Part shown: one piece after another, positions 1-23,542 of the stretch
How positions within the stretch are numbered: the stretch's first letter is position 1
Layout: every line of letters begins with the position of its first letter
Virus record (IMG/VR): IMGVR_UViG_643348547_000006
Direction: 5' to 3' (one strand)
Length of the DNA: 23,542 nucleotides
DNA from: a virus
Lineage: Duplodnaviria > Heunggongvirae > Uroviricota > Caudoviricetes
Position numbers and translations under genes: made by a program
The notes under the pieces: model-generated
Told to the model about the DNA's origin: nothing
What the model saw: only the letters and a program-made list of their open reading frames with translations
The model's database searches: none

Positions 1-219
1 TCAAAGAGAGAGCGCCACCTGTCCTGATTTCATTGGATGCGGCTGAACCGGATTTGACTCTTTTGGCGTTGCAATCGAACGAACAAAAGTTTCATGGGTA
101 ACAAAAGTATGGCTGCAGTTAATGTTCTGGCACTGGTTGTAACGCTCTTTGGTCAATGAAGATACCTGAAAACTGCTGCGAGTATGGGCGGCACTTCCAC
201 ACAGTGGGCAAATCATCAT
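1..219 (-). CDS. ogr: Ogr/Delta-family zinc-finger late-gene transcription activator
   Basis: ORF 1..252 (-) contains CPLCG...CQNINCSHTF, a C-x2-C...C-x4-C zinc-finger pattern resembling P2 Ogr (72 aa). Start placed at the internal ATG (MMICPLCG, 217-219) with GGAG about 10 nt upstream; the ORF's first codon is GTG. Stop TGA at 1-3. Confidence 0.85.
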   Translation of the reverse strand: MMICPLCGSAAHTRSSFQVSSLTKERYNQCQNINCSHTFVTHETFVRSIATPKESNPVQPHPMKSGQVALSL

Positions 220-309
220 TTTTCGAGCTCTCCCCATTTTTGCTAAATTCACAATAATGATACCGCATTATTCCATTTTGCAAACTTAAAAGTTCTCCAT
301 TGCGAAGAA

Positions 310-1410
310 TCATTCCATTTCGAAATCATCAATCCTCACTTCAAGCTCCAGACTGGTTGTAAAACCGTTATCCGGGCTGACGGTATGTGTCAGAGTCGTA
401 ATGGTCCATTCCGCATCATCTATCGGCTGTTTAAAACCACTGACCTTCACAGGCATTTCCGTGTAGAGATCTGCCCGCCCTTCTGCCAGTTGTAGCGAAA
501 ATGACGCAACGCCGCGTTGCAGGCGTTCCCACTGCATTTTCGCCGCTCGTTCGGCGTTGCTCCGGTTGGCATAAGTGCGATTAAGTACCAGCACGTTTTC
601 ATCCGTACCCACCAGGTAATCGCCCTGCTTCGCTTCTGGCTCTTTCTTCTGCTTCTTAGTTCTGCGCTTACGCTTCACCGTGGTGCTTTCTTTCTTCGCA
701 GGTTCGCGGGTATGCAACCAGCTGGCAATTACGCCCGTGTAGGCTCCGCGATCTGCCAGGGTAAATCGGTGACTGTCGCCGTCCTTGCGTGTGATAGTGA
801 TCACTGGCAGAGGTTTACCAGTGGCGCTTTTGCCCTGCCCCTGCCGGATGAATAACAGATTGCCATTTTTCACCGACGCGATGGCACCGTACTGTCGCGC
901 CAGCCGCATCAGAAAACTGCCGTCACTCTCATTAGTCTGGTCTATATGCTCCACGGGCTTATCCGACAGGTCTTTACCCAGTGCCATCTTCAGCTTGTGC
1001 CGCGCGGCTATTTCCTTCACCACTTCCCCGACGGTGGTCTTATGCCACGATTTTTCACGGCGGGTATTCAGCGTTTCCCGAAAATCAGCACTTCGCGCCC
1101 GGATAGTCAGGCGGTCCGGTGCGCCAGTGTGTTCAATCTCGTCCACTGTGAATGCCCCTTTCGGGAAAAGCGGCTGCCCCTTCCAGCCCAGCGCCAGCGT
1201 AATAACCGCACCACGGCGCGGCAGCACGATTTTTCCGTCAGCGTCATCCAGCTCCAGATCAAGCTGGTCCGCTTCAAAGCCCCGGTTATCCGTCAGCGTC
1301 AAACTCATCAGGCGGTTATCCAGCACAGTGGTGATATCCCTGCCCTCAATACTGATGCTGAATGCGGGAGTTTTGTTGCCTTTGTTAAGCAGTTCAGAGC
1401 TGAAATTCAC
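310..1410 (-). CDS. D: P2 gpD-like tail protein
   Basis: 366-aa ORF lying between U and ogr as in P2; overlaps the U stop (GTGA). The ORF begins with GTG; true start not resolved. Confidence 0.8.
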   Translation of the reverse strand: MNFSSELLNKGNKTPAFSISIEGRDITTVLDNRLMSLTLTDNRGFEADQLDLELDDADGKIVLPRRGAVITLALGWKGQPLFPKGAFTVDEIEHTGAPDRLTIRARSADFRETLNTRREKSWHKTTVGEVVKEIAARHKLKMALGKDLSDKPVEHIDQTNESDGSFLMRLARQYGAIASVKNGNLLFIRQGQGKSATGKPLPVITITRKDGDSHRFTLADRGAYTGVIASWLHTREPAKKESTTVKRKRRTKKQKKEPEAKQGDYLVGTDENVLVLNRTYANRSNAERAAKMQWERLQRGVASFSLQLAEGRADLYTEMPVKVSGFKQPIDDAEWTITTLTHTVSPDNGFTTSLELEVRIDDFEME

Positions 1411-1892
1411 GACAGCAGCCCTCCCACCGTTTTACTGATATCGCTTAAGGCAGACGTTGCCGTGTCCTGCAGATTATTCAGTTGCGCACTGAGATCACCG
1501 AACATATCGGACAGGGATTCATCCACTCGTTTGAGCGACAGGGTGAACTCAATCCGGCGCGGCATACCGTCGCGGAAAAACTCCGTTTTAGTCTGATTCA
1601 GTCCCTCAATCACATACATGCCGTAAATCGTGCCGCTGCCTTCAATCAGGGGCCATGCTTTCCCCTGTTCTGCCATCTGCTCCAGTGCCAGCAACGACAG
1701 CCTGCCGCCTGTTATTTCCGGCATAAGAACACCGGAAAGCGTCAGCATGTCGTTTTCCGGTCCCAGAAACTGCGTGGACGGACGTCGGTTTACCCGACTG
1801 TTTGCCGCATGTCGCCAGCTGCGTTGATACTGCAGTTCCTGATACGGAACGGTGCGCAGCATAAACACGTACAATCCCAGCACCATCATCAT
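1407..1892 (-). CDS. U: P2 gpU-like tail protein
   Basis: 161-aa ORF; ATG at 1890-1892 overlaps the T stop (ATGA coupling); position between T and D matches P2. Confidence 0.85.
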   Translation of the reverse strand: MMMVLGLYVFMLRTVPYQELQYQRSWRHAANSRVNRRPSTQFLGPENDMLTLSGVLMPEITGGRLSLLALEQMAEQGKAWPLIEGSGTIYGMYVIEGLNQTKTEFFRDGMPRRIEFTLSLKRVDESLSDMFGDLSAQLNNLQDTATSALSDISKTVGGLLS

Positions 1893-4800
1893 GCGTCGTA
1901 TCCCCCCTGATCGCTGTAGTTACTCCTGGCTTTTGCCTTCAGCCTGCGTTCACGTTCATCAAGCTGGCGTGCCACCTCCCGCGCAATATCCTGCGCACTT
2001 TGTCCTGGCTGCGTCTGAATAATGATCTGCGTCGGTGCCTCAATCCGTTGAACGAGCGGCACAGTGGCTGCGCGACTCACAATTGCTTCTCCACCTTTCG
2101 CGGGAAGTGCCAAAGGGTGCAACGGTGGAAGCTCTGCTGGCGCGGCAGCAACGCCCATCATTCCGGCAACAACGGCAGCCAGTGCAGCTGTATTTCTCCG
2201 GCTGGTCACATTTGCCGGGCCGTTAACAATTTCCGGCCCGTTTTCACCGACGATGCCAAACTGCCCTCGCGGGATATACCCGCCGCTGTCATACATCCCC
2301 GCAAAGCCATATCCCCATGATGGAAAACCACCCGATGGCATCATCACTTTACCGTCTGCATTCACCGTCGCAGGTTGCTGACGCGTCACGCTTTCCGGCA
2401 GTTTTGCCTTTGCGGCCTCTTTACTGACAATGCCGAGCTTCTCCAGCAACCAGGAAACGCCGGATTTCAGGGAGTCCAGCGGATGCATGACCATATTCAG
2501 CCCTTCCGCCAGTGCCTCCCCGAATCGCCGCCCCATTGCCGCTGCACTCTGCAGTTCGGCAGAGGTCGACTTAACGGGCGTCAGCAGATCAGTAAACCAG
2601 CCCCACAGCGCCTGTACTTTGTCGCCAATCCACTGAAACACAGGCTTAAGTGGTTCGAATGCAGCACTGATGGGACCTGCCGCCGCTTTGAATCCTTCCA
2701 CCACGCCACCGAGAAATGCGGTGATGGGTTGCCAGTATTTCCAGACAACCAGCGCCACGCCCGCCAGTGCAGTAACCACAAGACCTATCGGACTGAGCAG
2801 AGCACCTAACAGACCAGATATGGCATACAGGGCAACGCGCAGCATCGCCAGCGGACCAGATGCAAGCACACGAAGCACCGCGCCTGCGGCAGCCAGTCCA
2901 CCGCGCAGTACCGCCAGAGGATTCATAAACATCACAGCAACAGCACGTAAACCGGATAATCCAGACCGCAAAAGTGCAACCGGCGCACCTGCTACAGTTT
3001 TAAGGACATTTCCCGTCAGTGATGCCGTGCGGCGCAAAGACGACAACGGCGCAGTAAGTAAACCTGCGGCGTTGCCCGATGAAGCAAGCCCGCGTCGCAG
3101 CAGTGCCAGTGGTGCGCCAGCCAGCCAGGACAACGCGCTGCTGGTTCGAGTTACTGCTGCCGTAACGGAAGATAACGTTTTGATACCCAGCACAGAGAAT
3201 CCCAGACGGATCACTGCCAGCGGCCCCAGCACTGCAGCCAGCGCCACCGCTAAGGTGCCGAGGCCGACGGTAACCGCAGCCACAACAGCCGATGCTTTCA
3301 TCAGTGTGCCTGTCAGTTCCGGGTTAGCTTCCACCCAGCGACGCAACGCCCCCGTGACGCTTTTCACCGTGTACAGAATATCCATCAGCGGCTGGCGCAG
3401 CGTTTCGCCCAGGCTGCTGAAGGTGTTCTGCGCTCCGGTTTTGACCAGCAACCACTGCGCAGAAAGTGAATCCTTGTTAATGTCGGATTCTTTCTGCATG
3501 GAGCCGAGCGCATCATTGCCCGCTGTCAGTTTTAACTGACGCTGCAGTTCCGGCAGGTTGTTTGCCAGTTTCGCCGCGTCATCGCCAAACTCTTTACCAA
3601 ACAACATAGTCATGGCAGACAGGCGCTTGTCCTGCGGCAGCGCGTTTACCTTCTCCAGCACGCGCTGGATGGTTCCCATCGCATCCTTCGTCATCTGCTT
3701 TTCAATCACTTCAGGATTGAGTTTCAGCAGATTCATCCCTTCAAAGAAACTTTTGCTTTGCATGGTGGCAATGGACAATTCACACACCATCGCGTTTGCT
3801 GCACTGGCTGCAACCTCTGGCGCAGCGCCCAGTGTCAGGAAGGTGGAACCCAGCGCCGCCGCTTTACGATAATCCAGACGGTCAGCCACACCGCCCAGAC
3901 GTTGCATCACATCAATGATGTCTGCCCCTTTCGACATGGCGTTATCATCCAGATAGTTCAGCGCATCACCGAGCTGTTCAATATTGCGGGTGGGGATTTT
4001 GTAGAGCTGGGCGATTTTCCCCAGACTTTCTGACAGTTCATCCGCTGGCAGCTCAAAGGCTGTTGCCGCCTTTGCTGCCGTACTGGCGAAGGCCAGCAGG
4101 TCACGTTTCTGATCTTCCCAACTGTCGTCAGGGTTTGCGACGTTCATGCGCGCGCCACCTTCAACCAGTGCAGCGAAATCCACAGCACCGTTTTCCATCG
4201 GCAACTGTTCGCTGGCAGCCTTGATGGCATCCTGCATTTCATAAAAACGTGCAGTGCGGTTGCCATTATCGTCACGCAGACCATTGACCTGCTTTGCCAC
4301 ACCTTTCATGGCATCTTCCATGCTGGTATAGCTTTTTACTGCCGCCATCACTGGTGCGCCCATTGCCAGCCCTGCAGCCGTGGTGGTGGCTCCGGCACCT
4401 GCAATACGATCACGCACCTCCAGCGAACGGGCATAACTGGCACGCGCTGCATTCATCCTGCGCTGAGCTTCCCCCAGTCGCTTCAGCCGCGCCTCCTGTT
4501 TCGAAAGTTCCTGGTTATAACGTGATGTTTCACGGGCTAAACGGGCAGTTGCTCCCGCATCGTCTTTCGCAGAAATTCCCGCCCGGTACAGTTCAGCACG
4601 CACAAGCGCCGTCTGCTGCTGCAGCTTTTTCTGGCGTTCTTCCAGGCGCTGAACAGCCAGCCGTTGACGGCCCAGAGCAACAACCTGACGTTGCGAAGGC
4701 GGCCCCATCGCTCCCAGTTCCTGACTGAGCAAATTTGCACGCTGGCGGGCATAGTTCAGCCTGTCGCCTAATTTCTGATTTTCTGCCTGCAGCTTTCGGA

Positions 4801-4966
4801 AGCTGTCCAGACTGCTCCCGGCCTGATCAAGCTGCTTTATTGCATCGCGGGATTTTTTGACAGCAGCAGCCAGTTCTCTTGAACTGGCCTGCGCAGATCG
4901 AAATGGGCGGGTGAGCTTGTCAACCGCATTAAGAATGACCTGCAGACGCAGGTTGTTATCACTCAT
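1889..4966 (-). CDS. T: Tail tape measure protein
   Basis: 1025-aa ORF with a coiled-coil-like N-terminal region, a Gly/Ala/Leu-rich hydrophobic core with ~22-aa tandem repeats, and a C-terminal region; immediately downstream of E/E'. ATG at 4964-4966. Confidence 0.9.
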   Translation of the reverse strand: MSDNNLRLQVILNAVDKLTRPFRSAQASSRELAAAVKKSRDAIKQLDQAGSSLDSFRKLQAENQKLGDRLNYARQRANLLSQELGAMGPPSQRQVVALGRQRLAVQRLEERQKKLQQQTALVRAELYRAGISAKDDAGATARLARETSRYNQELSKQEARLKRLGEAQRRMNAARASYARSLEVRDRIAGAGATTTAAGLAMGAPVMAAVKSYTSMEDAMKGVAKQVNGLRDDNGNRTARFYEMQDAIKAASEQLPMENGAVDFAALVEGGARMNVANPDDSWEDQKRDLLAFASTAAKAATAFELPADELSESLGKIAQLYKIPTRNIEQLGDALNYLDDNAMSKGADIIDVMQRLGGVADRLDYRKAAALGSTFLTLGAAPEVAASAANAMVCELSIATMQSKSFFEGMNLLKLNPEVIEKQMTKDAMGTIQRVLEKVNALPQDKRLSAMTMLFGKEFGDDAAKLANNLPELQRQLKLTAGNDALGSMQKESDINKDSLSAQWLLVKTGAQNTFSSLGETLRQPLMDILYTVKSVTGALRRWVEANPELTGTLMKASAVVAAVTVGLGTLAVALAAVLGPLAVIRLGFSVLGIKTLSSVTAAVTRTSSALSWLAGAPLALLRRGLASSGNAAGLLTAPLSSLRRTASLTGNVLKTVAGAPVALLRSGLSGLRAVAVMFMNPLAVLRGGLAAAGAVLRVLASGPLAMLRVALYAISGLLGALLSPIGLVVTALAGVALVVWKYWQPITAFLGGVVEGFKAAAGPISAAFEPLKPVFQWIGDKVQALWGWFTDLLTPVKSTSAELQSAAAMGRRFGEALAEGLNMVMHPLDSLKSGVSWLLEKLGIVSKEAAKAKLPESVTRQQPATVNADGKVMMPSGGFPSWGYGFAGMYDSGGYIPRGQFGIVGENGPEIVNGPANVTSRRNTAALAAVVAGMMGVAAAPAELPPLHPLALPAKGGEAIVSRAATVPLVQRIEAPTQIIIQTQPGQSAQDIAREVARQLDERERRLKAKARSNYSDQGGYDA

Positions 4967-5395
4967 CGTTGGCCCCGCTTCTCTGAATCGCTTTATACCG
5001 CCATTCCAGCACTTCGGTCAGCGGCATAACGTCAGTAACGGATGGCGGCCAGTGAAAAATGGTGGCGATATCTGCCACCAGATCGTCAACCGTCAGGCTG
5101 TCGGTAAACCGGCAAGCACCGACTTCTTCAACAAAAAAGTGACAACCTCAACCGACATGGCAGTGAGATCTGCCGGGTCCATCTCTGCAATTTCCTGTGC
5201 AGTCAGTGCCGGACTGGAGATGCGGGGGATCACGGTCATCATCGCGTTTACATCCATATCCATAATGGCCTGCAGGCGTGTACCGCGCAGCGCACCGGAC
5301 TGCGGTTTACGCAGCACAATTTCGGTGATTTCTGTTTTACCGCGCTTGATGGGGGTATCCAGTTGAATGGTCTTTTCAGTCTGCTTATCGCTCAT
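4959..5395 (-). CDS. E+E': Tail assembly chaperone gpE+E' (-1 programmed frameshift product)
   Basis: Slippery heptamer T-TTT-TTG on the minus strand at 5138..5132. Hand translation of the -1 frame from 5132 gives an open extension of about 57 codons (VEEVGACRFTDSLTVDDLVADIATIFHWPPSVTDVMPLTEVLEWRYKAIQRSGANDE) ending at TGA 4959-4961, which overlaps the T start (ATGAGTGA), as in P2. Confidence 0.7.
5093..5395 (-). CDS. E: Tail assembly chaperone gpE
   Basis: 100-aa ORF ending ...VTFLLKKSVLAGLPTA; ATG at 5393-5395 with AGGA upstream; contains the slippery site near its 3' end. Confidence 0.85.
   Translation of the reverse strand: MSDKQTEKTIQLDTPIKRGKTEITEIVLRKPQSGALRGTRLQAIMDMDVNAMMTVIPRISSPALTAQEIAEMDPADLTAMSVEVVTFLLKKSVLAGLPTA
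5132..5138 (-). other. -1 ribosomal frameshift slippery site (TTTTTTG)
   Basis: Plus strand reads caaaaaa at 5132-5138, i.e. TTTTTTG on the coding strand, in frame as T.TTT.TTG within E. Confidence 0.7.
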
Positions 5396-5449
5396 TTTGC
5401 TGTCCTGTCAATTGGGTTCTGGCGCGGTATCCCGCGCCGTTCAGATATA

Positions 5450-5965
5450 TCAGAGGCCGAGGGCGTTGCGGTGCGCTTCCATCAGGTCCACACCGTCCAC
5501 AATTTCCACCATGTTGATAAGGTCCACTTCATAGAGCACCTCACCATTGATGGTCAGCTTCGCGTAGCTGTTGGTACTGGTCACTTTGGTGGTGTTGCTT
5601 TCGCCCGTCTTCCACTCGCCGGAATCCACTTCTTTGTGACGTCCACGCACGACAAGCTCCACGGCCTGCACTTCCCCGGTATCGTCACGCTGAATAGAGC
5701 CGGTAAAGCGCAGCTGGATGCCATCCACCGTGGCTTTACCCATCTGTTTAAACAGCAGCAATTCAGTACCACCAATGGAAAATTCTGTATCCAGCGCACT
5801 GTCATCAAGCCCCAGATCCACATCCACCGCACCCGGCATTCCGCCGCCGCGATACTTCTCATATTTGCGGGTAAATTTCGGCAGCGTCAGCGACTCAACG
5901 ATCCCCTGCCAGTTGTTCCCGTCGTTAAACAGGTTCAGGTGTTTTAATTTGCGTGGTAAAGCCAT
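5450..5965 (-). CDS. FII: Tail tube protein gpFII
   Basis: 171-aa ORF directly downstream of the sheath gene; ATG 5963-5965 with AAGGGGA upstream. Confidence 0.9.
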   Translation of the reverse strand: MALPRKLKHLNLFNDGNNWQGIVESLTLPKFTRKYEKYRGGGMPGAVDVDLGLDDSALDTEFSIGGTELLLFKQMGKATVDGIQLRFTGSIQRDDTGEVQAVELVVRGRHKEVDSGEWKTGESNTTKVTSTNSYAKLTINGEVLYEVDLINMVEIVDGVDLMEAHRNALGL

Positions 5966-5974
5966 GTTGTCCCC

Positions 5975-7147
5975 TTACGCGCTGACCTGGCTGGCGAAAT
6001 TAACCAGGTACTGATCGGTGATGCGCTGACGCAGCATCAGGTTTTCAAGTGGCGGCACTGGCGTGTAGTCGTAGTCGATGGTGAGTTTTCCGGCTTTCAG
6101 CGTGTCTTTGTCGTTCACCGACTCATCCAGCCAGCAATCACCACCAATGAGATAGCCCTGACTGACCAGGCTGCGCATTTTGGCGCGGATACCTTCGATA
6201 ATGTCGCGGGCCAGCGACGGGTTAAGCGGTTTATCCACCGCCCACATGTGTGCTTCTGCCATCGTGTCCATCAGCACCTGCGCCGTGCGGGTGTAGTTTT
6301 CGAAGGCAAAGAGCGGGTCATCACTCAGGCAGCGGGAACCCCAGAAGCGGAAACCGTCTTTACGCACAAGCGTGGTGACGTCGTTCTGGTTCAGCAGACC
6401 TGCATCGGTTGCCGGGTCCTGCAGATCCCAGAACACATCTGCAGAAATTCCGGTGACACCGTTCACGCCCACGTTGGACAGGCTTTTGTGCCATCCGGTC
6501 TGCTCGTCAATTTTGGCGCGCAGACCAAGCGCACGGGCGGTGGCATATGCCGTTGCTTCGGCATTCAGCACCGTGTCCCAGCCAGTAAAGTCAGGCCAGA
6601 TCAGCATCCCTTCGCGCTGGCTGAAGTTTTCGCGGTAAGTGATCGCCTCCTGCACTGTCTTGCAGCCATACGCTGACAGGTAAGCAAATCCACGCAGGCT
6701 TTGCGCCACGCTCAGCAACTCAGTAGCTACCGCCTTGGTGTCGTGGCCTGGCACGCCGAGAATGCGCGGTTTAACGCCGAGCTGTGACTGGGCAGATAAC
6801 AGGGCTTTCATACCTGTTTTTTTACCTTCAGCAGTCACTGCGCCGATGATATTGGTCGTGGTTTCGTCTTCCGTTTCACCCTGCGGCACACGCACAACAA
6901 TGGTCACGGGTTTTGCCTGGTCAGCGATGGCATCCAGCGAACGGGCCAGAGTACCTGACTCACCCGCTTTACCGCTGGCAGTCAGCACATCAGTGATCAG
7001 CACGGGTTTATTAAGAGGAAACATTTTTGCATCGGCATCATCGCCCGTGCAGACCATACCCACGATGGCGGTGCTCACCGTGGTAATAGATCGGGTACCT
7101 TCGTTGACTTCAACAACGCGCACCCCGTGGTGGTAATCCTGAGCCAT
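5975..7147 (-). CDS. FI: Contractile tail sheath protein gpFI
   Basis: 390-aa ORF; ATG 7145-7147 with AGGAGG 8 nt upstream; first gene of the F-E-T-U-D block. Confidence 0.9.
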
Positions 7148-7222
7148 AGTGGCGAACCTCCTGATTGGATTAGGCTTCGCCCTATGTTGAAGTGATTGTG
7201 CCTGACAAACAGCTAAGCGCAG

Positions 7223-7242
7223 TTGTGTCGTTATTCACACAA
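7223..7242 (-). promoter_or_regulatory. Candidate Ogr-dependent late promoter element upstream of FI (TTGTGT-N8-ACACAA dyad)
   Basis: Perfect dyad ttgtgtcgttattcacacaa at 7223-7242, centred about 85 bp upstream of the FI ATG; fits the TGT-N12-ACA motif described for P2 late promoters. Confidence 0.45.
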
Positions 7243-7308
7243 AATAACGGTATTTGTCTGCTTGCAGGGATAATCAACATAATGCTGATTCAGGGGGATT
7301 CATTGATC

Positions 7309-8128
7309 GGCACTGTTGCAAAGTTAGCGATGAGGCAGCCTTTTGTCTTATTCAAAGGCCTTACATTTCAAAAACTCTGCTTACCAGGCGCATTTCGCCC
7401 AGGGGATCACCATAATAAAATGCTGAGGCCTGGCCTTTGCGTAGTGCACGCATCACCTCAATACCTTTGATGGTGGCGTAAGCCGTCTTCATGGATTTAA
7501 ATCCCAGCGTGGCGCCGATTATCCGTTTCAGTTTGCCATGATCGCATTCAATCACGTTGTTCCGGTACTTAATCTGTCGGTGTTCAACGTCAGACGGGCA
7601 CCGGCCTTCGCGTTTGAGCAGAGCAAGCGCGCGACCATAGGCGGGCGCTTTATCCGTGTTGATGAATCGCGGGATCTGCCACTTCTTCACGTTGTTGAGG
7701 ATTTTACCCAGAAACAGGTATGCAGCTTTGCTGTTACGACGGGAGGAGAGATAAAAATCGACAGTGCGGCCCCGGCTGTCGACGGCCCGGTACAGATACG
7801 CCCAGCGGCCATTGACCTTCACGTAGGTTTCATCCATGTGCCACGGGCAAAGATCGGAAGGGTTACGCCAGTACCAGCGCAGCCGTTTTTCCATTTCAGG
7901 CGCATAACGCTGAACCCAGCGGTAAATCGTGGAGTGATCGACATTCACTCCGCGTTCAGCCAGCATCTCCTGCAGCTCACGGTAACTGATGCCGTATTTG
8001 CAGTACCAGCGTACGGCCCACAGAATGATGTCACGCTGAAAATGCCGGCCTTTGAATGGGTTCATGTGCAGCTCCATCAGCAAAAAGGGATGATAAGTTT
8101 ATCACCACCGACTATTTGCAACAGCGCC
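7309..8128 (-). mobile_element. IS26-like (IS6 family) insertion sequence, copy 1, 820 bp, no target-site duplication
   Basis: Terminal 14-bp repeats GGCACTGTTGCAAA (7309-7322) and, on the other strand, GGCGCTGTTGCAAA (8115-8128); encodes the Tnp26-like transposase. Flanking octamers differ (CATTGATC vs AAAAGCGG). Confidence 0.9.
7361..8065 (-). CDS. tnp26: IS26-family DDE transposase
   Basis: 234 aa from MNPFKGRHFQRDIILWAVRWYCKYGISYRELQ..., recalled as Tnp26; ATG at 8063-8065. Translation is identical to the copy-2 transposase. Confidence 0.9.
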   Translation of the reverse strand: MNPFKGRHFQRDIILWAVRWYCKYGISYRELQEMLAERGVNVDHSTIYRWVQRYAPEMEKRLRWYWRNPSDLCPWHMDETYVKVNGRWAYLYRAVDSRGRTVDFYLSSRRNSKAAYLFLGKILNNVKKWQIPRFINTDKAPAYGRALALLKREGRCPSDVEHRQIKYRNNVIECDHGKLKRIIGATLGFKSMKTAYATIKGIEVMRALRKGQASAFYYGDPLGEMRLVSRVFEM

Positions 8129-9277
8129 AAAAGCGGCACCGTTGCATTTCAGCCAGCCTGTTGGCGGAGTGGCTGAAGGCCACGGAACAGGCACCCCAAC
8201 CGGTAATGCAGAGCCTTCTCCCAAACCAAGGTATGTGAGAAGACCAGCTACATCCTTTCCACTCAAATTGGTAAGCGTATTGTCCAGCGGTTGTTTACCT
8301 GCCAGCGCATTAAGCATTGTCGTGGCAAAGTTCGGATCATTCCCCAGTGCCACCGCCAGTTCGTTCAGTGTATCCAGTGCAGCAGGTGCAGAACCCACCA
8401 TTCCTGCAATCGCCGATTTCACAAAAGCCGTAGTGGCAATCTGTGTATTGTTGACCGACTGCGCCGCCGTGGGGGCTGTTGGCGTTCCGGTGAGTGCCGG
8501 ACTCGACAACGGTGCTTTTAGTGCCAGCGCATTGTTAATGGTGGTACTGAAATTCGGATCATTGTTAATGGCTGCGGCTATTTCTTTCAGCGTGTCCAGC
8601 GTGGCTGGCGCACCATTAATAAGGGCCGTCAGTGCCGCCTGTACAAACGCAGTGGTCGCAACCTGCGTGGTATTATTCCCCGCCGCTGGCGTTGGCGCTT
8701 TGGGGGTTCCGGTAAATGTCGGGCTGGCTTTTGGCGCGTACTGTGAATGCGGGTCCGGTGCGGCAAGATGTTTTGCCATCTGATCATCCGCGTACACCTT
8801 CAGCTCCAGTGCCTTGTCATCCACATACTTGCGGGTTGCCAGCACTACAGCAGGGTCGATTTTCAGGGTGATATTGTCCGTGCTGCTGGTAATCAGCACC
8901 ATGCGCACGGTCTGAGTGCGCCCGCTACCTTCAGCCAGTTGCGGCTTATAGCTTTCCGGGCAGTTGCCCACGGCAATCAATGCACCTGACTCATCAAACA
9001 GGCCCACTTCACGTATCCACCAACCGCCCTCGTTTTCAGGGATCACCTGTTCGGCAATAATCTGGCTGCTGTTCTGCGGGTCGATATAAAGCATATTCAG
9101 CGCAGCCCGGCGTTTCTCATTTACCAGTGCCGTCTGCTTTGCGTCCGGCGTTGGCAATACTCCACCGCCATCGCCCACCGCCATATGGGTAATTTTTAGC
9201 GGCACACCGAGCGCGGCGGCGCTGGCAAGTTTCGCCGCGCCAATATCCGTCAGCAGGGTATAAAATTTTGTGCTCAT
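8129..9277 (-). pseudogene. H: Tail fibre protein gpH, 3'-truncated by IS26
   Basis: ORF 8102..9277 has a P2 H-like N-terminus (MSTKF...MAVGDGGG...ESYKPQLAEGSGR...) and reaches ...PVPWPSATPPTGWLKCNGAAF; its last 8 residues (GAVANSRW) and stop are encoded by the IS26 end. About 380 aa remain versus roughly 670 aa in P2 H. Confidence 0.8.
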
Positions 9278-9879
9278 GGATTCACTCTCATTGTGTCAAT
9301 AACATGGACCGCCCCGCCTTCATGCGCGGTGCCACCGGAAATAATCGTTTCGTTGATATACGGATAGATCGTGATTTCTTCGCCAAGATAGCTGGCGGCT
9401 CCCACCCAATGCGGGCCGCTGGTCTGCAGATTGATGGACATGCCGATCATGTGGCGGCTACATGGTTTGGCATCGCTTATCAGTCGCTCAAGTTCCAGAT
9501 AGGTATCTTCAGTGATGCCCTGGTCCTGCACGCCGATATCCAGGCGAAACGTGCCCGGTGTTTCTCCGGTCTGCCACCACTCAATAATGCGGATCAGGAA
9601 TCCGAACGGCTCCACCACCCGCCGCACGGCACTGGTGGTCCCTTTATGCTGATGAATATAAAAAGCATCCTTCACCACCTGGCGCTTGACGCTTTCTGTC
9701 CAGCCCTCGTCCCAGCGATCCACAGAGAACGCCCAGGCGAGATAAGGCAGGAAACTGACCGGACAGGTTGCCGGATTCCACAAATCACGAAGCGGCACCT
9801 GCAGATCAGAAATCCCGCTGCAGGTTTGCGCCAGTCGGCACTCCAGTGGTGTTGAACCCGGTGGCAGCAGACTATTCAT
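9274..9879 (-). CDS. I: Baseplate protein gpI
   Basis: 201-aa ORF; ATG 9877-9879 with GGAGG upstream; overlaps the H start (ATGA); position between J and H matches P2. Confidence 0.8.
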   Translation of the reverse strand: MNSLLPPGSTPLECRLAQTCSGISDLQVPLRDLWNPATCPVSFLPYLAWAFSVDRWDEGWTESVKRQVVKDAFYIHQHKGTTSAVRRVVEPFGFLIRIIEWWQTGETPGTFRLDIGVQDQGITEDTYLELERLISDAKPCSRHMIGMSINLQTSGPHWVGAASYLGEEITIYPYINETIISGGTAHEGGAVHVIDTMRVNP

Positions 9880-10780
9880 CCGTTCCTCCGTTGGTTACGC
9901 TCCACTGCGTACATGATGCCGCCTGTGTTTTGTTCAGGACCACATCCGCCAGAGGAGAAGCCAGCTCCACACGCTGCACCCCCTCAACATGCAGGGCGGC
10001 AAAGATGGCGCTACGGCGAATATCCCGACCAAGACGCGTCTGACTGGCGATGTACTTCTGCAGGCTGGCTTTTGCCGCTGCCATTACCGGCTCTGCTTCC
10101 GGTCCAGGATAGAGAAAAATGGTGGCTTCCACGCGATACGGGATGATTTCTGCGCTGCGAACCGTAAGACGGTCAGCCACCGGGCGGACGTTCTCACTGT
10201 TCAGAGCTTTTTCCACCACGTCCAGCAGGTCTTTTTCTGCAGTTCCATCGCCTTCGCGGCTAAGGACAGTCAGCACCACCTCTGCAGGTGCCGGGCTGGT
10301 TGCACTGGCATCCGCCACCCGACCGTCGGCGCTTCGGGCATGAAATTCATAAGCTGCAGTTGGCCCCGCAACAGAAAGCCCTTCAAAGGCTGCAGGCACA
10401 CGCAGGCGCAACGCTTCATCGCTTTCCATCACAGCTGCAACGGGCGGCACAGCATCATTATCAGCAGGCGTCACCGTCAGGCGTGTCACGTTGTAGTTGG
10501 CAGCGAGCTGGTCAAGATCGCCGCCCATCGCGTAAGCCACCATCACCGCCTGCGCGGCTTCGTTAATGCGCTGGCGCAGAAGCAACTCACGGTAAGCGTT
10601 CTCCTGCAACAATTTAGTGGCGGGTTCAGATTCCAGTTCCAGCGTGCGGATCACTGCTTCCTGCTCATCTTTCGGATGAAGCGCCACAAATTCTGCCTTG
10701 CGTTCGGCAAGCAGCGTCTCAAAGTCCGGCACATCCACAATCTGCGGTGCAGGCAACTGCGAAAGGTCAATCACTGCCAT
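9872..10780 (-). CDS. J: Baseplate protein gpJ
   Basis: Start set at the internal ATG (MAVIDLSQLPAP, 10778-10780) with AGGAG 6 nt upstream; N-terminus resembles P2 J. Confidence 0.85.
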   Translation of the reverse strand: MAVIDLSQLPAPQIVDVPDFETLLAERKAEFVALHPKDEQEAVIRTLELESEPATKLLQENAYRELLLRQRINEAAQAVMVAYAMGGDLDQLAANYNVTRLTVTPADNDAVPPVAAVMESDEALRLRVPAAFEGLSVAGPTAAYEFHARSADGRVADASATSPAPAEVVLTVLSREGDGTAEKDLLDVVEKALNSENVRPVADRLTVRSAEIIPYRVEATIFLYPGPEAEPVMAAAKASLQKYIASQTRLGRDIRRSAIFAALHVEGVQRVELASPLADVVLNKTQAASCTQWSVTNGGTDE

Positions 10781-11126
10781 TCTCTGCTCCTGTTGATACG
10801 GAAAGGGACACAGGCACACCGTTATTCCGCCGCCCGGTCAGCTCCACCACCATTGAACCGTCAAAATTGCTGTTGATGGTGATGGAATCCAGCGTCAACC
10901 GTGGCTCCCAGCGACTCAGCGCCACATACACTGCCGACATGACCTGCAGGCGTAATGCCGGATTTTGTGGCTGATCTATCAGTGCCGACAGCAGGGAACC
11001 ATATTCCCGGCGGGCAATACGGCTACCCTGCGGTGTCAGCAGAATGTCCCGCACCGACTGGCGCAGATGATCAATATCAGTAATGACTTTGCCGCTGGTA
11101 TTGTTCATCCCGCTATAAAGCGTCAT
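10767..11126 (-). CDS. W: Baseplate protein gpW
   Basis: 119-aa ORF between V and J; ATG 11124-11126 overlaps the V stop. Confidence 0.8.
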   Translation of the reverse strand: MTLYSGMNNTSGKVITDIDHLRQSVRDILLTPQGSRIARREYGSLLSALIDQPQNPALRLQVMSAVYVALSRWEPRLTLDSITINSNFDGSMVVELTGRRNNGVPVSLSVSTGAENGSD

Positions 11127-11701
11127 ACCGGGCCTCCGGTTGTATCGCCGCCTTTCAGGACGCCAGTATGCTGATGCGCATCAACCACGATCCCGTTAGA
11201 ACTCATCGCTCCGCCGCCCTGGGTAACGCCACCATTGATCACCACTTCGCTGTTAATGCGCGTGCGGTCAGCCTCCAGTACAAACTCACTGGTTTTCATG
11301 GTGATGTTGTCAGCAGCCTCAATGACCATTGATTTGATGCCCCTGACATACCAGCGCCCGGTGGCGGGTTCGTATTCAAACCAGCCACCGTCAGGATGTT
11401 CTGTCACGCAGGCGTCCGCCGACGTCGACGGTGGTGCGAACTGATTCGAATAGACAGCGGGCAGCGCAAAGGCGGTTTCCAGATTGCCGCCCAGACTCAG
11501 CAGCACCACCTGCTCACCTTCCGATGGTCGCCACCATGTACGGGCATTCCCGGCACGCAGCGTCAGCCAGCTGATCCAGTTGGTTTCAAGCTCGCCCGTT
11601 TTCACCCGGCAAAGCCAGTTTTCCCTGTCCACTTCGGTGACTACCCCTGTGCGGATCAGGTTGGTGATAAGGCGCATGATTTCGGTTAATTGTGCGTTCA
11701 T
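11123..11701 (-). CDS. V: Baseplate spike/hub protein gpV
   Basis: 192-aa ORF; strong resemblance to recalled P2 V (N-terminal IRTG..TE.D, C-terminal HxH...GGxTxGP). Confidence 0.85.
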   Translation of the reverse strand: MNAQLTEIMRLITNLIRTGVVTEVDRENWLCRVKTGELETNWISWLTLRAGNARTWWRPSEGEQVVLLSLGGNLETAFALPAVYSNQFAPPSTSADACVTEHPDGGWFEYEPATGRWYVRGIKSMVIEAADNITMKTSEFVLEADRTRINSEVVINGGVTQGGGAMSSNGIVVDAHQHTGVLKGGDTTGGPV

Positions 11702-11746
11702 AGGGAAAGGTTGCCATCAGGGGAAGAAAGGCGGCAGTGCTGCAAC

Positions 11747-11766
11747 TTGTATCAGTGCTGATACAA
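11747..11766 (-). promoter_or_regulatory. Palindrome TTGTATCAG-TG-CTGATACAA in the S-V intergenic region (candidate Ogr site or hairpin)
   Basis: Perfect 9-bp inverted repeat with 2-nt spacer at 11747-11766; also fits TTGT-N12-ACAA; centred 55 bp upstream of the V ATG. Confidence 0.35.
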
Positions 11767-11769
11767 AGA

Positions 11770-12216
11770 TCACCCCGCCAGCCATTGCAGAATCATGTCG
11801 CGGGTCATTGCCTCAACATCATCATTTACACCCAGAAGGCGACGCTCTGCGTAACGCACCTCCGGTCCCTTACGACTGACGCGATCTCGCAGGCCGTAAT
11901 GGTGAACGCGGGCAATGCGCTGCACCTTGCCTTCAAACTGCACGCTGGCAGAGTCGGCGCTGGCGGAAGTTTTCAGGTATTTTGTGGTGCGCAGCTTTGC
12001 AAACATCTGACGTTTGATACGGCCTTTTTTACTGCGTGCTGTTACCCGTCGCGGTTCATAACTGCTGCCATCTGGATTGCGCTGCATTCTGATATTTTGC
12101 TGCTGTGTCCGGCGTAGTTCCTGCGCCAGCTGGCGCATCATGCGGCTTCTTGCGGCTGGCTCCAGATTCGCCAGCAAGGCACTCAGCCAGTCGTCCACTT
12201 TCTGCAGTTCAGCCAC
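11770..12216 (-). CDS. S: Tail completion protein gpS
   Basis: 148-aa ORF (AELQKVDDWLSALLANLEP...) resembling P2 S; the ORF's first codon is GTG (12214-12216); exact start uncertain. Confidence 0.75.
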   Translation of the reverse strand: MAELQKVDDWLSALLANLEPAARSRMMRQLAQELRRTQQQNIRMQRNPDGSSYEPRRVTARSKKGRIKRQMFAKLRTTKYLKTSASADSASVQFEGKVQRIARVHHYGLRDRVSRKGPEVRYAERRLLGVNDDVEAMTRDMILQWLAG

Positions 12217-12640
12217 GTTTCACCGTCCACATTTCTTCAGGTTCATCAGGTTCCGCTATAGCTTCAACGCTCGACACACTGCCGTCAGTGCTGACCAGCA
12301 CACGCTCCGTCAGTTGCAGGTTGAGGCTGATATCACAGACATCGTTGCGCAGAATATCCACCTCAAAGGTGAATAGCTTTTCCCGTAACGCCGGGTTATT
12401 GATGGCATCGGGCTGGTTATCACGCAGCCACAGCAAAACCGGGGCCATCAGCAGATTCTGGTCGCCGCTGAAATCCTCAATCACCACGTTCAGGGTGTAG
12501 CGGTACTCCCATGACATGGAGCTGGCCCCCGTGGCAACCAGCGAACCGTTATCCACAAACAGATGCAGTTTGTCCGGGTTATTGCGGACATAAGGCACCG
12601 CTTTATTGAGGGCGTGGCGCAGGGATTGTGGTTTGTTCAC
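12209..12640 (-). CDS. R: Tail completion protein gpR
   Basis: ORF 12209..12661 begins with TTG; a GTG at 12638-12640 preceded by AGGAG 8 nt upstream gives an N-terminus (M)NKPQSLRHAL similar to P2 R (MLKPDSLRRAL). Confidence 0.7.
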   Translation of the reverse strand: MNKPQSLRHALNKAVPYVRNNPDKLHLFVDNGSLVATGASSMSWEYRYTLNVVIEDFSGDQNLLMAPVLLWLRDNQPDAINNPALREKLFTFEVDILRNDVCDISLNLQLTERVLVSTDGSVSSVEAIAEPDEPEEMWTVKRG

Positions 12641-12893
12641 TGTTTCGCTCCTGACACGCAATAATCATGTCCACTTTGTCTGCACAGACCGCCCAGGCGG
12701 CCTCCGTTTCATCCAGCAACGCATTCAGATCACCGTTAGTGCGCGGTGCTGCCTGCTCCAGCCGACACGGCGTCACTCGCGGACAACCACTGACGGTAAG
12801 CTGCACCTCCGGTGAGTGCCGGACGTTCCCGCAGCCGGATAATGTCAGCAGGCAAAGGAGTATCAGCCCAGTGGCGTAAATCCTCGTTCTCAC
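12603..12893 (-). CDS. lysC: Outer-membrane spanin lipoprotein (LysC/Rz1-like)
   Basis: 96-aa ORF with a signal peptide and lipobox (LLCLLTLSGC) and a Pro-rich C-terminus; starts inside lysB in another frame and extends into R, as P2 lysC does; GTG start with GAGGA upstream. Confidence 0.7.
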   Translation of the reverse strand: MRTRIYATGLILLCLLTLSGCGNVRHSPEVQLTVSGCPRVTPCRLEQAAPRTNGDLNALLDETEAAWAVCADKVDMIIACQERNSEQTTIPAPRPQ

Positions 12894-13164
12894 GTTTCAG
12901 TTCCTCGATCCGGCGTTGTCGTTGTCTCAGCTGTGCGCTGGTCTGTTCTGCTTCGGCATAGAGCCGCGCCTGCTCCCGGTTATTGGTTTCAGTCAGAATG
13001 GACAGGCTGATAAGCTGGCTGTTGCTCTTTGCCAGTGCCTGGCTTTTGCTCTGCAGCTCGTTTGCCTGCGTGCTGATGGTCTGGCTGGCATCAGCCAGCC
13101 GCCACGTCTGCCAGCCCAGCGCCGCTAGTAATAACGCCAGCACAACCAGCAGCAACCGGTTCAT
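12736..13164 (-). CDS. lysB: Inner-membrane spanin (LysB/Rz-like)
   Basis: 142-aa ORF with an N-terminal transmembrane segment (LLLVVLALLLAALGW) followed by a charged coiled-coil-like region; ATG 13162-13164. Confidence 0.75.
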   Translation of the reverse strand: MNRLLLVVLALLLAALGWQTWRLADASQTISTQANELQSKSQALAKSNSQLISLSILTETNNREQARLYAEAEQTSAQLRQRQRRIEELKRENEDLRHWADTPLPADIIRLRERPALTGGAAYRQWLSASDAVSAGAGSTAH

Positions 13165-13538
13165 GCTGCTACCTGTTGCGCCATCTGATTACGGGTGATC
13201 CAGAAGGCAATAACGGTCAGTAGATAAAAGACCAGGGTAATAGCCCACCCCGTCCATGCGAGACTTACAACAATCAGCAATCGCATCACCCAACTGATAA
13301 ATACGTTTTCTTTTCGGGTAATTGTCTTCAGCAAAGATGCCCTTAACTCCTGCCAGAGCGGGCCATTCTGAATTAACGCAGCCAGTGCTACCGGAATTAC
13401 CGCCCATGTCAGCAAACAGGCTACCCAAACGCCGGACGCTGCCAGTACCGGAAAGATCCCCTGCGGATACACCATTGCTGCGATTAACAGCGCCATCCAT
13501 AACATCAGAAACAGTCCGCTGATTAATTTCTTTTTCAT
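13161..13538 (-). CDS. lysA: LysA-like multi-pass membrane lysis-timing protein
   Basis: ORF 13161..13610 begins with GTG; the ATG at 13536-13538 (MKKKLISGLF...) with GGGAG upstream gives a 125-aa protein with 3-4 hydrophobic segments. Start choice uncertain. Confidence 0.6.
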   Translation of the reverse strand: MKKKLISGLFLMLWMALLIAAMVYPQGIFPVLAASGVWVACLLTWAVIPVALAALIQNGPLWQELRASLLKTITRKENVFISWVMRLLIVVSLAWTGWAITLVFYLLTVIAFWITRNQMAQQVAA

Positions 13539-13539
13539 T

Positions 13540-14052
13540 TCAGTTTGCTCCCTGTAAACACCAGGCCATCTCCCGCGCACGGCGGTTATCCAGCCCCTGA
13601 TTAAACACACCTTTTACATAAACCCAGCGCGGCAACTGTCGGCACGCATCCGCCCAGCGCCGCTGATTGAGCAATTTCACCAGCGTGGAGCTGCAGGCAT
13701 TGCCTGTCCCCACGTTGAAGGCAAACGACACCACCGAGTCATACACCTTTTGTGGCGGCTGTTGCTTCACACATCTTTCCAGCGCCCGCTCCACACGCAG
13801 CACGTTGGAGATAAGCCCTTCTGCTGCCTGTCGTTCCGTAATGGTTTTGCCGGGAATGACGCCCGACGTATTACCAATGCCGTCAGTCCATACACCCGCG
13901 CTGCACTGATAGGGCTGCAGACGACAGCCTTCGTAATCGGCAATCAGTTTCAGTCCCTCCACGGAGGTGTGAAGCTGCTGAAAACCCGGCAGCGTGGCAG
14001 CAATAGCCAGCACGGTCCCGACAAGGCAGCGTTTAACGATTGATGGATTCAT
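13540..14052 (-). CDS. K: SAR-endolysin-type lysozyme (GH24, P1 Lyz-like)
   Basis: 170 aa; N-terminal hydrophobic signal-anchor-release-like segment containing a Cys (KRCLVGTVLAIAATLPG), then EGCRLQPYQCSAGVWTDGIGNT, which closely matches the P1 Lyz active-site region as I recall it; ATG with GGGAGG upstream. Confidence 0.8.
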   Translation of the reverse strand: MNPSIVKRCLVGTVLAIAATLPGFQQLHTSVEGLKLIADYEGCRLQPYQCSAGVWTDGIGNTSGVIPGKTITERQAAEGLISNVLRVERALERCVKQQPPQKVYDSVVSFAFNVGTGNACSSTLVKLLNQRRWADACRQLPRWVYVKGVFNQGLDNRRAREMAWCLQGAN

Positions 14053-14248
14053 AGTCCTCCCGCGAGATCTGCCCGTCGCGCAGAAGCTGGTAGGCTTTGT
14101 GTTTGTAGTACCAGTTGATAGCCAGCATCAGCACACCAATCATCAGGCCGCCCAGCGTTGAGGCATCCTTGATGGACAAATCGCCCAGCCAGACCAGCAC
14201 AACGGCGATGCAGTACGTGATAAAGGCGCTGATTCGCTCAAGCGTCAT
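14033..14248 (-). CDS. Y: Holin (class II / pinholin-like, two transmembrane segments)
   Basis: 71 aa with two hydrophobic segments and a charged C-terminus; sits immediately upstream of the endolysin and overlaps it by 20 nt. Confidence 0.65.
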   Translation of the reverse strand: MTLERISAFITYCIAVVLVWLGDLSIKDASTLGGLMIGVLMLAINWYYKHKAYQLLRDGQISREDYESINR

Positions 14249-14251
14249 AAT

Positions 14252-14455
14252 TCAGTCCCATAGCTGGACGGTCTGCACGGTGGTGGTTGTCGGAATGTCC
14301 GGCAGCTCCACCTGCAGCCCGTGAGGTAAAAAGGGGCCATATTCGGCAAGCCCCGGATTTGCCTTCAGTACCTGCTCCGTGACACCCTGCGTGCGCCCGT
14401 AATGACGCCAGCAAAGCGCGTCCACCGTGTCATACTGATGCGCACGCACTTTCAT
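14252..14455 (-). CDS. X: Tail protein gpX
   Basis: 67-aa ORF, same size and position as P2 X; ATG overlaps the L stop (ATGA). Confidence 0.7.
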   Translation of the reverse strand: MKVRAHQYDTVDALCWRHYGRTQGVTEQVLKANPGLAEYGPFLPHGLQVELPDIPTTTTVQTVQLWD

Positions 14456-14919
14456 CAGATAAGCTCCACTGTGCAGTGCGGCGCGTCCTGTACCCGGCTG
14501 ATGGCCCAGCGGGCGTCACGCCATAAATCACCGCTGGCTTCCGCCAGTTCCTCGCCCCGCTTCACACCGGATGCCGTGGCGTCATAGTCCTGGTAACGTT
14601 CGTTGAGCATGGCGCGTGCCCAGCAGTAAACCGCGTTGAAATAGTGCTGAATGCGCTCACTTTTGCCGTCCAGCTGTTCCGCCGGAACCTCTGCCAGCGA
14701 GGCATACCCCAGCATCTGCTGGCATCTGCGAAACTCATACAGCTCTGCGTTGACCTCCGAAATTGCCGACAGCGCAACCTGCTTTAAACGCGGCTGCGTC
14801 ACCGTACCGTCAGTGCGCATCACACTGCGGAACTCCGACAGATCCACATCAGGCCAGAACGGCGTATTCCTGATGATTTCCGCCTGTTCCGGTGCCTGTT
14901 CTGGCGCAACAAACTTCAT
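14455..14919 (-). CDS. L: Head completion/stabilisation protein gpL
   Basis: ORF 14455..14982 begins with GTG; the ATG at 14917-14919 (MKFVAPEQ...) has AGGAGA 8 nt upstream. Internal region (IRNTPFWPDVD..., ELWRD.RWA) resembles P2 L. Confidence 0.8.
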   Translation of the reverse strand: MKFVAPEQAPEQAEIIRNTPFWPDVDLSEFRSVMRTDGTVTQPRLKQVALSAISEVNAELYEFRRCQQMLGYASLAEVPAEQLDGKSERIQHYFNAVYCWARAMLNERYQDYDATASGVKRGEELAEASGDLWRDARWAISRVQDAPHCTVELI

Positions 14920-15014
14920 GCTGCTTTCTCCTGAGATAGAGGGCGGTGGACGGGGTTTTGATGTGGCAGTGCCTTTCGCCACCCCGTGCCGCCCGTGCGC
15001 GGGGGCACGTTCTG

Positions 15015-15665
15015 TCAGCGGCTGTCATTGCGCAGTCTGCGCTCCAGCTGCTGTTTGTCTTTTTTCACGCCACAGCGGGGATCGAGCTGTAACGCATGGT
15101 TGAGATGATTAAGGGCGGAAGCCGGATTACTTTCACTCAGGACAGCGCCAATCGCTTTATGCAGACGCGCCCGTGACTGGTCCGGCATGTCCAGACCGTC
15201 TGTCAGCTCCAGCGTCTGCAGCAACAGATCGACATCAAAGCCGGTAGTGGCAAGCATTGCGCTCTGTGCCGCGTCTGCCATTTCCTCTGCCAGCACGGTT
15301 TGCACATTGCGGTTACCCAGCGGCATCACCCAGCCATGACGCAGGGCATGACGCCCGATCTCCAGCGCCCCGGCATAATCTCCGGCATCAATGCGCCACA
15401 GCATCACGTACATCAGCACGTCATCCTGTTGAGCGCCTCCGGCAGCCAGAACACCCTCTGCCCAGGCGGCGTATTTCGGCAGCAGCTCCACCTTGATTTC
15501 CGCTTTTTTGACCGTGGACTGAACGCCCTTGAGACGGCGGCGATCTTCCGCCAGTTGCAGCAGCATCAGGTCATAGCCCGACGCGTGGCGAACGCTGCCG
15601 CCCTCACGGGCGGCCTGTTCAGCCTGAACGCGCAGGCGATGCTGCCGTGCGGGACTCAGGCTCAT
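15015..15665 (-). CDS. M: Terminase small (endonuclease) subunit gpM
   Basis: 216 aa; N-terminal and central similarity to recalled P2 M (QDD.LM.VMLWR.D.GD.AGALEI...); ATG 15663-15665. Confidence 0.8.
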   Translation of the reverse strand: MSLSPARQHRLRVQAEQAAREGGSVRHASGYDLMLLQLAEDRRRLKGVQSTVKKAEIKVELLPKYAAWAEGVLAAGGAQQDDVLMYVMLWRIDAGDYAGALEIGRHALRHGWVMPLGNRNVQTVLAEEMADAAQSAMLATTGFDVDLLLQTLELTDGLDMPDQSRARLHKAIGAVLSESNPASALNHLNHALQLDPRCGVKKDKQQLERRLRNDSR

Positions 15666-15668
15666 GAA

Positions 15669-16727
15669 TTACGCTCCGGTTTCTGCTGCGGCGGCGCTAA
15701 AATCGCCAATCTGGATGTTTTCCACCAGTGCAGCGCAGCGGTAGTCCTCAACCACATAGGCTTCGTTAACGGATTCAAAGTTTTCAATCCGGTCACGTTT
15801 CGGGTTGTCGATAACTGAACGGCGGCGGGTGTCTTCCTGCCAGTAAATGGACAGGTTATCCAGACGGGTGATCAGCAGTGCATTCGGCGGGAAGAACGGC
15901 GCACGCACGGCCTGCAGGCCACCCATGCGTTTCTGACTGATGATCATATCGGCAGCCAGTTTTTCACTGTTTTCCTGCTCTTTGTTGACCAGCGGGAAAT
16001 ACTTGTCAGACAGCAGTTCACGACCGCAAATCACCACCAGATCGTCATCGTCCTGGTAGACCACGTCGATAAGCTCATTGACGGCATCCATCACCACAGC
16101 GTCCAGGTTGGCATATTCGCCACCTTTACCGACTTTCACCGCGCCCGGTGTGGTTTCACCGCCCGTGGTGGTGCTGCCCATAACGTGATCCGGTGCATCC
16201 TCACGGATTTTCTGCAGCCAGCCTTTGTTCACATCCTGCAGCAGCGGGTTTTCACTACGGTTGGAGGTTTTCGCACGCTTCACGCCGTTAAAGCCGATCA
16301 TGATGCGGTCCAGTGCCTGACGTTTCACGATGGCGTCACGGATACGCACCTGGAAATCCTGAAACTTCGCCCACAGGTCCAGCTTCGCGTAGGTCAGTAC
16401 CGTGTCAAAGTTGGTCTGCTCGCATTTATATTCCACATCGACCATCAGCGTCGGATCGACAGGTTCACGCTCTTTCGCGGTGGTATCAGTGGTTCCGGCA
16501 ATGGTGCTGCCAACTCCCAACCCCAGCAGCTGACCGGACTGCTCAGTCACTGGCGTGACGTTAATCAGCGTCAGGAAAGCGGCGGACTGCTGGATCTGGT
16601 CTTCCAATGTCTGCTGCACGGACGGCTCTACGGTGAACTTGCTGGACAGTTCTTCAACTGCCACACCGTTCAGACGCGCCAGTTGCTGCAGATAAGCGTT
16701 AAAAGCAAAGCGGGTATTCTTCTTCAT
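15669..16727 (-). CDS. N: Major capsid protein gpN
   Basis: 352-aa ORF between O and M; ATG 16725-16727; size and position match P2 N. Confidence 0.9.
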   Translation of the reverse strand: MKKNTRFAFNAYLQQLARLNGVAVEELSSKFTVEPSVQQTLEDQIQQSAAFLTLINVTPVTEQSGQLLGLGVGSTIAGTTDTTAKEREPVDPTLMVDVEYKCEQTNFDTVLTYAKLDLWAKFQDFQVRIRDAIVKRQALDRIMIGFNGVKRAKTSNRSENPLLQDVNKGWLQKIREDAPDHVMGSTTTGGETTPGAVKVGKGGEYANLDAVVMDAVNELIDVVYQDDDDLVVICGRELLSDKYFPLVNKEQENSEKLAADMIISQKRMGGLQAVRAPFFPPNALLITRLDNLSIYWQEDTRRRSVIDNPKRDRIENFESVNEAYVVEDYRCAALVENIQIGDFSAAAAETGA

Positions 16728-16743
16728 CAGGTTTTGTGCTCCA

Positions 16744-17577
16744 TCAGCAATTGGTCAGAGTGTCAGCGGGGGCGTTACCGCCTGTTGCACGCTGGCGGTA
16801 GTCCTGGCGGCTGTCTTCATGGCTCAGCTTGTCCACCAGTTCGTTAAAGGCGGTCTGCTGTGCCTGCAGGGCAGTCTCCAGCTCAGACAGGCGTTCTTCC
16901 TGCTCAGACAGGGATTTTTCGGTGCGCGCACTCAGGTTCTGCTGCTCAGTGGCGACCAGTTCCACGGCCTTATGCACATCAGAGAACCGGGCGTCATCGG
17001 ACTGCTCTTTTTTGGTGAACAGCGCCGTGACACGGGCAAACAGGGACGGTTTGTCATCCTGGATTTCTTCCAGTTCGATCACCGTTTCCTCTGCAGCGGT
17101 AAAAAGATTGGCGGGATTCTGCTTGCGGTTTGCCAGCGGGTTATGGGCTGCACTGGCGCTGAATGTCAGCATTTCAGTGCCCAGACTGGCAGGGTCATCA
17201 GTGGCAGCCAGGCCGACCAGGTAGGCTTTGCCCGTATCAGCGAACTTCGGGCTAACTTCCATAGATGTGAATAATTTCTGGCCTTTTTTCACCAGTTCCA
17301 CCAGGGACTCCGTTGGCTCAACGTCGGCATACAGCGCCATCTTGCCTGCCAGCGGACCTTCCTTGATTTCTTCAGCAAACAGCGCCGTCACCTTGCCGTA
17401 GCGGTTAAAGGTGCTGTCCGGCAGATAAGACTTGATGTGCTCAAGGTTAATCAGCGCGGTATACACCGCCGGGTTGTAGCTGGCTGCCATCTGTTCCAGC
17501 CATTCACGCTGGATTTCGCGTCCGTCGGTGGTGGCACCTTCCACCCCGATGCGAAAACGCTTTGCTTTCACTGTCAT
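16744..17577 (-). CDS. O: Capsid scaffolding protein gpO
   Basis: 277 aa; close to recalled P2 O (FRIGVEG...DGR.I......YNP.VY...INLEH...YLVGLA.TDDPASLGTE...ATGG..AD.L.NC). Confidence 0.85.
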   Translation of the reverse strand: MTVKAKRFRIGVEGATTDGREIQREWLEQMAASYNPAVYTALINLEHIKSYLPDSTFNRYGKVTALFAEEIKEGPLAGKMALYADVEPTESLVELVKKGQKLFTSMEVSPKFADTGKAYLVGLAATDDPASLGTEMLTFSASAAHNPLANRKQNPANLFTAAEETVIELEEIQDDKPSLFARVTALFTKKEQSDDARFSDVHKAVELVATEQQNLSARTEKSLSEQEERLSELETALQAQQTAFNELVDKLSHEDSRQDYRQRATGGNAPADTLTNC

Positions 17578-17654
17578 GAGCCGTGCTCCGTTAGAAAAAA
17601 CTTACTGGAGCCTTATGGTTGCGGTGATGGGGGCAGTGAAACAATGCGCGGTAT

Positions 17655-17674
17655 TTGTACCGACAACCACACAA
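17655..17674. promoter_or_regulatory. Candidate Ogr-binding dyad (TTGT-N12-ACAA) in the divergent P/O promoter region
   Basis: ttgtaccgacaaccacacaa at 17655-17674, centred about 87 bp upstream of the O ATG and 55 bp upstream of the P ATG. Confidence 0.45.
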
Positions 17675-17719
17675 ACCGCAGGCGGGGAAAGCCTTCATTC
17701 AAGGTTGTAGGTTTGTGCC

Positions 17720-18826
17720 ATGAACACCACACTGACACCCGCAGATCTCGATCCCCGTCGGCAGGCCATGCTGCTGTACTTTCAGGGATACCGCGTAGCC
17801 CGCATTGCTGAAATGCTGGGCGAGAAAGTTGCAACCGTTCACAGCTGGAAAAAACGCGACAAGTGGGGTGACTATGGGCCGCTGGATCAGATGCAGCTCA
17901 CCACCGCCGCACGCTACTGCCAGCTCATCATGAAGGAGCACAAAGAAGGGAAAGATTTCAAAGAGATTGACCTGCTGGCGCGCCAGTCGGAGCGCCACGC
18001 GCGGATCGGCAAGTTTAACAATGGCGGCAACGAAGCCGACTTAAACCCTAACGTCGCCAACCGCAATAAAGGCCCACGCCGTCAGCCGGAAAAGAATGTT
18101 TTCACCGATGAGCAGATTGAGAAGCTGGAAGAAATCTTCCATTCCTCCATGTTCAACTACCAGCGCCACTGGTGGGAAGCCGGAAAAACCAACCGCATCC
18201 GCAACCTGCTGAAGTCACGCCAGATCGGCGCGACCTTTTACTTTGCCCGTGAAGCCCTGATTGACGCCCTGCTTACCGGACGTAACCAGATTTTCCTTTC
18301 CGCCAGCAAGGCACAGGCCCACGTCTTTAAGCAGTACATCATCGACTTCGCCAAAGAAGTGGGGGTGGAGTTGAAAGGCGATCCGATGGTGCTTCCTAAC
18401 GGGGCCACGCTTTACTTCCTCGGCACCAATGCCCGCACGGCCCAGAGTTATCACGGCAACCTGTATCTGGATGAATATTTCTGGATACCGAAATTCCAGG
18501 AGCTGCGCAAAGTGGCTTCCGGTATGGCTATTCACAAAAAATGGCGACAAACCTATTTTTCCACGCCATCCAGCCTGACACACAGTGCTTATCCGTTCTG
18601 GTCCGGTGCGCTGTTCAACCGTGGGCGCAACAAGGCCGACAAGGTGGACATCGACCTGTCCCACAGCAATCTGGCCCCCGGCCTGCTGTGCGCAGACGGG
18701 CAATACCGCCAGATAGTCACCGTGGAAGATGCGGTGCGCGGCGGCTGTAACCTGTTCGACCTTGACCAGTTGCGCATGGAGTACAGCCCGGACGAATACC
18801 AGAACCTGCTGATGTGCGAGTTTGTG
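17720..18826 (+). pseudogene. P: Terminase large (ATPase) subunit gpP, 5' portion, interrupted by IS26
   Basis: ORF 17720..18853 reads about 369 codons of P and then 8 IS-encoded codons (GAVANSRW) before a stop inside the IS26 end. Confidence 0.85.
18819..18826. repeat. 8-bp target-site duplication AGTTTGTG (left copy) of IS26 copy 2
   Basis: Identical octamer immediately flanks both ends of the 820-bp element. Confidence 0.85.
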
Positions 18827-19646
18827 GGCGCTGTTGCAAATAGTCGGTGGTGATAAACTTATCATCCCTTTTTGCTGATGGAGCTGCACATGAACCCATT
18901 CAAAGGCCGGCATTTTCAGCGTGACATCATTCTGTGGGCCGTACGCTGGTACTGCAAATACGGCATCAGTTACCGTGAGCTGCAGGAGATGCTGGCTGAA
19001 CGCGGAGTGAATGTCGATCACTCCACGATTTACCGCTGGGTTCAGCGTTATGCGCCTGAAATGGAAAAACGGCTGCGCTGGTACTGGCGTAACCCTTCCG
19101 ATCTTTGCCCGTGGCACATGGATGAAACCTACGTGAAGGTCAATGGCCGCTGGGCGTATCTGTACCGGGCCGTCGACAGCCGGGGCCGCACTGTCGATTT
19201 TTATCTCTCCTCCCGTCGTAACAGCAAAGCTGCATACCTGTTTCTGGGTAAAATCCTCAACAACGTGAAGAAGTGGCAGATCCCGCGATTCATCAACACG
19301 GATAAAGCGCCCGCCTATGGTCGCGCGCTTGCTCTGCTCAAACGCGAAGGCCGGTGCCCGTCTGACGTTGAACACCGACAGATTAAGTACCGGAACAACG
19401 TGATTGAATGCGATCATGGCAAACTGAAACGGATAATCGGCGCCACGCTGGGATTTAAATCCATGAAGACGGCTTACGCCACCATCAAAGGTATTGAGGT
19501 GATGCGTGCACTACGCAAAGGCCAGGCCTCAGCATTTTATTATGGTGATCCCCTGGGCGAAATGCGCCTGGTAAGCAGAGTTTTTGAAATGTAAGGCCTT
19601 TGAATAAGACAAAAGGCTGCCTCATCGCTAACTTTGCAACAGTGCC
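18827..19646 (+). mobile_element. IS26-like (IS6 family) insertion sequence, copy 2, 820 bp, with 8-bp target-site duplication
   Basis: Ends GGCGCTGTTGCAAA (18827-18840) and TTTGCAACAGTGCC (19633-19646). Transposase and antisense-ORF translations are identical to copy 1 up to the element boundary. Confidence 0.9.
18890..19594 (+). CDS. tnp26: IS26-family DDE transposase
   Basis: 234 aa from ATG 18890-18892; identical translation to copy 1. Confidence 0.9.
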   Translation: MNPFKGRHFQRDIILWAVRWYCKYGISYRELQEMLAERGVNVDHSTIYRWVQRYAPEMEKRLRWYWRNPSDLCPWHMDETYVKVNGRWAYLYRAVDSRGRTVDFYLSSRRNSKAAYLFLGKILNNVKKWQIPRFINTDKAPAYGRALALLKREGRCPSDVEHRQIKYRNNVIECDHGKLKRIIGATLGFKSMKTAYATIKGIEVMRALRKGQASAFYYGDPLGEMRLVSRVFEM

Positions 19647-19654
19647 AGTTTGTG
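19647..19654. repeat. 8-bp target-site duplication AGTTTGTG (right copy) of IS26 copy 2
   Basis: Matches 18819-18826 exactly. Confidence 0.85.
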
Positions 19655-20314
19655 GACGATCTCGCGTCCGTATTTCCGCTCAGCGAGCTGCAGGCGTGCA
19701 TGGTGGACAGCTGGGAAGTCTGGACCGACTTTCATGCACTGGCTCTGCGCCCGTTTGGCTGGCGCGAAGTGTGGATCGGTTATGACCCGGCAAAAGGTAC
19801 GCAAAACGGCGACAGCGCCGGATGCGTGGTGGTGGCACCGCCAGCCGTGCCTGGTGGTAAGTTCCGCATTCTTGAGCGTCACCAGTGGCGCGGGATGGAC
19901 TTCCGCGCCCAGGCTGACGCCATCAAAAAACTGACCGAACAGTACAACGTGACCTATATCGGTATCGACTCAACCGGCGTTGGTCACGGGGTTTATGAGA
20001 ACGTGAAAGCGTTCTTTCCTGCCGTCCGGGAGTTTGTCTACAACCCCAATGTTAAAAACGCCCTGGTACTCAAGGCCTACGACATTATCAGCCACCGCCG
20101 TCTGGAGTTTGACGCCGGGCACACCGACATTGCGCAGTCATTTATGGCAATCCGTCGCGCTACCACTGCCAGTGGCAACCGCCCGACCTATGAAGCCAGC
20201 CGCAGCGAAGAAGCCAGCCATGCCGATCTGGCCTGGGCAACAATGCACGCACTGTTTAACGAACCGCTGCAGGGCGAGTCCGCCAATACCAGCAATATTG
20301 TGGAGATTTTTTGA
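19647..20314 (+). pseudogene. P: Terminase large subunit gpP, 3' portion
   Basis: Removing the IS and one duplication copy restores a continuous frame ...LLMCEFVDDLASVFPLSELQ...; stop TGA at 20312-20314 overlaps the Q ATG. Confidence 0.85.
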
Positions 20315-21348
20315 TGGGAAAGAGTAAGAAGAACCGCGCTGCGTCGACGAAACAGATCCAGCATAAAAGCCAGACTTCAGCCGAAGCATTCAGCTTCGGT
20401 GATCCCGTTCCTGTTCTGGACCGCCGCGAACTGCTGGACTATGTGGAATGCGTACAGATGGAGTGTTGGTACGAGCCACCCGTAAGTTTTGACGGACTGG
20501 CGCGCACCTTCCGGGCTGCCGTGCATCACAGTTCCCCGATTGCAGTAAAGTGCAACATTCTGACCAGTACCTATATCCCTCATCCGCTGCTCAGCCAACA
20601 GGCTTTTTCGCGTTTTGTACAGGACTATCTGGTATTTGGTAACGCCTACCTGGAGAAACGCACGAACCGATTCGGTGAAGTTATCGCCCTTGAGCCTGCG
20701 CTGGCAAAATACACCCGACGCGGGTTAGACCTGGATACCTACTGGTTTGTGCAATACGGTATGACAACCCAGCCGTATCAGTTCACGAAAGGCAGCATTT
20801 TTCAGCTGATGGAACCGGACATCAACCAGGAGATCTACGGCCTGCCCGGCTATCTTTCTGCCATCCCATCCGCTTTGCTCAACGAGTCCGCCACGCTGTT
20901 CCGCCGCAAGTATTACATTAACGGCAGTCATGCCGGCTTCATCATGTACATGACCGATGCCGCGCAGAACCAGGAGGATGTGAACAACCTCCGCAACGCA
21001 ATGAAAAGCGCCAAAGGTCCGGGTAACTTCCGCAATCTGTTTATGTACTCGCCTAATGGTAAAAAAGACGGACTTCAGATTATCCCGTTGTCAGAAGTCG
21101 CAGCGAAGGATGAATTTCTGAATATCAAAAATGTTAGTCGCGATGACATGATGGCAGCACACCGCGTGCCGCCACAGATGATGGGGATAATGCCAAATAA
21201 TGTTGGGGGGTTTGGGGATGTGGAGAAGGCAAGTAATGTATTTGTACGCAATGAACTAATACCATTGCAAAAAAGATTTGAAGAGTTAAATGTTTGGTTA
21301 AAAGAAAAAGTGATACAGTTCGAAGAATATAAACTTCATTCAAATTAG
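20314..21348 (+). CDS. Q: Portal protein gpQ
   Basis: ATG 20314-20316 overlaps the P stop (TGATG); 344 aa, the size I recall for P2 Q. The last ~50 codons are markedly AT-rich. Confidence 0.85.
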   Translation: MGKSKKNRAASTKQIQHKSQTSAEAFSFGDPVPVLDRRELLDYVECVQMECWYEPPVSFDGLARTFRAAVHHSSPIAVKCNILTSTYIPHPLLSQQAFSRFVQDYLVFGNAYLEKRTNRFGEVIALEPALAKYTRRGLDLDTYWFVQYGMTTQPYQFTKGSIFQLMEPDINQEIYGLPGYLSAIPSALLNESATLFRRKYYINGSHAGFIMYMTDAAQNQEDVNNLRNAMKSAKGPGNFRNLFMYSPNGKKDGLQIIPLSEVAAKDEFLNIKNVSRDDMMAAHRVPPQMMGIMPNNVGGFGDVEKASNVFVRNELIPLQKRFEELNVWLKEKVIQFEEYKLHSN

Positions 21349-21354
21349 CTTTAA

Positions 21355-21373
21355 GGCTGCCAGTTTGGCAGCC
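21355..21373 (+). terminator. Candidate hairpin/terminator after Q (GGCTGCCA-GTT-TGGCAGCC)
   Basis: Perfect 8-bp stem with 3-nt loop 7 nt after the Q stop; the downstream T-tract is weak, so it may instead be a stability or recognition element. Confidence 0.35.
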
Positions 21374-21477
21374 AGAACCTTTATCGCCATTTTAGATAAA
21401 AAGCAAAAAATGGATCAGTAATATGAACCGCCCCGGGAATCCTGGAGACTAAACTTCCTGAGAAAGAGGTAAACAGG

Positions 21478-21804
21478 ATGACTAAAAATACTCGTTTTTC
21501 CCCCGAAGTCCGTCAACGGGCAGTCCGTATGGTTCTGGAAAGTCAGAGCGAATATGACTCACAATGGGCGACAATTTGTTCCATTGCTCCAAAGATTGGC
21601 TGTACGCCGGAGACTCTGCGTGTCTGGGTTCGCCAGCATGAGCGGGATACCGGGGGCGGTGATGGAGGGCTCACCACCGCTGAACGTCAGCGTCTGAAAG
21701 AGCTGGAACGTGAAAATCGTGAACTGCGCCGCAGTAACGATATCCTTCGCCAGGCTTCCGCTTATTTTGCGAAGGCGGAGTTCGACCGCCTCTGGAAAAA
21801 ATGA
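21478..21804 (+). CDS. IS3-family transposase OrfA (helix-turn-helix / leucine-zipper subunit)
   Basis: 108 aa, [23 protein letters not shown]...; recalled as IS629/IS1203 OrfA. Confidence 0.85.
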
Positions 21805-22691
21805 TGCCACTGCTGGATAAGCTGCGTGAGCAGTACGGGGTCGGACCGCTATGCAGCGAACTGCATATTGCCCCGTCAACGTATTACCACTGTCAGCAAC
21901 AGCGACATCATCCGGATAAACGCAGTGCCCGTGCGCAGCGCGATGACTGGCTGAAGAAAGAGATACAGCGCGTATACGATGAAAATCACAAGGTATACGG
22001 TGTGCGTAAAGTCTGGCGTCAGTTGTTACGGGAAGGTATCAGAGTGGCCAGATGCACTGTGGCACGTCTCATGGCGGTTATGGGACTTGCCGGTGTTCTC
22101 CGGGGTAAAAAGGTCCGTACGACCATCAGCCGGAAAGCCGTTGCCGCAGGCGACCGCGTAAACCGTCAGTTCGTGGCAGAACGACCTGACCAGCTGTGGG
22201 TGGCTGATTTTACTTACGTCAGCACATGGCGGGGCTTCGTCTATGTGGCGTTCATCATTGATGTGTTTGCCGGATACATCGTGGGGTGGCGGGTCTCATC
22301 GTCCATGGAAACGACATTCGTGCTGGATGCACTGGAGCAGGCGTTATGGGCCCGTCGACCGTCCGGCACGGTCCATCACAGTGATAAAGGTTCTCAGTAT
22401 GTATCGCTGGCCTACACACAGCGGCTTAAGGAAGCCGGATTACTGGCATCAACAGGAAGTACAGGCGACTCGTATGACAACGCGATGGCGGAGAGCATCA
22501 ATGGTCTTTACAAAGCGGAGGTAATACACCGTAAGAGCTGGAAAAACCGTGCAGAAGTGGAACTGGCCACACTCACGTGGGTGGACTGGTATAACAATCG
22601 ACGATTGCTGGAAAGGCTGGGCCATACTCCTCCGGCAGAAGCAGAAAAAGCTTATTATGCTTCCATCGGAAACGATGATCTGGCAGCCTGA
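21801..22691 (+). CDS. IS3-family transposase OrfB (DDE catalytic domain); OrfAB fusion predicted by -1 frameshift
   Basis: 296-aa ORF in the -1 frame relative to orfA, overlapping at the A-run GGAAAAAATGA; contains DDE-type motifs ([15 protein letters not shown]). Confidence 0.85.
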
Positions 22692-22733
22692 GTTCACAGA
22701 TAAAACACTCTCCAGGAAACCCGGGGCGGTTCA

Positions 22734-23133
22734 GGTGACCAAATACCGAATTACCTTTGTAAGAACGAAGGGGAAGAAAAACAGAAGCATCCCTATCAGT
22801 AAAGAGCTTTACGAAGAGATCATGGCGTTTGATGGGTTCAATTTCTTCACAGACTGCTATTTTCAATTTTTATCCGTGATGGAAAAAACGTCTATCGTGC
22901 TCCCTCGCGGTCAACTGACACACGTTCTGCGCCATACTTTTGCGGCGCACTTCATGATGTCGGGTGGAAACATCCTGGCCTTACAAAAAATTCTCGGACA
23001 CCACGATATAAAAATGACTATGCGTTACGCACATCTGGCACCGGATCATCTGGAAACGGCGCTCCGTTTCAATCCTCTGGCAACATTGCCAAGTGGCGAC
23101 AAAGTGGCGGCAGCGGTTGGCATTACCCCGTAA
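22734..23133 (+). pseudogene. int: Tyrosine integrase, C-terminal catalytic fragment (5'-truncated at the IS629 boundary)
   Basis: Frame open from the IS end; encodes ...RTKGKKNRSIPISKELYEEI...HVLRHTFAAHFMMSGGNILALQKILGHHDIKMTMRYAHLAPDH, i.e. the Lys, His-x-x-Arg, His and Tyr motifs of tyrosine recombinases; the N-terminal domain and first catalytic Arg are absent. Confidence 0.75.
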
Positions 23134-23151
23134 TAACCACCACTGACCACC

Positions 23152-23187
23152 AATCTAACTTATTGTTTCTAATCTAACTTATTGTTT
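23152..23187 (+). repeat. Tandem direct repeat (2 x 17 bp AATCTAACTTATTGTTT, 2-bp spacer) in the attL region
   Basis: Read directly from sequence, 19 bp after the int stop; could be integrase arm-type sites or part of the att core. Confidence 0.5.
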
Positions 23188-23194
23188 TCATTAA

Positions 23195-23542
23195 CCCGTT
23201 TACATAAATGGCAGTAACATTTATGCCTTCCGCGCCAATTGTTCGTATCGTCGCCACTTCGAGAGCTGGTTTCATGCTGACGGTGCCGCTCCGGGAACTA
23301 TCCATGAGATGGAGTCTTATCACGGAATGTTGGCCTGTGTGGTCGCAGGAGCAGGCATTGCGCTTATTCCACGCTCTATGCTGGAAAGTATGCCGGGGCA
23401 TCACCAGGTTGAAGCGTGGCCGTTAGCTGAGCAATGGCGTTGGTTAACAACCTGGCTGGTCTGGCGTCGCGGTGCGAAAACGCGTCCGCTTGAGGCATTT
23501 ATTCAACTACTGGATGTGTCTGACTCGGCAAAACAGAGTTAG
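23195..23542 (+). CDS. LysR-type transcriptional regulator, C-terminal portion only (host flank)
   Basis: Frame opens at 23195 after a TAA, with no upstream coding capacity; ...[28 protein letters not shown]... resembles the C-terminal effector-domain region of LysR-family regulators; stop TAG at the window end. Confidence 0.5.

Follow-up and report, generated by a model that had tools for sequence, protein, structure and literature searches.

A P2-like prophage remnant in ptrR of Escherichia coli with intact late and lysis genes, very probably disabled by mobile elements in the recent past

Why does a prophage that has been cut up around several IS elements still carry 25 late and lysis genes at full length? 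The question is raised by a stretch of DNA of 23,542 nucleotides, referred to here as the window, of which positions 1-23206 comprise the late-gene half of a prophage of the P2 family (Peduoviridae), inserted in the E. coli gene ptrR (yneJ). The original prediction regarded the element as a cryptic P2-like prophage, a description borne out by late genes in P2 order within ptrR and by the loss of the early region and cos, and it left two options, namely that the decay is very recent or that tail and lysis functions are being retained. What remains is an ordinary, immobile piece of a P2/186-type prophage, for which excision, replication, DNA packaging and the production of fibred tails are all impossible.

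The left prophage end lies just beyond the window. The right end had been placed at 23194; genomes with an empty site show instead that host ptrR sequence restarts at about 23207, setting the end of the prophage at about 23206, with the following features on either side.

23134-23206, no strand: right arm of the prophage, with the direct repeat AATCTAACTTATTGTTT present twice
23207-23542, plus strand: 3' fragment of host ptrR (yneJ), split by the prophage (NF047711, profile positions 180-282 of 283)

The two AATCTAACTTATTGTTT repeats are probably Int arm sites. An att core, sought as a direct repeat between the left junction in strain CE10 and the right end of the window, yielded only an 11-nt chance match inside ogr/int. 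No tRNAs are present in the window, and the only RNA gene found there by an Rfam gathering scan is the ALIL pseudoknot of an IS3-family element described below.

The same ptrR prophage is carried by CE10 (E. coli O7:K1, NC_017646.1, 1,760,874-1,789,306), N32, AR_0013 and AF57, which share with the window the integration site, the junction between Q and the IS3-family element, and late genes of 99.95-100% identity. Isolates behind the SRA runs SRR30348991, SRR20168719 and SRR13992328 carry the ptrR prophage as well. Barring IS elements and deletions, gene order in the window follows that of CE10 and AF57, with 99.95-100% nucleotide identity. The distribution is narrow: of 5,426 complete E. coli genomes, just 4 have the integration in ptrR together with the Q-IS junction, and none covers more than 93% of the window, and the two IS26 copies of the window are absent from all of them, being found only in a few SRA assemblies. 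Intact relatives are provided by the 64EVA prophage (NZ_CP138399.1) and ‘Klebsiella phage KP12’ (OM835953), with a late region of 97-98.6% nucleotide identity to the window and, in 64EVA, a P gene of 100% identity. Unlike the window, these are full length (ca. 33 kb), possess int, CI, CII, a replication endonuclease, a methylase, a cos-like site and hotspot cargo, and occupy another att site (ybjL/rcdA).

The late and lysis genes, ogr through Q, are arranged as follows.

1-219, minus strand: ogr, Ogr/Delta zinc-finger late-gene activator of 72 aa, intact (PF04606, E=5e-22)
310-7147, minus strand: F operon, all genes intact, 100% or near-100% identity to CE10
310-1410, minus strand: D, F operon
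1407-1892, minus strand: U, F operon
1889-4966, minus strand: T, tape measure, F operon
5093-5395, minus strand: E, F operon
-1 frameshift at 5138-5132, ending at 4959, minus strand: E+E', F operon
5450-5965, minus strand: FII, tube, F operon
5975-7147, minus strand: FI, sheath, F operon
9274-11701, minus strand: baseplate genes, all intact (I 9274-9879, J 9872-10780, W 10767-11126, V 11123-11701)
11770-17577, minus strand: O operon from O to S, including the lysis genes, all intact
11770-12216, minus strand: S, O operon
12209-12640, minus strand: R, O operon
12603-12851 (or to 12893), minus strand: lysC, O operon
12736-13164, minus strand: lysB, O operon
13161-13538, minus strand: lysA (LysA/DNZ54_00345), non-P2 type
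13540-14052, minus strand: K, lysozyme, non-P2 type
14033-14248, minus strand: Y, holin (Phage_holin_2_3), non-P2 type
14252-14455, minus strand: X, O operon
14455-14919, minus strand: L, O operon
15015-15665, minus strand: M, small terminase, O operon
15669-16727, minus strand: N, capsid, O operon
16744-17577, minus strand: O, scaffold, O operon
20314-21348, plus strand: Q, portal, intact, with a tQ-like terminator hairpin after it

Each of these 25 genes is a full-length, uninterrupted ORF, as had been proposed, and P2 alignments and Pfam/NCBIfam matches agree with this. Frameshifts or premature stops, named beforehand as counter-evidence, were found in none of the listed genes. ORFs with a P2 counterpart align over nearly their full length with 33-68% amino acid identity (Ogr 51% over 72/72 aa, the CE10 copy being identical to that of the window), and 22 P2 proteins were matched full length and in P2 order by blastp. 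The families recognised include Phage_GPD, P2_GpU, Phage_tube, sheath, GPO, Phage_cap_P2 and Tail_P2_I, among others. The late cluster, with homologous proteins throughout, follows the order Q P, O N M L X Y K lysA lysB lysC R S, V W J I H, FI FII E E' T U D ogr found in P2 (AF063097) and 186-type Peduoviridae. Beyond the limited amino acid identity, the window differs from P2 in drawing its holin, endolysin and LysA from other families and in having neither early region nor cos, nor any G-type chaperones or cargo hotspots. Its relatives are distinguished from P2 by a CI/CII lysogeny module like that of 186 and by an invertible fibre segment where P2 has Z/fun.

Features of P2 gene expression are likewise retained. 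The predicted P2-type stop/start overlaps are present as ATGA at T/U, V/W, I/H and lysA/lysB and as TGATG at L/X and P/Q, in addition to GTGA at U/D. The preserved frameshift site is also confirmed: the heptamer T_TTT_TTG, shared with P2, lies in the E frame at 5138-5132 (minus strand), and from there the -1 frame has no stop before 4959 and so runs over the start of T, a sequence arrangement consistent with P2-type programmed -1 frameshifting for E+E'. Dyads of the P2-like late-promoter form TGT-N12-ACA occupy three positions, and a fourth regulatory region precedes ogr.

220-309, minus strand: D-ogr intergenic region with the palindrome AATAATG-N6-CATTATT (253-272)
7224-7241, minus strand: Ogr-box dyad for late promoter PF, located 77-94 nt before the start codon of FI and matching in position the annotated P2 pF activator site
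11748-11765, minus strand: Ogr-box dyad of late promoter PV, within the 68-bp S-V gap
17656-17673, no strand: Ogr-box dyad in the gap from which promoters PO and PP diverge, analogous to the annotated P2 site

These three dyads stand at exactly the expected late-promoter gaps; it is their placement that is informative and not the number of such dyads, since the eight in the whole window do not exceed chance (6.3 expected). The D-ogr gap may hold a putative ogr promoter. A CI operator at ogr, which would bear on whether the loss of CI has derepressed ogr, was also sought, and the CE10 CI/apl intergenic region and the region upstream of ogr have no common k-mer of at least 8 nt. The late operons probably still respond to Ogr, whether it is encoded by the remnant or brought in by a P2-like phage or P4-type satellite. 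With CI deleted and both ogr and a complete lysis cassette kept, the late genes might be expected to be lethal, and regulatory silencing or a tolerated low level of expression must be assumed.

No cargo genes or novel system were found. Apart from IS DNA and promoter regions, all intergenic gaps measure at most 95 bp, and both P2 cargo hotspots are empty or deleted, in agreement with the earlier statement that the locus holds no novel defence.

The three predicted IS elements are all present, with their identity revised to a pair of identical IS26 copies in opposite orientations plus an IS3-family element. The IS26 copies and the genes that they break are the following.

7309-8128, minus strand: IS26-A (IS6 family, 820 bp), with Tnp26 at 7361-8065 (NF033587), a 100% match to annotated IS26
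8102-9277, minus strand: H', tail fibre, N-terminal 383 codons plus 8 codons read into IS26, receptor-binding C-terminus missing
17720-20314, plus strand: P, large terminase, broken by IS26-B at codon 369
18827-19646, plus strand: IS26-B, simply inserted, flanked by an 8-bp target duplication (AGTTTGTG, at 18819-18826 and 19647-19654)

Both copies show the defining features of IS26, namely 820 bp, 14-bp terminal inverted repeats and one DDE transposase of ca. 234 aa. They are 100% identical, with ends GGCACTGTTGCAAA / GGCGCTGTTGCAAA (NF033587, E=1.3e-81) and a 100% match to copies annotated as IS26, and they lie in inverted orientation with 10,698 bp between them. The disruption of P occurred as described: removal of IS26-B and one 8-bp repeat restores a 1767-nt ORF that is 100% identical to the intact P of CE10 and 64EVA. 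For H, an IS element does lie at the break, but the event was not a simple insertion, as IS26-A stands in place of 2,379 bp present in CE10. The missing DNA encodes the C-terminal 133 codons of H, two tail-fibre assembly (tfa) genes, a gp53-like alternative fibre tip and a DNA invertase; hence the absence of G-type chaperones from the window. H', which aligns to residues 1-364 of the 669 of P2 H, is truncated at codon 383 of 516 (CE10 H has 516 aa). No target-site duplication flanks IS26-A, its neighbouring sequences being CATTGATC and AAAAGCGG.

Adjacent deletion by intramolecular transposition of IS26 in cis has been described (He et al., 2015, PMC4471558), and the lack of a target duplication at IS26-A together with adjoining missing DNA fits that route. 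As in the cases reported there, one copy bears an 8-bp duplication and the other adjoins lost DNA without one, and no sequence difference separates the two copies or sets them apart from those on plasmids; the window differs in that the target is a chromosomal prophage rather than a resistance plasmid, with no resistance gene and no inversion. The in-trans variant, which produces an inversion, was considered and rejected, as the DNA lying between the copies runs in the same order as in relatives without the IS, and inverting one flanking octamer does not make it match the other.

The IS3-family element lies beyond Q.

21381-21423, minus strand: 3'-terminal 43 nt of a cargo gene found after Q in intact 64EVA, the remainder and the cos-like site being deleted
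21424-22733, plus strand: IS3-family element, IS629/IS1203-like, 1310 bp, with 25-nt inverted repeats (NF033516, RF01497)
21478-21804, plus strand: orfA of the IS3-family element
21801-22691, plus strand: orfB of the IS3-family element
21759-21875: ALIL frameshift pseudoknot of the IS3-family element (RF01497, 120 bits)
22734-23133, plus strand: int', last 133 codons of the tyrosine integrase (350 aa in CE10)

The element is a 100% match to sequences annotated as IS3 family; the type IS629/IS1203 is named from the annotation of near relatives, and its inverted-repeat sequence is one that we take to be that of IS629/IS1203. The gene int is broken, as had been claimed, with only its last 133 codons left; there is no IS inside it, however, the fragment abutting the IS3-family element. 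Next to this element the cos region and the replication genes are deleted, along with the repressor and two-thirds of int, so that between Q and int' there is nothing but the element, and no intact integrase, repressor, Cox/Apl, A or B is found. A short (3-4 bp) target duplication is absent (flanks ATA and GGT in the window, differing also in CE10 and AF57), which, with the adjoining missing DNA, is consistent with flanking deletions; the right-hand junctions are different in CE10, the window and AF57. A search for the P2 cos pattern gave no site in the window at up to 3 or up to 5 mismatches; a plausible one lies ca. 1.4 kb past Q in intact relatives only, where a 14/19 match to P2 cos in two of them suggests a cos-like site. 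The window has neither cos and an intact large terminase nor a complete fibre with its chaperone, as a functional prophage would.

Comparison with sister lineages places these events in order and shows that others have arisen independently. The CE10 prophage has no IS26 and retains intact H, tfa genes, invertase, P, CI and int, but contains ISEc53/ClbS and an 81-bp duplication in R; that of AF57 has lost a further 73 bp of int and bears an inversion between FI and H. Two SRA contigs (L006 and L008) contain both IS26 copies just as in the window, at 100% identity, while a third (L007) has IS26-A and the Q-IS junction with P intact, so that IS26-A must have preceded IS26-B, and carries its own 3,020-bp deletion removing J through lysA.

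The intactness of the late genes can then be set against their divergence. In ca. 18.7 kb of coding DNA the window differs from CE10 by 4 substitutions and from AF57 by 3. As 3.4% of random substitutions in these genes create a stop, ca. 0.1 nonsense mutations are expected at 3-4 changes, and intact ORFs therefore need no selection. The dN/dS check proposed to separate decay from retention cannot discriminate between them: omega on the close-relative changes is ca. 1 on 4 changes, without power to detect selection, and the omega of 0.07 against active, distant relatives (in the KP12 totals, T was left out because of a gapped alignment and the 3' segment of P was included one base out of frame) reflects the past life of the element as a phage. 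Reconstructed P gives 0.03. The raised omega of lysB (0.4-1.2) is not meaningful, as lysB overlaps lysC in another frame.

With a probability of roughly 0.9, the window represents a 186/P2-type prophage of a narrow E. coli lineage that was disabled stepwise by mobile elements, too recently for point mutations. Of the two options offered originally, very recent decay is supported by the few substitutions, the rarity of the junction and the lack of IS26 in complete genomes. A temperate 186/P2-type phage would have entered ptrR in a recent ancestor of CE10, N32, AR_0013, AF57 and the window strain. An IS629/IS1203-like element would then have landed just beyond Q, with loss of the adjoining cos region and replication genes, a state common to CE10. 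In the window lineage a new deletion from the same IS end may have taken cII, apl, CI and two-thirds of int. Subsequently, an IS26 identical to a CE10 plasmid copy would have entered the fibre region, where the neighbouring 2.4 kb could have been lost by intramolecular replicative transposition in cis or by recombination between two IS26 copies, before a second IS26 inserted cleanly in P. The disabling events have been followed by hardly any substitutions, which is why the 25 late and lysis genes remain intact, although 3-4 substitutions leave room for selection on the remnant.

Functional retention is an unnecessary option and in part a contradicted one, the fibre, chaperones, large terminase and cos being gone and sister lineages bearing lesions of their own. 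Its fullest form, a module whose tail and lysis genes are kept under selection by the host, whether to serve as a tailocin-like weapon, as a lysis device, or as a reservoir that incoming P2-like phages and P4-type satellites either exploit or are hindered by, is improbable. The 25 ORFs, three Ogr boxes, E/E' frameshift site and ogr have all been kept, and the element has survived several rearrangements in at least five lineages; this would fit domestication, but the lineage is very narrow and divergence is too low for intactness to be informative. R-type tailocins (P2-tail-derived pyocins) resemble the window in combining a contractile-tail gene set and lysis cassette without replication or packaging, and sheath, tube, baseplate, tape measure and lysis genes are indeed intact. 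Tailocins, however, keep functional fibres and chaperones under their own regulation and shed head genes, whereas the window shows the reverse: with the receptor-binding part of the fibre and both chaperone genes deleted no adsorbing tail can form, and Q, O, N, M and L stand intact beside the tail genes. Sister lineages, moreover, delete or invert tail and lysis genes (J through lysA in L007, the separation of FI and H in AF57).

Still less probable is a trap of benefit to the host, in which transactivation of the remnant by a P2-like phage or P4-type satellite entering the cell would cause premature lysis or an assembly poisoned by the truncated H' and P', and thereby superinfection interference. 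It is suggested by the loss of the repressor alongside retention of ogr, three Ogr-dependent operons, a holin-endolysin-spanin cassette, H' and P'.

That the inverted IS26 copies and the 10.7 kb from H' to P' form a compound mobile unit carrying structural and lysis genes is very unlikely. Two identical 820-bp copies flanking 10,698 bp, of an element highly active on plasmids, would suit such a unit, but the DNA between them still occupies its original position, in the order seen in relatives that lack the IS, only one of the two copies is present in L007, and the arrangement was not seen in any other context searched. In addition, the outer flanks (CATTGATC ... AGTTTGTG) are not duplicated and IS26-B has its own complete target duplication, from which it follows that the two copies arrived separately, in situ. 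A still functional, inducible prophage with lesions created by misassembly, for which IS elements are classic sites, is scarcely credible, given that both IS26 junction ORFs are exactly reproduced in independent SRA assemblies, that the Q-IS3 junction recurs in four complete genomes and that the early region is missing rather than scrambled.

The remnant, with no cargo gene and no novel system, is appropriately annotated as a defective Peduoviridae prophage in ptrR with two IS26 copies and one IS3-family element, with H', P' and int' as pseudogenes and ptrR as a disrupted host gene. For the prophages of clinical E. coli, the region clearly illustrates that IS insertions, IS-adjacent deletions and inversions inactivate first, point mutations following far later, and that many intact ORFs in a cryptic prophage are not evidence of selection where close relatives are nearly identical.

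The remnant is a defective member of the well-known Peduoviridae, hit by two very common enterobacterial insertion sequence (IS) types; relatives carry a 186-type lysogeny module. The window aligns end to end, at 99.95-100% identity, with a chromosomal E. coli prophage between sad/glsB and yneK, the best-matching strains being O7:K1 strain CE10, N32, AR_0013 and AF57. The host gene interrupted is ptrR (yneJ): empty-site genomes begin to resemble the window at ~23207, and 23204-23542 matches positions 180-282 of the 283 in the PtrR profile. As the window opens with the ogr stop codon, the left end of the prophage lies just beyond it. PtrR is a putrescine-utilisation regulator whose gene adjoins sad and glsB, and its function is presumably absent from the lineage carrying this prophage. 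Among 5,426 complete genomes of E. coli, only 4 share both integration at this site and the junction of Q (portal gene) with the IS3-family element. None has the window's IS26 copies, since no complete genome covers more than 93% of the window. Phage records OM835953 and OK4903xx-OK4904xx, which bear Klebsiella phage names, match the late region of this E. coli prophage at 96-97% identity; the first of these, KP12, carries the labels Vequintavirinae and 'partial', an apparent taxonomy or labelling problem.

Translation of 27 gene segments, with coordinates carried over from RefSeq annotation, found every one open. No internal stop was present in any of them, and the approximately 25 full-length late and lysis ORFs of the original prediction were recovered as 25. 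Genes with a P2 counterpart align over nearly their whole length at 33-68% amino acid identity and follow the P2 order. In contrast to P2, the holin, endolysin and LysA come from other families (Phage_holin_2_3, Phage_lysozyme and LysA/DNZ54_00345, respectively). Pfam supports Ogr_Delta, Phage_GPD, P2_GpU, the tape measure, E-type chaperone, tube, sheath, portal and LysC. The overlapping stop/start junctions that had been claimed are present in the sequence:

ATGA overlap: T/U, V/W, I/H and lysA/lysB
GTGA overlap: U/D
TGATG overlap: L/X and P/Q

The frameshift site is likewise preserved, the E/E' heptamer T_TTT_TTG (E frame) lying at 5138-5132, with the -1 frame open as far as 4959 and overlapping the T start.

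Three IS hits had been proposed and three elements exist, two IS26 and one of the IS3 family. The IS26 copies are:

7309-8128, minus strand, 820 bp, IS26-A, at the tail fibre gene H
18827-19646, plus strand, 820 bp, IS26-B, in the large terminase gene P

Both encode an IS6-family transposase, are 100% complementary to each other and match annotated IS26 perfectly on many plasmids, one of them CE10's own. Their terminal repeat at 8115-8128 and 18827-18840 reads GGCGCTGTTGCAAA where the opposite end reads GGCACTGTTGCAAA; identical 820-bp copies occur on many plasmids, so the GGCGCTGTTGCAAA end did not arise by local mutation but belongs to a variant in circulation. IS26-B does split P as predicted, being a clean insertion with the 8-bp duplication AGTTTGTG; once the element and one repeat are taken out in silico, P is again a 1767-nt ORF, with no difference from the intact gene in CE10 and 64EVA. 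H is also disrupted, although not by plain interruption: IS26-A has no target duplication and stands in place of 2,379 bp found in CE10, so that H is truncated, lacking its final 133 codons, and tfaE, another tail-fibre assembly gene, the DNA invertase and a gp53-like alternative fibre tip are lost as well. Intramolecular replicative transposition of IS26 in cis leaves a copy without target duplication beside missing DNA (PMC4471558), and would account for IS26-A, as would recombination between two direct copies.

The third element (IS3 family, 1310 bp) has 25-nt inverted repeats, orfA/orfB and an ALIL frameshift pseudoknot, and its near relatives are annotated as IS1203 family. The integrase gene int is damaged as claimed, but the element merely abuts its remnant. 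The left end lies 75 bp beyond Q, within the final 43 nt of a cargo gene known from the intact relative 64EVA, and the right end adjoins the last 133 int codons; missing between them are cargo, the cos-like site, replication endonuclease, methylase, cII, apl and CI. In CE10, which shares the left junction, part of cII survives, as do CI and the whole of int. The deletion ends inside int in the window and 73 bp further on in AF57, giving one IS3 copy three right-hand neighbours (window 22733/22734; CE10, L002, 29545/29546; AF57, L001, 29464/29465). This sequence pattern indicates that deletions started repeatedly from one IS3 end, and the three losses are nested.

Logan assemblies of SRA runs encode both the H'-IS26 fusion protein, in exact form, and the truncated P'; two of the contigs, L006 and L008, match window 8099/8118-18856 at 100% identity. 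A further contig, L007 (SRR13992328), has the IS26-A and Q-IS3 junctions and an intact P, and IS26-A is therefore older than IS26-B. The structural lesions differ from every sister lineage to the next, and some of them hit tail and lysis genes. L007 has independently lost 3,020 bp reaching from J into lysA (window equivalent 10225-13244). In AF57 (L001 12189-15793) 3.6 kb lying between FI (sheath) and H is inverted, splitting both genes. Its two endpoints have a 7-nt sequence in common, ATACCTT, in inverted orientation (window equivalents 6189-6195 and 8228-8234); either aberrant action of the adjoining DNA invertase or a microhomology event may have caused the inversion. The tail-completion gene R of CE10 carries an in-frame 81-bp tandem duplication (513 nt vs 432 nt; L002 19878-20039, window 12319-12399), absent from the window and AF57. 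CE10 also has, between CI and int (L002 31072-32829), the ISL3-like ISEc53 beside a ClbS/DfsB-family four-helix-bundle gene, which may be IS-borne cargo; ClbS homologues are colibactin self-protection proteins.

Intactness had been ascribed either to very recent decay or to retention of tail and lysis functions. Over ~18.7 kb of coding sequence the window differs from CE10 by 4 substitutions (1 synonymous, 3 non-synonymous) and from AF57 by 3 (1 synonymous, 2 non-synonymous). As 3.4% of possible substitutions in the late genes create stops, only ~0.1 nonsense mutations are expected; the intact ORFs are the neutral expectation. At the short-term E. coli rates commonly quoted, a few 10^-7 per site per year, a divergence of ~2x10^-4 per site would take centuries at most. 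The suggested dN/dS comparison yielded omega values of 0.07 for 64EVA (98.6% identity) and ~0.08 for KP12 (97%), both active complete relatives, but cannot separate the two readings, because this divergence built up during working-phage life and is uninformative on retention in this host. The differing lesions of the sister lineages fit ongoing, unconstrained decay.

The absence of a novel system, as originally predicted, holds: apart from promoters and IS elements gaps are ≤95 bp, leaving no unassigned ORF space, and neither classic P2 cargo hotspot holds any cargo, each being empty or deleted. Intact relatives (64EVA, L005 25151-27296; KP12, L003 17656-20863; two others) have cargo that varies from one to another in the stretch from Q to the cos-like site; it includes hypothetical proteins, with TIR-domain or P-loop NTPase proteins in some relatives. 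The stretch is the known P2 hotspot for defence genes, and the window has lost it.

Classification as a functional prophage failed on lesions in int, the replication genes, P, cos and H, and classification as a tailocin failed too. The remnant is unable to excise (int truncated, no Cox/Apl), to replicate (no A or B gene), to package DNA (P split, no cos) or to make adsorbing tails, because H is truncated and its chaperones are lost. CI is gone, yet ogr and the lysis cassette are retained. P2 has Ogr-binding sites in three gaps, and the window has TGT-N12-ACA dyads in the same three:

7224-7241, dyad before FI
11748-11765, dyad before V
17656-17673, dyad between O and P

The window-wide count, 8 against 6.3 expected, is not significant, but the placement is informative. 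A palindrome, AATAATG-N6-CATTATT (253-272), which overlaps the putative -10 of the putative ogr promoter, is a possible operator. Nothing corresponding to it occurs between CI and apl in CE10, and no CI-operator-like sequence was found at ogr. Since the Ogr boxes are kept and ogr is intact, Ogr made in cis or brought in by a P2-like phage or satellite could still activate the late operons, and with them the genes for capsid, tail and lysis. The remnant is nevertheless of a kind already known and of little interest.

Follow-up and report, generated by a model that had tools for sequence, protein, structure and literature searches.

The IS26 copy that lies between the tail-fibre gene H and the tail sheath gene FI of this P2-like prophage remnant marks a deletion, in which a predicted host-range switching module and the distal end of H were lost. 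The missing DNA amounts to 2,379 bp, a figure counted relative to the prophage of Escherichia coli strain CE10, with cassettes that vary among relatives. We consider it reasonably likely that a single IS26 insertion was followed by an intramolecular replicative (cis) deletion.

The window (the whole stretch of DNA analysed, 23,542 nucleotides of IMG/VR record IMGVR_UViG_643348547_000006) comprises the late genes of a P2-like prophage remnant of E. coli, as judged from its ORF map and Pfam matches. The minus strand carries D, U, T, E, FII and FI up to position 7147 and H, I, J, W, V onward to O from 9277 to about 17577, and the plus strand carries P and Q. This is the late-cluster order of P2-like phages (Peduoviridae), Q, P / O N M L X ... 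V W J I H / FI FII E T U D. The assignment draws on the ORF map, on Pfam searches of the window and of Logan proteins, on the CE10 annotation and on the P2 record. The FI product matches the Pfam families Phage_sheath_1, Phage_sheath_1C and Gp18_domIII_N. The features on which the analysis turns are given below, with positions in the CE10 locus (L001) where they correspond.

5975 to 7147, minus strand: FI (tail sheath) gene, intact, a 390-aa ORF collinear with the CE10 tail sheath gene.
7148 to 7289, minus strand: FI upstream region (late promoter PF), intact and 100% identical to CE10.
7290 to 7308, minus strand: invertase gene remnant, the last 19 bp (five codons and the stop codon, ...INESP), equal to L001 6603-6621.
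7309 to 8128, minus strand: IS26 copy 1, 820 bp, with tnp26 at 7361-8065.
8129 to 9277, minus strand: truncated H, 383 of 516 codons, with an ORF that runs eight codons into the IS, to 8102.
8129 to 8215, minus strand: first 87 bp (29 codons) of the invertible variable part of H, 100% identical to L001 9001-9087.
8216 to 8241, no strand assigned: orphan 26-bp crossover site, TTCTCCCAAACCAAGGTATGTGAGAA, within H codons 346-354 (LLTYLGLGE).
18827 to 19646, plus strand: IS26 copy 2, the exact reverse complement of copy 1, a simple insertion in the terminase gene P.

When the H fragment was compared by megablast with 5,426 complete E. coli genomes, the top match was the chromosome of E. coli O7:K1 CE10 (99.9%). 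Window and CE10 are collinear throughout the matched parts at 99.9-100% identity, and because the whole window is collinear at 99.95-100%, CE10 serves well as a stand-in for the pre-deletion state. The CE10 prophage is already a remnant itself, with an IS3-family element after Q, which is also present in the window, and with replication and early genes absent. It keeps a further 4,076 bp (cII', the CI repressor, ISEc53, a clbS-like gene and the 5' part of int) that the right end of the window lacks.

Both flanks of copy 1 match CE10 to the last base. Window positions 5000-7308 correspond to L001 4313-6621 with one mismatch and positions 8129-11000 to L001 9001-11872 with two, i.e. 99.93-99.96% identity over 2.3-2.9 kb. 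The DNA between, L001 6622-9000, has no counterpart in the window, and it is this comparison with a P2-like relative intact at the locus that defines the loss of 2,379 bp on the CE10 count. The proposal of an earlier sequence-only reading that copy 1 marks a deletion is thus upheld. The octamers flanking copy 1 are unlike, CATTGATC (7301-7308) and AAAAGCGG (8129-8136), and when they were re-examined the reported lack of a target-site duplication was seen again. The IRR end of the element adjoins the invertase remnant and its IRL end adjoins H; the FI-side junction reads GGGGGATTCATTGATC joined to GGCACTGTTGCAAAG. The exact junction pattern had no match in a one-genome-per-species contig set, and the deletion structure was found in none of the complete E. 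coli genomes searched.

The CE10 annotation, Pfam and a search of solved structures agree on the content of the missing stretch, which for the ancestor of the window itself is known directly for 87 bp. Nearly all of a Gin/Cin/Pin-type DNA invertase gene was lost with one of its two crossover sites, and so were an alternative gp53-like fibre tip, two tail-fibre assembly genes and the last 133 residues of H. The CE10 invertase (annotated as a recombinase family protein, CDS at L001 6603-7169) is a 188-aa serine recombinase with Pfam Resolvase (2.2e-53) and HTH_7 (1.4e-15) domains, and it aligns to Mu Gin over 184 residues (E=3e-93; PDB 3UJ3). Two 26-bp crossover sites, at L001 7225-7250 and 9088-9113, form the best inverted repeat of the region and enclose a segment of 1,837 bp. 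The stretch of CE10 that is missing from the window contains an outward-facing gp53-like fibre tip fragment and two Caudo_TAP tail-fibre assembly (chaperone) genes in opposite orientation. Two hallmarks of an invertible switch are present in CE10, a serine recombinase with an HTH domain and inverted 26-bp sites bounding alternative tips and chaperones. From its sequence, we predict that the region is a host-range switch of the classic Gin/Cin/Pin-type architecture.

Only the 19-bp gene stub and one crossover site are present in the window. The orphan site equals L001 9088-9113, and both its inverted partner and the invertase are deleted. One endpoint of the deletion leaves 19 bp of the invertase gene at its 3' end; the other lies 87 bp inside the invertible segment, as follows from the retention of the first 87 bp of the variable part. 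Similarity to P2 H ends at 8216, exactly at the orphan site. Homology between CE10 and its close relative RM10809-3 breaks at both crossover sites, as expected where cassettes are exchanged. Among relatives the switch has been lost by other routes too: the invertase gene is cleanly deleted in EcE.CRE.COL, and in EC15 and EC18 a canonical IS26 interrupts a different P2-like H.

The first inventory of the loss named the fibre receptor domain, gene G and the Z/fun accessory locus. The distal domain of the fibre and an assembly (G-equivalent) function are indeed gone, but the Z/fun locus has to be struck from the list. P2 Fun(Z) gave no tblastn match (E<=1e-3) in the window or in 40 kb of CE10, and P2 G gave none in the window or in the intact CE10 relative. 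In CE10, 142 bp separate the invertase gene from the FI start codon, and this gap holds no cargo gene. Since no Fun(Z) or G homologue was found and the invertase sits so close to FI, Z/fun was not what was lost. Relocation of the deleted genes within the window was likewise rejected, because blastn and tblastn matched neither the missing DNA nor its proteins elsewhere in it; the H C-terminus and G-type genes, which might have been sought at another position, are absent from the window.

The reading frame of H enters the IRL end of copy 1 and specifies a product of 391 aa, 383 of them from H. H is thus cut after residue 383 and ends in the IS-encoded residues GAVANSRW, in agreement with the first description. 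Intact H has 516 aa, with the Pfam family Phage_tail_fib spanning residues 1-150 and Collar residues 361-408, and only profile positions 1-25 of the 57 in Collar are left. The cut had been placed at the start of a distal domain; it does fall in the distal part, inside the Collar domain. Among 900 records covering at least 80% of the H fragment, none had an H that ends naturally at residue 383, and in the close relatives with intact H (CE10, FDAARGOS_1287 and EcE.CRE.COL) the protein is 516-519 aa long. The predicted outcome is a fibre stump with an eight-residue IS tail, for which receptor-binding tips would be neither made nor switched.

These observations also bear on whether anything was deleted at all. 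H could be naturally short and G and accessory genes naturally absent, with IS26 merely inserted between H and FI, and the H-FI interval is highly variable among relatives. This is almost certainly wrong, however: copy 1 has no duplication, H is cut in the middle of Collar with its stop codon supplied by the IS, a 19-bp invertase stub is left behind, and relatives with 99-100% identity continue through both breakpoints.

On the other side of copy 1, the 161 bp upstream of FI are 100% identical to CE10. A perfect TGT-N12-ACA dyad is located at 7224-7241, with its centre about 86 bp from the FI start codon, and from what is known of P2 late promoters we take it to be a putative Ogr-type activator site. 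The P2 record has an annotated activator site about 83 bp from the FI start. The FI upstream region aligns poorly with P2 pF, so the integrity of the promoter is judged from the identity to CE10 and the retained dyad, and on both counts the promoter region is intact, as the sequence-only reading had it. A sigma-70 consensus scan of the region was uninformative, which is expected for an activator-dependent late promoter.

Both IS copies are 820 bp long and carry the 14-bp terminal inverted repeats of IS26. The IRR is canonical (GGCACTGTTGCAAA) and the IRL (GGCGCTGTTGCAAA) matches at 13 of 14 positions. Compared with the canonical IS26 of pEK499, there are three differences, namely A>G at position 4 (in the IRL), C>T at 43 and G>T at 413, the last of which changes Tnp26 by R117L. 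Tnp26 is encoded by a 234-aa ORF with a Pfam DDE_Tnp_IS240 match (E=1.5e-47, obtained on copy 2; the copies are identical), and matching database records annotate the transposase as IS26 family. The 8-bp duplication typical of IS26 is found at copy 2, and its lack at copy 1 was not counted against membership, since it is expected after a later deletion. The tail GAVANSRW needs the A>G change in the IRL; the canonical sequence would give GTVANSRW. No entry matching R117L is present in the IS6-family review. The identical variant is carried by pCE10A, the IncF plasmid of CE10, and by several F plasmids of about 85-125 kb. A CE10-like strain may plausibly have received its chromosomal element from such a plasmid.

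Copy 2 is bracketed by a perfect 8-bp duplication, AGTTTGTG (18819-18826 and 19647-19654). Removal of the IS and one copy of the duplication restores a 588-aa P (terminase large subunit; 17720-18826 plus 19655-20314). P is therefore not a truncated fragment, as it had been called, but a gene interrupted by a simple insertion, without deletion. Its N-terminal part does acquire the same GAVANSRW tail as H, as described, because each of the two genes runs into this end of the IS in the same frame. With two hits, the shared tail is about a one-in-six coincidence and has no meaning.

The same 391-aa H::IS26 fusion protein is found in Logan assemblies, here called L003 and L004. In L003 (SRR30348991 and three further samples), P is interrupted, and the sequence matches window positions 8099-18856 at 100% identity, stopping 30 bp into either IS. 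L004 (SRR13992328 and one further sample) shares the H::IS26 junction, but its P is intact at 588 aa, and it has a 3-kb deletion of its own from lysA to J. Because the H::IS26 junction occurs with an intact P in L004, the H junction predates the insertion in P. The Logan contigs stop about 30 bp into the IS, and the junction that they show is the H-side one and not the FI-side one.

We also weighed an assembly artefact, in which junctions of different IS26 copies were joined and the DNA between them (e.g. a plasmid segment or a resistance region) was collapsed. IS26 is a classic cause of such collapse, the short-read Logan contigs break off within the IS, and the same variant resides on plasmids of related strains. 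Still, the two full-length, identical IS26 copies in the window and its IS3-family element are bordered on every side by unique sequence, as is usual in finished or long-read assemblies, and even if the artefact were real, the 2,379 bp of phage DNA (by comparison with CE10) would be absent between the junctions. We therefore regard this explanation as very improbable.

The structure at copy 1 conforms to a cis deletion: one IS with unrelated flanks is contiguous with CE10 on both sides, and the interval between is missing. The signatures of cis and trans intramolecular transposition of IS26 were set out by He et al. (2015, mBio; PMC4471558). After a trans attack, the segment is inverted, two inverted copies result and the duplication is split between them (PMC4471558). 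We rejected such an inversion between the oppositely oriented copies of the window, as copy 2 has its own direct duplication and the gene order is that of CE10; the flanks of copies 1 and 2 are not reverse complements of each other.

In the scenario that we favour, the three-SNP IS26 variant, of the type found on ExPEC F plasmids such as pCE10A, would have entered the prophage at one of two places, the 3' end of the invertase gene or a point in H 87 bp into its invertible part. The element would then have transposed replicatively, intramolecularly and in cis, into the other of these sites, with loss of the interval. Later, and in the lineage of the window only, a second copy of the same variant landed in P, probably via a cointegrate and its resolution, which leaves a normal duplication.

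The same product would arise if IS26 had inserted twice, independently and with like orientation, at the 3' end of the invertase gene and in H, or if an IS26-flanked cointegrate or translocatable unit had integrated there, and RecA-dependent or Tnp26-mediated recombination had then removed the interval with one IS. This yields the observed structure exactly, with the unlike octamers as halves of former duplications. According to two papers (PMC4676283, PMC4894685), IS26 preferentially targets existing IS26 copies and excises translocatable units, and copy 2 shows that this lineage tolerates repeated IS26 hits in the prophage. The route needs more steps, however: two insertions within 2.4 kb in the same orientation, cointegrate resolutions and a recombination, and the only other copy in the window is oppositely oriented. 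The single-insertion intermediates are predicted to read IRL end followed by CATTGATCTTATTTGCC and ...CAGCAGAAAAAGCGG followed by GGCACTGTTGC. With both synthetic single-insertion junctions as queries, no intermediate was found in 5,426 complete E. coli genomes, which is a point against both routes alike. The only full-coverage junction matches, EC15 and EC18, were set aside: each has an unrelated canonical IS26 that cuts a different P2-like H and joins it to rhaS'. We judge the two-copy route possible but rather unlikely, and prefer the cis deletion because it takes the fewest steps. The adjacent deletion suggested by the sequence-only reading thus stands as the most economical mechanism, although not as the only one with this product, since two-copy recombination would leave the same sequence.

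The structure resembles the IS26 cis deletions of He et al. 2015 (PMC4471558) in its single IS26 with unrelated 8-bp flanks, in the partial gene at the junction, in the DNA missing relative to a 'before' genome and in the presence of a second copy with a normal 8-bp duplication. Unlike those cases, it lies in a chromosomal prophage remnant rather than on a resistance plasmid, there is no resistance gene, and the element is a three-SNP variant, its terminal repeats agreeing at 13 of 14 positions.

The intact CE10 region is similar to the Gin/Cin/Pin/Hin systems, such as the Mu G segment, the P1 C segment and the e14 P segment. As in these, a serine invertase adjoins the segment, 26-bp inverted sites are located in the fibre gene at the boundary of its constant and variable parts, and there are two alternative tips, each with its own chaperone. 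Invertible loci were demonstrated in P2-like prophages of EPEC (Goldberg et al. 2014, PMC4272514). The window differs from these switches in that the system is destroyed: what is left is a 19-bp piece of the invertase gene, a single crossover site and 87 bp of one variable part.

The gene order I-H ... FI-FII-E-T-U-D is shared with P2 (AF063097), and so is an activator-type dyad, with similar spacing from FI. Up to the crossover site, the H of the window shows about 50% identity to residues 1-364 of P2 H. Unlike P2, this lineage has no detectable Fun(Z) or G homologue, and where P2 lacks an invertase it carries an invertase cassette in the H-FI interval.

A far-reaching scenario can be imagined, but we think it very doubtful and give it hardly any weight. 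Instead of neutral decay, a distinct and still-active IS26 sublineage with the imperfect IRL and R117L, resident on ExPEC F virulence plasmids, might be colonising the chromosome, and knock-outs of the fibre switch and the terminase might have been selected, for instance to disarm a costly tail or lysis module, as the tail and lysis genes of this remnant are still complete. The orphan site might in addition serve as a substrate for the invertases of other prophages and drive large inter-prophage inversions, as hinted in FDAARGOS_1287.

IS26-driven decay of an already defective prophage is a known and routine phenomenon, and the importance of this case beyond bookkeeping is small. The prophage was already defective in CE10, so a phenotypic consequence is unlikely. 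The analysis corrects the annotation, in that the prophage lost a host-range switching module and not Z/fun, and CE10 and the window show a chromosomal IS26 deletion cleanly in its before and after states. Both junctions and the insertion in P are exact markers of the clone, and the order in which these events took place is resolved. We interpret the IS26 events as late episodes in the erosion of a dead prophage by insertion sequences.

Both IS26 copies in the window (7309-8128 and 18827-19646) are a three-SNP variant, with A>G at position 4 of IRL, C>T at position 43 and R117L in Tnp26. Because of the change at IRL position 4, the terminal repeats of this variant match at 13/14. The variant still transposed, as the duplication flanking the second copy, inside P, reveals. 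Identical copies are carried by pCE10A, the IncF plasmid of E. coli O7:K1 CE10, whose prophage is the closest intact relative, and by several ExPEC F plasmids.

The module from the tail-fibre gene H to the sheath gene FI is mosaic across close relatives, as seen when RM10809-3 and EcE.CRE.COL were compared with positions 6300-9400 of the CE10 prophage locus. RM10809-3 has sequence in common with CE10 only outside both crossover sites of the invertible cassette, with a different cassette between them. In EcE.CRE.COL the invertase gene is precisely missing (CE10 locus 6589-7217), leaving a 'frozen' fibre.

Rearranged or interrupted fibre genes were also found in other genomes. In FDAARGOS_1287 (NZ_CP070071.1, 6984-10149), the invertible cassette marks a join between a P2-like H/tfaE and the tail-fibre end of a different prophage. 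The latter is of the Mu or e14 type, with baseplate J, YmfQ and partial stfP. An invertase seems to have rearranged the two prophages with each other here. In EC15 (NZ_CP060919.1, 6642-8760), the H of another P2-like prophage is cut by a canonical IS26 at a position unlike that in the window and joined via IS26 to a truncated rhaS, and the invertase cassette is intact. IS26 has here struck a P2-like fibre gene independently of the event in the window.

The assembly SRR13992328 represents a sister lineage that shares the H::IS26 junction of the window. It has lost 3 kb running from lysA into J (corresponding to window 10225-13244), with microhomology of about 12 bp flanking the deletion, and it retains an intact terminase gene P. 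Within gene R, CE10 carries an 81-bp in-frame tandem duplication at the place of window 12319-12399, where the window has the single-copy form; R is 170 aa long in CE10, and 143 aa in the other relatives as in the window.

An IS3-family element lies 3' of Q, in the same place as in CE10:

21478-22734 and 22732-23542, IS3-family element and its right-hand side
orfA of this element, 108 aa, HTH_Tnp_1
orfB of this element, 296 aa, rve

Immediately at its right end, 4,076 bp of CE10 are absent from the window. In CE10 this stretch contains cII', the CI repressor, ISEc53, a clbS-like gene and the 5' part of int. The loss is a second IS-adjacent deletion within the same prophage, and it takes away the immunity region.

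Follow-up and report, generated by a model that had tools for sequence, protein, structure and literature searches.

Two identical insertion elements bracket a block of phage genes

The window, i.e., the whole 23,542-nt stretch of DNA analyzed here, contains two 820-nt segments in opposite orientation, at positions 7309-8128 (copy 1) and 18827-19646 (copy 2). A repeat search identified them as inverted arms with 100% complementarity and a spacing of 10,698 nt, and a string comparison found them identical at all 820 positions; the transposase is encoded on the minus strand in copy 1 and on the plus strand in copy 2. A perfect repeat of this length is no product of chance. The first-pass annotation of this DNA had described just such a pair of identical, inverted IS26-like copies, with these boundaries and terminal repeats, and we confirm that observation; aligned to each other, the copies show no difference across the 820 nt, so substantial divergence between them is absent. 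The ends are exact. The terminal repeat proximal to the transposase start is GGCGCTGTTGCAAA (8115-8128 reverse-complemented; 18827-18840), and the distal one is GGCACTGTTGCAAA (7309-7322; 19633-19646 reverse-complemented). Both inner junctions recur in short-read contigs of other samples (L007, L009), including the G at repeat position 4. Scanning copy 2 for promoters and terminators yielded none. The features are as follows, with L030 being the corresponding segment of the Escherichia coli CE10 chromosome:

7290..7308, minus strand: remnant of a DNA-invertase gene, last 19 nt (CE10_RS09020 at L030 9290-9856; the match to the window ends at L030 9308)
7309..8128, minus strand: IS26 isoform copy 1, 820 bp; right repeat 7309-7322 canonical, left repeat 8115-8128 = GGCGCTGTTGCAAA; no target-site duplication
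7361..8065, minus strand: tnp26 of copy 1, 234 aa, R117L, G184 (PF13610; match obtained with the protein of copy 2, which is identical)
8129..9277, minus strand: truncated tail-fiber gene H', retaining 383 of its 516 codons; the frame continues into the IS end and stops at 8102, with the tail GAVANSRW*
8129..18826, no strand: bracketed block, 10,698 bp; H', I, J, W, V, S, R, lysis genes, X, L, M, N and O on the minus strand, P' on the plus strand, in native P2 order
8216..8241, no strand: surviving 26-bp invertase crossover site TTCTCCCAAACCAAGGTATGTGAGAA; partner site and invertase deleted
17720..18826, plus strand: terminase large-subunit gene P, 5' part (P'), codons 1-369; fusion ORF to 18853
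18819..18826, no strand: left target-site duplication of copy 2, AGTTTGTG, from flank comparison with CE10
18827..19646, plus strand: IS26 isoform copy 2, 820 bp; left repeat 18827-18840 variant, right repeat 19633-19646 canonical; tnp26 at 18890-19594
19647..19654, no strand: right target-site duplication of copy 2, AGTTTGTG, from flank comparison with CE10
19655..20314, plus strand: terminase gene P, 3' part, compared with CE10

Assignment of the element to IS26

Judged by its sequence, the element is an isoform of IS26 (IS6/IS26 family). The ISfinder rule for isoforms, as quoted in PMC6807381, is >95% nucleotide identity and/or >98% transposase similarity; the element matches the majority form of IS26 at 817/820 nucleotides and 233/234 amino acids, and at least 5000 plasmids match it at 99% or more. 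It has the 820-bp length and 14-bp terminal repeats (GGCACTGTTGCAAA) of IS26, with the right repeat exact and the left repeat agreeing at 13/14 positions (A4G). The left repeat retains the positions that are conserved according to PMC8477213, namely GG (1-2), TGT (6-8) and G10. A single DDE transposase of the IS240/IS26 type is present (PF13610, DDE_Tnp_IS240, E=1.5e-47, residues 75-212 of 234), and the 8-bp duplication of a simple insertion is found at copy 2.

The three differences from majority IS26 are an A>G change at IS position 4, in the left terminal repeat; a C>T change at position 43, upstream of tnp26; and a G>T change at position 413, which gives Tnp26 R117L, the sole amino-acid substitution. 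The earlier estimate of about three differences, including a leucine in ...AAYLFLGK..., was thus exact, but its suggestion of IS15-delta does not hold. IS15-delta-1, which is the same as IS26-v1, also lies three nucleotides from IS26, and two of its changes produce G184N (PMC9412624, PMC6807381, PMC12540391). Identity with this variant (IS15DI, of enhanced activity) is rejected because its defining G184N is absent: both are IS26 isoforms with one amino-acid change (PMC6807381, PMC9412624), but the transposase in the window has G184 and L117. A literature search for the variant left-repeat sequence found no mention of it, and the variant left-end 58-mer had no match among GTDB species representatives.

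A prophage remnant close to that of E. coli CE10

The chromosome of E. coli O7:K1 CE10 matches the window at 99.95-100% in each prophage piece, and both IS26 sites are empty in the CE10 prophage. The best matches in phage databases are Klebsiella phages, at 96-97%; a Klebsiella origin was rejected, as E. coli CE10 is closer (about 99.98-100%). In our reading, the window is what remains of a P2-like prophage in the chromosome of an E. coli strain that closely resembles CE10. Its insertion site is a LysR-family gene that has sad on one side and yneK on the other. The late genes are in the P2-like (Peduoviridae-type) order ogr-D-U-T-E-FII-FI ... H-I-J-W-V-S-R-lysis-X-L-M-N-O / P-Q, as called from the annotation of the collinear CE10 prophage and phage KP12 and from the Pfam families of the predicted genes.

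Parts of the prophage are missing: it lacks the early region and most of int, the integrase is truncated, and the loss of the early region adjoins an IS3-family element, whose ALIL frameshift pseudoknot is the only match in an Rfam scan. The prophage was already a remnant before the IS26 insertions. Neither this, nor the E. coli host, nor the match of the isoform to an F plasmid of the lineage (see below) had been noticed in the first reading. That reading had correctly taken the block to be in native P2 order and free of inversion: its genes run in the same order as in CE10 and KP12, and hence it is not inverted, and the direct duplication at copy 2 is intact. No resistance genes were found in this chromosomal prophage setting.

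Copy 1 replaces a tail-fiber switch and copy 2 splits the terminase

Copy 1 has no target-site duplication; its left flank, CATTGATC, and right flank, AAAAGCGG, are unrelated 8-mers. It stands in place of 2,379 bp of CE10-type sequence (L030 9309-11687). Lost with this sequence are the DNA invertase, one crossover site, the invertible tail-fiber cassette, the alternative tail-fiber ends and chaperones; gene H is shortened at its 3' end by 402 nt. A missing duplication is expected for IS26 after an adjacent deletion (PMC7986276). The absent duplication, the 2,379-bp deletion, the loss of the invertase and tail-fiber switch and the greater age of copy 1 (see below) are additions to the first-pass annotation.

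Copy 2, by contrast with these flanks, carries AGTTTGTG on both sides, and the uninterrupted CE10 terminase site contains this octamer once, so the boundaries of copy 2 are exact. As a simple insertion, copy 2 interrupts terminase gene P following codon 369. Excising the IS and one copy of the duplication in silico restores a 588-aa terminase ORF, as in CE10. The P' and H' fusion ORFs end in the same C-terminal tail, GAVANSRW*.

These flanks bear on three other accounts of the pair, all of which were rejected on the flank pattern. In the first, a single IS26 would have transposed replicatively within the molecule 'in trans' and so produced the inverted pair in a single event, inverting the DNA between donor and target. 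Inverted IS26 pairs in plasmids often arise in this way (PMC4471558), and such an origin would be in keeping with the lack of a direct duplication at copy 1. It should, however, leave a reverse-complementary 8-bp target on different IS copies, whereas copy 2 is itself flanked by a direct duplication and the reverse complement of the inner flank of copy 1, CCGCTTTT, is unlike AGTTTGTG. Copy 1 lies between CATTGATC and AAAAGCGG, and copy 2 between two copies of AGTTTGTG. The block, which this route would invert, is collinear with CE10 and KP12. A relative with copy 1 alone, in the same orientation, also exists. We therefore regard this origin as extremely unlikely.

The second account, that the 12.3-kb IS26-phage block-IS26 unit is a composite transposon that brought the phage genes to the site, has in our view practically no chance of being correct. 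A discrete block is indeed bracketed, with canonical right repeats at both outer ends, but the sequences inside and outside it are contiguous in one prophage collinear with CE10, and the outer flanks, CATTGATC and AGTTTGTG, form no duplication. Moreover, IS26 pseudo-compound transposons and translocatable units require direct copies (PMC7986276, PMC6807381), and the copies here are inverted; the 12.3-kb unit was absent from all collections searched.

Third, the assembler might have put the IS copies in the wrong place or turned the block around. Short-read assemblies break at every IS26 (L007, L008, L009) and so cannot orient the block alone. Nevertheless, both inner junctions were recovered independently in several samples, and the direct duplication of copy 2 together with the clean deletion junctions of copy 1 fit only the given orientation, which makes an artefact very improbable.

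Order of the insertions and proposed history

In short-read contig L008 (SRR13992328), the H'-IS junction is present while the 588-aa terminase and the portal are intact. Because this assembly has copy 1 with an intact terminase, copy 1 is the earlier of the two; the order comes from this one short-read contig. All contigs with the P'-IS junction have the H'-IS junction as well. L007, L008 and L009 break off after 30 nt of the IS, and exact-protein look-ups of the two fusion ORFs matched only short-read contigs that end at this point, which are blind to orientation. Comparison of the junctions of both copies and of the whole window with 5,426 complete E. coli genomes gave no record with either junction, and the exact junction 39-mer had no match in viral, GTDB-representative or metagenome contigs. 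An inverted isomer did not turn up in these data, which are not of a kind to reveal one.

The account we favor, and consider very probable, is that a CE10-like prophage remnant was hit twice by a rare IS26 isoform. The isoform (A4G, C43T, R117L), normally a single copy on a pCE10A-type F plasmid, would first have entered the invertase and tail-fiber region as copy 1. Removal of the adjoining 2,379 bp would then have cost it the flanking duplication; presumably either two directly oriented copies recombined, or the IS26 transposed replicatively within the molecule 'in cis'. Copy 2 would have arisen later by the usual IS26 route, a copy-in cointegrate whose resolution by RecA would yield a simple insertion in the opposite orientation. 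Copy-in cointegrates, 8-bp duplications, and loss of the duplication with deletion or inversion after intramolecular transposition are all described for IS26 (PMC7986276, PMC4471558). Movement only through cointegrates, by the copy-in or the targeted conservative route, is a defining trait of IS26, and the insertion products in the window are compatible with it.

The donor of copy 2 may have been the plasmid or copy 1. Two insertions within ~23 kb of a ~5.2-Mb chromosome speak against the favored account, as they would be unlikely (~0.5%) if insertions were random and few; this suggests either local hopping or many copies. Copying from copy 1 on a sister chromosome, i.e., an intermolecular copy-in followed by resolution between direct IS copies, would account for both insertions lying inside one 23-kb region. 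Under the cointegrate model (PMC7986276), it would produce exactly a simple insertion flanked by a direct duplication, whichever way the element points, and the copies are identical at 820/820 positions. The plasmid copy of the closest relatives is equally identical, however, so sequence does not discriminate between the donors; we hold the sister chromosome to be a serious candidate, at somewhat less than an even chance.

The block is in its original orientation, and in the two-insertion history the pair is a passive substrate for RecA-dependent inversion, neither a dedicated switch nor a transposon that moved in. That inversion between the copies really takes place is a reasonable inference from general recombination biology.

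Occurrence and possible mobility of the isoform

Elsewhere, the exact isoform occurs in 14 of 20,395 complete E. coli records, always on a plasmid and always as a single copy; the distribution in PLSDB agrees. These 14 plasmids are of the ExPEC F type, among them pCE10A and the plasmid of N32. Among 5,426 complete E. coli genomes, no chromosomal copy is identical at all 820 positions. We infer that the copies in the window derive from the isoform on the F-type plasmid of the lineage. A rare plasmid-borne isoform with the A4G repeat and R117L is now present in the chromosome of an E. coli lineage of the neonatal-meningitis type.

Its presence there suggests that the isoform is competent for transposition. 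Cointegrates no longer form when repeat bases 3-5 all carry transversions (PMC8477213), and for this reason full activity of the A4G element is not self-evident; another IS26 could have helped it to move. A stronger proposal is that the asymmetry of the repeats matters, the element with A4G and R117L being self-mobile and the 12.3-kb unit being mobilizable as a whole, carrying P2 genes to a plasmid, because the weakened left repeats face inward and the canonical right repeats are outermost. We consider this improbable. If true, it would show from a naturally occurring element that a transition at repeat position 4 is tolerated, and a block of P2 tail, lysis and capsid genes could be carried to a plasmid.

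Comparison with known IS26 elements and rearrangements

The finding is ordinary insertion-sequence damage, and implies no new kind of element or mechanism. Here again IS26 has trimmed a prophage and disabled it: the terminase is split, and the tail fiber has lost its host-range switch. Short-read assemblies break at the inverted 820-bp pair, which is relevant to genome assembly and typing, as is the 10.7-kb inversion polymorphism that could arise there. Beyond such bookkeeping, its importance is slight.

Canonical IS26, the form carried by most resistance plasmids (e.g., pCTXM15_020097, NZ_CP043351), has the same 820-bp length, 14-bp repeats, 234-aa DDE transposase (PF13610) and 8-bp duplication. 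Its left repeat is GGCACTGTTGCAAA, whereas that in the window is GGCGCTGTTGCAAA, so that the two repeats here are non-identical, and it lacks C43T and Tnp26 R117L. The IS26 of pCE10A (NC_017647) is identical at 820/820 positions and has the protein WP_001067838.1 in common with the window; that of pUTI89 (NC_007941) is identical at 819/820 and has one extra change, R206G. Both, however, are single plasmid copies adjoining repA and DsbA/FTR1 genes, whereas the window has two chromosomal copies.

IS26 inversions and deletions in clinical plasmids (pKPN-068, pKPC-727, pKpQIL-234; PMC4471558) resemble the present case in that inverted pairs bracket kilobases of DNA, copies lack flanking duplications, and deletions begin at an IS26 end. 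In those plasmids, however, the 8-mers are reverse-complementary across copies and the segment is inverted, whereas in the window copy 2 has its own direct duplication, nothing is inverted, and the setting is a chromosomal prophage remnant.

Structure and identity of the IS26 pair

A repeat search of the whole window returned one outstanding inverted repeat, whose 820-nt arms, at 7309-8128 and 18827-19646, are 100% complementary and spaced by 10,698 nt. By direct string comparison these arms, i.e., copy 1 (minus strand) and copy 2 (plus strand), are the same sequence. The encoded transposase of 234 residues matches Pfam PF13610 (DDE_Tnp_IS240; E=1.5e-47). In both copies, the 14-bp terminal repeat adjoining the transposase start is GGCGCTGTTGCAAA, and that at the far end is GGCACTGTTGCAAA. 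The first-pass annotation had reported two identical IS26-like copies at these coordinates, with terminal repeats differing by one base; the repeat search and string comparison confirm these points exactly, and the observation is real and accurately described. Both transposase genes are directed outward; thus, the pair is bounded on the outside by its two canonical right repeats, and the two A4G left repeats form its inner ends. At these inner ends the truncated tail-fibre gene H (H') and the 5' part of the terminase large-subunit gene P (P') read into the IS26 left end in the same frame, with a common tail of 8 residues, GAVANSRW, followed by a stop (8102-8128 and 18827-18853).

Features of the window (coordinates, strand where noted, feature)
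1-219, ogr
after ogr, late genes D to FI
minus strand, H to O
7361-8065, minus strand, transposase gene of copy 1, 705 nt, product 234 aa
after H to O, plus strand, P and Q
18890-19594, plus strand, transposase gene of copy 2, 705 nt, product 234 aa
21424-22733, IS3-family element
22732-23133, last 400 nt of int
23204-23542, attachment junction with LysR fragment

In PLSDB, more than 5,000 plasmids carry a match of 99% or more to the element, most of them at 99.6% (817/820). Relative to a majority IS26 copy, namely that of pCTXM15_020097, the differences are A>G at IS position 4, in the left terminal repeat; C>T at position 43, between the repeat and the start codon; and G>T at position 413, which results in Tnp26 R117L. 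In canonical IS26 both terminal repeats are GGCACTGTTGCAAA (PMC8477213). Thus, the three differences from canonical IS26 that the first-pass annotation had listed are correct. Its suggestion of IS15-delta, by contrast, is not borne out. IS15-delta-1 (IS15DI, now IS26-v1) is likewise separated from IS26 by 3 nt and a single amino acid (PMC6807381), and that substitution is G184N (PMC9412624; PMC12540391), whereas the window transposase has G184; IS15-delta identity is therefore ruled out. The variant left repeat was not found mentioned in the searchable literature.

An exact 820/820 match was found in only 14 PLSDB plasmids, and in 14 of 20,395 complete-genome E. coli records, all of which are plasmids of 54-123 kb with a single copy each, pCE10A and a plasmid of strain N32 among them. 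On pUTI89-type plasmids the isoform has an additional change, R206G. None of the 185,579 GTDB species-representative genomes contains the variant left end. An IS26 copy on pYUXYEH3783-NDM (NZ_CP110998 66721-67540) has C43T alone, with canonical A4 and R117; it may represent a step on the way from canonical IS26 to the window isoform.

Host prophage

The first database matches of the window were Klebsiella P2-like phages, at 96-97%. This context was set aside in favour of E. coli: outside the IS26 copies, all pieces of the window align with the chromosome of E. coli CE10 (O7:K1) at 99.95-100%. The matching region (NC_017646, 1760874-1789306; L030) holds a prophage in a disrupted LysR-family gene, between sad and yneK/ydeA, and the window is exactly this prophage; CE10 is without IS26 at the sites of both copies. 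Strain N32 is as close to the window as CE10; in the relatives AR_0013 and OZ546943, rearrangement has gone slightly further. The CE10 gpR-like tail gene has an 81-bp tandem duplication (170 aa versus 143 aa; L030 15878-16039 versus window 12319-12399) that is lacking in the window and AR_0013.

The IS3-family element spans 1,310 bp, with 25-nt terminal repeats, orfA (21478-21804), orfB (21801-22691) and an ALIL frameshift pseudoknot (21759-21875, 120 bits); the RefSeq label for the matching element in strain 13TMH22 is IS1203 family. To its right, about 4.08 kb of CE10 are missing from the window, containing a CII remnant, the CI repressor, ISEc53, a ClbS/DfsB gene and the 5' two-thirds of int. 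The deletions of AR_0013 and GCA_052771165 start at the same IS end and extend 73 bp further (window 22734-22806 absent); thus, such adjoining deletions seem to have arisen more than once.

Insertion of the two copies

The octamer AGTTTGTG occurs once in the CE10 terminase gene (L030 22459-22466) and flanks copy 2 on either side (18819-18826 and 19647-19654). Removal of the IS and one octamer in silico restores a 588-residue terminase. Copy 2 is a textbook IS26 simple insertion, which by the accepted mechanism arises when a copy-in cointegrate is resolved (PMC7986276).

The 8-mers flanking copy 1, CATTGATC on the left and AAAAGCGG on the right, are unrelated, and the copy stands in place of 2,379 bp of CE10 (L030 9309-11687). 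Lost with this segment are the serine invertase gene except its last 19 nt, the left 26-bp crossover site, the alternative tail-fibre C-terminus, both tail-fibre assembly genes and the final 402 nt of H; the right 26-bp crossover site is retained at 8216-8241. An IS26 without duplication beside a deletion is expected from intramolecular replicative transposition in cis, and equally from recombination between two direct IS26 copies (PMC7986276, PMC4471558). Either route could have produced the deletion at copy 1, and the data fit both equally. The first-pass annotation, largely right in its overall interpretation, had missed this deletion in addition to mislabeling the isoform.

CE10 itself has a Gin/Cin-type invertible tail-fibre segment, with 26-bp inverted sites at L030 9912-9937 and 11775-11800. 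A 3.6-kb segment is inverted in AR_0013 (L031 8189-11794), with joints exactly at the centre of the right crossover site (window-equivalent 8228-8234) and within the sheath gene (6189-6195). Both the sheath gene and H are split by it, apparently through aberrant action of the invertase at a pseudo-site. In several complete but unrelated E. coli genomes (H111-H117), IS26 adjoins P2-like tail-fibre genes at positions different from those seen here, some of these junctions being joined to distant chromosomal genes, e.g., rhaS, which suggests that IS26 insertion or rearrangement recurs at P2-like prophages.

The exact sequences of the two chimeric ORFs, running from H' or P' into the IS end, matched short-read contigs only. 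Two of these, L007 (at least 4 samples) and L009 (at least 1 sample), consist of the entire 10.7-kb block, flanked on both sides by 30 nt of the variant left repeat, and match the window at 100% identity. The configuration with both IS copies was found in several runs and is a clonal marker. A third contig, L008 (SRR13992328), has the same H'-IS junction and an uninterrupted terminase (588 aa) and portal, and thus represents the copy-1-only state. No copy-2-only contig was seen among the chimeric-ORF matches listed. Thus, we conclude that copy 1 predates copy 2. In L008, about 3.0 kb (window-equivalent 10225-13244) have also been lost in a separate deletion that fuses the LysA and baseplate-J reading frames, with a 12-bp overlap at the joint.

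Orientation of the bracketed block

The 10.7-kb block is collinear with CE10, AR_0013 and phage KP12, and the direct duplication around copy 2, which in an inverted isomer would be split between the two copies, is intact. The block is therefore not inverted in this sequence, in agreement with the native gene order noted in the first pass. Intramolecular transposition in trans can give rise to an inverted IS26 pair in one step (PMC4471558). The pattern of flanking 8-mers rules out this origin here, and also rules out that the 12.3-kb unit came in as a composite transposon. Neither IS junction was found in any arrangement in complete E. coli genomes, where the best coverages were 67% and 55% and an inverted isomer would give at least 72%, nor was the junction found in viral, genome or metagenome contig collections. 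Short-read contigs break at the IS, so orientation is not read from them. RecA-mediated inversion between 820-bp inverted repeats is a reasonable expectation. If it occurs, it would change little in a prophage that is already dead, with a split terminase, a truncated tail fibre, a truncated integrase and no invertase. The early region of this prophage, which is reduced even in CE10, lacks another 4.1 kb beside the IS3-family element.

Origin and activity of the copies

In the closest relatives the identical isoform is found solely on the F plasmid. The AR_0013 chromosome has a copy with 1 mismatch and the same protein, WP_001067838.1 (within L032, 3864595-3873414), about 150 kb away; mer genes precede it and pCE10A plasmid context follows (DsbA, disulfide oxidoreductase, NqrC, FTR1), which indicates an integrated, pCE10A-like plasmid segment. 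The simplest account of these distributions would be that a plasmid copy seeded the chromosome. Copy 2 may instead derive from copy 1 on a sister chromosome, a donor that would suit two insertions within 23 kb and would likewise yield a direct duplication; however, the sequence would be alike with either donor. The isoform has at least one clean insertion to its credit, which suggests that it remains active despite the A4G repeat and R117L; its movement may have been helped in trans by another IS26. All that is observed here is standard IS26 behaviour in a decaying prophage.

Follow-up and report, generated by a model that had tools for sequence, protein, structure and literature searches.

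A P2-like prophage lysis cassette with a predicted P1 Lyz-type SAR endolysin, a probable pinholin and an overlapped spanin pair

The window analysed here is a stretch of 23,542 nucleotides from a tailed virus (IMG/VR record IMGVR_UViG_643348547_000006), and its minus strand carries, between positions 12603 and 14248, a lysis module composed of Y, K, lysA, lysB and lysC. The module is situated between two tail genes, in the order X-Y-K-lysA-lysB-lysC-R, which is the same as in phage P2. The features, in the direction of transcription, are as follows.

14252 to 14455, minus strand: gene X, the upstream flank, tail/baseplate (PF05489, E-value 2.2e-34)
14033 to 14248, minus strand: gene Y, HP1-family class II holin, probable pinholin, 71 aa (PF16080, phrog_20, hydropathy)
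13540 to 14052, minus strand: gene K, predicted GH24 muramidase and P1 Lyz-type SAR endolysin, 170 aa (PF00959, PDB 1XJT)
13981 to 14028, minus strand: predicted SAR segment of K, residues 9-24, CLVGTVLAIAATLPGF (hand count, hydropathy, conservation of Cys9)
13885 to 13932, minus strand: catalytic and putative caging motif of K, E41-G-C43-x6-C50-x5-T56 (alignment with P1 Lyz)
13161 to 13538, minus strand: gene lysA, putative antiholin or lysis-timing factor resembling P2 LysA, 125 aa (phrog_162, NF038378)
12736 to 13164, minus strand: gene lysB, predicted i-spanin, anchored in the membrane at its N-terminus and with a coiled coil in its periplasmic part, 142 aa (TIGR03495, phage_LysB)
12603 to 12893, minus strand: gene lysC, predicted o-spanin lipoprotein, 96 aa (NF038368, P2_Rz1; PF23793)
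12831 to 12842, minus strand: lipobox L18-S-G-C21 of LysC (comparison of 31 loci)
12209 to 12640, minus strand: gene R, the downstream flank, tail completion (PF06891, E-value 5.7e-48)

The gene structure, the family memberships, the conserved residues and the synteny are matters of direct observation, and all of the features named in a preliminary description of this DNA are found at the positions given there, on the minus strand. Gene R starts with a GTG codon at 12640, with an AGGAG Shine-Dalgarno sequence ahead of it. When positions 11500-15200 were scanned for promoters and terminators, nothing was found that clearly exceeds the expectation from shuffled sequence.

Gene Y starts with ATG, shares 20 nt at its 3′ end with the start of K, and encodes a protein of 71 aa with two hydrophobic segments (residues 6-24 and 29-47) followed by a charged C-terminus. 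The size and the number of segments agree with the preliminary description, and the three segments that it had named in advance as the contrary outcome were not seen, hydropathy giving two only. Y scores 36.9 bits against PF16080, above the cut-off of 28.8, which places it in the HP1 holin family; it also matches the phrog_20 holins (E-value 4.5e-26) and is named 'HP1 family phage holin' by PGAP in RefSeq. This membership rests on the Pfam model because the direct pairwise similarity between Y and HP1 Hol is too weak to be used (BLASTP E-value 0.29, hhalign probability 3.8 %). Against the family of the phage 21 holin S (PF04971), Y reaches 22.5 bits over residues 21-54 only, short of the cut-off of 26, and an hhalign comparison of the Y family with S21 covers both segments (E-value 9e-5, probability 59 %); from these alignments we place Y as a distant relative of the S family but not as a member of it. 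The S21 sequence used was checked only through its 122-bit match to PF04971. A BLASTP match of Y to the second and third membrane segments of the P2 holin (E-value 3e-5) was discounted as a sign of relationship to P2 Y when profile comparison failed to reproduce it (probability 2.6 %).

All membrane segments were assessed by hydropathy and by a Hessa-type scale, whose scores are to be read as a relative ranking only, and on this basis the first segment (TMD1) of Y ranks as strongly hydrophobic, at Kyte-Doolittle 2.04 and with 26 % small residues, and resembles the stable anchor of LysB, whereas the corresponding segment of S21 fails the insertion threshold that was applied to Y TMD1. We looked for a dual-start antiholin form of Y and found none, there being an in-frame TGA two codons upstream.

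The genes that accompany Y are indirect evidence for its being a pinholin. A K homologue directly follows Y at each of the 31 related loci, and every relative of Y that was found, at about 38 loci spread over several phage lineages (the 31 loci together with Yersinia YenM_06.16-2, Erwinia EtG and ENT90, E. coli Midge, Dickeya BF25/12, lambdoid YenM_21.09 and HP1), immediately precedes an endolysin with a SAR-like N-terminus, none lying beside a soluble endolysin. It is possible, if on balance doubtful, that Y is a class II holin of the canonical, large-hole kind that depolarises the membrane and so triggers K by way of lesions that are not pinholes, in the manner of P1 LydA with Lyz, since canonical holins are seen to serve SAR endolysins in the cases of P1 LydA and LydC (PMC9025707; PMC6116005). 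The strongly hydrophobic, un-SAR-like TMD1 of Y, its score below the S21 family cut-off and its weak pairwise similarity to the holin of P2, which serves a soluble endolysin, are all in keeping with that reading. The association with SAR-like endolysins throughout the 38 or so loci speaks against it, however, as do the profile comparison, which prefers S21 to P2 Y, and the report that HP1 Hol, of the same family as Y, released no β-galactosidase (PMC7312051). We infer that Y is a probable pinholin.

The product of gene K begins with MNPSIVKR, in which the basic residues K7 and R8 stand ahead of CLVGTVLAIAATLPGF, a run of 16 uncharged residues that includes Cys9 and is 44 % Gly, Ala, Ser or Thr by hand count. 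No 19-residue window of K passes the insertion threshold, which the true membrane segments of LysA and LysB do pass; the K segment scores below all true membrane segments of the cassette, and soluble P2 K is without any such segment. Further along, the sequence reads E41-G-C43-RLQPYQ-C50-SAGVW-T56, an exact instance of E-G-C-x6-C-x5-T, just as had been described beforehand together with the hydrophobic N-terminus and Cys9. The GH24 triad Glu-x8-(Asp/Cys)-x5-Thr is thus present as E41, C50 and T56, and the three cysteines of a P1-type enzyme can be assigned to C9 within the predicted SAR segment, C43 two residues past the catalytic glutamate, and the catalytic C50.

K matches PF00959 with an E-value of 2.7e-39, and its best relative of solved structure is P1 Lyz (PDB 1XJT, E-value 5.7e-26), followed by R21 and by RrrD of DLP12, all of which are SAR endolysins; no similarity between K and the soluble K of P2 could be detected. 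The earlier claims that K resembles P1 Lyz and is not of the soluble type are therefore borne out. Residues Cys9, Glu41, Cys43, Cys50 and Thr56 align with Cys13, Glu42, Cys44, Cys51 and Thr57 of P1 Lyz, in columns that are invariant among K, P1 Lyz and HP1 Lys, and the same five residues are retained at all 31 related loci, where the neighbours of Cys9 vary. An AlphaFold model of K, predicted in a run without P1 or HP1 sequences, has a pLDDT of 94.8, with residues 11-26 packed on the body of the enzyme at pLDDT >95, and it superimposes on active P1 Lyz (1XJT) with a TM-score of 0.86, the N-terminal segment included, as against 0.58 for inactive P1 Lyz (1XJU). We read the pattern in K, on these alignments, as homology and not chance. 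In P1 Lyz, exit of the SAR domain is followed by a cysteine disulfide isomerisation that activates the enzyme. That K is likewise a SAR endolysin caged by a disulfide in the P1 manner is well supported by its homologies, and we propose Cys9 as the isomerising thiol.

The motif E-G-C-x6-C-x5-T was considered as proof of caging by itself and rejected, since E-G-C-x6-C is found in about 20 representatives without any N-terminal membrane segment; the diagnostic feature is consequently not the motif but the third cysteine in the SAR segment. The same 20 representatives lend something to the idea that K is exported by a SAR segment but regulated sterically, like R of phage 21, with no disulfide caging and with its cysteines a catalytic or structural trait of the family, for a cysteine pair that is common in homologues lacking the segment must predate SAR regulation or be independent of it. 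We regard this as quite unlikely for K, however, because a cysteine lies within the membrane segment in 22 of the 24 representatives that have both a segment and the caging and catalytic cysteines (representatives clustered at 50 % identity; by our own count about 13 independent lineages against 2), and because the positions of the cysteines are exactly those of the P1 Lyz triad. It is very improbable that the N-terminus of K is instead a cleavable Sec signal peptide of a secreted periplasmic lysozyme restrained by the energised membrane, like Lys44 of Oenococcus phage fOg44, for even though the hydrophobic stretch behind K7 and R8 has a length of only 16 residues, small residues come next as in a signal peptide (A16-I-A18-A19) and SignalP called a signal peptide in the homologous HP1 Lys (PMC7312051), Cys9 is invariant at 31 of 31 loci amid varying neighbours and matches the functional Cys13 of P1 Lyz in the alignment, and the model packs residues 11-26 confidently on the enzyme body as in 1XJT, unlike what a discarded signal peptide would be expected to do.

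Between K and lysB lies lysA, which was overlooked in the first reading of the cassette. It encodes a protein with four membrane segments by hydropathy, as P2 LysA also has, and it occupies the same slot; it matches phrog_162 (E-value 1e-43) and NF038378 (122.9 bits), with weak similarity to the C-terminus of P2 LysA (E-value 0.002), and is accordingly P2 LysA-like. The lysA and lysB genes overlap in the sequence ATGA. A homologue of this LysA was detected at only 12 of the 31 related loci, and LysA is thus an optional module. Database proteins of 277-296 aa that join K and LysA were considered as a real fusion or programmed frameshift and set aside as frameshift products; nearly all are singleton clusters, and the junctions differ among the three 296-aa sequences that were inspected.

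LysB scores 174 bits against the equivalog model TIGR03495 (cut-off 92.75) and matches phrog_89 with an E-value of 5.6e-46; its membrane segment spans residues 3-21 and it is 33 % identical to P2 LysB. LysC scores 124 bits against NF038368, the P2_Rz1 equivalog model (cut-off 27), matches PF23793 (E-value 1.5e-15), and is 41 % identical to P2 LysC over its full length, with the N-terminus MRTRIYA corresponding to MRTKIFA. The lysC gene starts at a GTG 271 nt into lysB, reads in the +1 frame relative to it, continues for 133 nt after lysB has ended and shares 38 nt with the start of R; the 31 loci agree in its start, length and frame. The lipobox is LSGC, ending at Cys21, and reads LSGC or LAGC at 28 of the 31 loci and LPGC or LCGC at the other three, the cysteine being invariant. 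The lipobox, the start within lysB in another frame and the run into R are all as first described. The view of the cassette as one with a SAR endolysin is upheld on grounds of homology, but the spanin pair that had been described as embedded is not: the embedded architecture, as in lambda Rz/Rz1, has the o-spanin gene wholly inside the i-spanin gene, and lysC exceeds lysB by 133 nt. By the published definitions of the two arrangements (PMC6139136), and to judge from the family matches, LysB and LysC are assigned to a P2-type two-component spanin of overlapped architecture.

Taken together, these assignments suggest a course of events in which homology is the basis for the export step, the caging chemistry, the size of the holes and the part played by LysA. 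K would be exported via the host Sec system and held at the inner membrane by its SAR segment, weakly hydrophobic and left uncleaved, with the catalytic Cys50 held in a Cys43-Cys50 disulfide and the enzyme so caged. Y would meanwhile accumulate in the inner membrane and, at a set time, open lesions through which the proton-motive force collapses; these are most likely small pinholes. Upon depolarisation the SAR segment of K would exit the bilayer and Cys9 would attack the Cys43-Cys50 disulfide, giving Cys9-Cys43 and freeing Cys50; the segment would then fold back on the catalytic domain, and degradation of the wall by the muramidase would follow, after which LysB in the inner membrane and the lipoprotein LysC in the outer membrane would disrupt the outer membrane. 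LysA probably tunes the timing, as in P2, and would be dispensable. We consider it highly probable that this explanation as a whole is right, namely that the cassette serves lysis within the late operon of a P2-family prophage (Peduoviridae, Wadgaonvirus-like), with a SAR endolysin K, a probable pinholin Y, spanins and LysA.

TMD1 of S21 must leave the membrane, and that of Y seems too hydrophobic to do so. We raise as a joint speculation, itself rather unlikely, that the Y family triggers by a topological mechanism different from that of S21, Y having no dual start either, and that the optional four-segment LysA might replace the regulation that TMD1 or the dual start provides in phage 21. 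A different mechanism of this sort would recall the unusual N-in/C-out active topology that has been reported for HP1 Hol.

The cassette is real, correctly read and already known: it is an ordinary P2-like prophage lysis cluster, present in 1037 of 5426 complete E. coli genomes (about one in five) and of a type that RefSeq PGAP names in about 1000 E. coli genomes. Experiments on HP1 and P1 have documented the type, and it is annotated as such in KP12 and Midge, so that the locus has little weight as a discovery and its practical value is for annotation. The true o-spanin is a 96 aa protein starting from GTG, for which the public records of the nearest phages give 38 or 57 aa, and the gene labelled as a second 'endolysin' in those records encodes the membrane protein LysA. 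The cassette also illustrates modular exchange within the Peduoviridae, in which a class II holin and a SAR endolysin take the place of the three-segment holin and soluble endolysin of P2 while the spanins stay homologous.

The closest known cassettes are those of Escherichia phage 500465-1 (Wadgaonvirus, NC_049342) and Klebsiella phage KP12/4LV2017, which are respectively 99.5 % and 97 % identical to the window in nucleotide sequence over positions 12200-14500, have an identical gene order and show essentially no sequence difference from it. The KP12 endolysin has been modelled and matched to P1 Lyz (1XJT, TM-align 0.83), with its SAR domain noted and its spanins described as P2-type and overlapped, and its authors left the Y homologue unsettled as a pinholin (PMC9902359).

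Haemophilus phage HP1 (Peduoviridae, Hpunavirus) has a holin in the same PF16080 family, an overlap of hol with lys, and a LysB-like gene after them; its Lys is P1 Lyz-like, with a cysteine in the SAR segment and the same E-G-C-x6-C-x5-T, and is 34 % identical to K. HP1 Hol and Lys were reported from experiment to be a pinholin and a SAR endolysin (PMC7312051). The HP1 cassette differs, however, in its place within the late region, in being without LysA, and in its holin, whose TMD1 is weakly hydrophobic where that of Y is strongly so, the two proteins being hardly alignable pairwise.

P1 Lyz (1XJT/1XJU) is the best match to K in both sequence and fold, at about 35 % identity, although about 11 extra residues follow the FNxG motif in the P1 enzyme. 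The genes for lysis lie dispersed in P1, where Lyz has LydA, LydC and LydD as holin partners and LydB as antiholin (PMC9025707).

Phage 21 S21 and Y are both 71 aa long with two segments, and both have a SAR endolysin as partner. Their second segments align well (LGGLMIGVLMLAINWYYK versus LGSLVLGFLTYLTNLYFK) and an N-terminal (E/D)(R/K)IS..I.Y is common to both, but TMD1 of Y is six residues shorter and far more hydrophobic, and Y is without the dual start. R21 differs from K in being regulated sterically and not by a disulfide, and in having Asp in place of Cys in its catalytic triad.

Escherichia phage Midge and Erwinia phage EtG (Eganvirus) are P2-like and encode an endolysin with the same cysteine triad, and the depositors of Midge annotated a class II holin, a SAR endolysin, a putative antiholin, an i-spanin and an o-spanin; their holin is only about 27 % identical to Y and carries the dual-start motif MGL(T/K)M, which is absent from Y of the window.

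Phage P2 itself has its lysis genes in the same slot between X and R, with LysB and LysC homologues (33 % and 41 % identity) in the same overlapped +1 arrangement and a four-segment LysA in the same place. The P2 Y protein is a 93-aa holin with three segments (PF04550), unlike Y of the window, and P2 K is soluble and unrelated to the K described here; compared with P2, holin and endolysin have been exchanged together, as one module.

The lysis genes lie within a run of seven closely packed genes on the minus strand of the window, and P2 has the identical layout between X and R.

Genes X to R of the window
14252-14455, minus strand: X, tail/baseplate protein
14033-14248, minus strand: Y, holin, 71 aa
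13540-14052, minus strand: K, endolysin, 170 aa
13161-13538, minus strand: lysA, membrane protein, 125 aa
12736-13164, minus strand: lysB, i-spanin, 142 aa
12603-12893, minus strand: lysC, o-spanin, 96 aa, GTG start
12209-12640, minus strand: R, tail completion protein, AGGAG followed by a GTG start

Y and K overlap by 20 nt, lysA and lysB are joined by an ATGA overlap, and lysC overlaps R by 38 nt. The span 12603-14248 of the preliminary description has the lysC stop and the Y start as its exact limits, and all of the features named there are present; the genes that it listed stand, although the list left out lysA.

K matches the Pfam Phage_lysozyme model (E-value 2.7e-39) and has no detectable similarity to the soluble K of P2. 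Its best solved relative is the signal-anchor-release (SAR) endolysin P1 Lyz (1XJT, E-value 5.7e-26), followed by further GH24 enzymes, among them the SAR endolysins R21 and DLP12 RrrD. When K was aligned with P1 Lyz, HP1 Lys (from Haemophilus phage HP1) and five distant representatives, Cys9, Glu41, Cys43, Cys50 and Thr56 were invariant, corresponding to Cys13, Glu42, Cys44, Cys51 and Thr57 of P1 Lyz respectively. All seven cysteines are kept in 31 of 31 related complete loci from different Enterobacterales species, with the residues adjoining Cys9 being variable. The N-terminus consists of K7-R8 and then 16 uncharged residues (44 % Gly, Ala, Ser or Thr), and this segment has a lower score than each true membrane segment in the cassette, as a SAR segment should. 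In an AlphaFold model (pLDDT 94.8) residues 11-26 are packed on the enzyme body, and the model gives a TM score of 0.86 with the active P1 Lyz structure and 0.58 with the inactive form. Since the E-G-C-x6-C motif also occurs in about 20 representatives without an N-terminal membrane segment, the informative feature of K is the third cysteine, present in 22 of the 24 representatives that have both segment and motif.

Two segments of Y (6-24 and 29-47) are hydrophobic, and its C-terminus is charged. With 36.9 bits Y is above the cut-off of 28.8 for the HP1 holin family model PF16080, and with 22.5 bits it is slightly under the cut-off of 26 for the phage 21 S model PF04971; a Y family profile aligns both segments with S21, the phage 21 pinholin (E-value 9e-5, probability 59 %), and the second segments are clearly alike. 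The first segment of S21 has to exit the membrane; that of Y is strongly hydrophobic, which counts against a phage 21-type mechanism. Phage 21 S also has a dual start, whereas Y has none, with an in-frame stop two codons upstream. All Y relatives found, in the 31 loci and in phages of Duonihilunusvirus, Eganvirus and Entnonagintavirus, one autographivirus, a lambdoid Yersinia phage and HP1, directly precede an endolysin whose N-terminus is SAR-like. HP1 Hol is reported to kill cells but not to release beta-galactosidase, and HP1 Lys, a SAR endolysin, to need it for lysis (PMC7312051). Canonical holins can trigger SAR endolysins too (PMC9025707, PMC6116005). We lean slightly towards Y being a pinholin. 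The sole loose end of some interest is the regulation of a class II holin that lacks a dual start and whose first segment is very hydrophobic. We note that in the Eganvirus and Yersinia relatives (L039-L041, about 2195-2210) an ATG inside the last X codons (CTATGGGACTGA) lies in the holin reading frame, giving a dual start MGL(K/T)M that resembles phage 21 S; in the window (14246-14262) the spacing differs and puts the ATG in the X end in another frame than Y, which therefore has only one start.

LysA (13161-13538) is a protein of four membrane segments that lacks an enzyme domain, matches phrog_162 and NF038378, and is only weakly similar to P2 LysA; RefSeq phage records and phrog_162 mislabel it 'endolysin'. 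P2 lysA is recorded as non-essential and as influencing lysis timing, and the depositors of phage Midge labelled their homologue a putative antiholin. A homologue was detected in only 12 of the 31 loci; in most of the others lysB directly follows K, so the core system can do without LysA. In one Citrobacter pasteurii locus (L036, about 3710-4080) the K-lysB slot is about 370 nt, dissimilar to the window lysA, and may hold another accessory gene. Ahead of its ATG the lysA frame has no stop for 24 codons, over the K 3′ end (13539-13610), and dozens of K-LysA fusions of 277-296 aa (e.g. P0007, P0015 and P0023) are in the protein database. Nearly all are singleton clusters and the frameshift positions differ among the three inspected, so sequencing errors or decay seem likelier than a programmed event.

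LysB and LysC satisfy the equivalogs TIGR03495 and NF038368 ('P2_Rz1') respectively. LysC and P2 LysC are 41 % identical, beginning at residue one, and the start codon, length, frame and Cys21 of LysC are conserved over the 31 loci, which together fix the GTG start and lipobox. In RefSeq NC_049342 (38 aa; L001 1904-2020) and in KP12 (57 aa; L002 1904-2077) the o-spanin is annotated from a start that lies beyond the signal peptide and lipobox; counted from the GTG, the conserved ORF (12603-12893) has 96 aa. The lysC start, in the +1 frame, is 271 nt inside lysB, and the lysC stop is 133 nt beyond that of lysB. By the definitions of Kongari et al. (PMC6139136), in which P2 typifies the overlapped architecture and lambda the embedded one, the spanins are overlapped, not embedded as first proposed.

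Elsewhere in the prophage, an 820-bp IS26 (18827-19646) flanked by an 8-bp target duplication, AGTTTGTG, interrupts the terminase large subunit gene P (17720-20314). Once IS26 and one duplicate are removed, a 588-aa ORF is intact again, so the prophage has probably lost the ability to package DNA. An identical, inverted IS26 (7309-8128) has no target duplication. A 391-aa ORF (8102-9277) that occupies the tail-fibre position adjoins this copy with its 3′ end, and the location suggests that the distal tail-fibre gene and the fibre-assembly gene were deleted there. This copy probably also explains the many matches of at least 99 % to Stx-converting phages and the Acinetobacter-named records.

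Over 12200-14500 the window shares 99.5 % identity with Escherichia phage 500465-1 (Peduoviridae, Wadgaonvirus) and about 97 % with the Klebsiella phages 4LV2017 and KP12. Of 5426 complete E. coli genomes, 1037 contain the cassette, and several of the matches are at 100 %. RefSeq names its products 'HP1 family phage holin', 'lysozyme', 'DNZ54_00345 family protein', 'LysB' and 'LysC'. A 3226-bp contig (JAEWTL010000006.1) assigned to a 'Bacillota bacterium' MAG has X, Y and the K start 97-100 % identical to the enterobacterial prophage and is probably mis-binned.

The observed features are confirmed, and the reading as a pinholin and SAR-endolysin cassette is supported with three corrections: overlapped spanins in place of embedded ones, the addition of lysA, and a pinholin that is putative. 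The SAR endolysin is well supported. This type of cassette is already known: the 97 %-identical one of KP12 has been described (PMC9902359), with the SAR endolysin as resembling P1 Lyz (TM-align 0.83 to 1XJT) and the spanins as overlapped and P2-type, the annotation of Midge reads 'holin class II / SAR endolysin / putative antiholin / i-spanin / o-spanin', and HP1 provides an experimental precedent from within the same phage family.

Follow-up and report, generated by a model that had tools for sequence, protein, structure and literature searches.

Recent insertion of an IS26 variant into the terminase gene P of a P2-like prophage remnant in Escherichia coli

A rare variant of the insertion sequence IS26 interrupts gene P, which encodes the large terminase subunit, in a P2-like (Peduoviridae, Elveevirus-like) prophage remnant of the E. 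coli chromosome. The window, that is, the whole stretch of 23,542 nucleotides analysed here, spans the entire remnant, from ogr to a fragment of a host LysR gene, and contains two copies of the element. The copy located in P (copy 2) lies between perfect 8-bp direct repeats, and removal of the IS together with one repeat restores an uninterrupted gene. Taken together, these features are very probably the outcome of a replicative copy-in event into P of a remnant that was already defective, followed by resolution, and the insertion would represent a late, neutral step of prophage decay.

Copy 2 occupies positions 18827-19646 on the plus strand (820 bp) and is enclosed by the octamer AGTTTGTG, which is present on the left at 18819-18826 and on the right at 19647-19654. 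The left junction reads ...GATGTGCG AGTTTGTG followed by GGCGCTGTTGCAAATAG..., with which the IS starts, and the right junction reads ...TTTGCAACAGTGCC, with which it ends, followed by AGTTTGTG GACGATCT. Target-site duplications of 8 bp are typical of IS26, and at two given IS ends an 8-bp match is expected by chance with a probability of about 1.5e-5; a search of both strands of the window revealed no third copy of the octamer. The direct repeat does not extend leftward, and rightward it gains a single base, a G that could equally be the first G of the IS. The canonical reading of the junction assigns 820 bp to the IS and 8 bp to the duplication. An earlier note on this DNA had placed the octamer at both ends of copy 2, and this placement is right to the base, coordinates included.

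The insertion divides P into a 5′ part (17720-18826, plus strand, codons 1-369), which encodes the N-terminal domain of gpP and nearly all of the ATPase domain, and a 3′ part (19655-20314, plus strand, codons 370-588 and the stop), which encodes the RNaseH-like nuclease domain. The target octamer corresponds to codons 367-369 and the IS follows codon 369; the gene is consequently split between its ATPase and nuclease domains. The interrupted reading frame continues to position 18853, where the last eight residues (GAVANSRW*) are encoded by the IS, giving a product of 377 amino acids. In-silico excision of the IS and one octamer joins 17720-18826 in frame to 19655-20314 and reopens P, as anticipated in the earlier note, into an ORF of 1767 nt and 588 codons that reads ...QNLLMCEFV followed by DDLASVFPLSELQ... 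across the repaired site.

The restored product displays the complete domain set of a terminase, namely Terminase_5 (PF06056, residues 11-68), the T4-type ATPase Terminase_6N (PF03237, residues 162-382) and the RNaseH-like nuclease Terminase_6C (PF17289, residues 410-571). It aligns with P2 gpP over residues 3-588 against 4-590 (63% identity) and is colinear over the insertion point, where LLMCEFVDDLASVFP aligns with LFMCEFVDDKASVFP of gpP and the motif MCEFVDD is kept across the junction. The earlier assignment of the interrupted gene as a P-type large terminase is borne out by these domains and by this alignment, in which the loss of colinearity that would have contradicted it was not seen. 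A single alignment over residues 1-588 is likewise obtained with the TerL of Escherichia phage Cartapus (Peduoviridae, Elveevirus; 99.8%), and dozens of further terminases of P2-like phages align with the restored protein in one piece.

The gene context is also that of P2. Genes O, N, M and L lie on the strand opposite to P, and the intact portal gene Q (20314-21348, plus strand) comes next after P, in the order found in P2 and Cartapus, and its start codon shares bases with the P stop codon (TGATG). Both P2 gpP and Cartapus TerL share with the restored gene the domain order, the divergent arrangement of O and P, and the succession of P and Q with a 1-nt overlap, and the length of 588 residues compares with 590 in gpP. 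In contrast to P2 and Cartapus, where P is unbroken, the gene is split here at codon 369/370 and the surrounding phage genome is incomplete.

The closest relatives of the remnant are found in E. coli O7:K1 CE10 (NC_017646.1, approximately 1760.8-1789.3 kb) and in strain AR_0013, which carry the prophage at the same site, within a LysR-family gene between sad and yneK, with 99.95-100% nucleotide identity over the late-gene block. Comparison with relatives lacking the IS, which the earlier note had proposed, shows P uninterrupted in both strains and the same allele as the restored gene (0 differences in 1767 nt). The empty site of CE10, CTGCTGATGTGCGAGTTTGTGGACGATC, equals the site obtained from the window after excision, and many E. 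coli genomes give a match of 992 bp (500 + 500 - 8), which corresponds to the empty site. The junction between P and IS26 was found in none of 5,426 complete E. coli genomes, from which the structure at copy 1 is likewise absent, and the exact junction is also missing from species-representative genomes, IMG/VR and JGI metagenome contigs.

Both relatives carry the same IS3-family element after Q as the window and no IS26 in the prophage. CE10 differs from the window in retaining the tail-fibre and invertase block, CI, ISEc53, ClbS and the full int gene, and in having an extra 81 bp in gpR. AR_0013 differs in an int truncation 73 bp longer than that of the window and in an inversion between the sheath and tail-fibre genes.

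The inserted element was identified as IS26 in the earlier note, and its membership of the IS26 family is confirmed, with the refinement that it is a rare variant, 99.6% identical to the common form. Its tnp26 gene (18890-19594, plus strand, in the same orientation as P) encodes a DDE transposase of 234 amino acids (Pfam DDE_Tnp_IS240, E = 1.5e-47) with the substitution R117L. The IS26 terminal repeat has a 14-bp consensus, GGCACTGTTGCAAA, at both ends (PMC8477213). The right repeat, TIRR (19633-19646), matches this consensus perfectly, whereas the left repeat, TIRL (18827-18840, GGCGCTGTTGCAAA), matches it at 13 of 14 positions and keeps the conserved GG, TGT and 10G. With respect to common IS26 (Tnp26 WP_001067855.1), 817 of the 820 nt are the same; the three differences, at IS positions 4, 43 and 413, are A4G in TIRL, C43T in the leader and G413T, the last giving R117L. 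The two forms share the length of 820 bp, the 14-bp terminal repeats, the single 234-aa DDE transposase and the 8-bp target duplication, and differ in these three substitutions and in the imperfect ends (13/14) of the variant. Over its full length the variant can be aligned with IS26 copies carried by plasmids of K. pneumoniae and A. baumannii, and according to the ISfinder isoform rule (more than 95% nucleotide and more than 98% amino acid identity, quoted in PMC6807381) it is an IS26 isoform.

At 99% identity or above, the element matches at least 5000 plasmids in PLSDB, most of them at 99.6%. An identical IS copy occurs in 14 plasmids among the PLSDB matches listed, all from E. coli, and several of these come from isolates of blood, urine or cerebrospinal fluid. 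One of the 14 is the plasmid of strain CE10, pCE10A, where the variant is annotated as an IS26 family transposase (WP_001067838.1). Two existing labels were considered for the variant and set aside. IS15-delta-1, which is 3 bp and 1 amino acid away from IS26 (PMC6807381), was dropped since the differences of the variant are not those of the G184N type. The G184N type is IS26-v1, a form of enhanced activity (PMC8477213) that was first named IS15-delta (PMC7986276), and the two G184N-type copies compared differ from the IS of the window at six positions. A full-text search of the literature for the TIRL sequence GGCGCTGTTGCAAA returned no match. Since transversions at terminal repeat bases 3-5 abolish cointegration in vitro (PMC8477213), the A4G element may not have moved by its own transposase.

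The second copy of the variant, copy 1, lies at 7309-8128 on the minus strand, inverted relative to copy 2 and 10.7 kb apart from it; over 820 nt the two are 100% identical as reverse complements. Between the inverted copies lie 10.7 kb of phage head, lysis and baseplate genes. Unlike copy 2, copy 1 is flanked by two different octamers, CATTGATC and AAAAGCGG, and has no target duplication, as is expected from an adjacent deletion. It stands in place of 2379 bp found in CE10, and the sequences lost comprise the last ~400 nt of the tail-fibre gene H, two tail-fibre assembly genes, an alternative fibre tip and a Gin-like invertase gene, of which only the last 19 nt are left. The truncated H (8129-9277, minus strand) keeps its first 383 codons, and its ORF continues into copy 1 and ends at 8102.

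Intramolecular transposition of IS26 in cis deletes adjacent DNA and leaves no duplication (PMC4471558), and the structure of copy 1 appears to fit this outcome; recombination between two formerly direct copies would give the same structure. Compared with the IS26 rearrangements described by He et al. 2015 (PMC4471558), copy 2 bears the intermolecular signature, with matching 8-mers, and copy 1 that of a cis deletion, with a partial gene left behind and unique flanks. The context differs: a resistance plasmid in that study, and here an E. coli chromosomal prophage remnant without resistance genes. Chromosomal IS26 copies in prophage regions have been noted before (PMC4471558). A composite transposon formed by the inverted IS pair was also considered and rejected, as the sequences on the outer sides of the pair differ from each other and the DNA between the copies has, in situ, the same order as in relatives.

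The event at copy 2 is recent, and this is well supported by several features: the two IS copies are 100% identical, the duplication is perfect, P has accumulated no substitution relative to CE10 in 1767 nt, the part of the remnant that lies upstream of copy 2 (~18 kb) differs from CE10 by only four substitutions, and the insertion is absent from every finished genome examined. The recent date that the earlier note had read from the intact duplication and undamaged frame is thereby upheld by the identity of the copies, the unmutated P and the absence from genomes.

With regard to the mechanism, members of the IS26 family are reported to yield only cointegrates and not simple insertions (PMC7986276; PMC6807381), by either a copy-in or a targeted conservative route (PMC6807381; PMC8477213; PMC7986276), and recA-dependent recombination between the IS copies of a cointegrate leaves a lone IS with new direct repeats (PMC7986276). 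Copy 2 is therefore better explained by copy-in and resolution than by a one-step insertion, and the term "simple transposition" used in the earlier note does not hold, given that the lone IS requires the additional recA-dependent step (PMC7986276). In the proposed sequence of events, the variant would have entered the octamer AGTTTGTG of P by replicative copy-in, staggered cleavage of the target and its repair would have produced the 8-bp duplication, and the two IS copies of the cointegrate would then have recombined homologously, so that a single IS remained. The most likely donors are a resident IncF plasmid of the pCE10A type carrying the variant and a sister chromosome with copy 1, a suggestion based on the rarity of the variant and on its presence on the plasmid of CE10 itself. 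The donor replicon lies outside the window, and the intermolecular route is deduced.

An intramolecular origin would also fit two copies that are identical, inverted and 10.7 kb apart. One copy would then have been made from the other by replicative transposition in trans, with inversion of the 10.7 kb; in this intermediate the duplication would be split between the copies as AGTTTGTG and CACAAACT, and subsequent recombination would re-invert the segment, so that the end state shows the restored gene order and copy 2 with AGTTTGTG directly repeated on both sides. The three rare substitutions common to both copies are in line with such a course, a trans pathway with this pattern of duplication has been described for IS26 (PMC4471558), and the number of steps equals that of the intermolecular route. 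However, the inversion has left no trace, the gene order being colinear with CE10, Cartapus and P2; the 8-mers of copy 1, CATTGATC and AAAAGCGG, match neither AGTTTGTG nor its reverse complement; and pCE10A, with its identical IS, offers a plausible external donor. The intramolecular course is accordingly regarded as unlikely, and intermolecular copy-in with resolution is retained as the preferred reading.

A more speculative proposal concerns the element itself. The variant, with its asymmetric ends and R117L, might occur only in a small lineage of IncF plasmids of E. coli, still be mobile and behave differently from common IS26, for example with more chromosomal or local hopping, and the bracketed 10.7-kb block could in principle move or invert as a unit; this is considered improbable.

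The functional weight of the insertion depends on the state of the remnant downstream of Q. An IS3-family element of 1310 bp with 25-bp inverted repeats (21424-22733, plus strand) begins 75 bp past the Q stop and is annotated with a programmed frameshift in CE10 and AR_0013. It is followed by the 3′ remnant of int (22734-23133, plus strand); beyond this, comparison with CE10 and AR_0013 places the attachment-site region and the fragment of the host LysR-family gene. The left junction of the IS3 element is common to four complete genomes (CE10, AR_0013, N32 and OZ546943), and the right-hand junctions differ among the three relatives compared. In CE10 the element adjoins a CII fragment, whereas in the window it adjoins the int remnant, and 4076 bp more are missing than in CE10 (the CII fragment, CI, ISEc53, ClbS and most of int).

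A search of the phage collection with the sequence just after Q gave only weak portal-gene matches, and an intact relative from the E. coli collection, Ecol_224, served as the template for this region. Its order after Q is a hypothetical gene, the cos core, DinI, gene A, Dam, CII, a cox-like gene, CI and int. P2 cosL, the annotated cos of Cartapus and Ecol_224 all contain the cos core GGCGWGGCGGGGA, which is absent from the window, CE10 and AR_0013. Genes for gpA, Dam, CII, cox and CI are all lacking from the window, and this early region is present in both Cartapus and Ecol_224. Only the last 400 nt of int are left, and an intact integrase and an intact tail fibre are both wanting, H being cut after codon 383. 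From H to Q, the remaining late genes are undamaged and near-identical to those of the relatives. From this gene content, the remnant is predicted to be unable to replicate, excise, package DNA or make tail fibres.

Since the IS26-free prophages of CE10 and AR_0013 have themselves lost cos and gpA, the phage was, on the simplest account, no longer viable by the time IS26 came in, and the disruption of P would be neutral, given that P was already without function in a dead phage. The insertion would accordingly be placed late, after the loss of cos, the replication genes and the early region next to the IS3-family element; in the same lineage, the sister IS26 copy would have removed the tail-fibre and invertase block, and CI and most of int would have gone as well. 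The order of the P insertion relative to the IS3-adjacent deletions in this lineage is deduced by parsimony across three relatives.

The opposite view would be that the insertion itself disabled the packaging of an otherwise competent, inducible P2-like prophage and rendered it defective. P2-type packaging cannot proceed without P, the insertion separates the ATPase domain of P from the nuclease domain, and the remaining late genes from H to Q are intact, all of which would be compatible with this view. Nevertheless, it is very improbable: the window has no cos core, gpA, Dam, CII, cox or CI, int is a remnant and the tail fibre is truncated, and the IS26-free CE10 and AR_0013 share the IS3 element after Q and are likewise without cos and gpA. 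The statement of the earlier note that the insertion inactivates packaging overstates the effect for an element in which cos, gene A, CI and most of int are gone and the tail fibre is truncated.

The structure was also found in independent short-read data. The truncated 377-aa P product has an exact match in three Logan short-read contigs, e.g. from SRR20168719, and a Logan contig of 10.8 kb covers the segment between the inner ends of the two IS copies. At copy 2 the junction of this contig is that of the window, and at copy 1 it equals that of the window except for 11 extra nucleotides (GCAACAGCGCC). Although IS26 is multicopy and often confuses assemblers, and the odd 11-nt extra stands at the copy 1 junction, misplacement of an IS26 copy in P during repeat resolution is extremely improbable, since it would not produce a perfect 8-bp target duplication, three independent contigs share the left junction and the 377-aa product, and the contigs break exactly at both IS copies, as a real repeat should cause them to do. 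The P::IS26 structure is real and belongs to a small lineage.

Concerning the expression of Q, the P2 record annotates an operon composed of P and Q, whose start site precedes P and whose terminator, tQ, follows Q, together with an activator site and the pO and pP start sites between P and O. In the window, the O-P intergenic region (17578-17719) is presumed to hold the divergent late promoters, and it contains the motif TGT-N12-ACA at approximately 17655-17672, presumably an Ogr-type activator site. A hairpin is located after Q. The IS would probably lower Q expression through the loss of P-Q translational coupling, and the polarity on Q suggested in the earlier note is reasonable given that P and Q form one operon in P2 and overlap here at TGATG. 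Polarity of the Rho type is plausible as well, because translation of P would end at 18853 and leave ~720 nt of untranslated P before Q. Within the IS, the P strand showed no intrinsic terminator-like site; since tnp26 is moreover co-oriented with P, read-through transcription into Q would be possible. At the right IS end, the hexamers at the usual spacing after TTGCAA show, by eye, a poor -10 match, and an outward hybrid promoter at this position is unlikely.

The event is of a known kind, a textbook IS26 signature in a P2-type gene and an instance of IS-driven prophage erosion, and as ordinary prophage decay it matters little beyond bookkeeping; polarity on Q is likewise of little consequence in this defective remnant. 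Of slight interest to IS26 specialists, and mildly unusual, is the fact that a variant with an imperfect left end has evidently still moved, which provides evidence from nature that a transition at position 4 of the terminal repeat is tolerated. For prophage biology, the remnant shows in good resolution how insertion sequences erode a prophage step by step, each intermediate state being visible in sequenced relatives, and it illustrates that the whole element should be considered before a functional effect is assigned to a terminase pseudogene in a prophage.

The IS26 copy at 7309-8128 (copy 1) is identical in sequence to copy 2, the element inside terminase gene P, and lies inverted relative to it. 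No target duplication is present at copy 1, as the flanking octamers at 7301-7308 and 8129-8136 read CATTGATC vs AAAAGCGG, respectively. In the window, this copy replaces 2379 bp of the sequence found in the E. coli relative CE10, and so lacks a Gin-like invertase, a pair of tail-fibre assembly genes and both the tip of the tail fibre and its alternative. Judged from the sequence, the lack of a duplication together with the replaced 2379 bp marks a deletion next to IS26. The truncated products of P and of the tail-fibre gene H share the same IS-encoded C-terminal end, GAVANSRW*. Compared with the window, positions 1-50 of the Logan short-read contig SRR20168719 include 11 additional nucleotides, GCAACAGCGCC, where copy 1 is joined. 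These are probably a de Bruijn graph artefact, arising because both ends of this contig enter the same IS end in opposite orientations.

The IS26 at 18827-19646 (copy 2) is a rare variant that differs at IS positions 4, 43 and 413, namely an A4G change within its left-hand terminal repeat, a C43T change and the Tnp26 substitution R117L. An identical copy occurs in only 14 PLSDB plasmids, all of them from E. coli. One of these is pCE10A, and it is in the chromosome of the strain hosting this plasmid that the closest prophage with an empty site is found.

A further insertion, an IS3-family element of 1310 bp with 25-bp inverted repeats, is located at 21424-22733, 75 bp past the portal gene Q. 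We take it to be IS629/IS1203-like; the annotation of the relatives gives nothing finer than an IS3 family transposase with programmed frameshift. The element occupies the same site in CE10, AR_0013, N32 and OZ546943, and the extent of the deletions to its right differs among CE10, the window and AR_0013. From these sequences, the right flank looks as if it had been repeatedly nibbled.

The relatives also differ within the tail genes. CE10 has 81 bp more in the gpR gene (16752-16913 of its locus vs about 12319-12399 of the window), and this extra segment, absent from both the window and AR_0013, looks like a tandem duplication. In AR_0013, the region from mid-sheath gene to tail-fibre tip (9138-12742 of its locus) is inverted with respect to the window and CE10, splitting both the sheath and tail-fibre genes. 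Overlaps of 7 bp occur at both break points, and the inversion may be an aberrant invertase-mediated event.

The attachment-site region contains, immediately 3' of the integrase stop codon, a direct repeat of the 17-nt AATCTAACTTATTGTTT with 19-nt spacing (23152-23187); these repeats may be Int arm-type binding sites. The late activator gene ogr is intact at the left window end, inside an 83-aa ORF (1-252) that aligns with CE10 ogr, and the O-P intergenic region holds a TGT-N12-ACA element (17655-17672), presumably matching the site through which Ogr/delta activates the late promoters of P2/P4.

Follow-up and report, generated by a model that had tools for sequence, protein, structure and literature searches.

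The locus analysed here raises the question of what became of the early region of a P2-family prophage in which a single insertion sequence stands where the replication, regulatory and packaging functions are expected. The window, that is the whole stretch of 23,542 nucleotides, ends with the features given below. The initial annotation had read an IS629-like element 75 bp past the Q stop, in place of the whole early region expected between Q and int, and this was confirmed by the open reading frames, the inverted repeats and the alignments: an intact IS629 stands for everything from the portal gene to the 3' third of int. The features of the region were as follows:

20311–21348, plus strand: portal gene (P2 Q homologue), intact, with a TAG stop; open reading frame with a match to Pfam Phage_portal
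21355–21373: hairpin GGCTGCC-AGTTT-GGCAGCC with a 7-bp stem, read from the sequence, between the portal gene and the convergent cargo gene
21381–21423, minus strand: last 43 nt (…ITDPFFAFYLKWR and stop) of the convergent cargo gene; left deletion endpoint and presumed original target of the IS
21424–22733, plus strand: complete IS629 (IS3 family) of 1,310 bp, with IRL at about 21424–21448 and IRR at about 22709–22733
21478–21804, plus strand: IS629 orfA, Pfam HTH_Tnp_1
21759–21875, plus strand: ALIL pseudoknot RF01497, 120.2 bits against a gathering score of 50
21801–22691, plus strand: IS629 orfB (DDE integrase core), Pfam rve and HTH_21
22734–23133, plus strand: 3' fragment of a tyrosine integrase gene, codons 219–350 and the stop; right deletion endpoint at int nt 654
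23134–23211: phage arm of attR, identical up to 23211 to the attR arm of related prophages beside rcdA
23212–23542, plus strand: 3' part of the host LysR-family gene yneJ, Pfam LysR_substrate; the gene is split by the prophage

The portal gene was the final phage gene ahead of the deletion, and its open reading frame agreed at 100% with the 'phage portal protein' annotated in CE10, AF57 and AR_0013. A spacer of 75 bp (21349–21423) separated its stop from the left end of the IS. The interpretation of this spacer as the Q–cos interval was rejected, because it consists of the hairpin and 43 nt of a convergent AAA-ATPase cargo gene. Positions 20900–21423 showed 99.8% identity to Ecol_224, the closest intact relative, where the match runs on into the cargo CDS. 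The full form of this gene in Ecol_224 (locus L004, 14482–15732, minus strand) encodes a 416-aa AAA-ATPase-like protein, whose match to Pfam AAA_22 was weak. The hairpin after the portal gene is likely a bidirectional terminator; its position is that of tQ in P2 and tW in 186, and a terminator is annotated at the equivalent position in the records of both phages. A simple terminator scan did not call the hairpin at 21355–21373, which is without a T-run.

The left end of the IS, TGAACCGCCCCGGG, began at 21424, and the right end, ...CCCGGGGCGGTTCA, finished at 22733. The terminal inverted repeats were imperfect with TG...CA ends, and they agreed at 14/14 terminal bases and at 23/25 overall. The A-run at about 21796 and the ALIL pseudoknot mark the site of the −1 frameshift giving the OrfAB transposase, and the PGAP annotation of identical IS copies likewise carries a 'programmed frameshift'. 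A full-length copy in strain 167, for which the PGAP name is merely 'IS3 family transposase', agreed with the element at 100%, and so did, over 795 bp, a truncated copy called 'IS3-like element IS629 family' by PGAP. Gapless alignments with two copies from O157:H7 gave identities of 96.2% and 94.8%, and one of the two was named 'IS1203 family'. IS1203 is an isoform of IS629, and the IS629 sub-types lie 4–5% apart (PMC3271280). The name IS629 is justified by the identity to named copies together with this isoform status and this sub-type divergence. Judged from its length, its inverted repeats, its two-ORF frameshift layout and its near-identity to named copies, the element is an ordinary IS629. 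At an identity of at least 95%, it had thousands of matches across E. coli genomes. Moreover, 33–40 matching places per genome were counted in the lineage of the window, and this high copy load is consistent with an active element.

The triplet to the left of the IS was ATA and that to the right was GGT. Thus no direct repeat was present, in agreement with the initial annotation, which had seen no 3-bp duplication, and the 3–4 bp target-site duplication of an IS629 insertion was missing. A target duplication is a trait of the insertion event and not of the element, and its absence is expected if a deletion replaced one flank. In O157:H7, a duplication was present at 21/47 IS629 sites and absent at 26/47 (PMC3271280). 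The missing duplication is therefore weak evidence alone, and the strong evidence comes from the comparative series of related genomes.

On the right of the IS, positions 22734–23133 matched the CE10 integrase (350 aa) at its 3' end with 100% identity. The fragment had been described as beginning after the first catalytic Arg, which proved correct: it starts at codon 219, and R207 (in TGARW), 12 residues before this start, was deleted. The motifs HVLRH (281–285), GH (306–307) and RY (315–316) were retained. The Int_N domain (57–165), i.e. the N-terminal arm-binding and core-binding domains, was deleted, and Pfam Phage_integrase matched only with the C-terminal part of the profile. Hence the fragment 219–350 had neither the full R-K-H-R-H/W-Y set nor the N-terminal DNA-binding domains of an active tyrosine recombinase. 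In the adjoining attR arm, two 17-bp direct repeats of AATCTAACTTATTGTTT (23152–23168 and 23171–23187) were found, which are probably arm sites of Int. The crossover point was placed at ...AATGG (23207–23211).

The 3' part of yneJ that follows is annotated in sister genomes as 'LysR substrate-binding domain, missing N-terminus', with yneK, ydeA and marC after it. In CE10, the prophage was bounded by yneJ halves of 546 bp and 339 bp, of which the 546-bp 5' part adjoins ogr. Because these halves bound it, there is one prophage cleanly inside yneJ, and the int fragment is part of it. The initial annotation had considered that the fragment might belong to an unrelated element; this was rejected, as both yneJ halves bound one contiguous prophage in CE10. 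It had also considered early genes lying just outside the window, and this was not borne out: the sister genomes showed bacterial yneJ', yneK, ydeA and marC on the right, and the yneJ' N-terminus and ogr on the left. The prophage occupies a secondary attB in yneJ, which has about AATGG alone in common with attP. Integrases with 98–99.8% identity adjoin rcdA where checked (99.8% in S56), and the int 3' end of Ecol_224 was about 95% identical. In addition, the match to the int 3' end stopped at the phage/host boundary in at least 1,000 genomes.

The late genes of the window showed 98.5% identity over 10.7 kb to those of Escherichia phage 500465-1 (Peduoviridae, genus Wadgaonvirus), the closest classified phage. 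The P2-type late gene set and order was present (ogr/D ... FI, H, J, W, V, lysis, L, M, N, O, then P, Q), and the late genes were colinear with those of the annotated sister prophages. Every piece had a near-100% match in annotated genomes, and a chance pattern was ruled out. From its gene content and that of its relatives, the prophage is assigned to the Peduoviridae (P2 family) with an early region of the phage-186 type. The missing genes had been listed in the initial annotation as P2 A, B, cox, C and old/tin, and this assignment was not upheld. The sister and the intact relatives carry 186-type cI, a gene at the apl position, cII, fil, a TraR/DksA-family gene, dam, A and a DinI/Tum-like gene. 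Furthermore, P2-type immunity (C, cox) was not found in the sister strain or the intact relatives, whose CI and CII are both 186-type (Pfam Phage_CP76). In the intact relatives beside rcdA, the order from Q to int was cargo, cos, DinI/Tum-like gene, replication endonuclease gene A, dam, TraR/DksA-family gene, DUF2732, DUF5347, fil, cII, apl-position gene, cI and int. The early region of S56 gave the same picture as that of Ecol_224. When the early region of these relatives was compared with the window, only the int 3' end matched, and the rest was absent from the window.

The deletion endpoints could be placed, as had been suggested, by aligning the 75 bp and the int fragment to intact relatives. 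The deleted interval on Ecol_224 (L004) was 14525–26240, or 11,716 bp, and the CE10-type deletion corresponded there to 14525–23065, or 8,541 bp. When the loss was taken in two steps, it came to 8.5 kb plus 4.1 kb (with CE10-specific cargo), i.e. 12.6 kb. The size is approximate, about 11.7–12.6 kb, as the deleted content was reconstructed from rcdA-site relatives with mosaic cargo. The idea of an IS-associated deletion gained support from the nested series of junctions, and the earlier estimate of 8–10 kb was too small.

The cos site was sought with exact patterns, then with up to 4 mismatches, and then by alignment to the annotated cos of 186; it was found in the intact relatives only. The exact P2/186 patterns gave zero matches in any locus compared, and no cos-like site was found in the window with up to 4 mismatches allowed. 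By alignment to the 186 cos and its CATGCA-rich right flank, cos was placed at 15841–15859 of L004 (Ecol_224). This 19-nt candidate matched the 186 cos at 15/19 positions, and it lay 1.39 kb past the portal stop in Ecol_224 and 0.61 kb past it in S56. The right flank in both relatives aligned well with that of 186 (TGCCC.CTTTATG..., with repeated CATGCA), so that the cos core and the right flank are conserved between phage 186 and the intact relatives of this prophage. The distance of 1.39 kb in the closest relative, with intervening cargo, was different from the roughly 170–180 bp in P2 and 186, where Q (W) ends at 187/196 and cos occupies 1–19. The genome starts of PsP3 and Wphi were also compared for cos and were uninformative. 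When the cos block was searched against a phage database, all records returned were prophage-derived, and none of them started at cos.

The left junction was compared with 5,426 complete E. coli genomes and was found in only four of them, namely CE10, N32, AF57 and AR_0013. The IS copy (1,310/1,310) and the left junction ...GGATCAGTAATA|TGAACC were identical in the window, CE10, AF57 and AR_0013, and N32 matched at 100% across the left junction and the entire IS. The prophages of CE10, AF57 and AR_0013, which were fetched, differed from the window by 0–3 SNPs over about 20 kb, which points to a recent common lineage. These sister remnants share the yneJ site, the IS629 copy and the left junction with the window. 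The right junctions were different. In CE10 and N32, the right junction lay in cII (position 21386 of L002, corresponding to 17815 of L003 and 23066 of L004), and the IS was followed by truncated cII, a small apl-position gene, cI, a small ORF, ISEc53, a ClbS-like gene, intact int and yneJ'. In the window, the junction lay at int nt 654 (L002 25465), 4,079 bp beyond that of CE10. In AF57 and AR_0013, it lay at int nt 727 (L002 25538), 73 bp beyond that of the window. Thus an intact IS with one fixed and one variable junction was seen among close relatives, with three different right junctions. Furthermore, among 11 genomes with this variant of the Q end, 7 were without the IS, and the other 4 had the IS and were all deleted. 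Direct observation covers the anatomy of the locus with its endpoints, the nesting of the deletions in the series and the lack of the genes.

An intact IS with one invariant junction and nested endpoints is what classically marks an adjacent (one-ended) deletion mediated by an IS. The pattern of a fixed left and a variable right side, together with the lack of reciprocal junctions in the 5,426 genomes, speaks for anchoring of the deletions at the right end of the IS. Reciprocal junctions, in which the cII or int flank is joined to the left end of IS629, were found in none of these genomes: among 1,320 flank-matching records none entered the IS, and the best stopped at 73/100 nt. The probes carried only 27 nt of IS each, and such absence in a sample is not proof. 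An earlier probe in which four junctions were concatenated was uninformative, because the joined IS-end pieces from IS-rich genomes topped the ranking. As an overall explanation, insertion of IS629 into a Peduoviridae prophage in yneJ, followed by deletions anchored at IRR, is thus held with high confidence.

The same product, an intact IS with no target duplication, might also result from homologous, RecA-dependent recombination. In that case, a second direct copy of IS629 in int (in cII, or 73 bp further into int, in other strains) would have recombined with the Q-side copy to leave one hybrid IS without matching flanks. New insertions would be frequent in a lineage with more than 30 IS629-matching places. 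However, this route needs an extra insertion and a recombination event for each of the three endpoints, all with the same left copy, and neither an int–IRL nor a cII–IRL junction was seen. Moreover, one-ended nested deletions are documented behaviour of the IS3 family. Recombination between two copies was therefore regarded as unlikely.

The exact right junction of the window was absent from the 5,426 complete genomes and rests on one assembly. Chimeric IS/int ORFs were sought in other assemblies as a sign of this junction, and three look-ups returned no record. This absence, and the multicopy state of IS629 in the lineage, would fit an assembly artefact, in which a collapsed IS629 repeat falsely joins the Q-side and int-side flanks of different copies and the early region is really present. 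However, the right flank was in the same prophage and in the same orientation, 4.1 kb past the CE10 junction and 73 bp before that of AF57 and AR_0013, and a random mis-join would fall elsewhere. A mis-join would still require an IS629 copy in int. In addition, three IS copies were spanned contiguously in the window, which suggests a long-read assembly. An artefact was accordingly considered highly improbable.

An IS-independent illegitimate deletion, with IS629 entering the scar later, could be imagined for the first step from 75 bp past Q to cII, and nothing specific spoke for it. A later insertion should have left a 3–4 bp duplication, and all three junction types were without one. Three separate scars would also have to share one left junction and one IS copy. 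Furthermore, none of the 11 genomes with this Q-end variant showed a junction of the Q side (75 bp past Q) with int or cII that lacked the IS. Hence we attach almost no probability to a deletion that preceded the insertion. The 2-bp overlap (CA) at the right junction of the window was also examined as evidence of microhomology and was rejected, as there was none at the other two junctions.

For the preferred reading, in which the deletions proceeded from the right end of the inserted IS, the following course can be proposed. A Peduoviridae prophage with a 186-type early region would have integrated at the secondary attachment site inside yneJ, and IS629 would then have inserted 75 bp past the portal gene, in the 3' end of the cargo gene. 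No simple-insertion ancestor (IS629 with a 3–4 bp duplication at the site) was found, so the starting state is a reconstruction. Flanking phage DNA would have been lost from the right end (IRR) of the single IS copy, leaving the IS and the left junction untouched. One deletion reaching cII (the state of CE10 and N32, about 8.5 kb on Ecol_224) would have removed the cargo, cos, the Tum/DinI-like gene, A, dam, the TraR/DksA-family gene, fil and most of cII. In the lineage of the window, a deletion to int nt 654 would also have removed the rest of cII, the apl-position gene, cI, ISEc53, the ClbS-like gene and int codons 1–218, and in AF57 and AR_0013 a further 73 bp would have been lost. The deletion of the window type may have arisen via a CE10-type intermediate or directly from the ancestor. 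We infer from the pattern of junctions that the IS629 transposase made the deletions and that the steps occurred in this order. The likely route was an aberrant event at IRR, either strand transfer into DNA close by or its cleavage, and the IS-excision enhancer may then have taken part in the repair.

Deletions next to IS629 and IS1203 in E. coli O157:H7, both with the IS-excision enhancer and without it, were reportedly described by Ooka in 2009 and by Kusumoto in 2011. According to a passage in PMC8860574, IS3-family elements make deletions of varied length beside a retained IS. Similarly, a passage in PMC9943667, citing Kusumoto 2011, describes deletions of a few nt to more than 40 kb adjoining the IS for IS629 with the IS-excision enhancer (IEE). 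The element studied here agreed with the IS629 of the O157:H7 deletions in its 1,310 bp, its orfA/orfB frameshift with the ALIL pseudoknot, its DDE transposase and its TG...CA ends. The outcome was also the same, i.e. prophage genes lost beside a retained IS, variable lengths from one end, and missing duplications. It was different in that this copy is 4–5% diverged from the O157 copies compared, and in that the host belongs to the lineage of CE10, an O7:K1 neonatal-meningitis isolate, and not to EHEC. Both the element and the process are already known and are well documented for IS629 in EHEC, and the same remnant with slightly different endpoints already stands, with annotation, in RefSeq genomes.

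The series from CE10 through the window to AF57 and AR_0013 might be a natural, time-ordered record of one IS629 copy deleting progressively rightward in a single clinical lineage, with at most 3 SNPs between stages; we offer this tentatively, as a reading that is possible but doubtful. If it is true and the order is borne out by a core-genome phylogeny, the series would show, as a snapshot from nature, the 'insertion-deletion' steps by which IS3 elements are proposed to drive genome streamlining and operon formation. The rate of adjacent deletion by IS629 outside EHEC, and its end-bias, could then also be estimated from it. In any case, the nested deletions are a tidy natural example of IS3-family adjacent deletion in prophage decay.

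Compared with P2 and 186, the prophage has the same late-gene order, in which the end of the P-Q operon adjoins cos. The order of the prophage as a whole is also the same: attL, ogr/B, late genes, Q, cos, early region, int and attR. However, P2 has the C/cox switch, while this prophage is of the cI/apl/cII type of 186. The initial annotation had concluded that the element cannot be induced, replicated or excised. The absence of the genes and of cos and the truncation of the integrase agreed with this, and the incapacity itself follows from gene roles in 186 and P2. From these roles, the remnant would be unable to be induced, replicated, packaged or excised, because the repressor cI, the Tum-like SOS antirepressor, A and the origin, cos, Apl/excisionase and an active integrase are missing. 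With no cI, there would be no immunity and nothing to induce. In the 186 record, the origin lies inside A, hence the loss of A is also the loss of the origin.

Two further lesions were found elsewhere in the window:

7309–8128: IS26 copy without a duplication, in place of 2,379 bp with the DNA invertase gene, the genes for tail-fibre assembly and the 3' end of the gene for the tail fibre itself
18827–19646: IS26 copy, a simple insertion with the 8-bp duplication AGTTTGTG in the terminase ATPase gene P

The two copies are identical and mutually inverted. Independently of the deletion, the remnant is crippled by these lesions of the terminase gene and the tail-fibre/invertase region. With multiple lesions, the remnant is multiply dead and is not plausible as a domesticated tail or particle system. 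The locus should therefore be annotated as a defective P2-family prophage remnant and not as an inducible prophage, with the integrase and yneJ fragments as pseudogenes. The IS junctions are usable as strain-typing markers for the lineage.

The two IS26 copies of the window were absent at those positions from the sister remnants. The sister remnants had rearrangements as well. In AF57, an inversion joins the sheath gene to the tail-fibre region. In CE10, a tail gene carries an 81-bp tandem duplication, which is missing from the window.

The prophage carries two copies of IS26, of which the first lies in the tail-fibre region.
7309-8128: IS26 copy of 820 bp, with its transposase at 7361-8083 on the minus strand
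18827-19646: second IS26 copy, with its transposase at 18872-19594 on the plus strand

No 8-bp target duplication was present at the 7309-8128 copy, whose flanks read ...TTGATC | AAAAGCGG. Comparison with the sister strain CE10 indicated that this element had replaced 2,379 bp of the CE10 prophage (L002 5149-7527), comprising a DNA invertase, a gp53-like gene, and two genes for tail-fibre assembly, together with the 3'-terminal part of the tail-fibre gene. This arrangement resembles an adjacent deletion by IS26 and would be the second IS-driven loss within the same prophage. The copy at 18827-19646 was a simple insertion with an 8-bp duplication (AGTTTGTG), and it cut the terminase ATPase gene P in two (17720-18853 and 19634-20314). 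The two copies were identical in sequence, and in one terminal repeat both carried the same single-base variant (GGCGCTGTTGCAAA). They lay 10.7 kb apart in opposite orientation; as inverted identical repeats, they could allow inversion of the intervening segment.

Rearrangements of other kinds were observed in the sister strains. In AF57, an inversion around the phage invertase (L001 3896-7715) had its endpoints in the tail-sheath and tail-fibre genes, both of which were split; the window and CE10 showed the uninverted order at this site. In CE10, a phage tail gene contained an 81-bp tandem duplication (L002 approximately 11718-11879, compared with window 12319-12399) and measured 513 bp, versus 432 bp; the window and AF57 were without this duplication.

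In CE10, the DNA separating the immunity region from int also contained ISEc53 and a gene of the ClbS/DfsB family (colibactin-resistance-like; L002 22912-24669), and this cargo fell in the additional 4.1 kb lost from the window. Cargo slots were located in three further P2-like relatives.
L004 14482-15732: cargo slot in Ecol_224, the closest intact relative
L003 1-1586 and 10434-12744: cargo slots in a further comparison locus
L012 23280-24582: cargo slot in another comparison locus

Among the P2-like prophages compared, the cargo in the Q-to-cos interval and other slots differed from relative to relative, examples being an AAA-ATPase-like gene, an AAA ATPase with DUF4435, a DUF6694 lipoprotein, and a TIR-domain protein. 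These positions may represent a hotspot for variable cargo or defence genes. The window has retained just 43 nt from one of these genes.

At the junction of IS629 with the integrase fragment, a chimeric reading frame was found.
22549-23133: ORF of 194 codons, starting within the right end of IS629 and crossing the junction into the int fragment

Its reading frame was not that of orfB. No identical product was on record in the protein collection for the three start choices looked up, and the ORF is probably not expressed.

The regions compared at the integration site, and the repeats in the attR phage arm directly past the int stop, were as follows.
Window 23134-23300, L011 8740-8880, and L003 20400-20540: integration-site regions of the window and two comparison loci
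Window 23152-23168 and 23171-23187: AATCTAACTTATTGTTT, a 17-bp sequence occurring twice in direct orientation

The prophage was located inside the LysR-family gene yneJ, at a site having only about AATGG in common with attP. Where checked, integrases of 98-99.8% identity adjoined rcdA, with a longer core, AAATGGGTTTTTTGTT. The match to the 3' end of the window int broke off at the phage/host boundary in at least 1,000 genomes, and the yneJ location occurred in only 4 of the 5,426 complete E. coli genomes. The prophage is a secondary-site lysogen, and yneJ is disrupted. The 17-bp direct repeats were also contained in the attR arms of related prophages and probably serve as arm-binding sites for the integrase.
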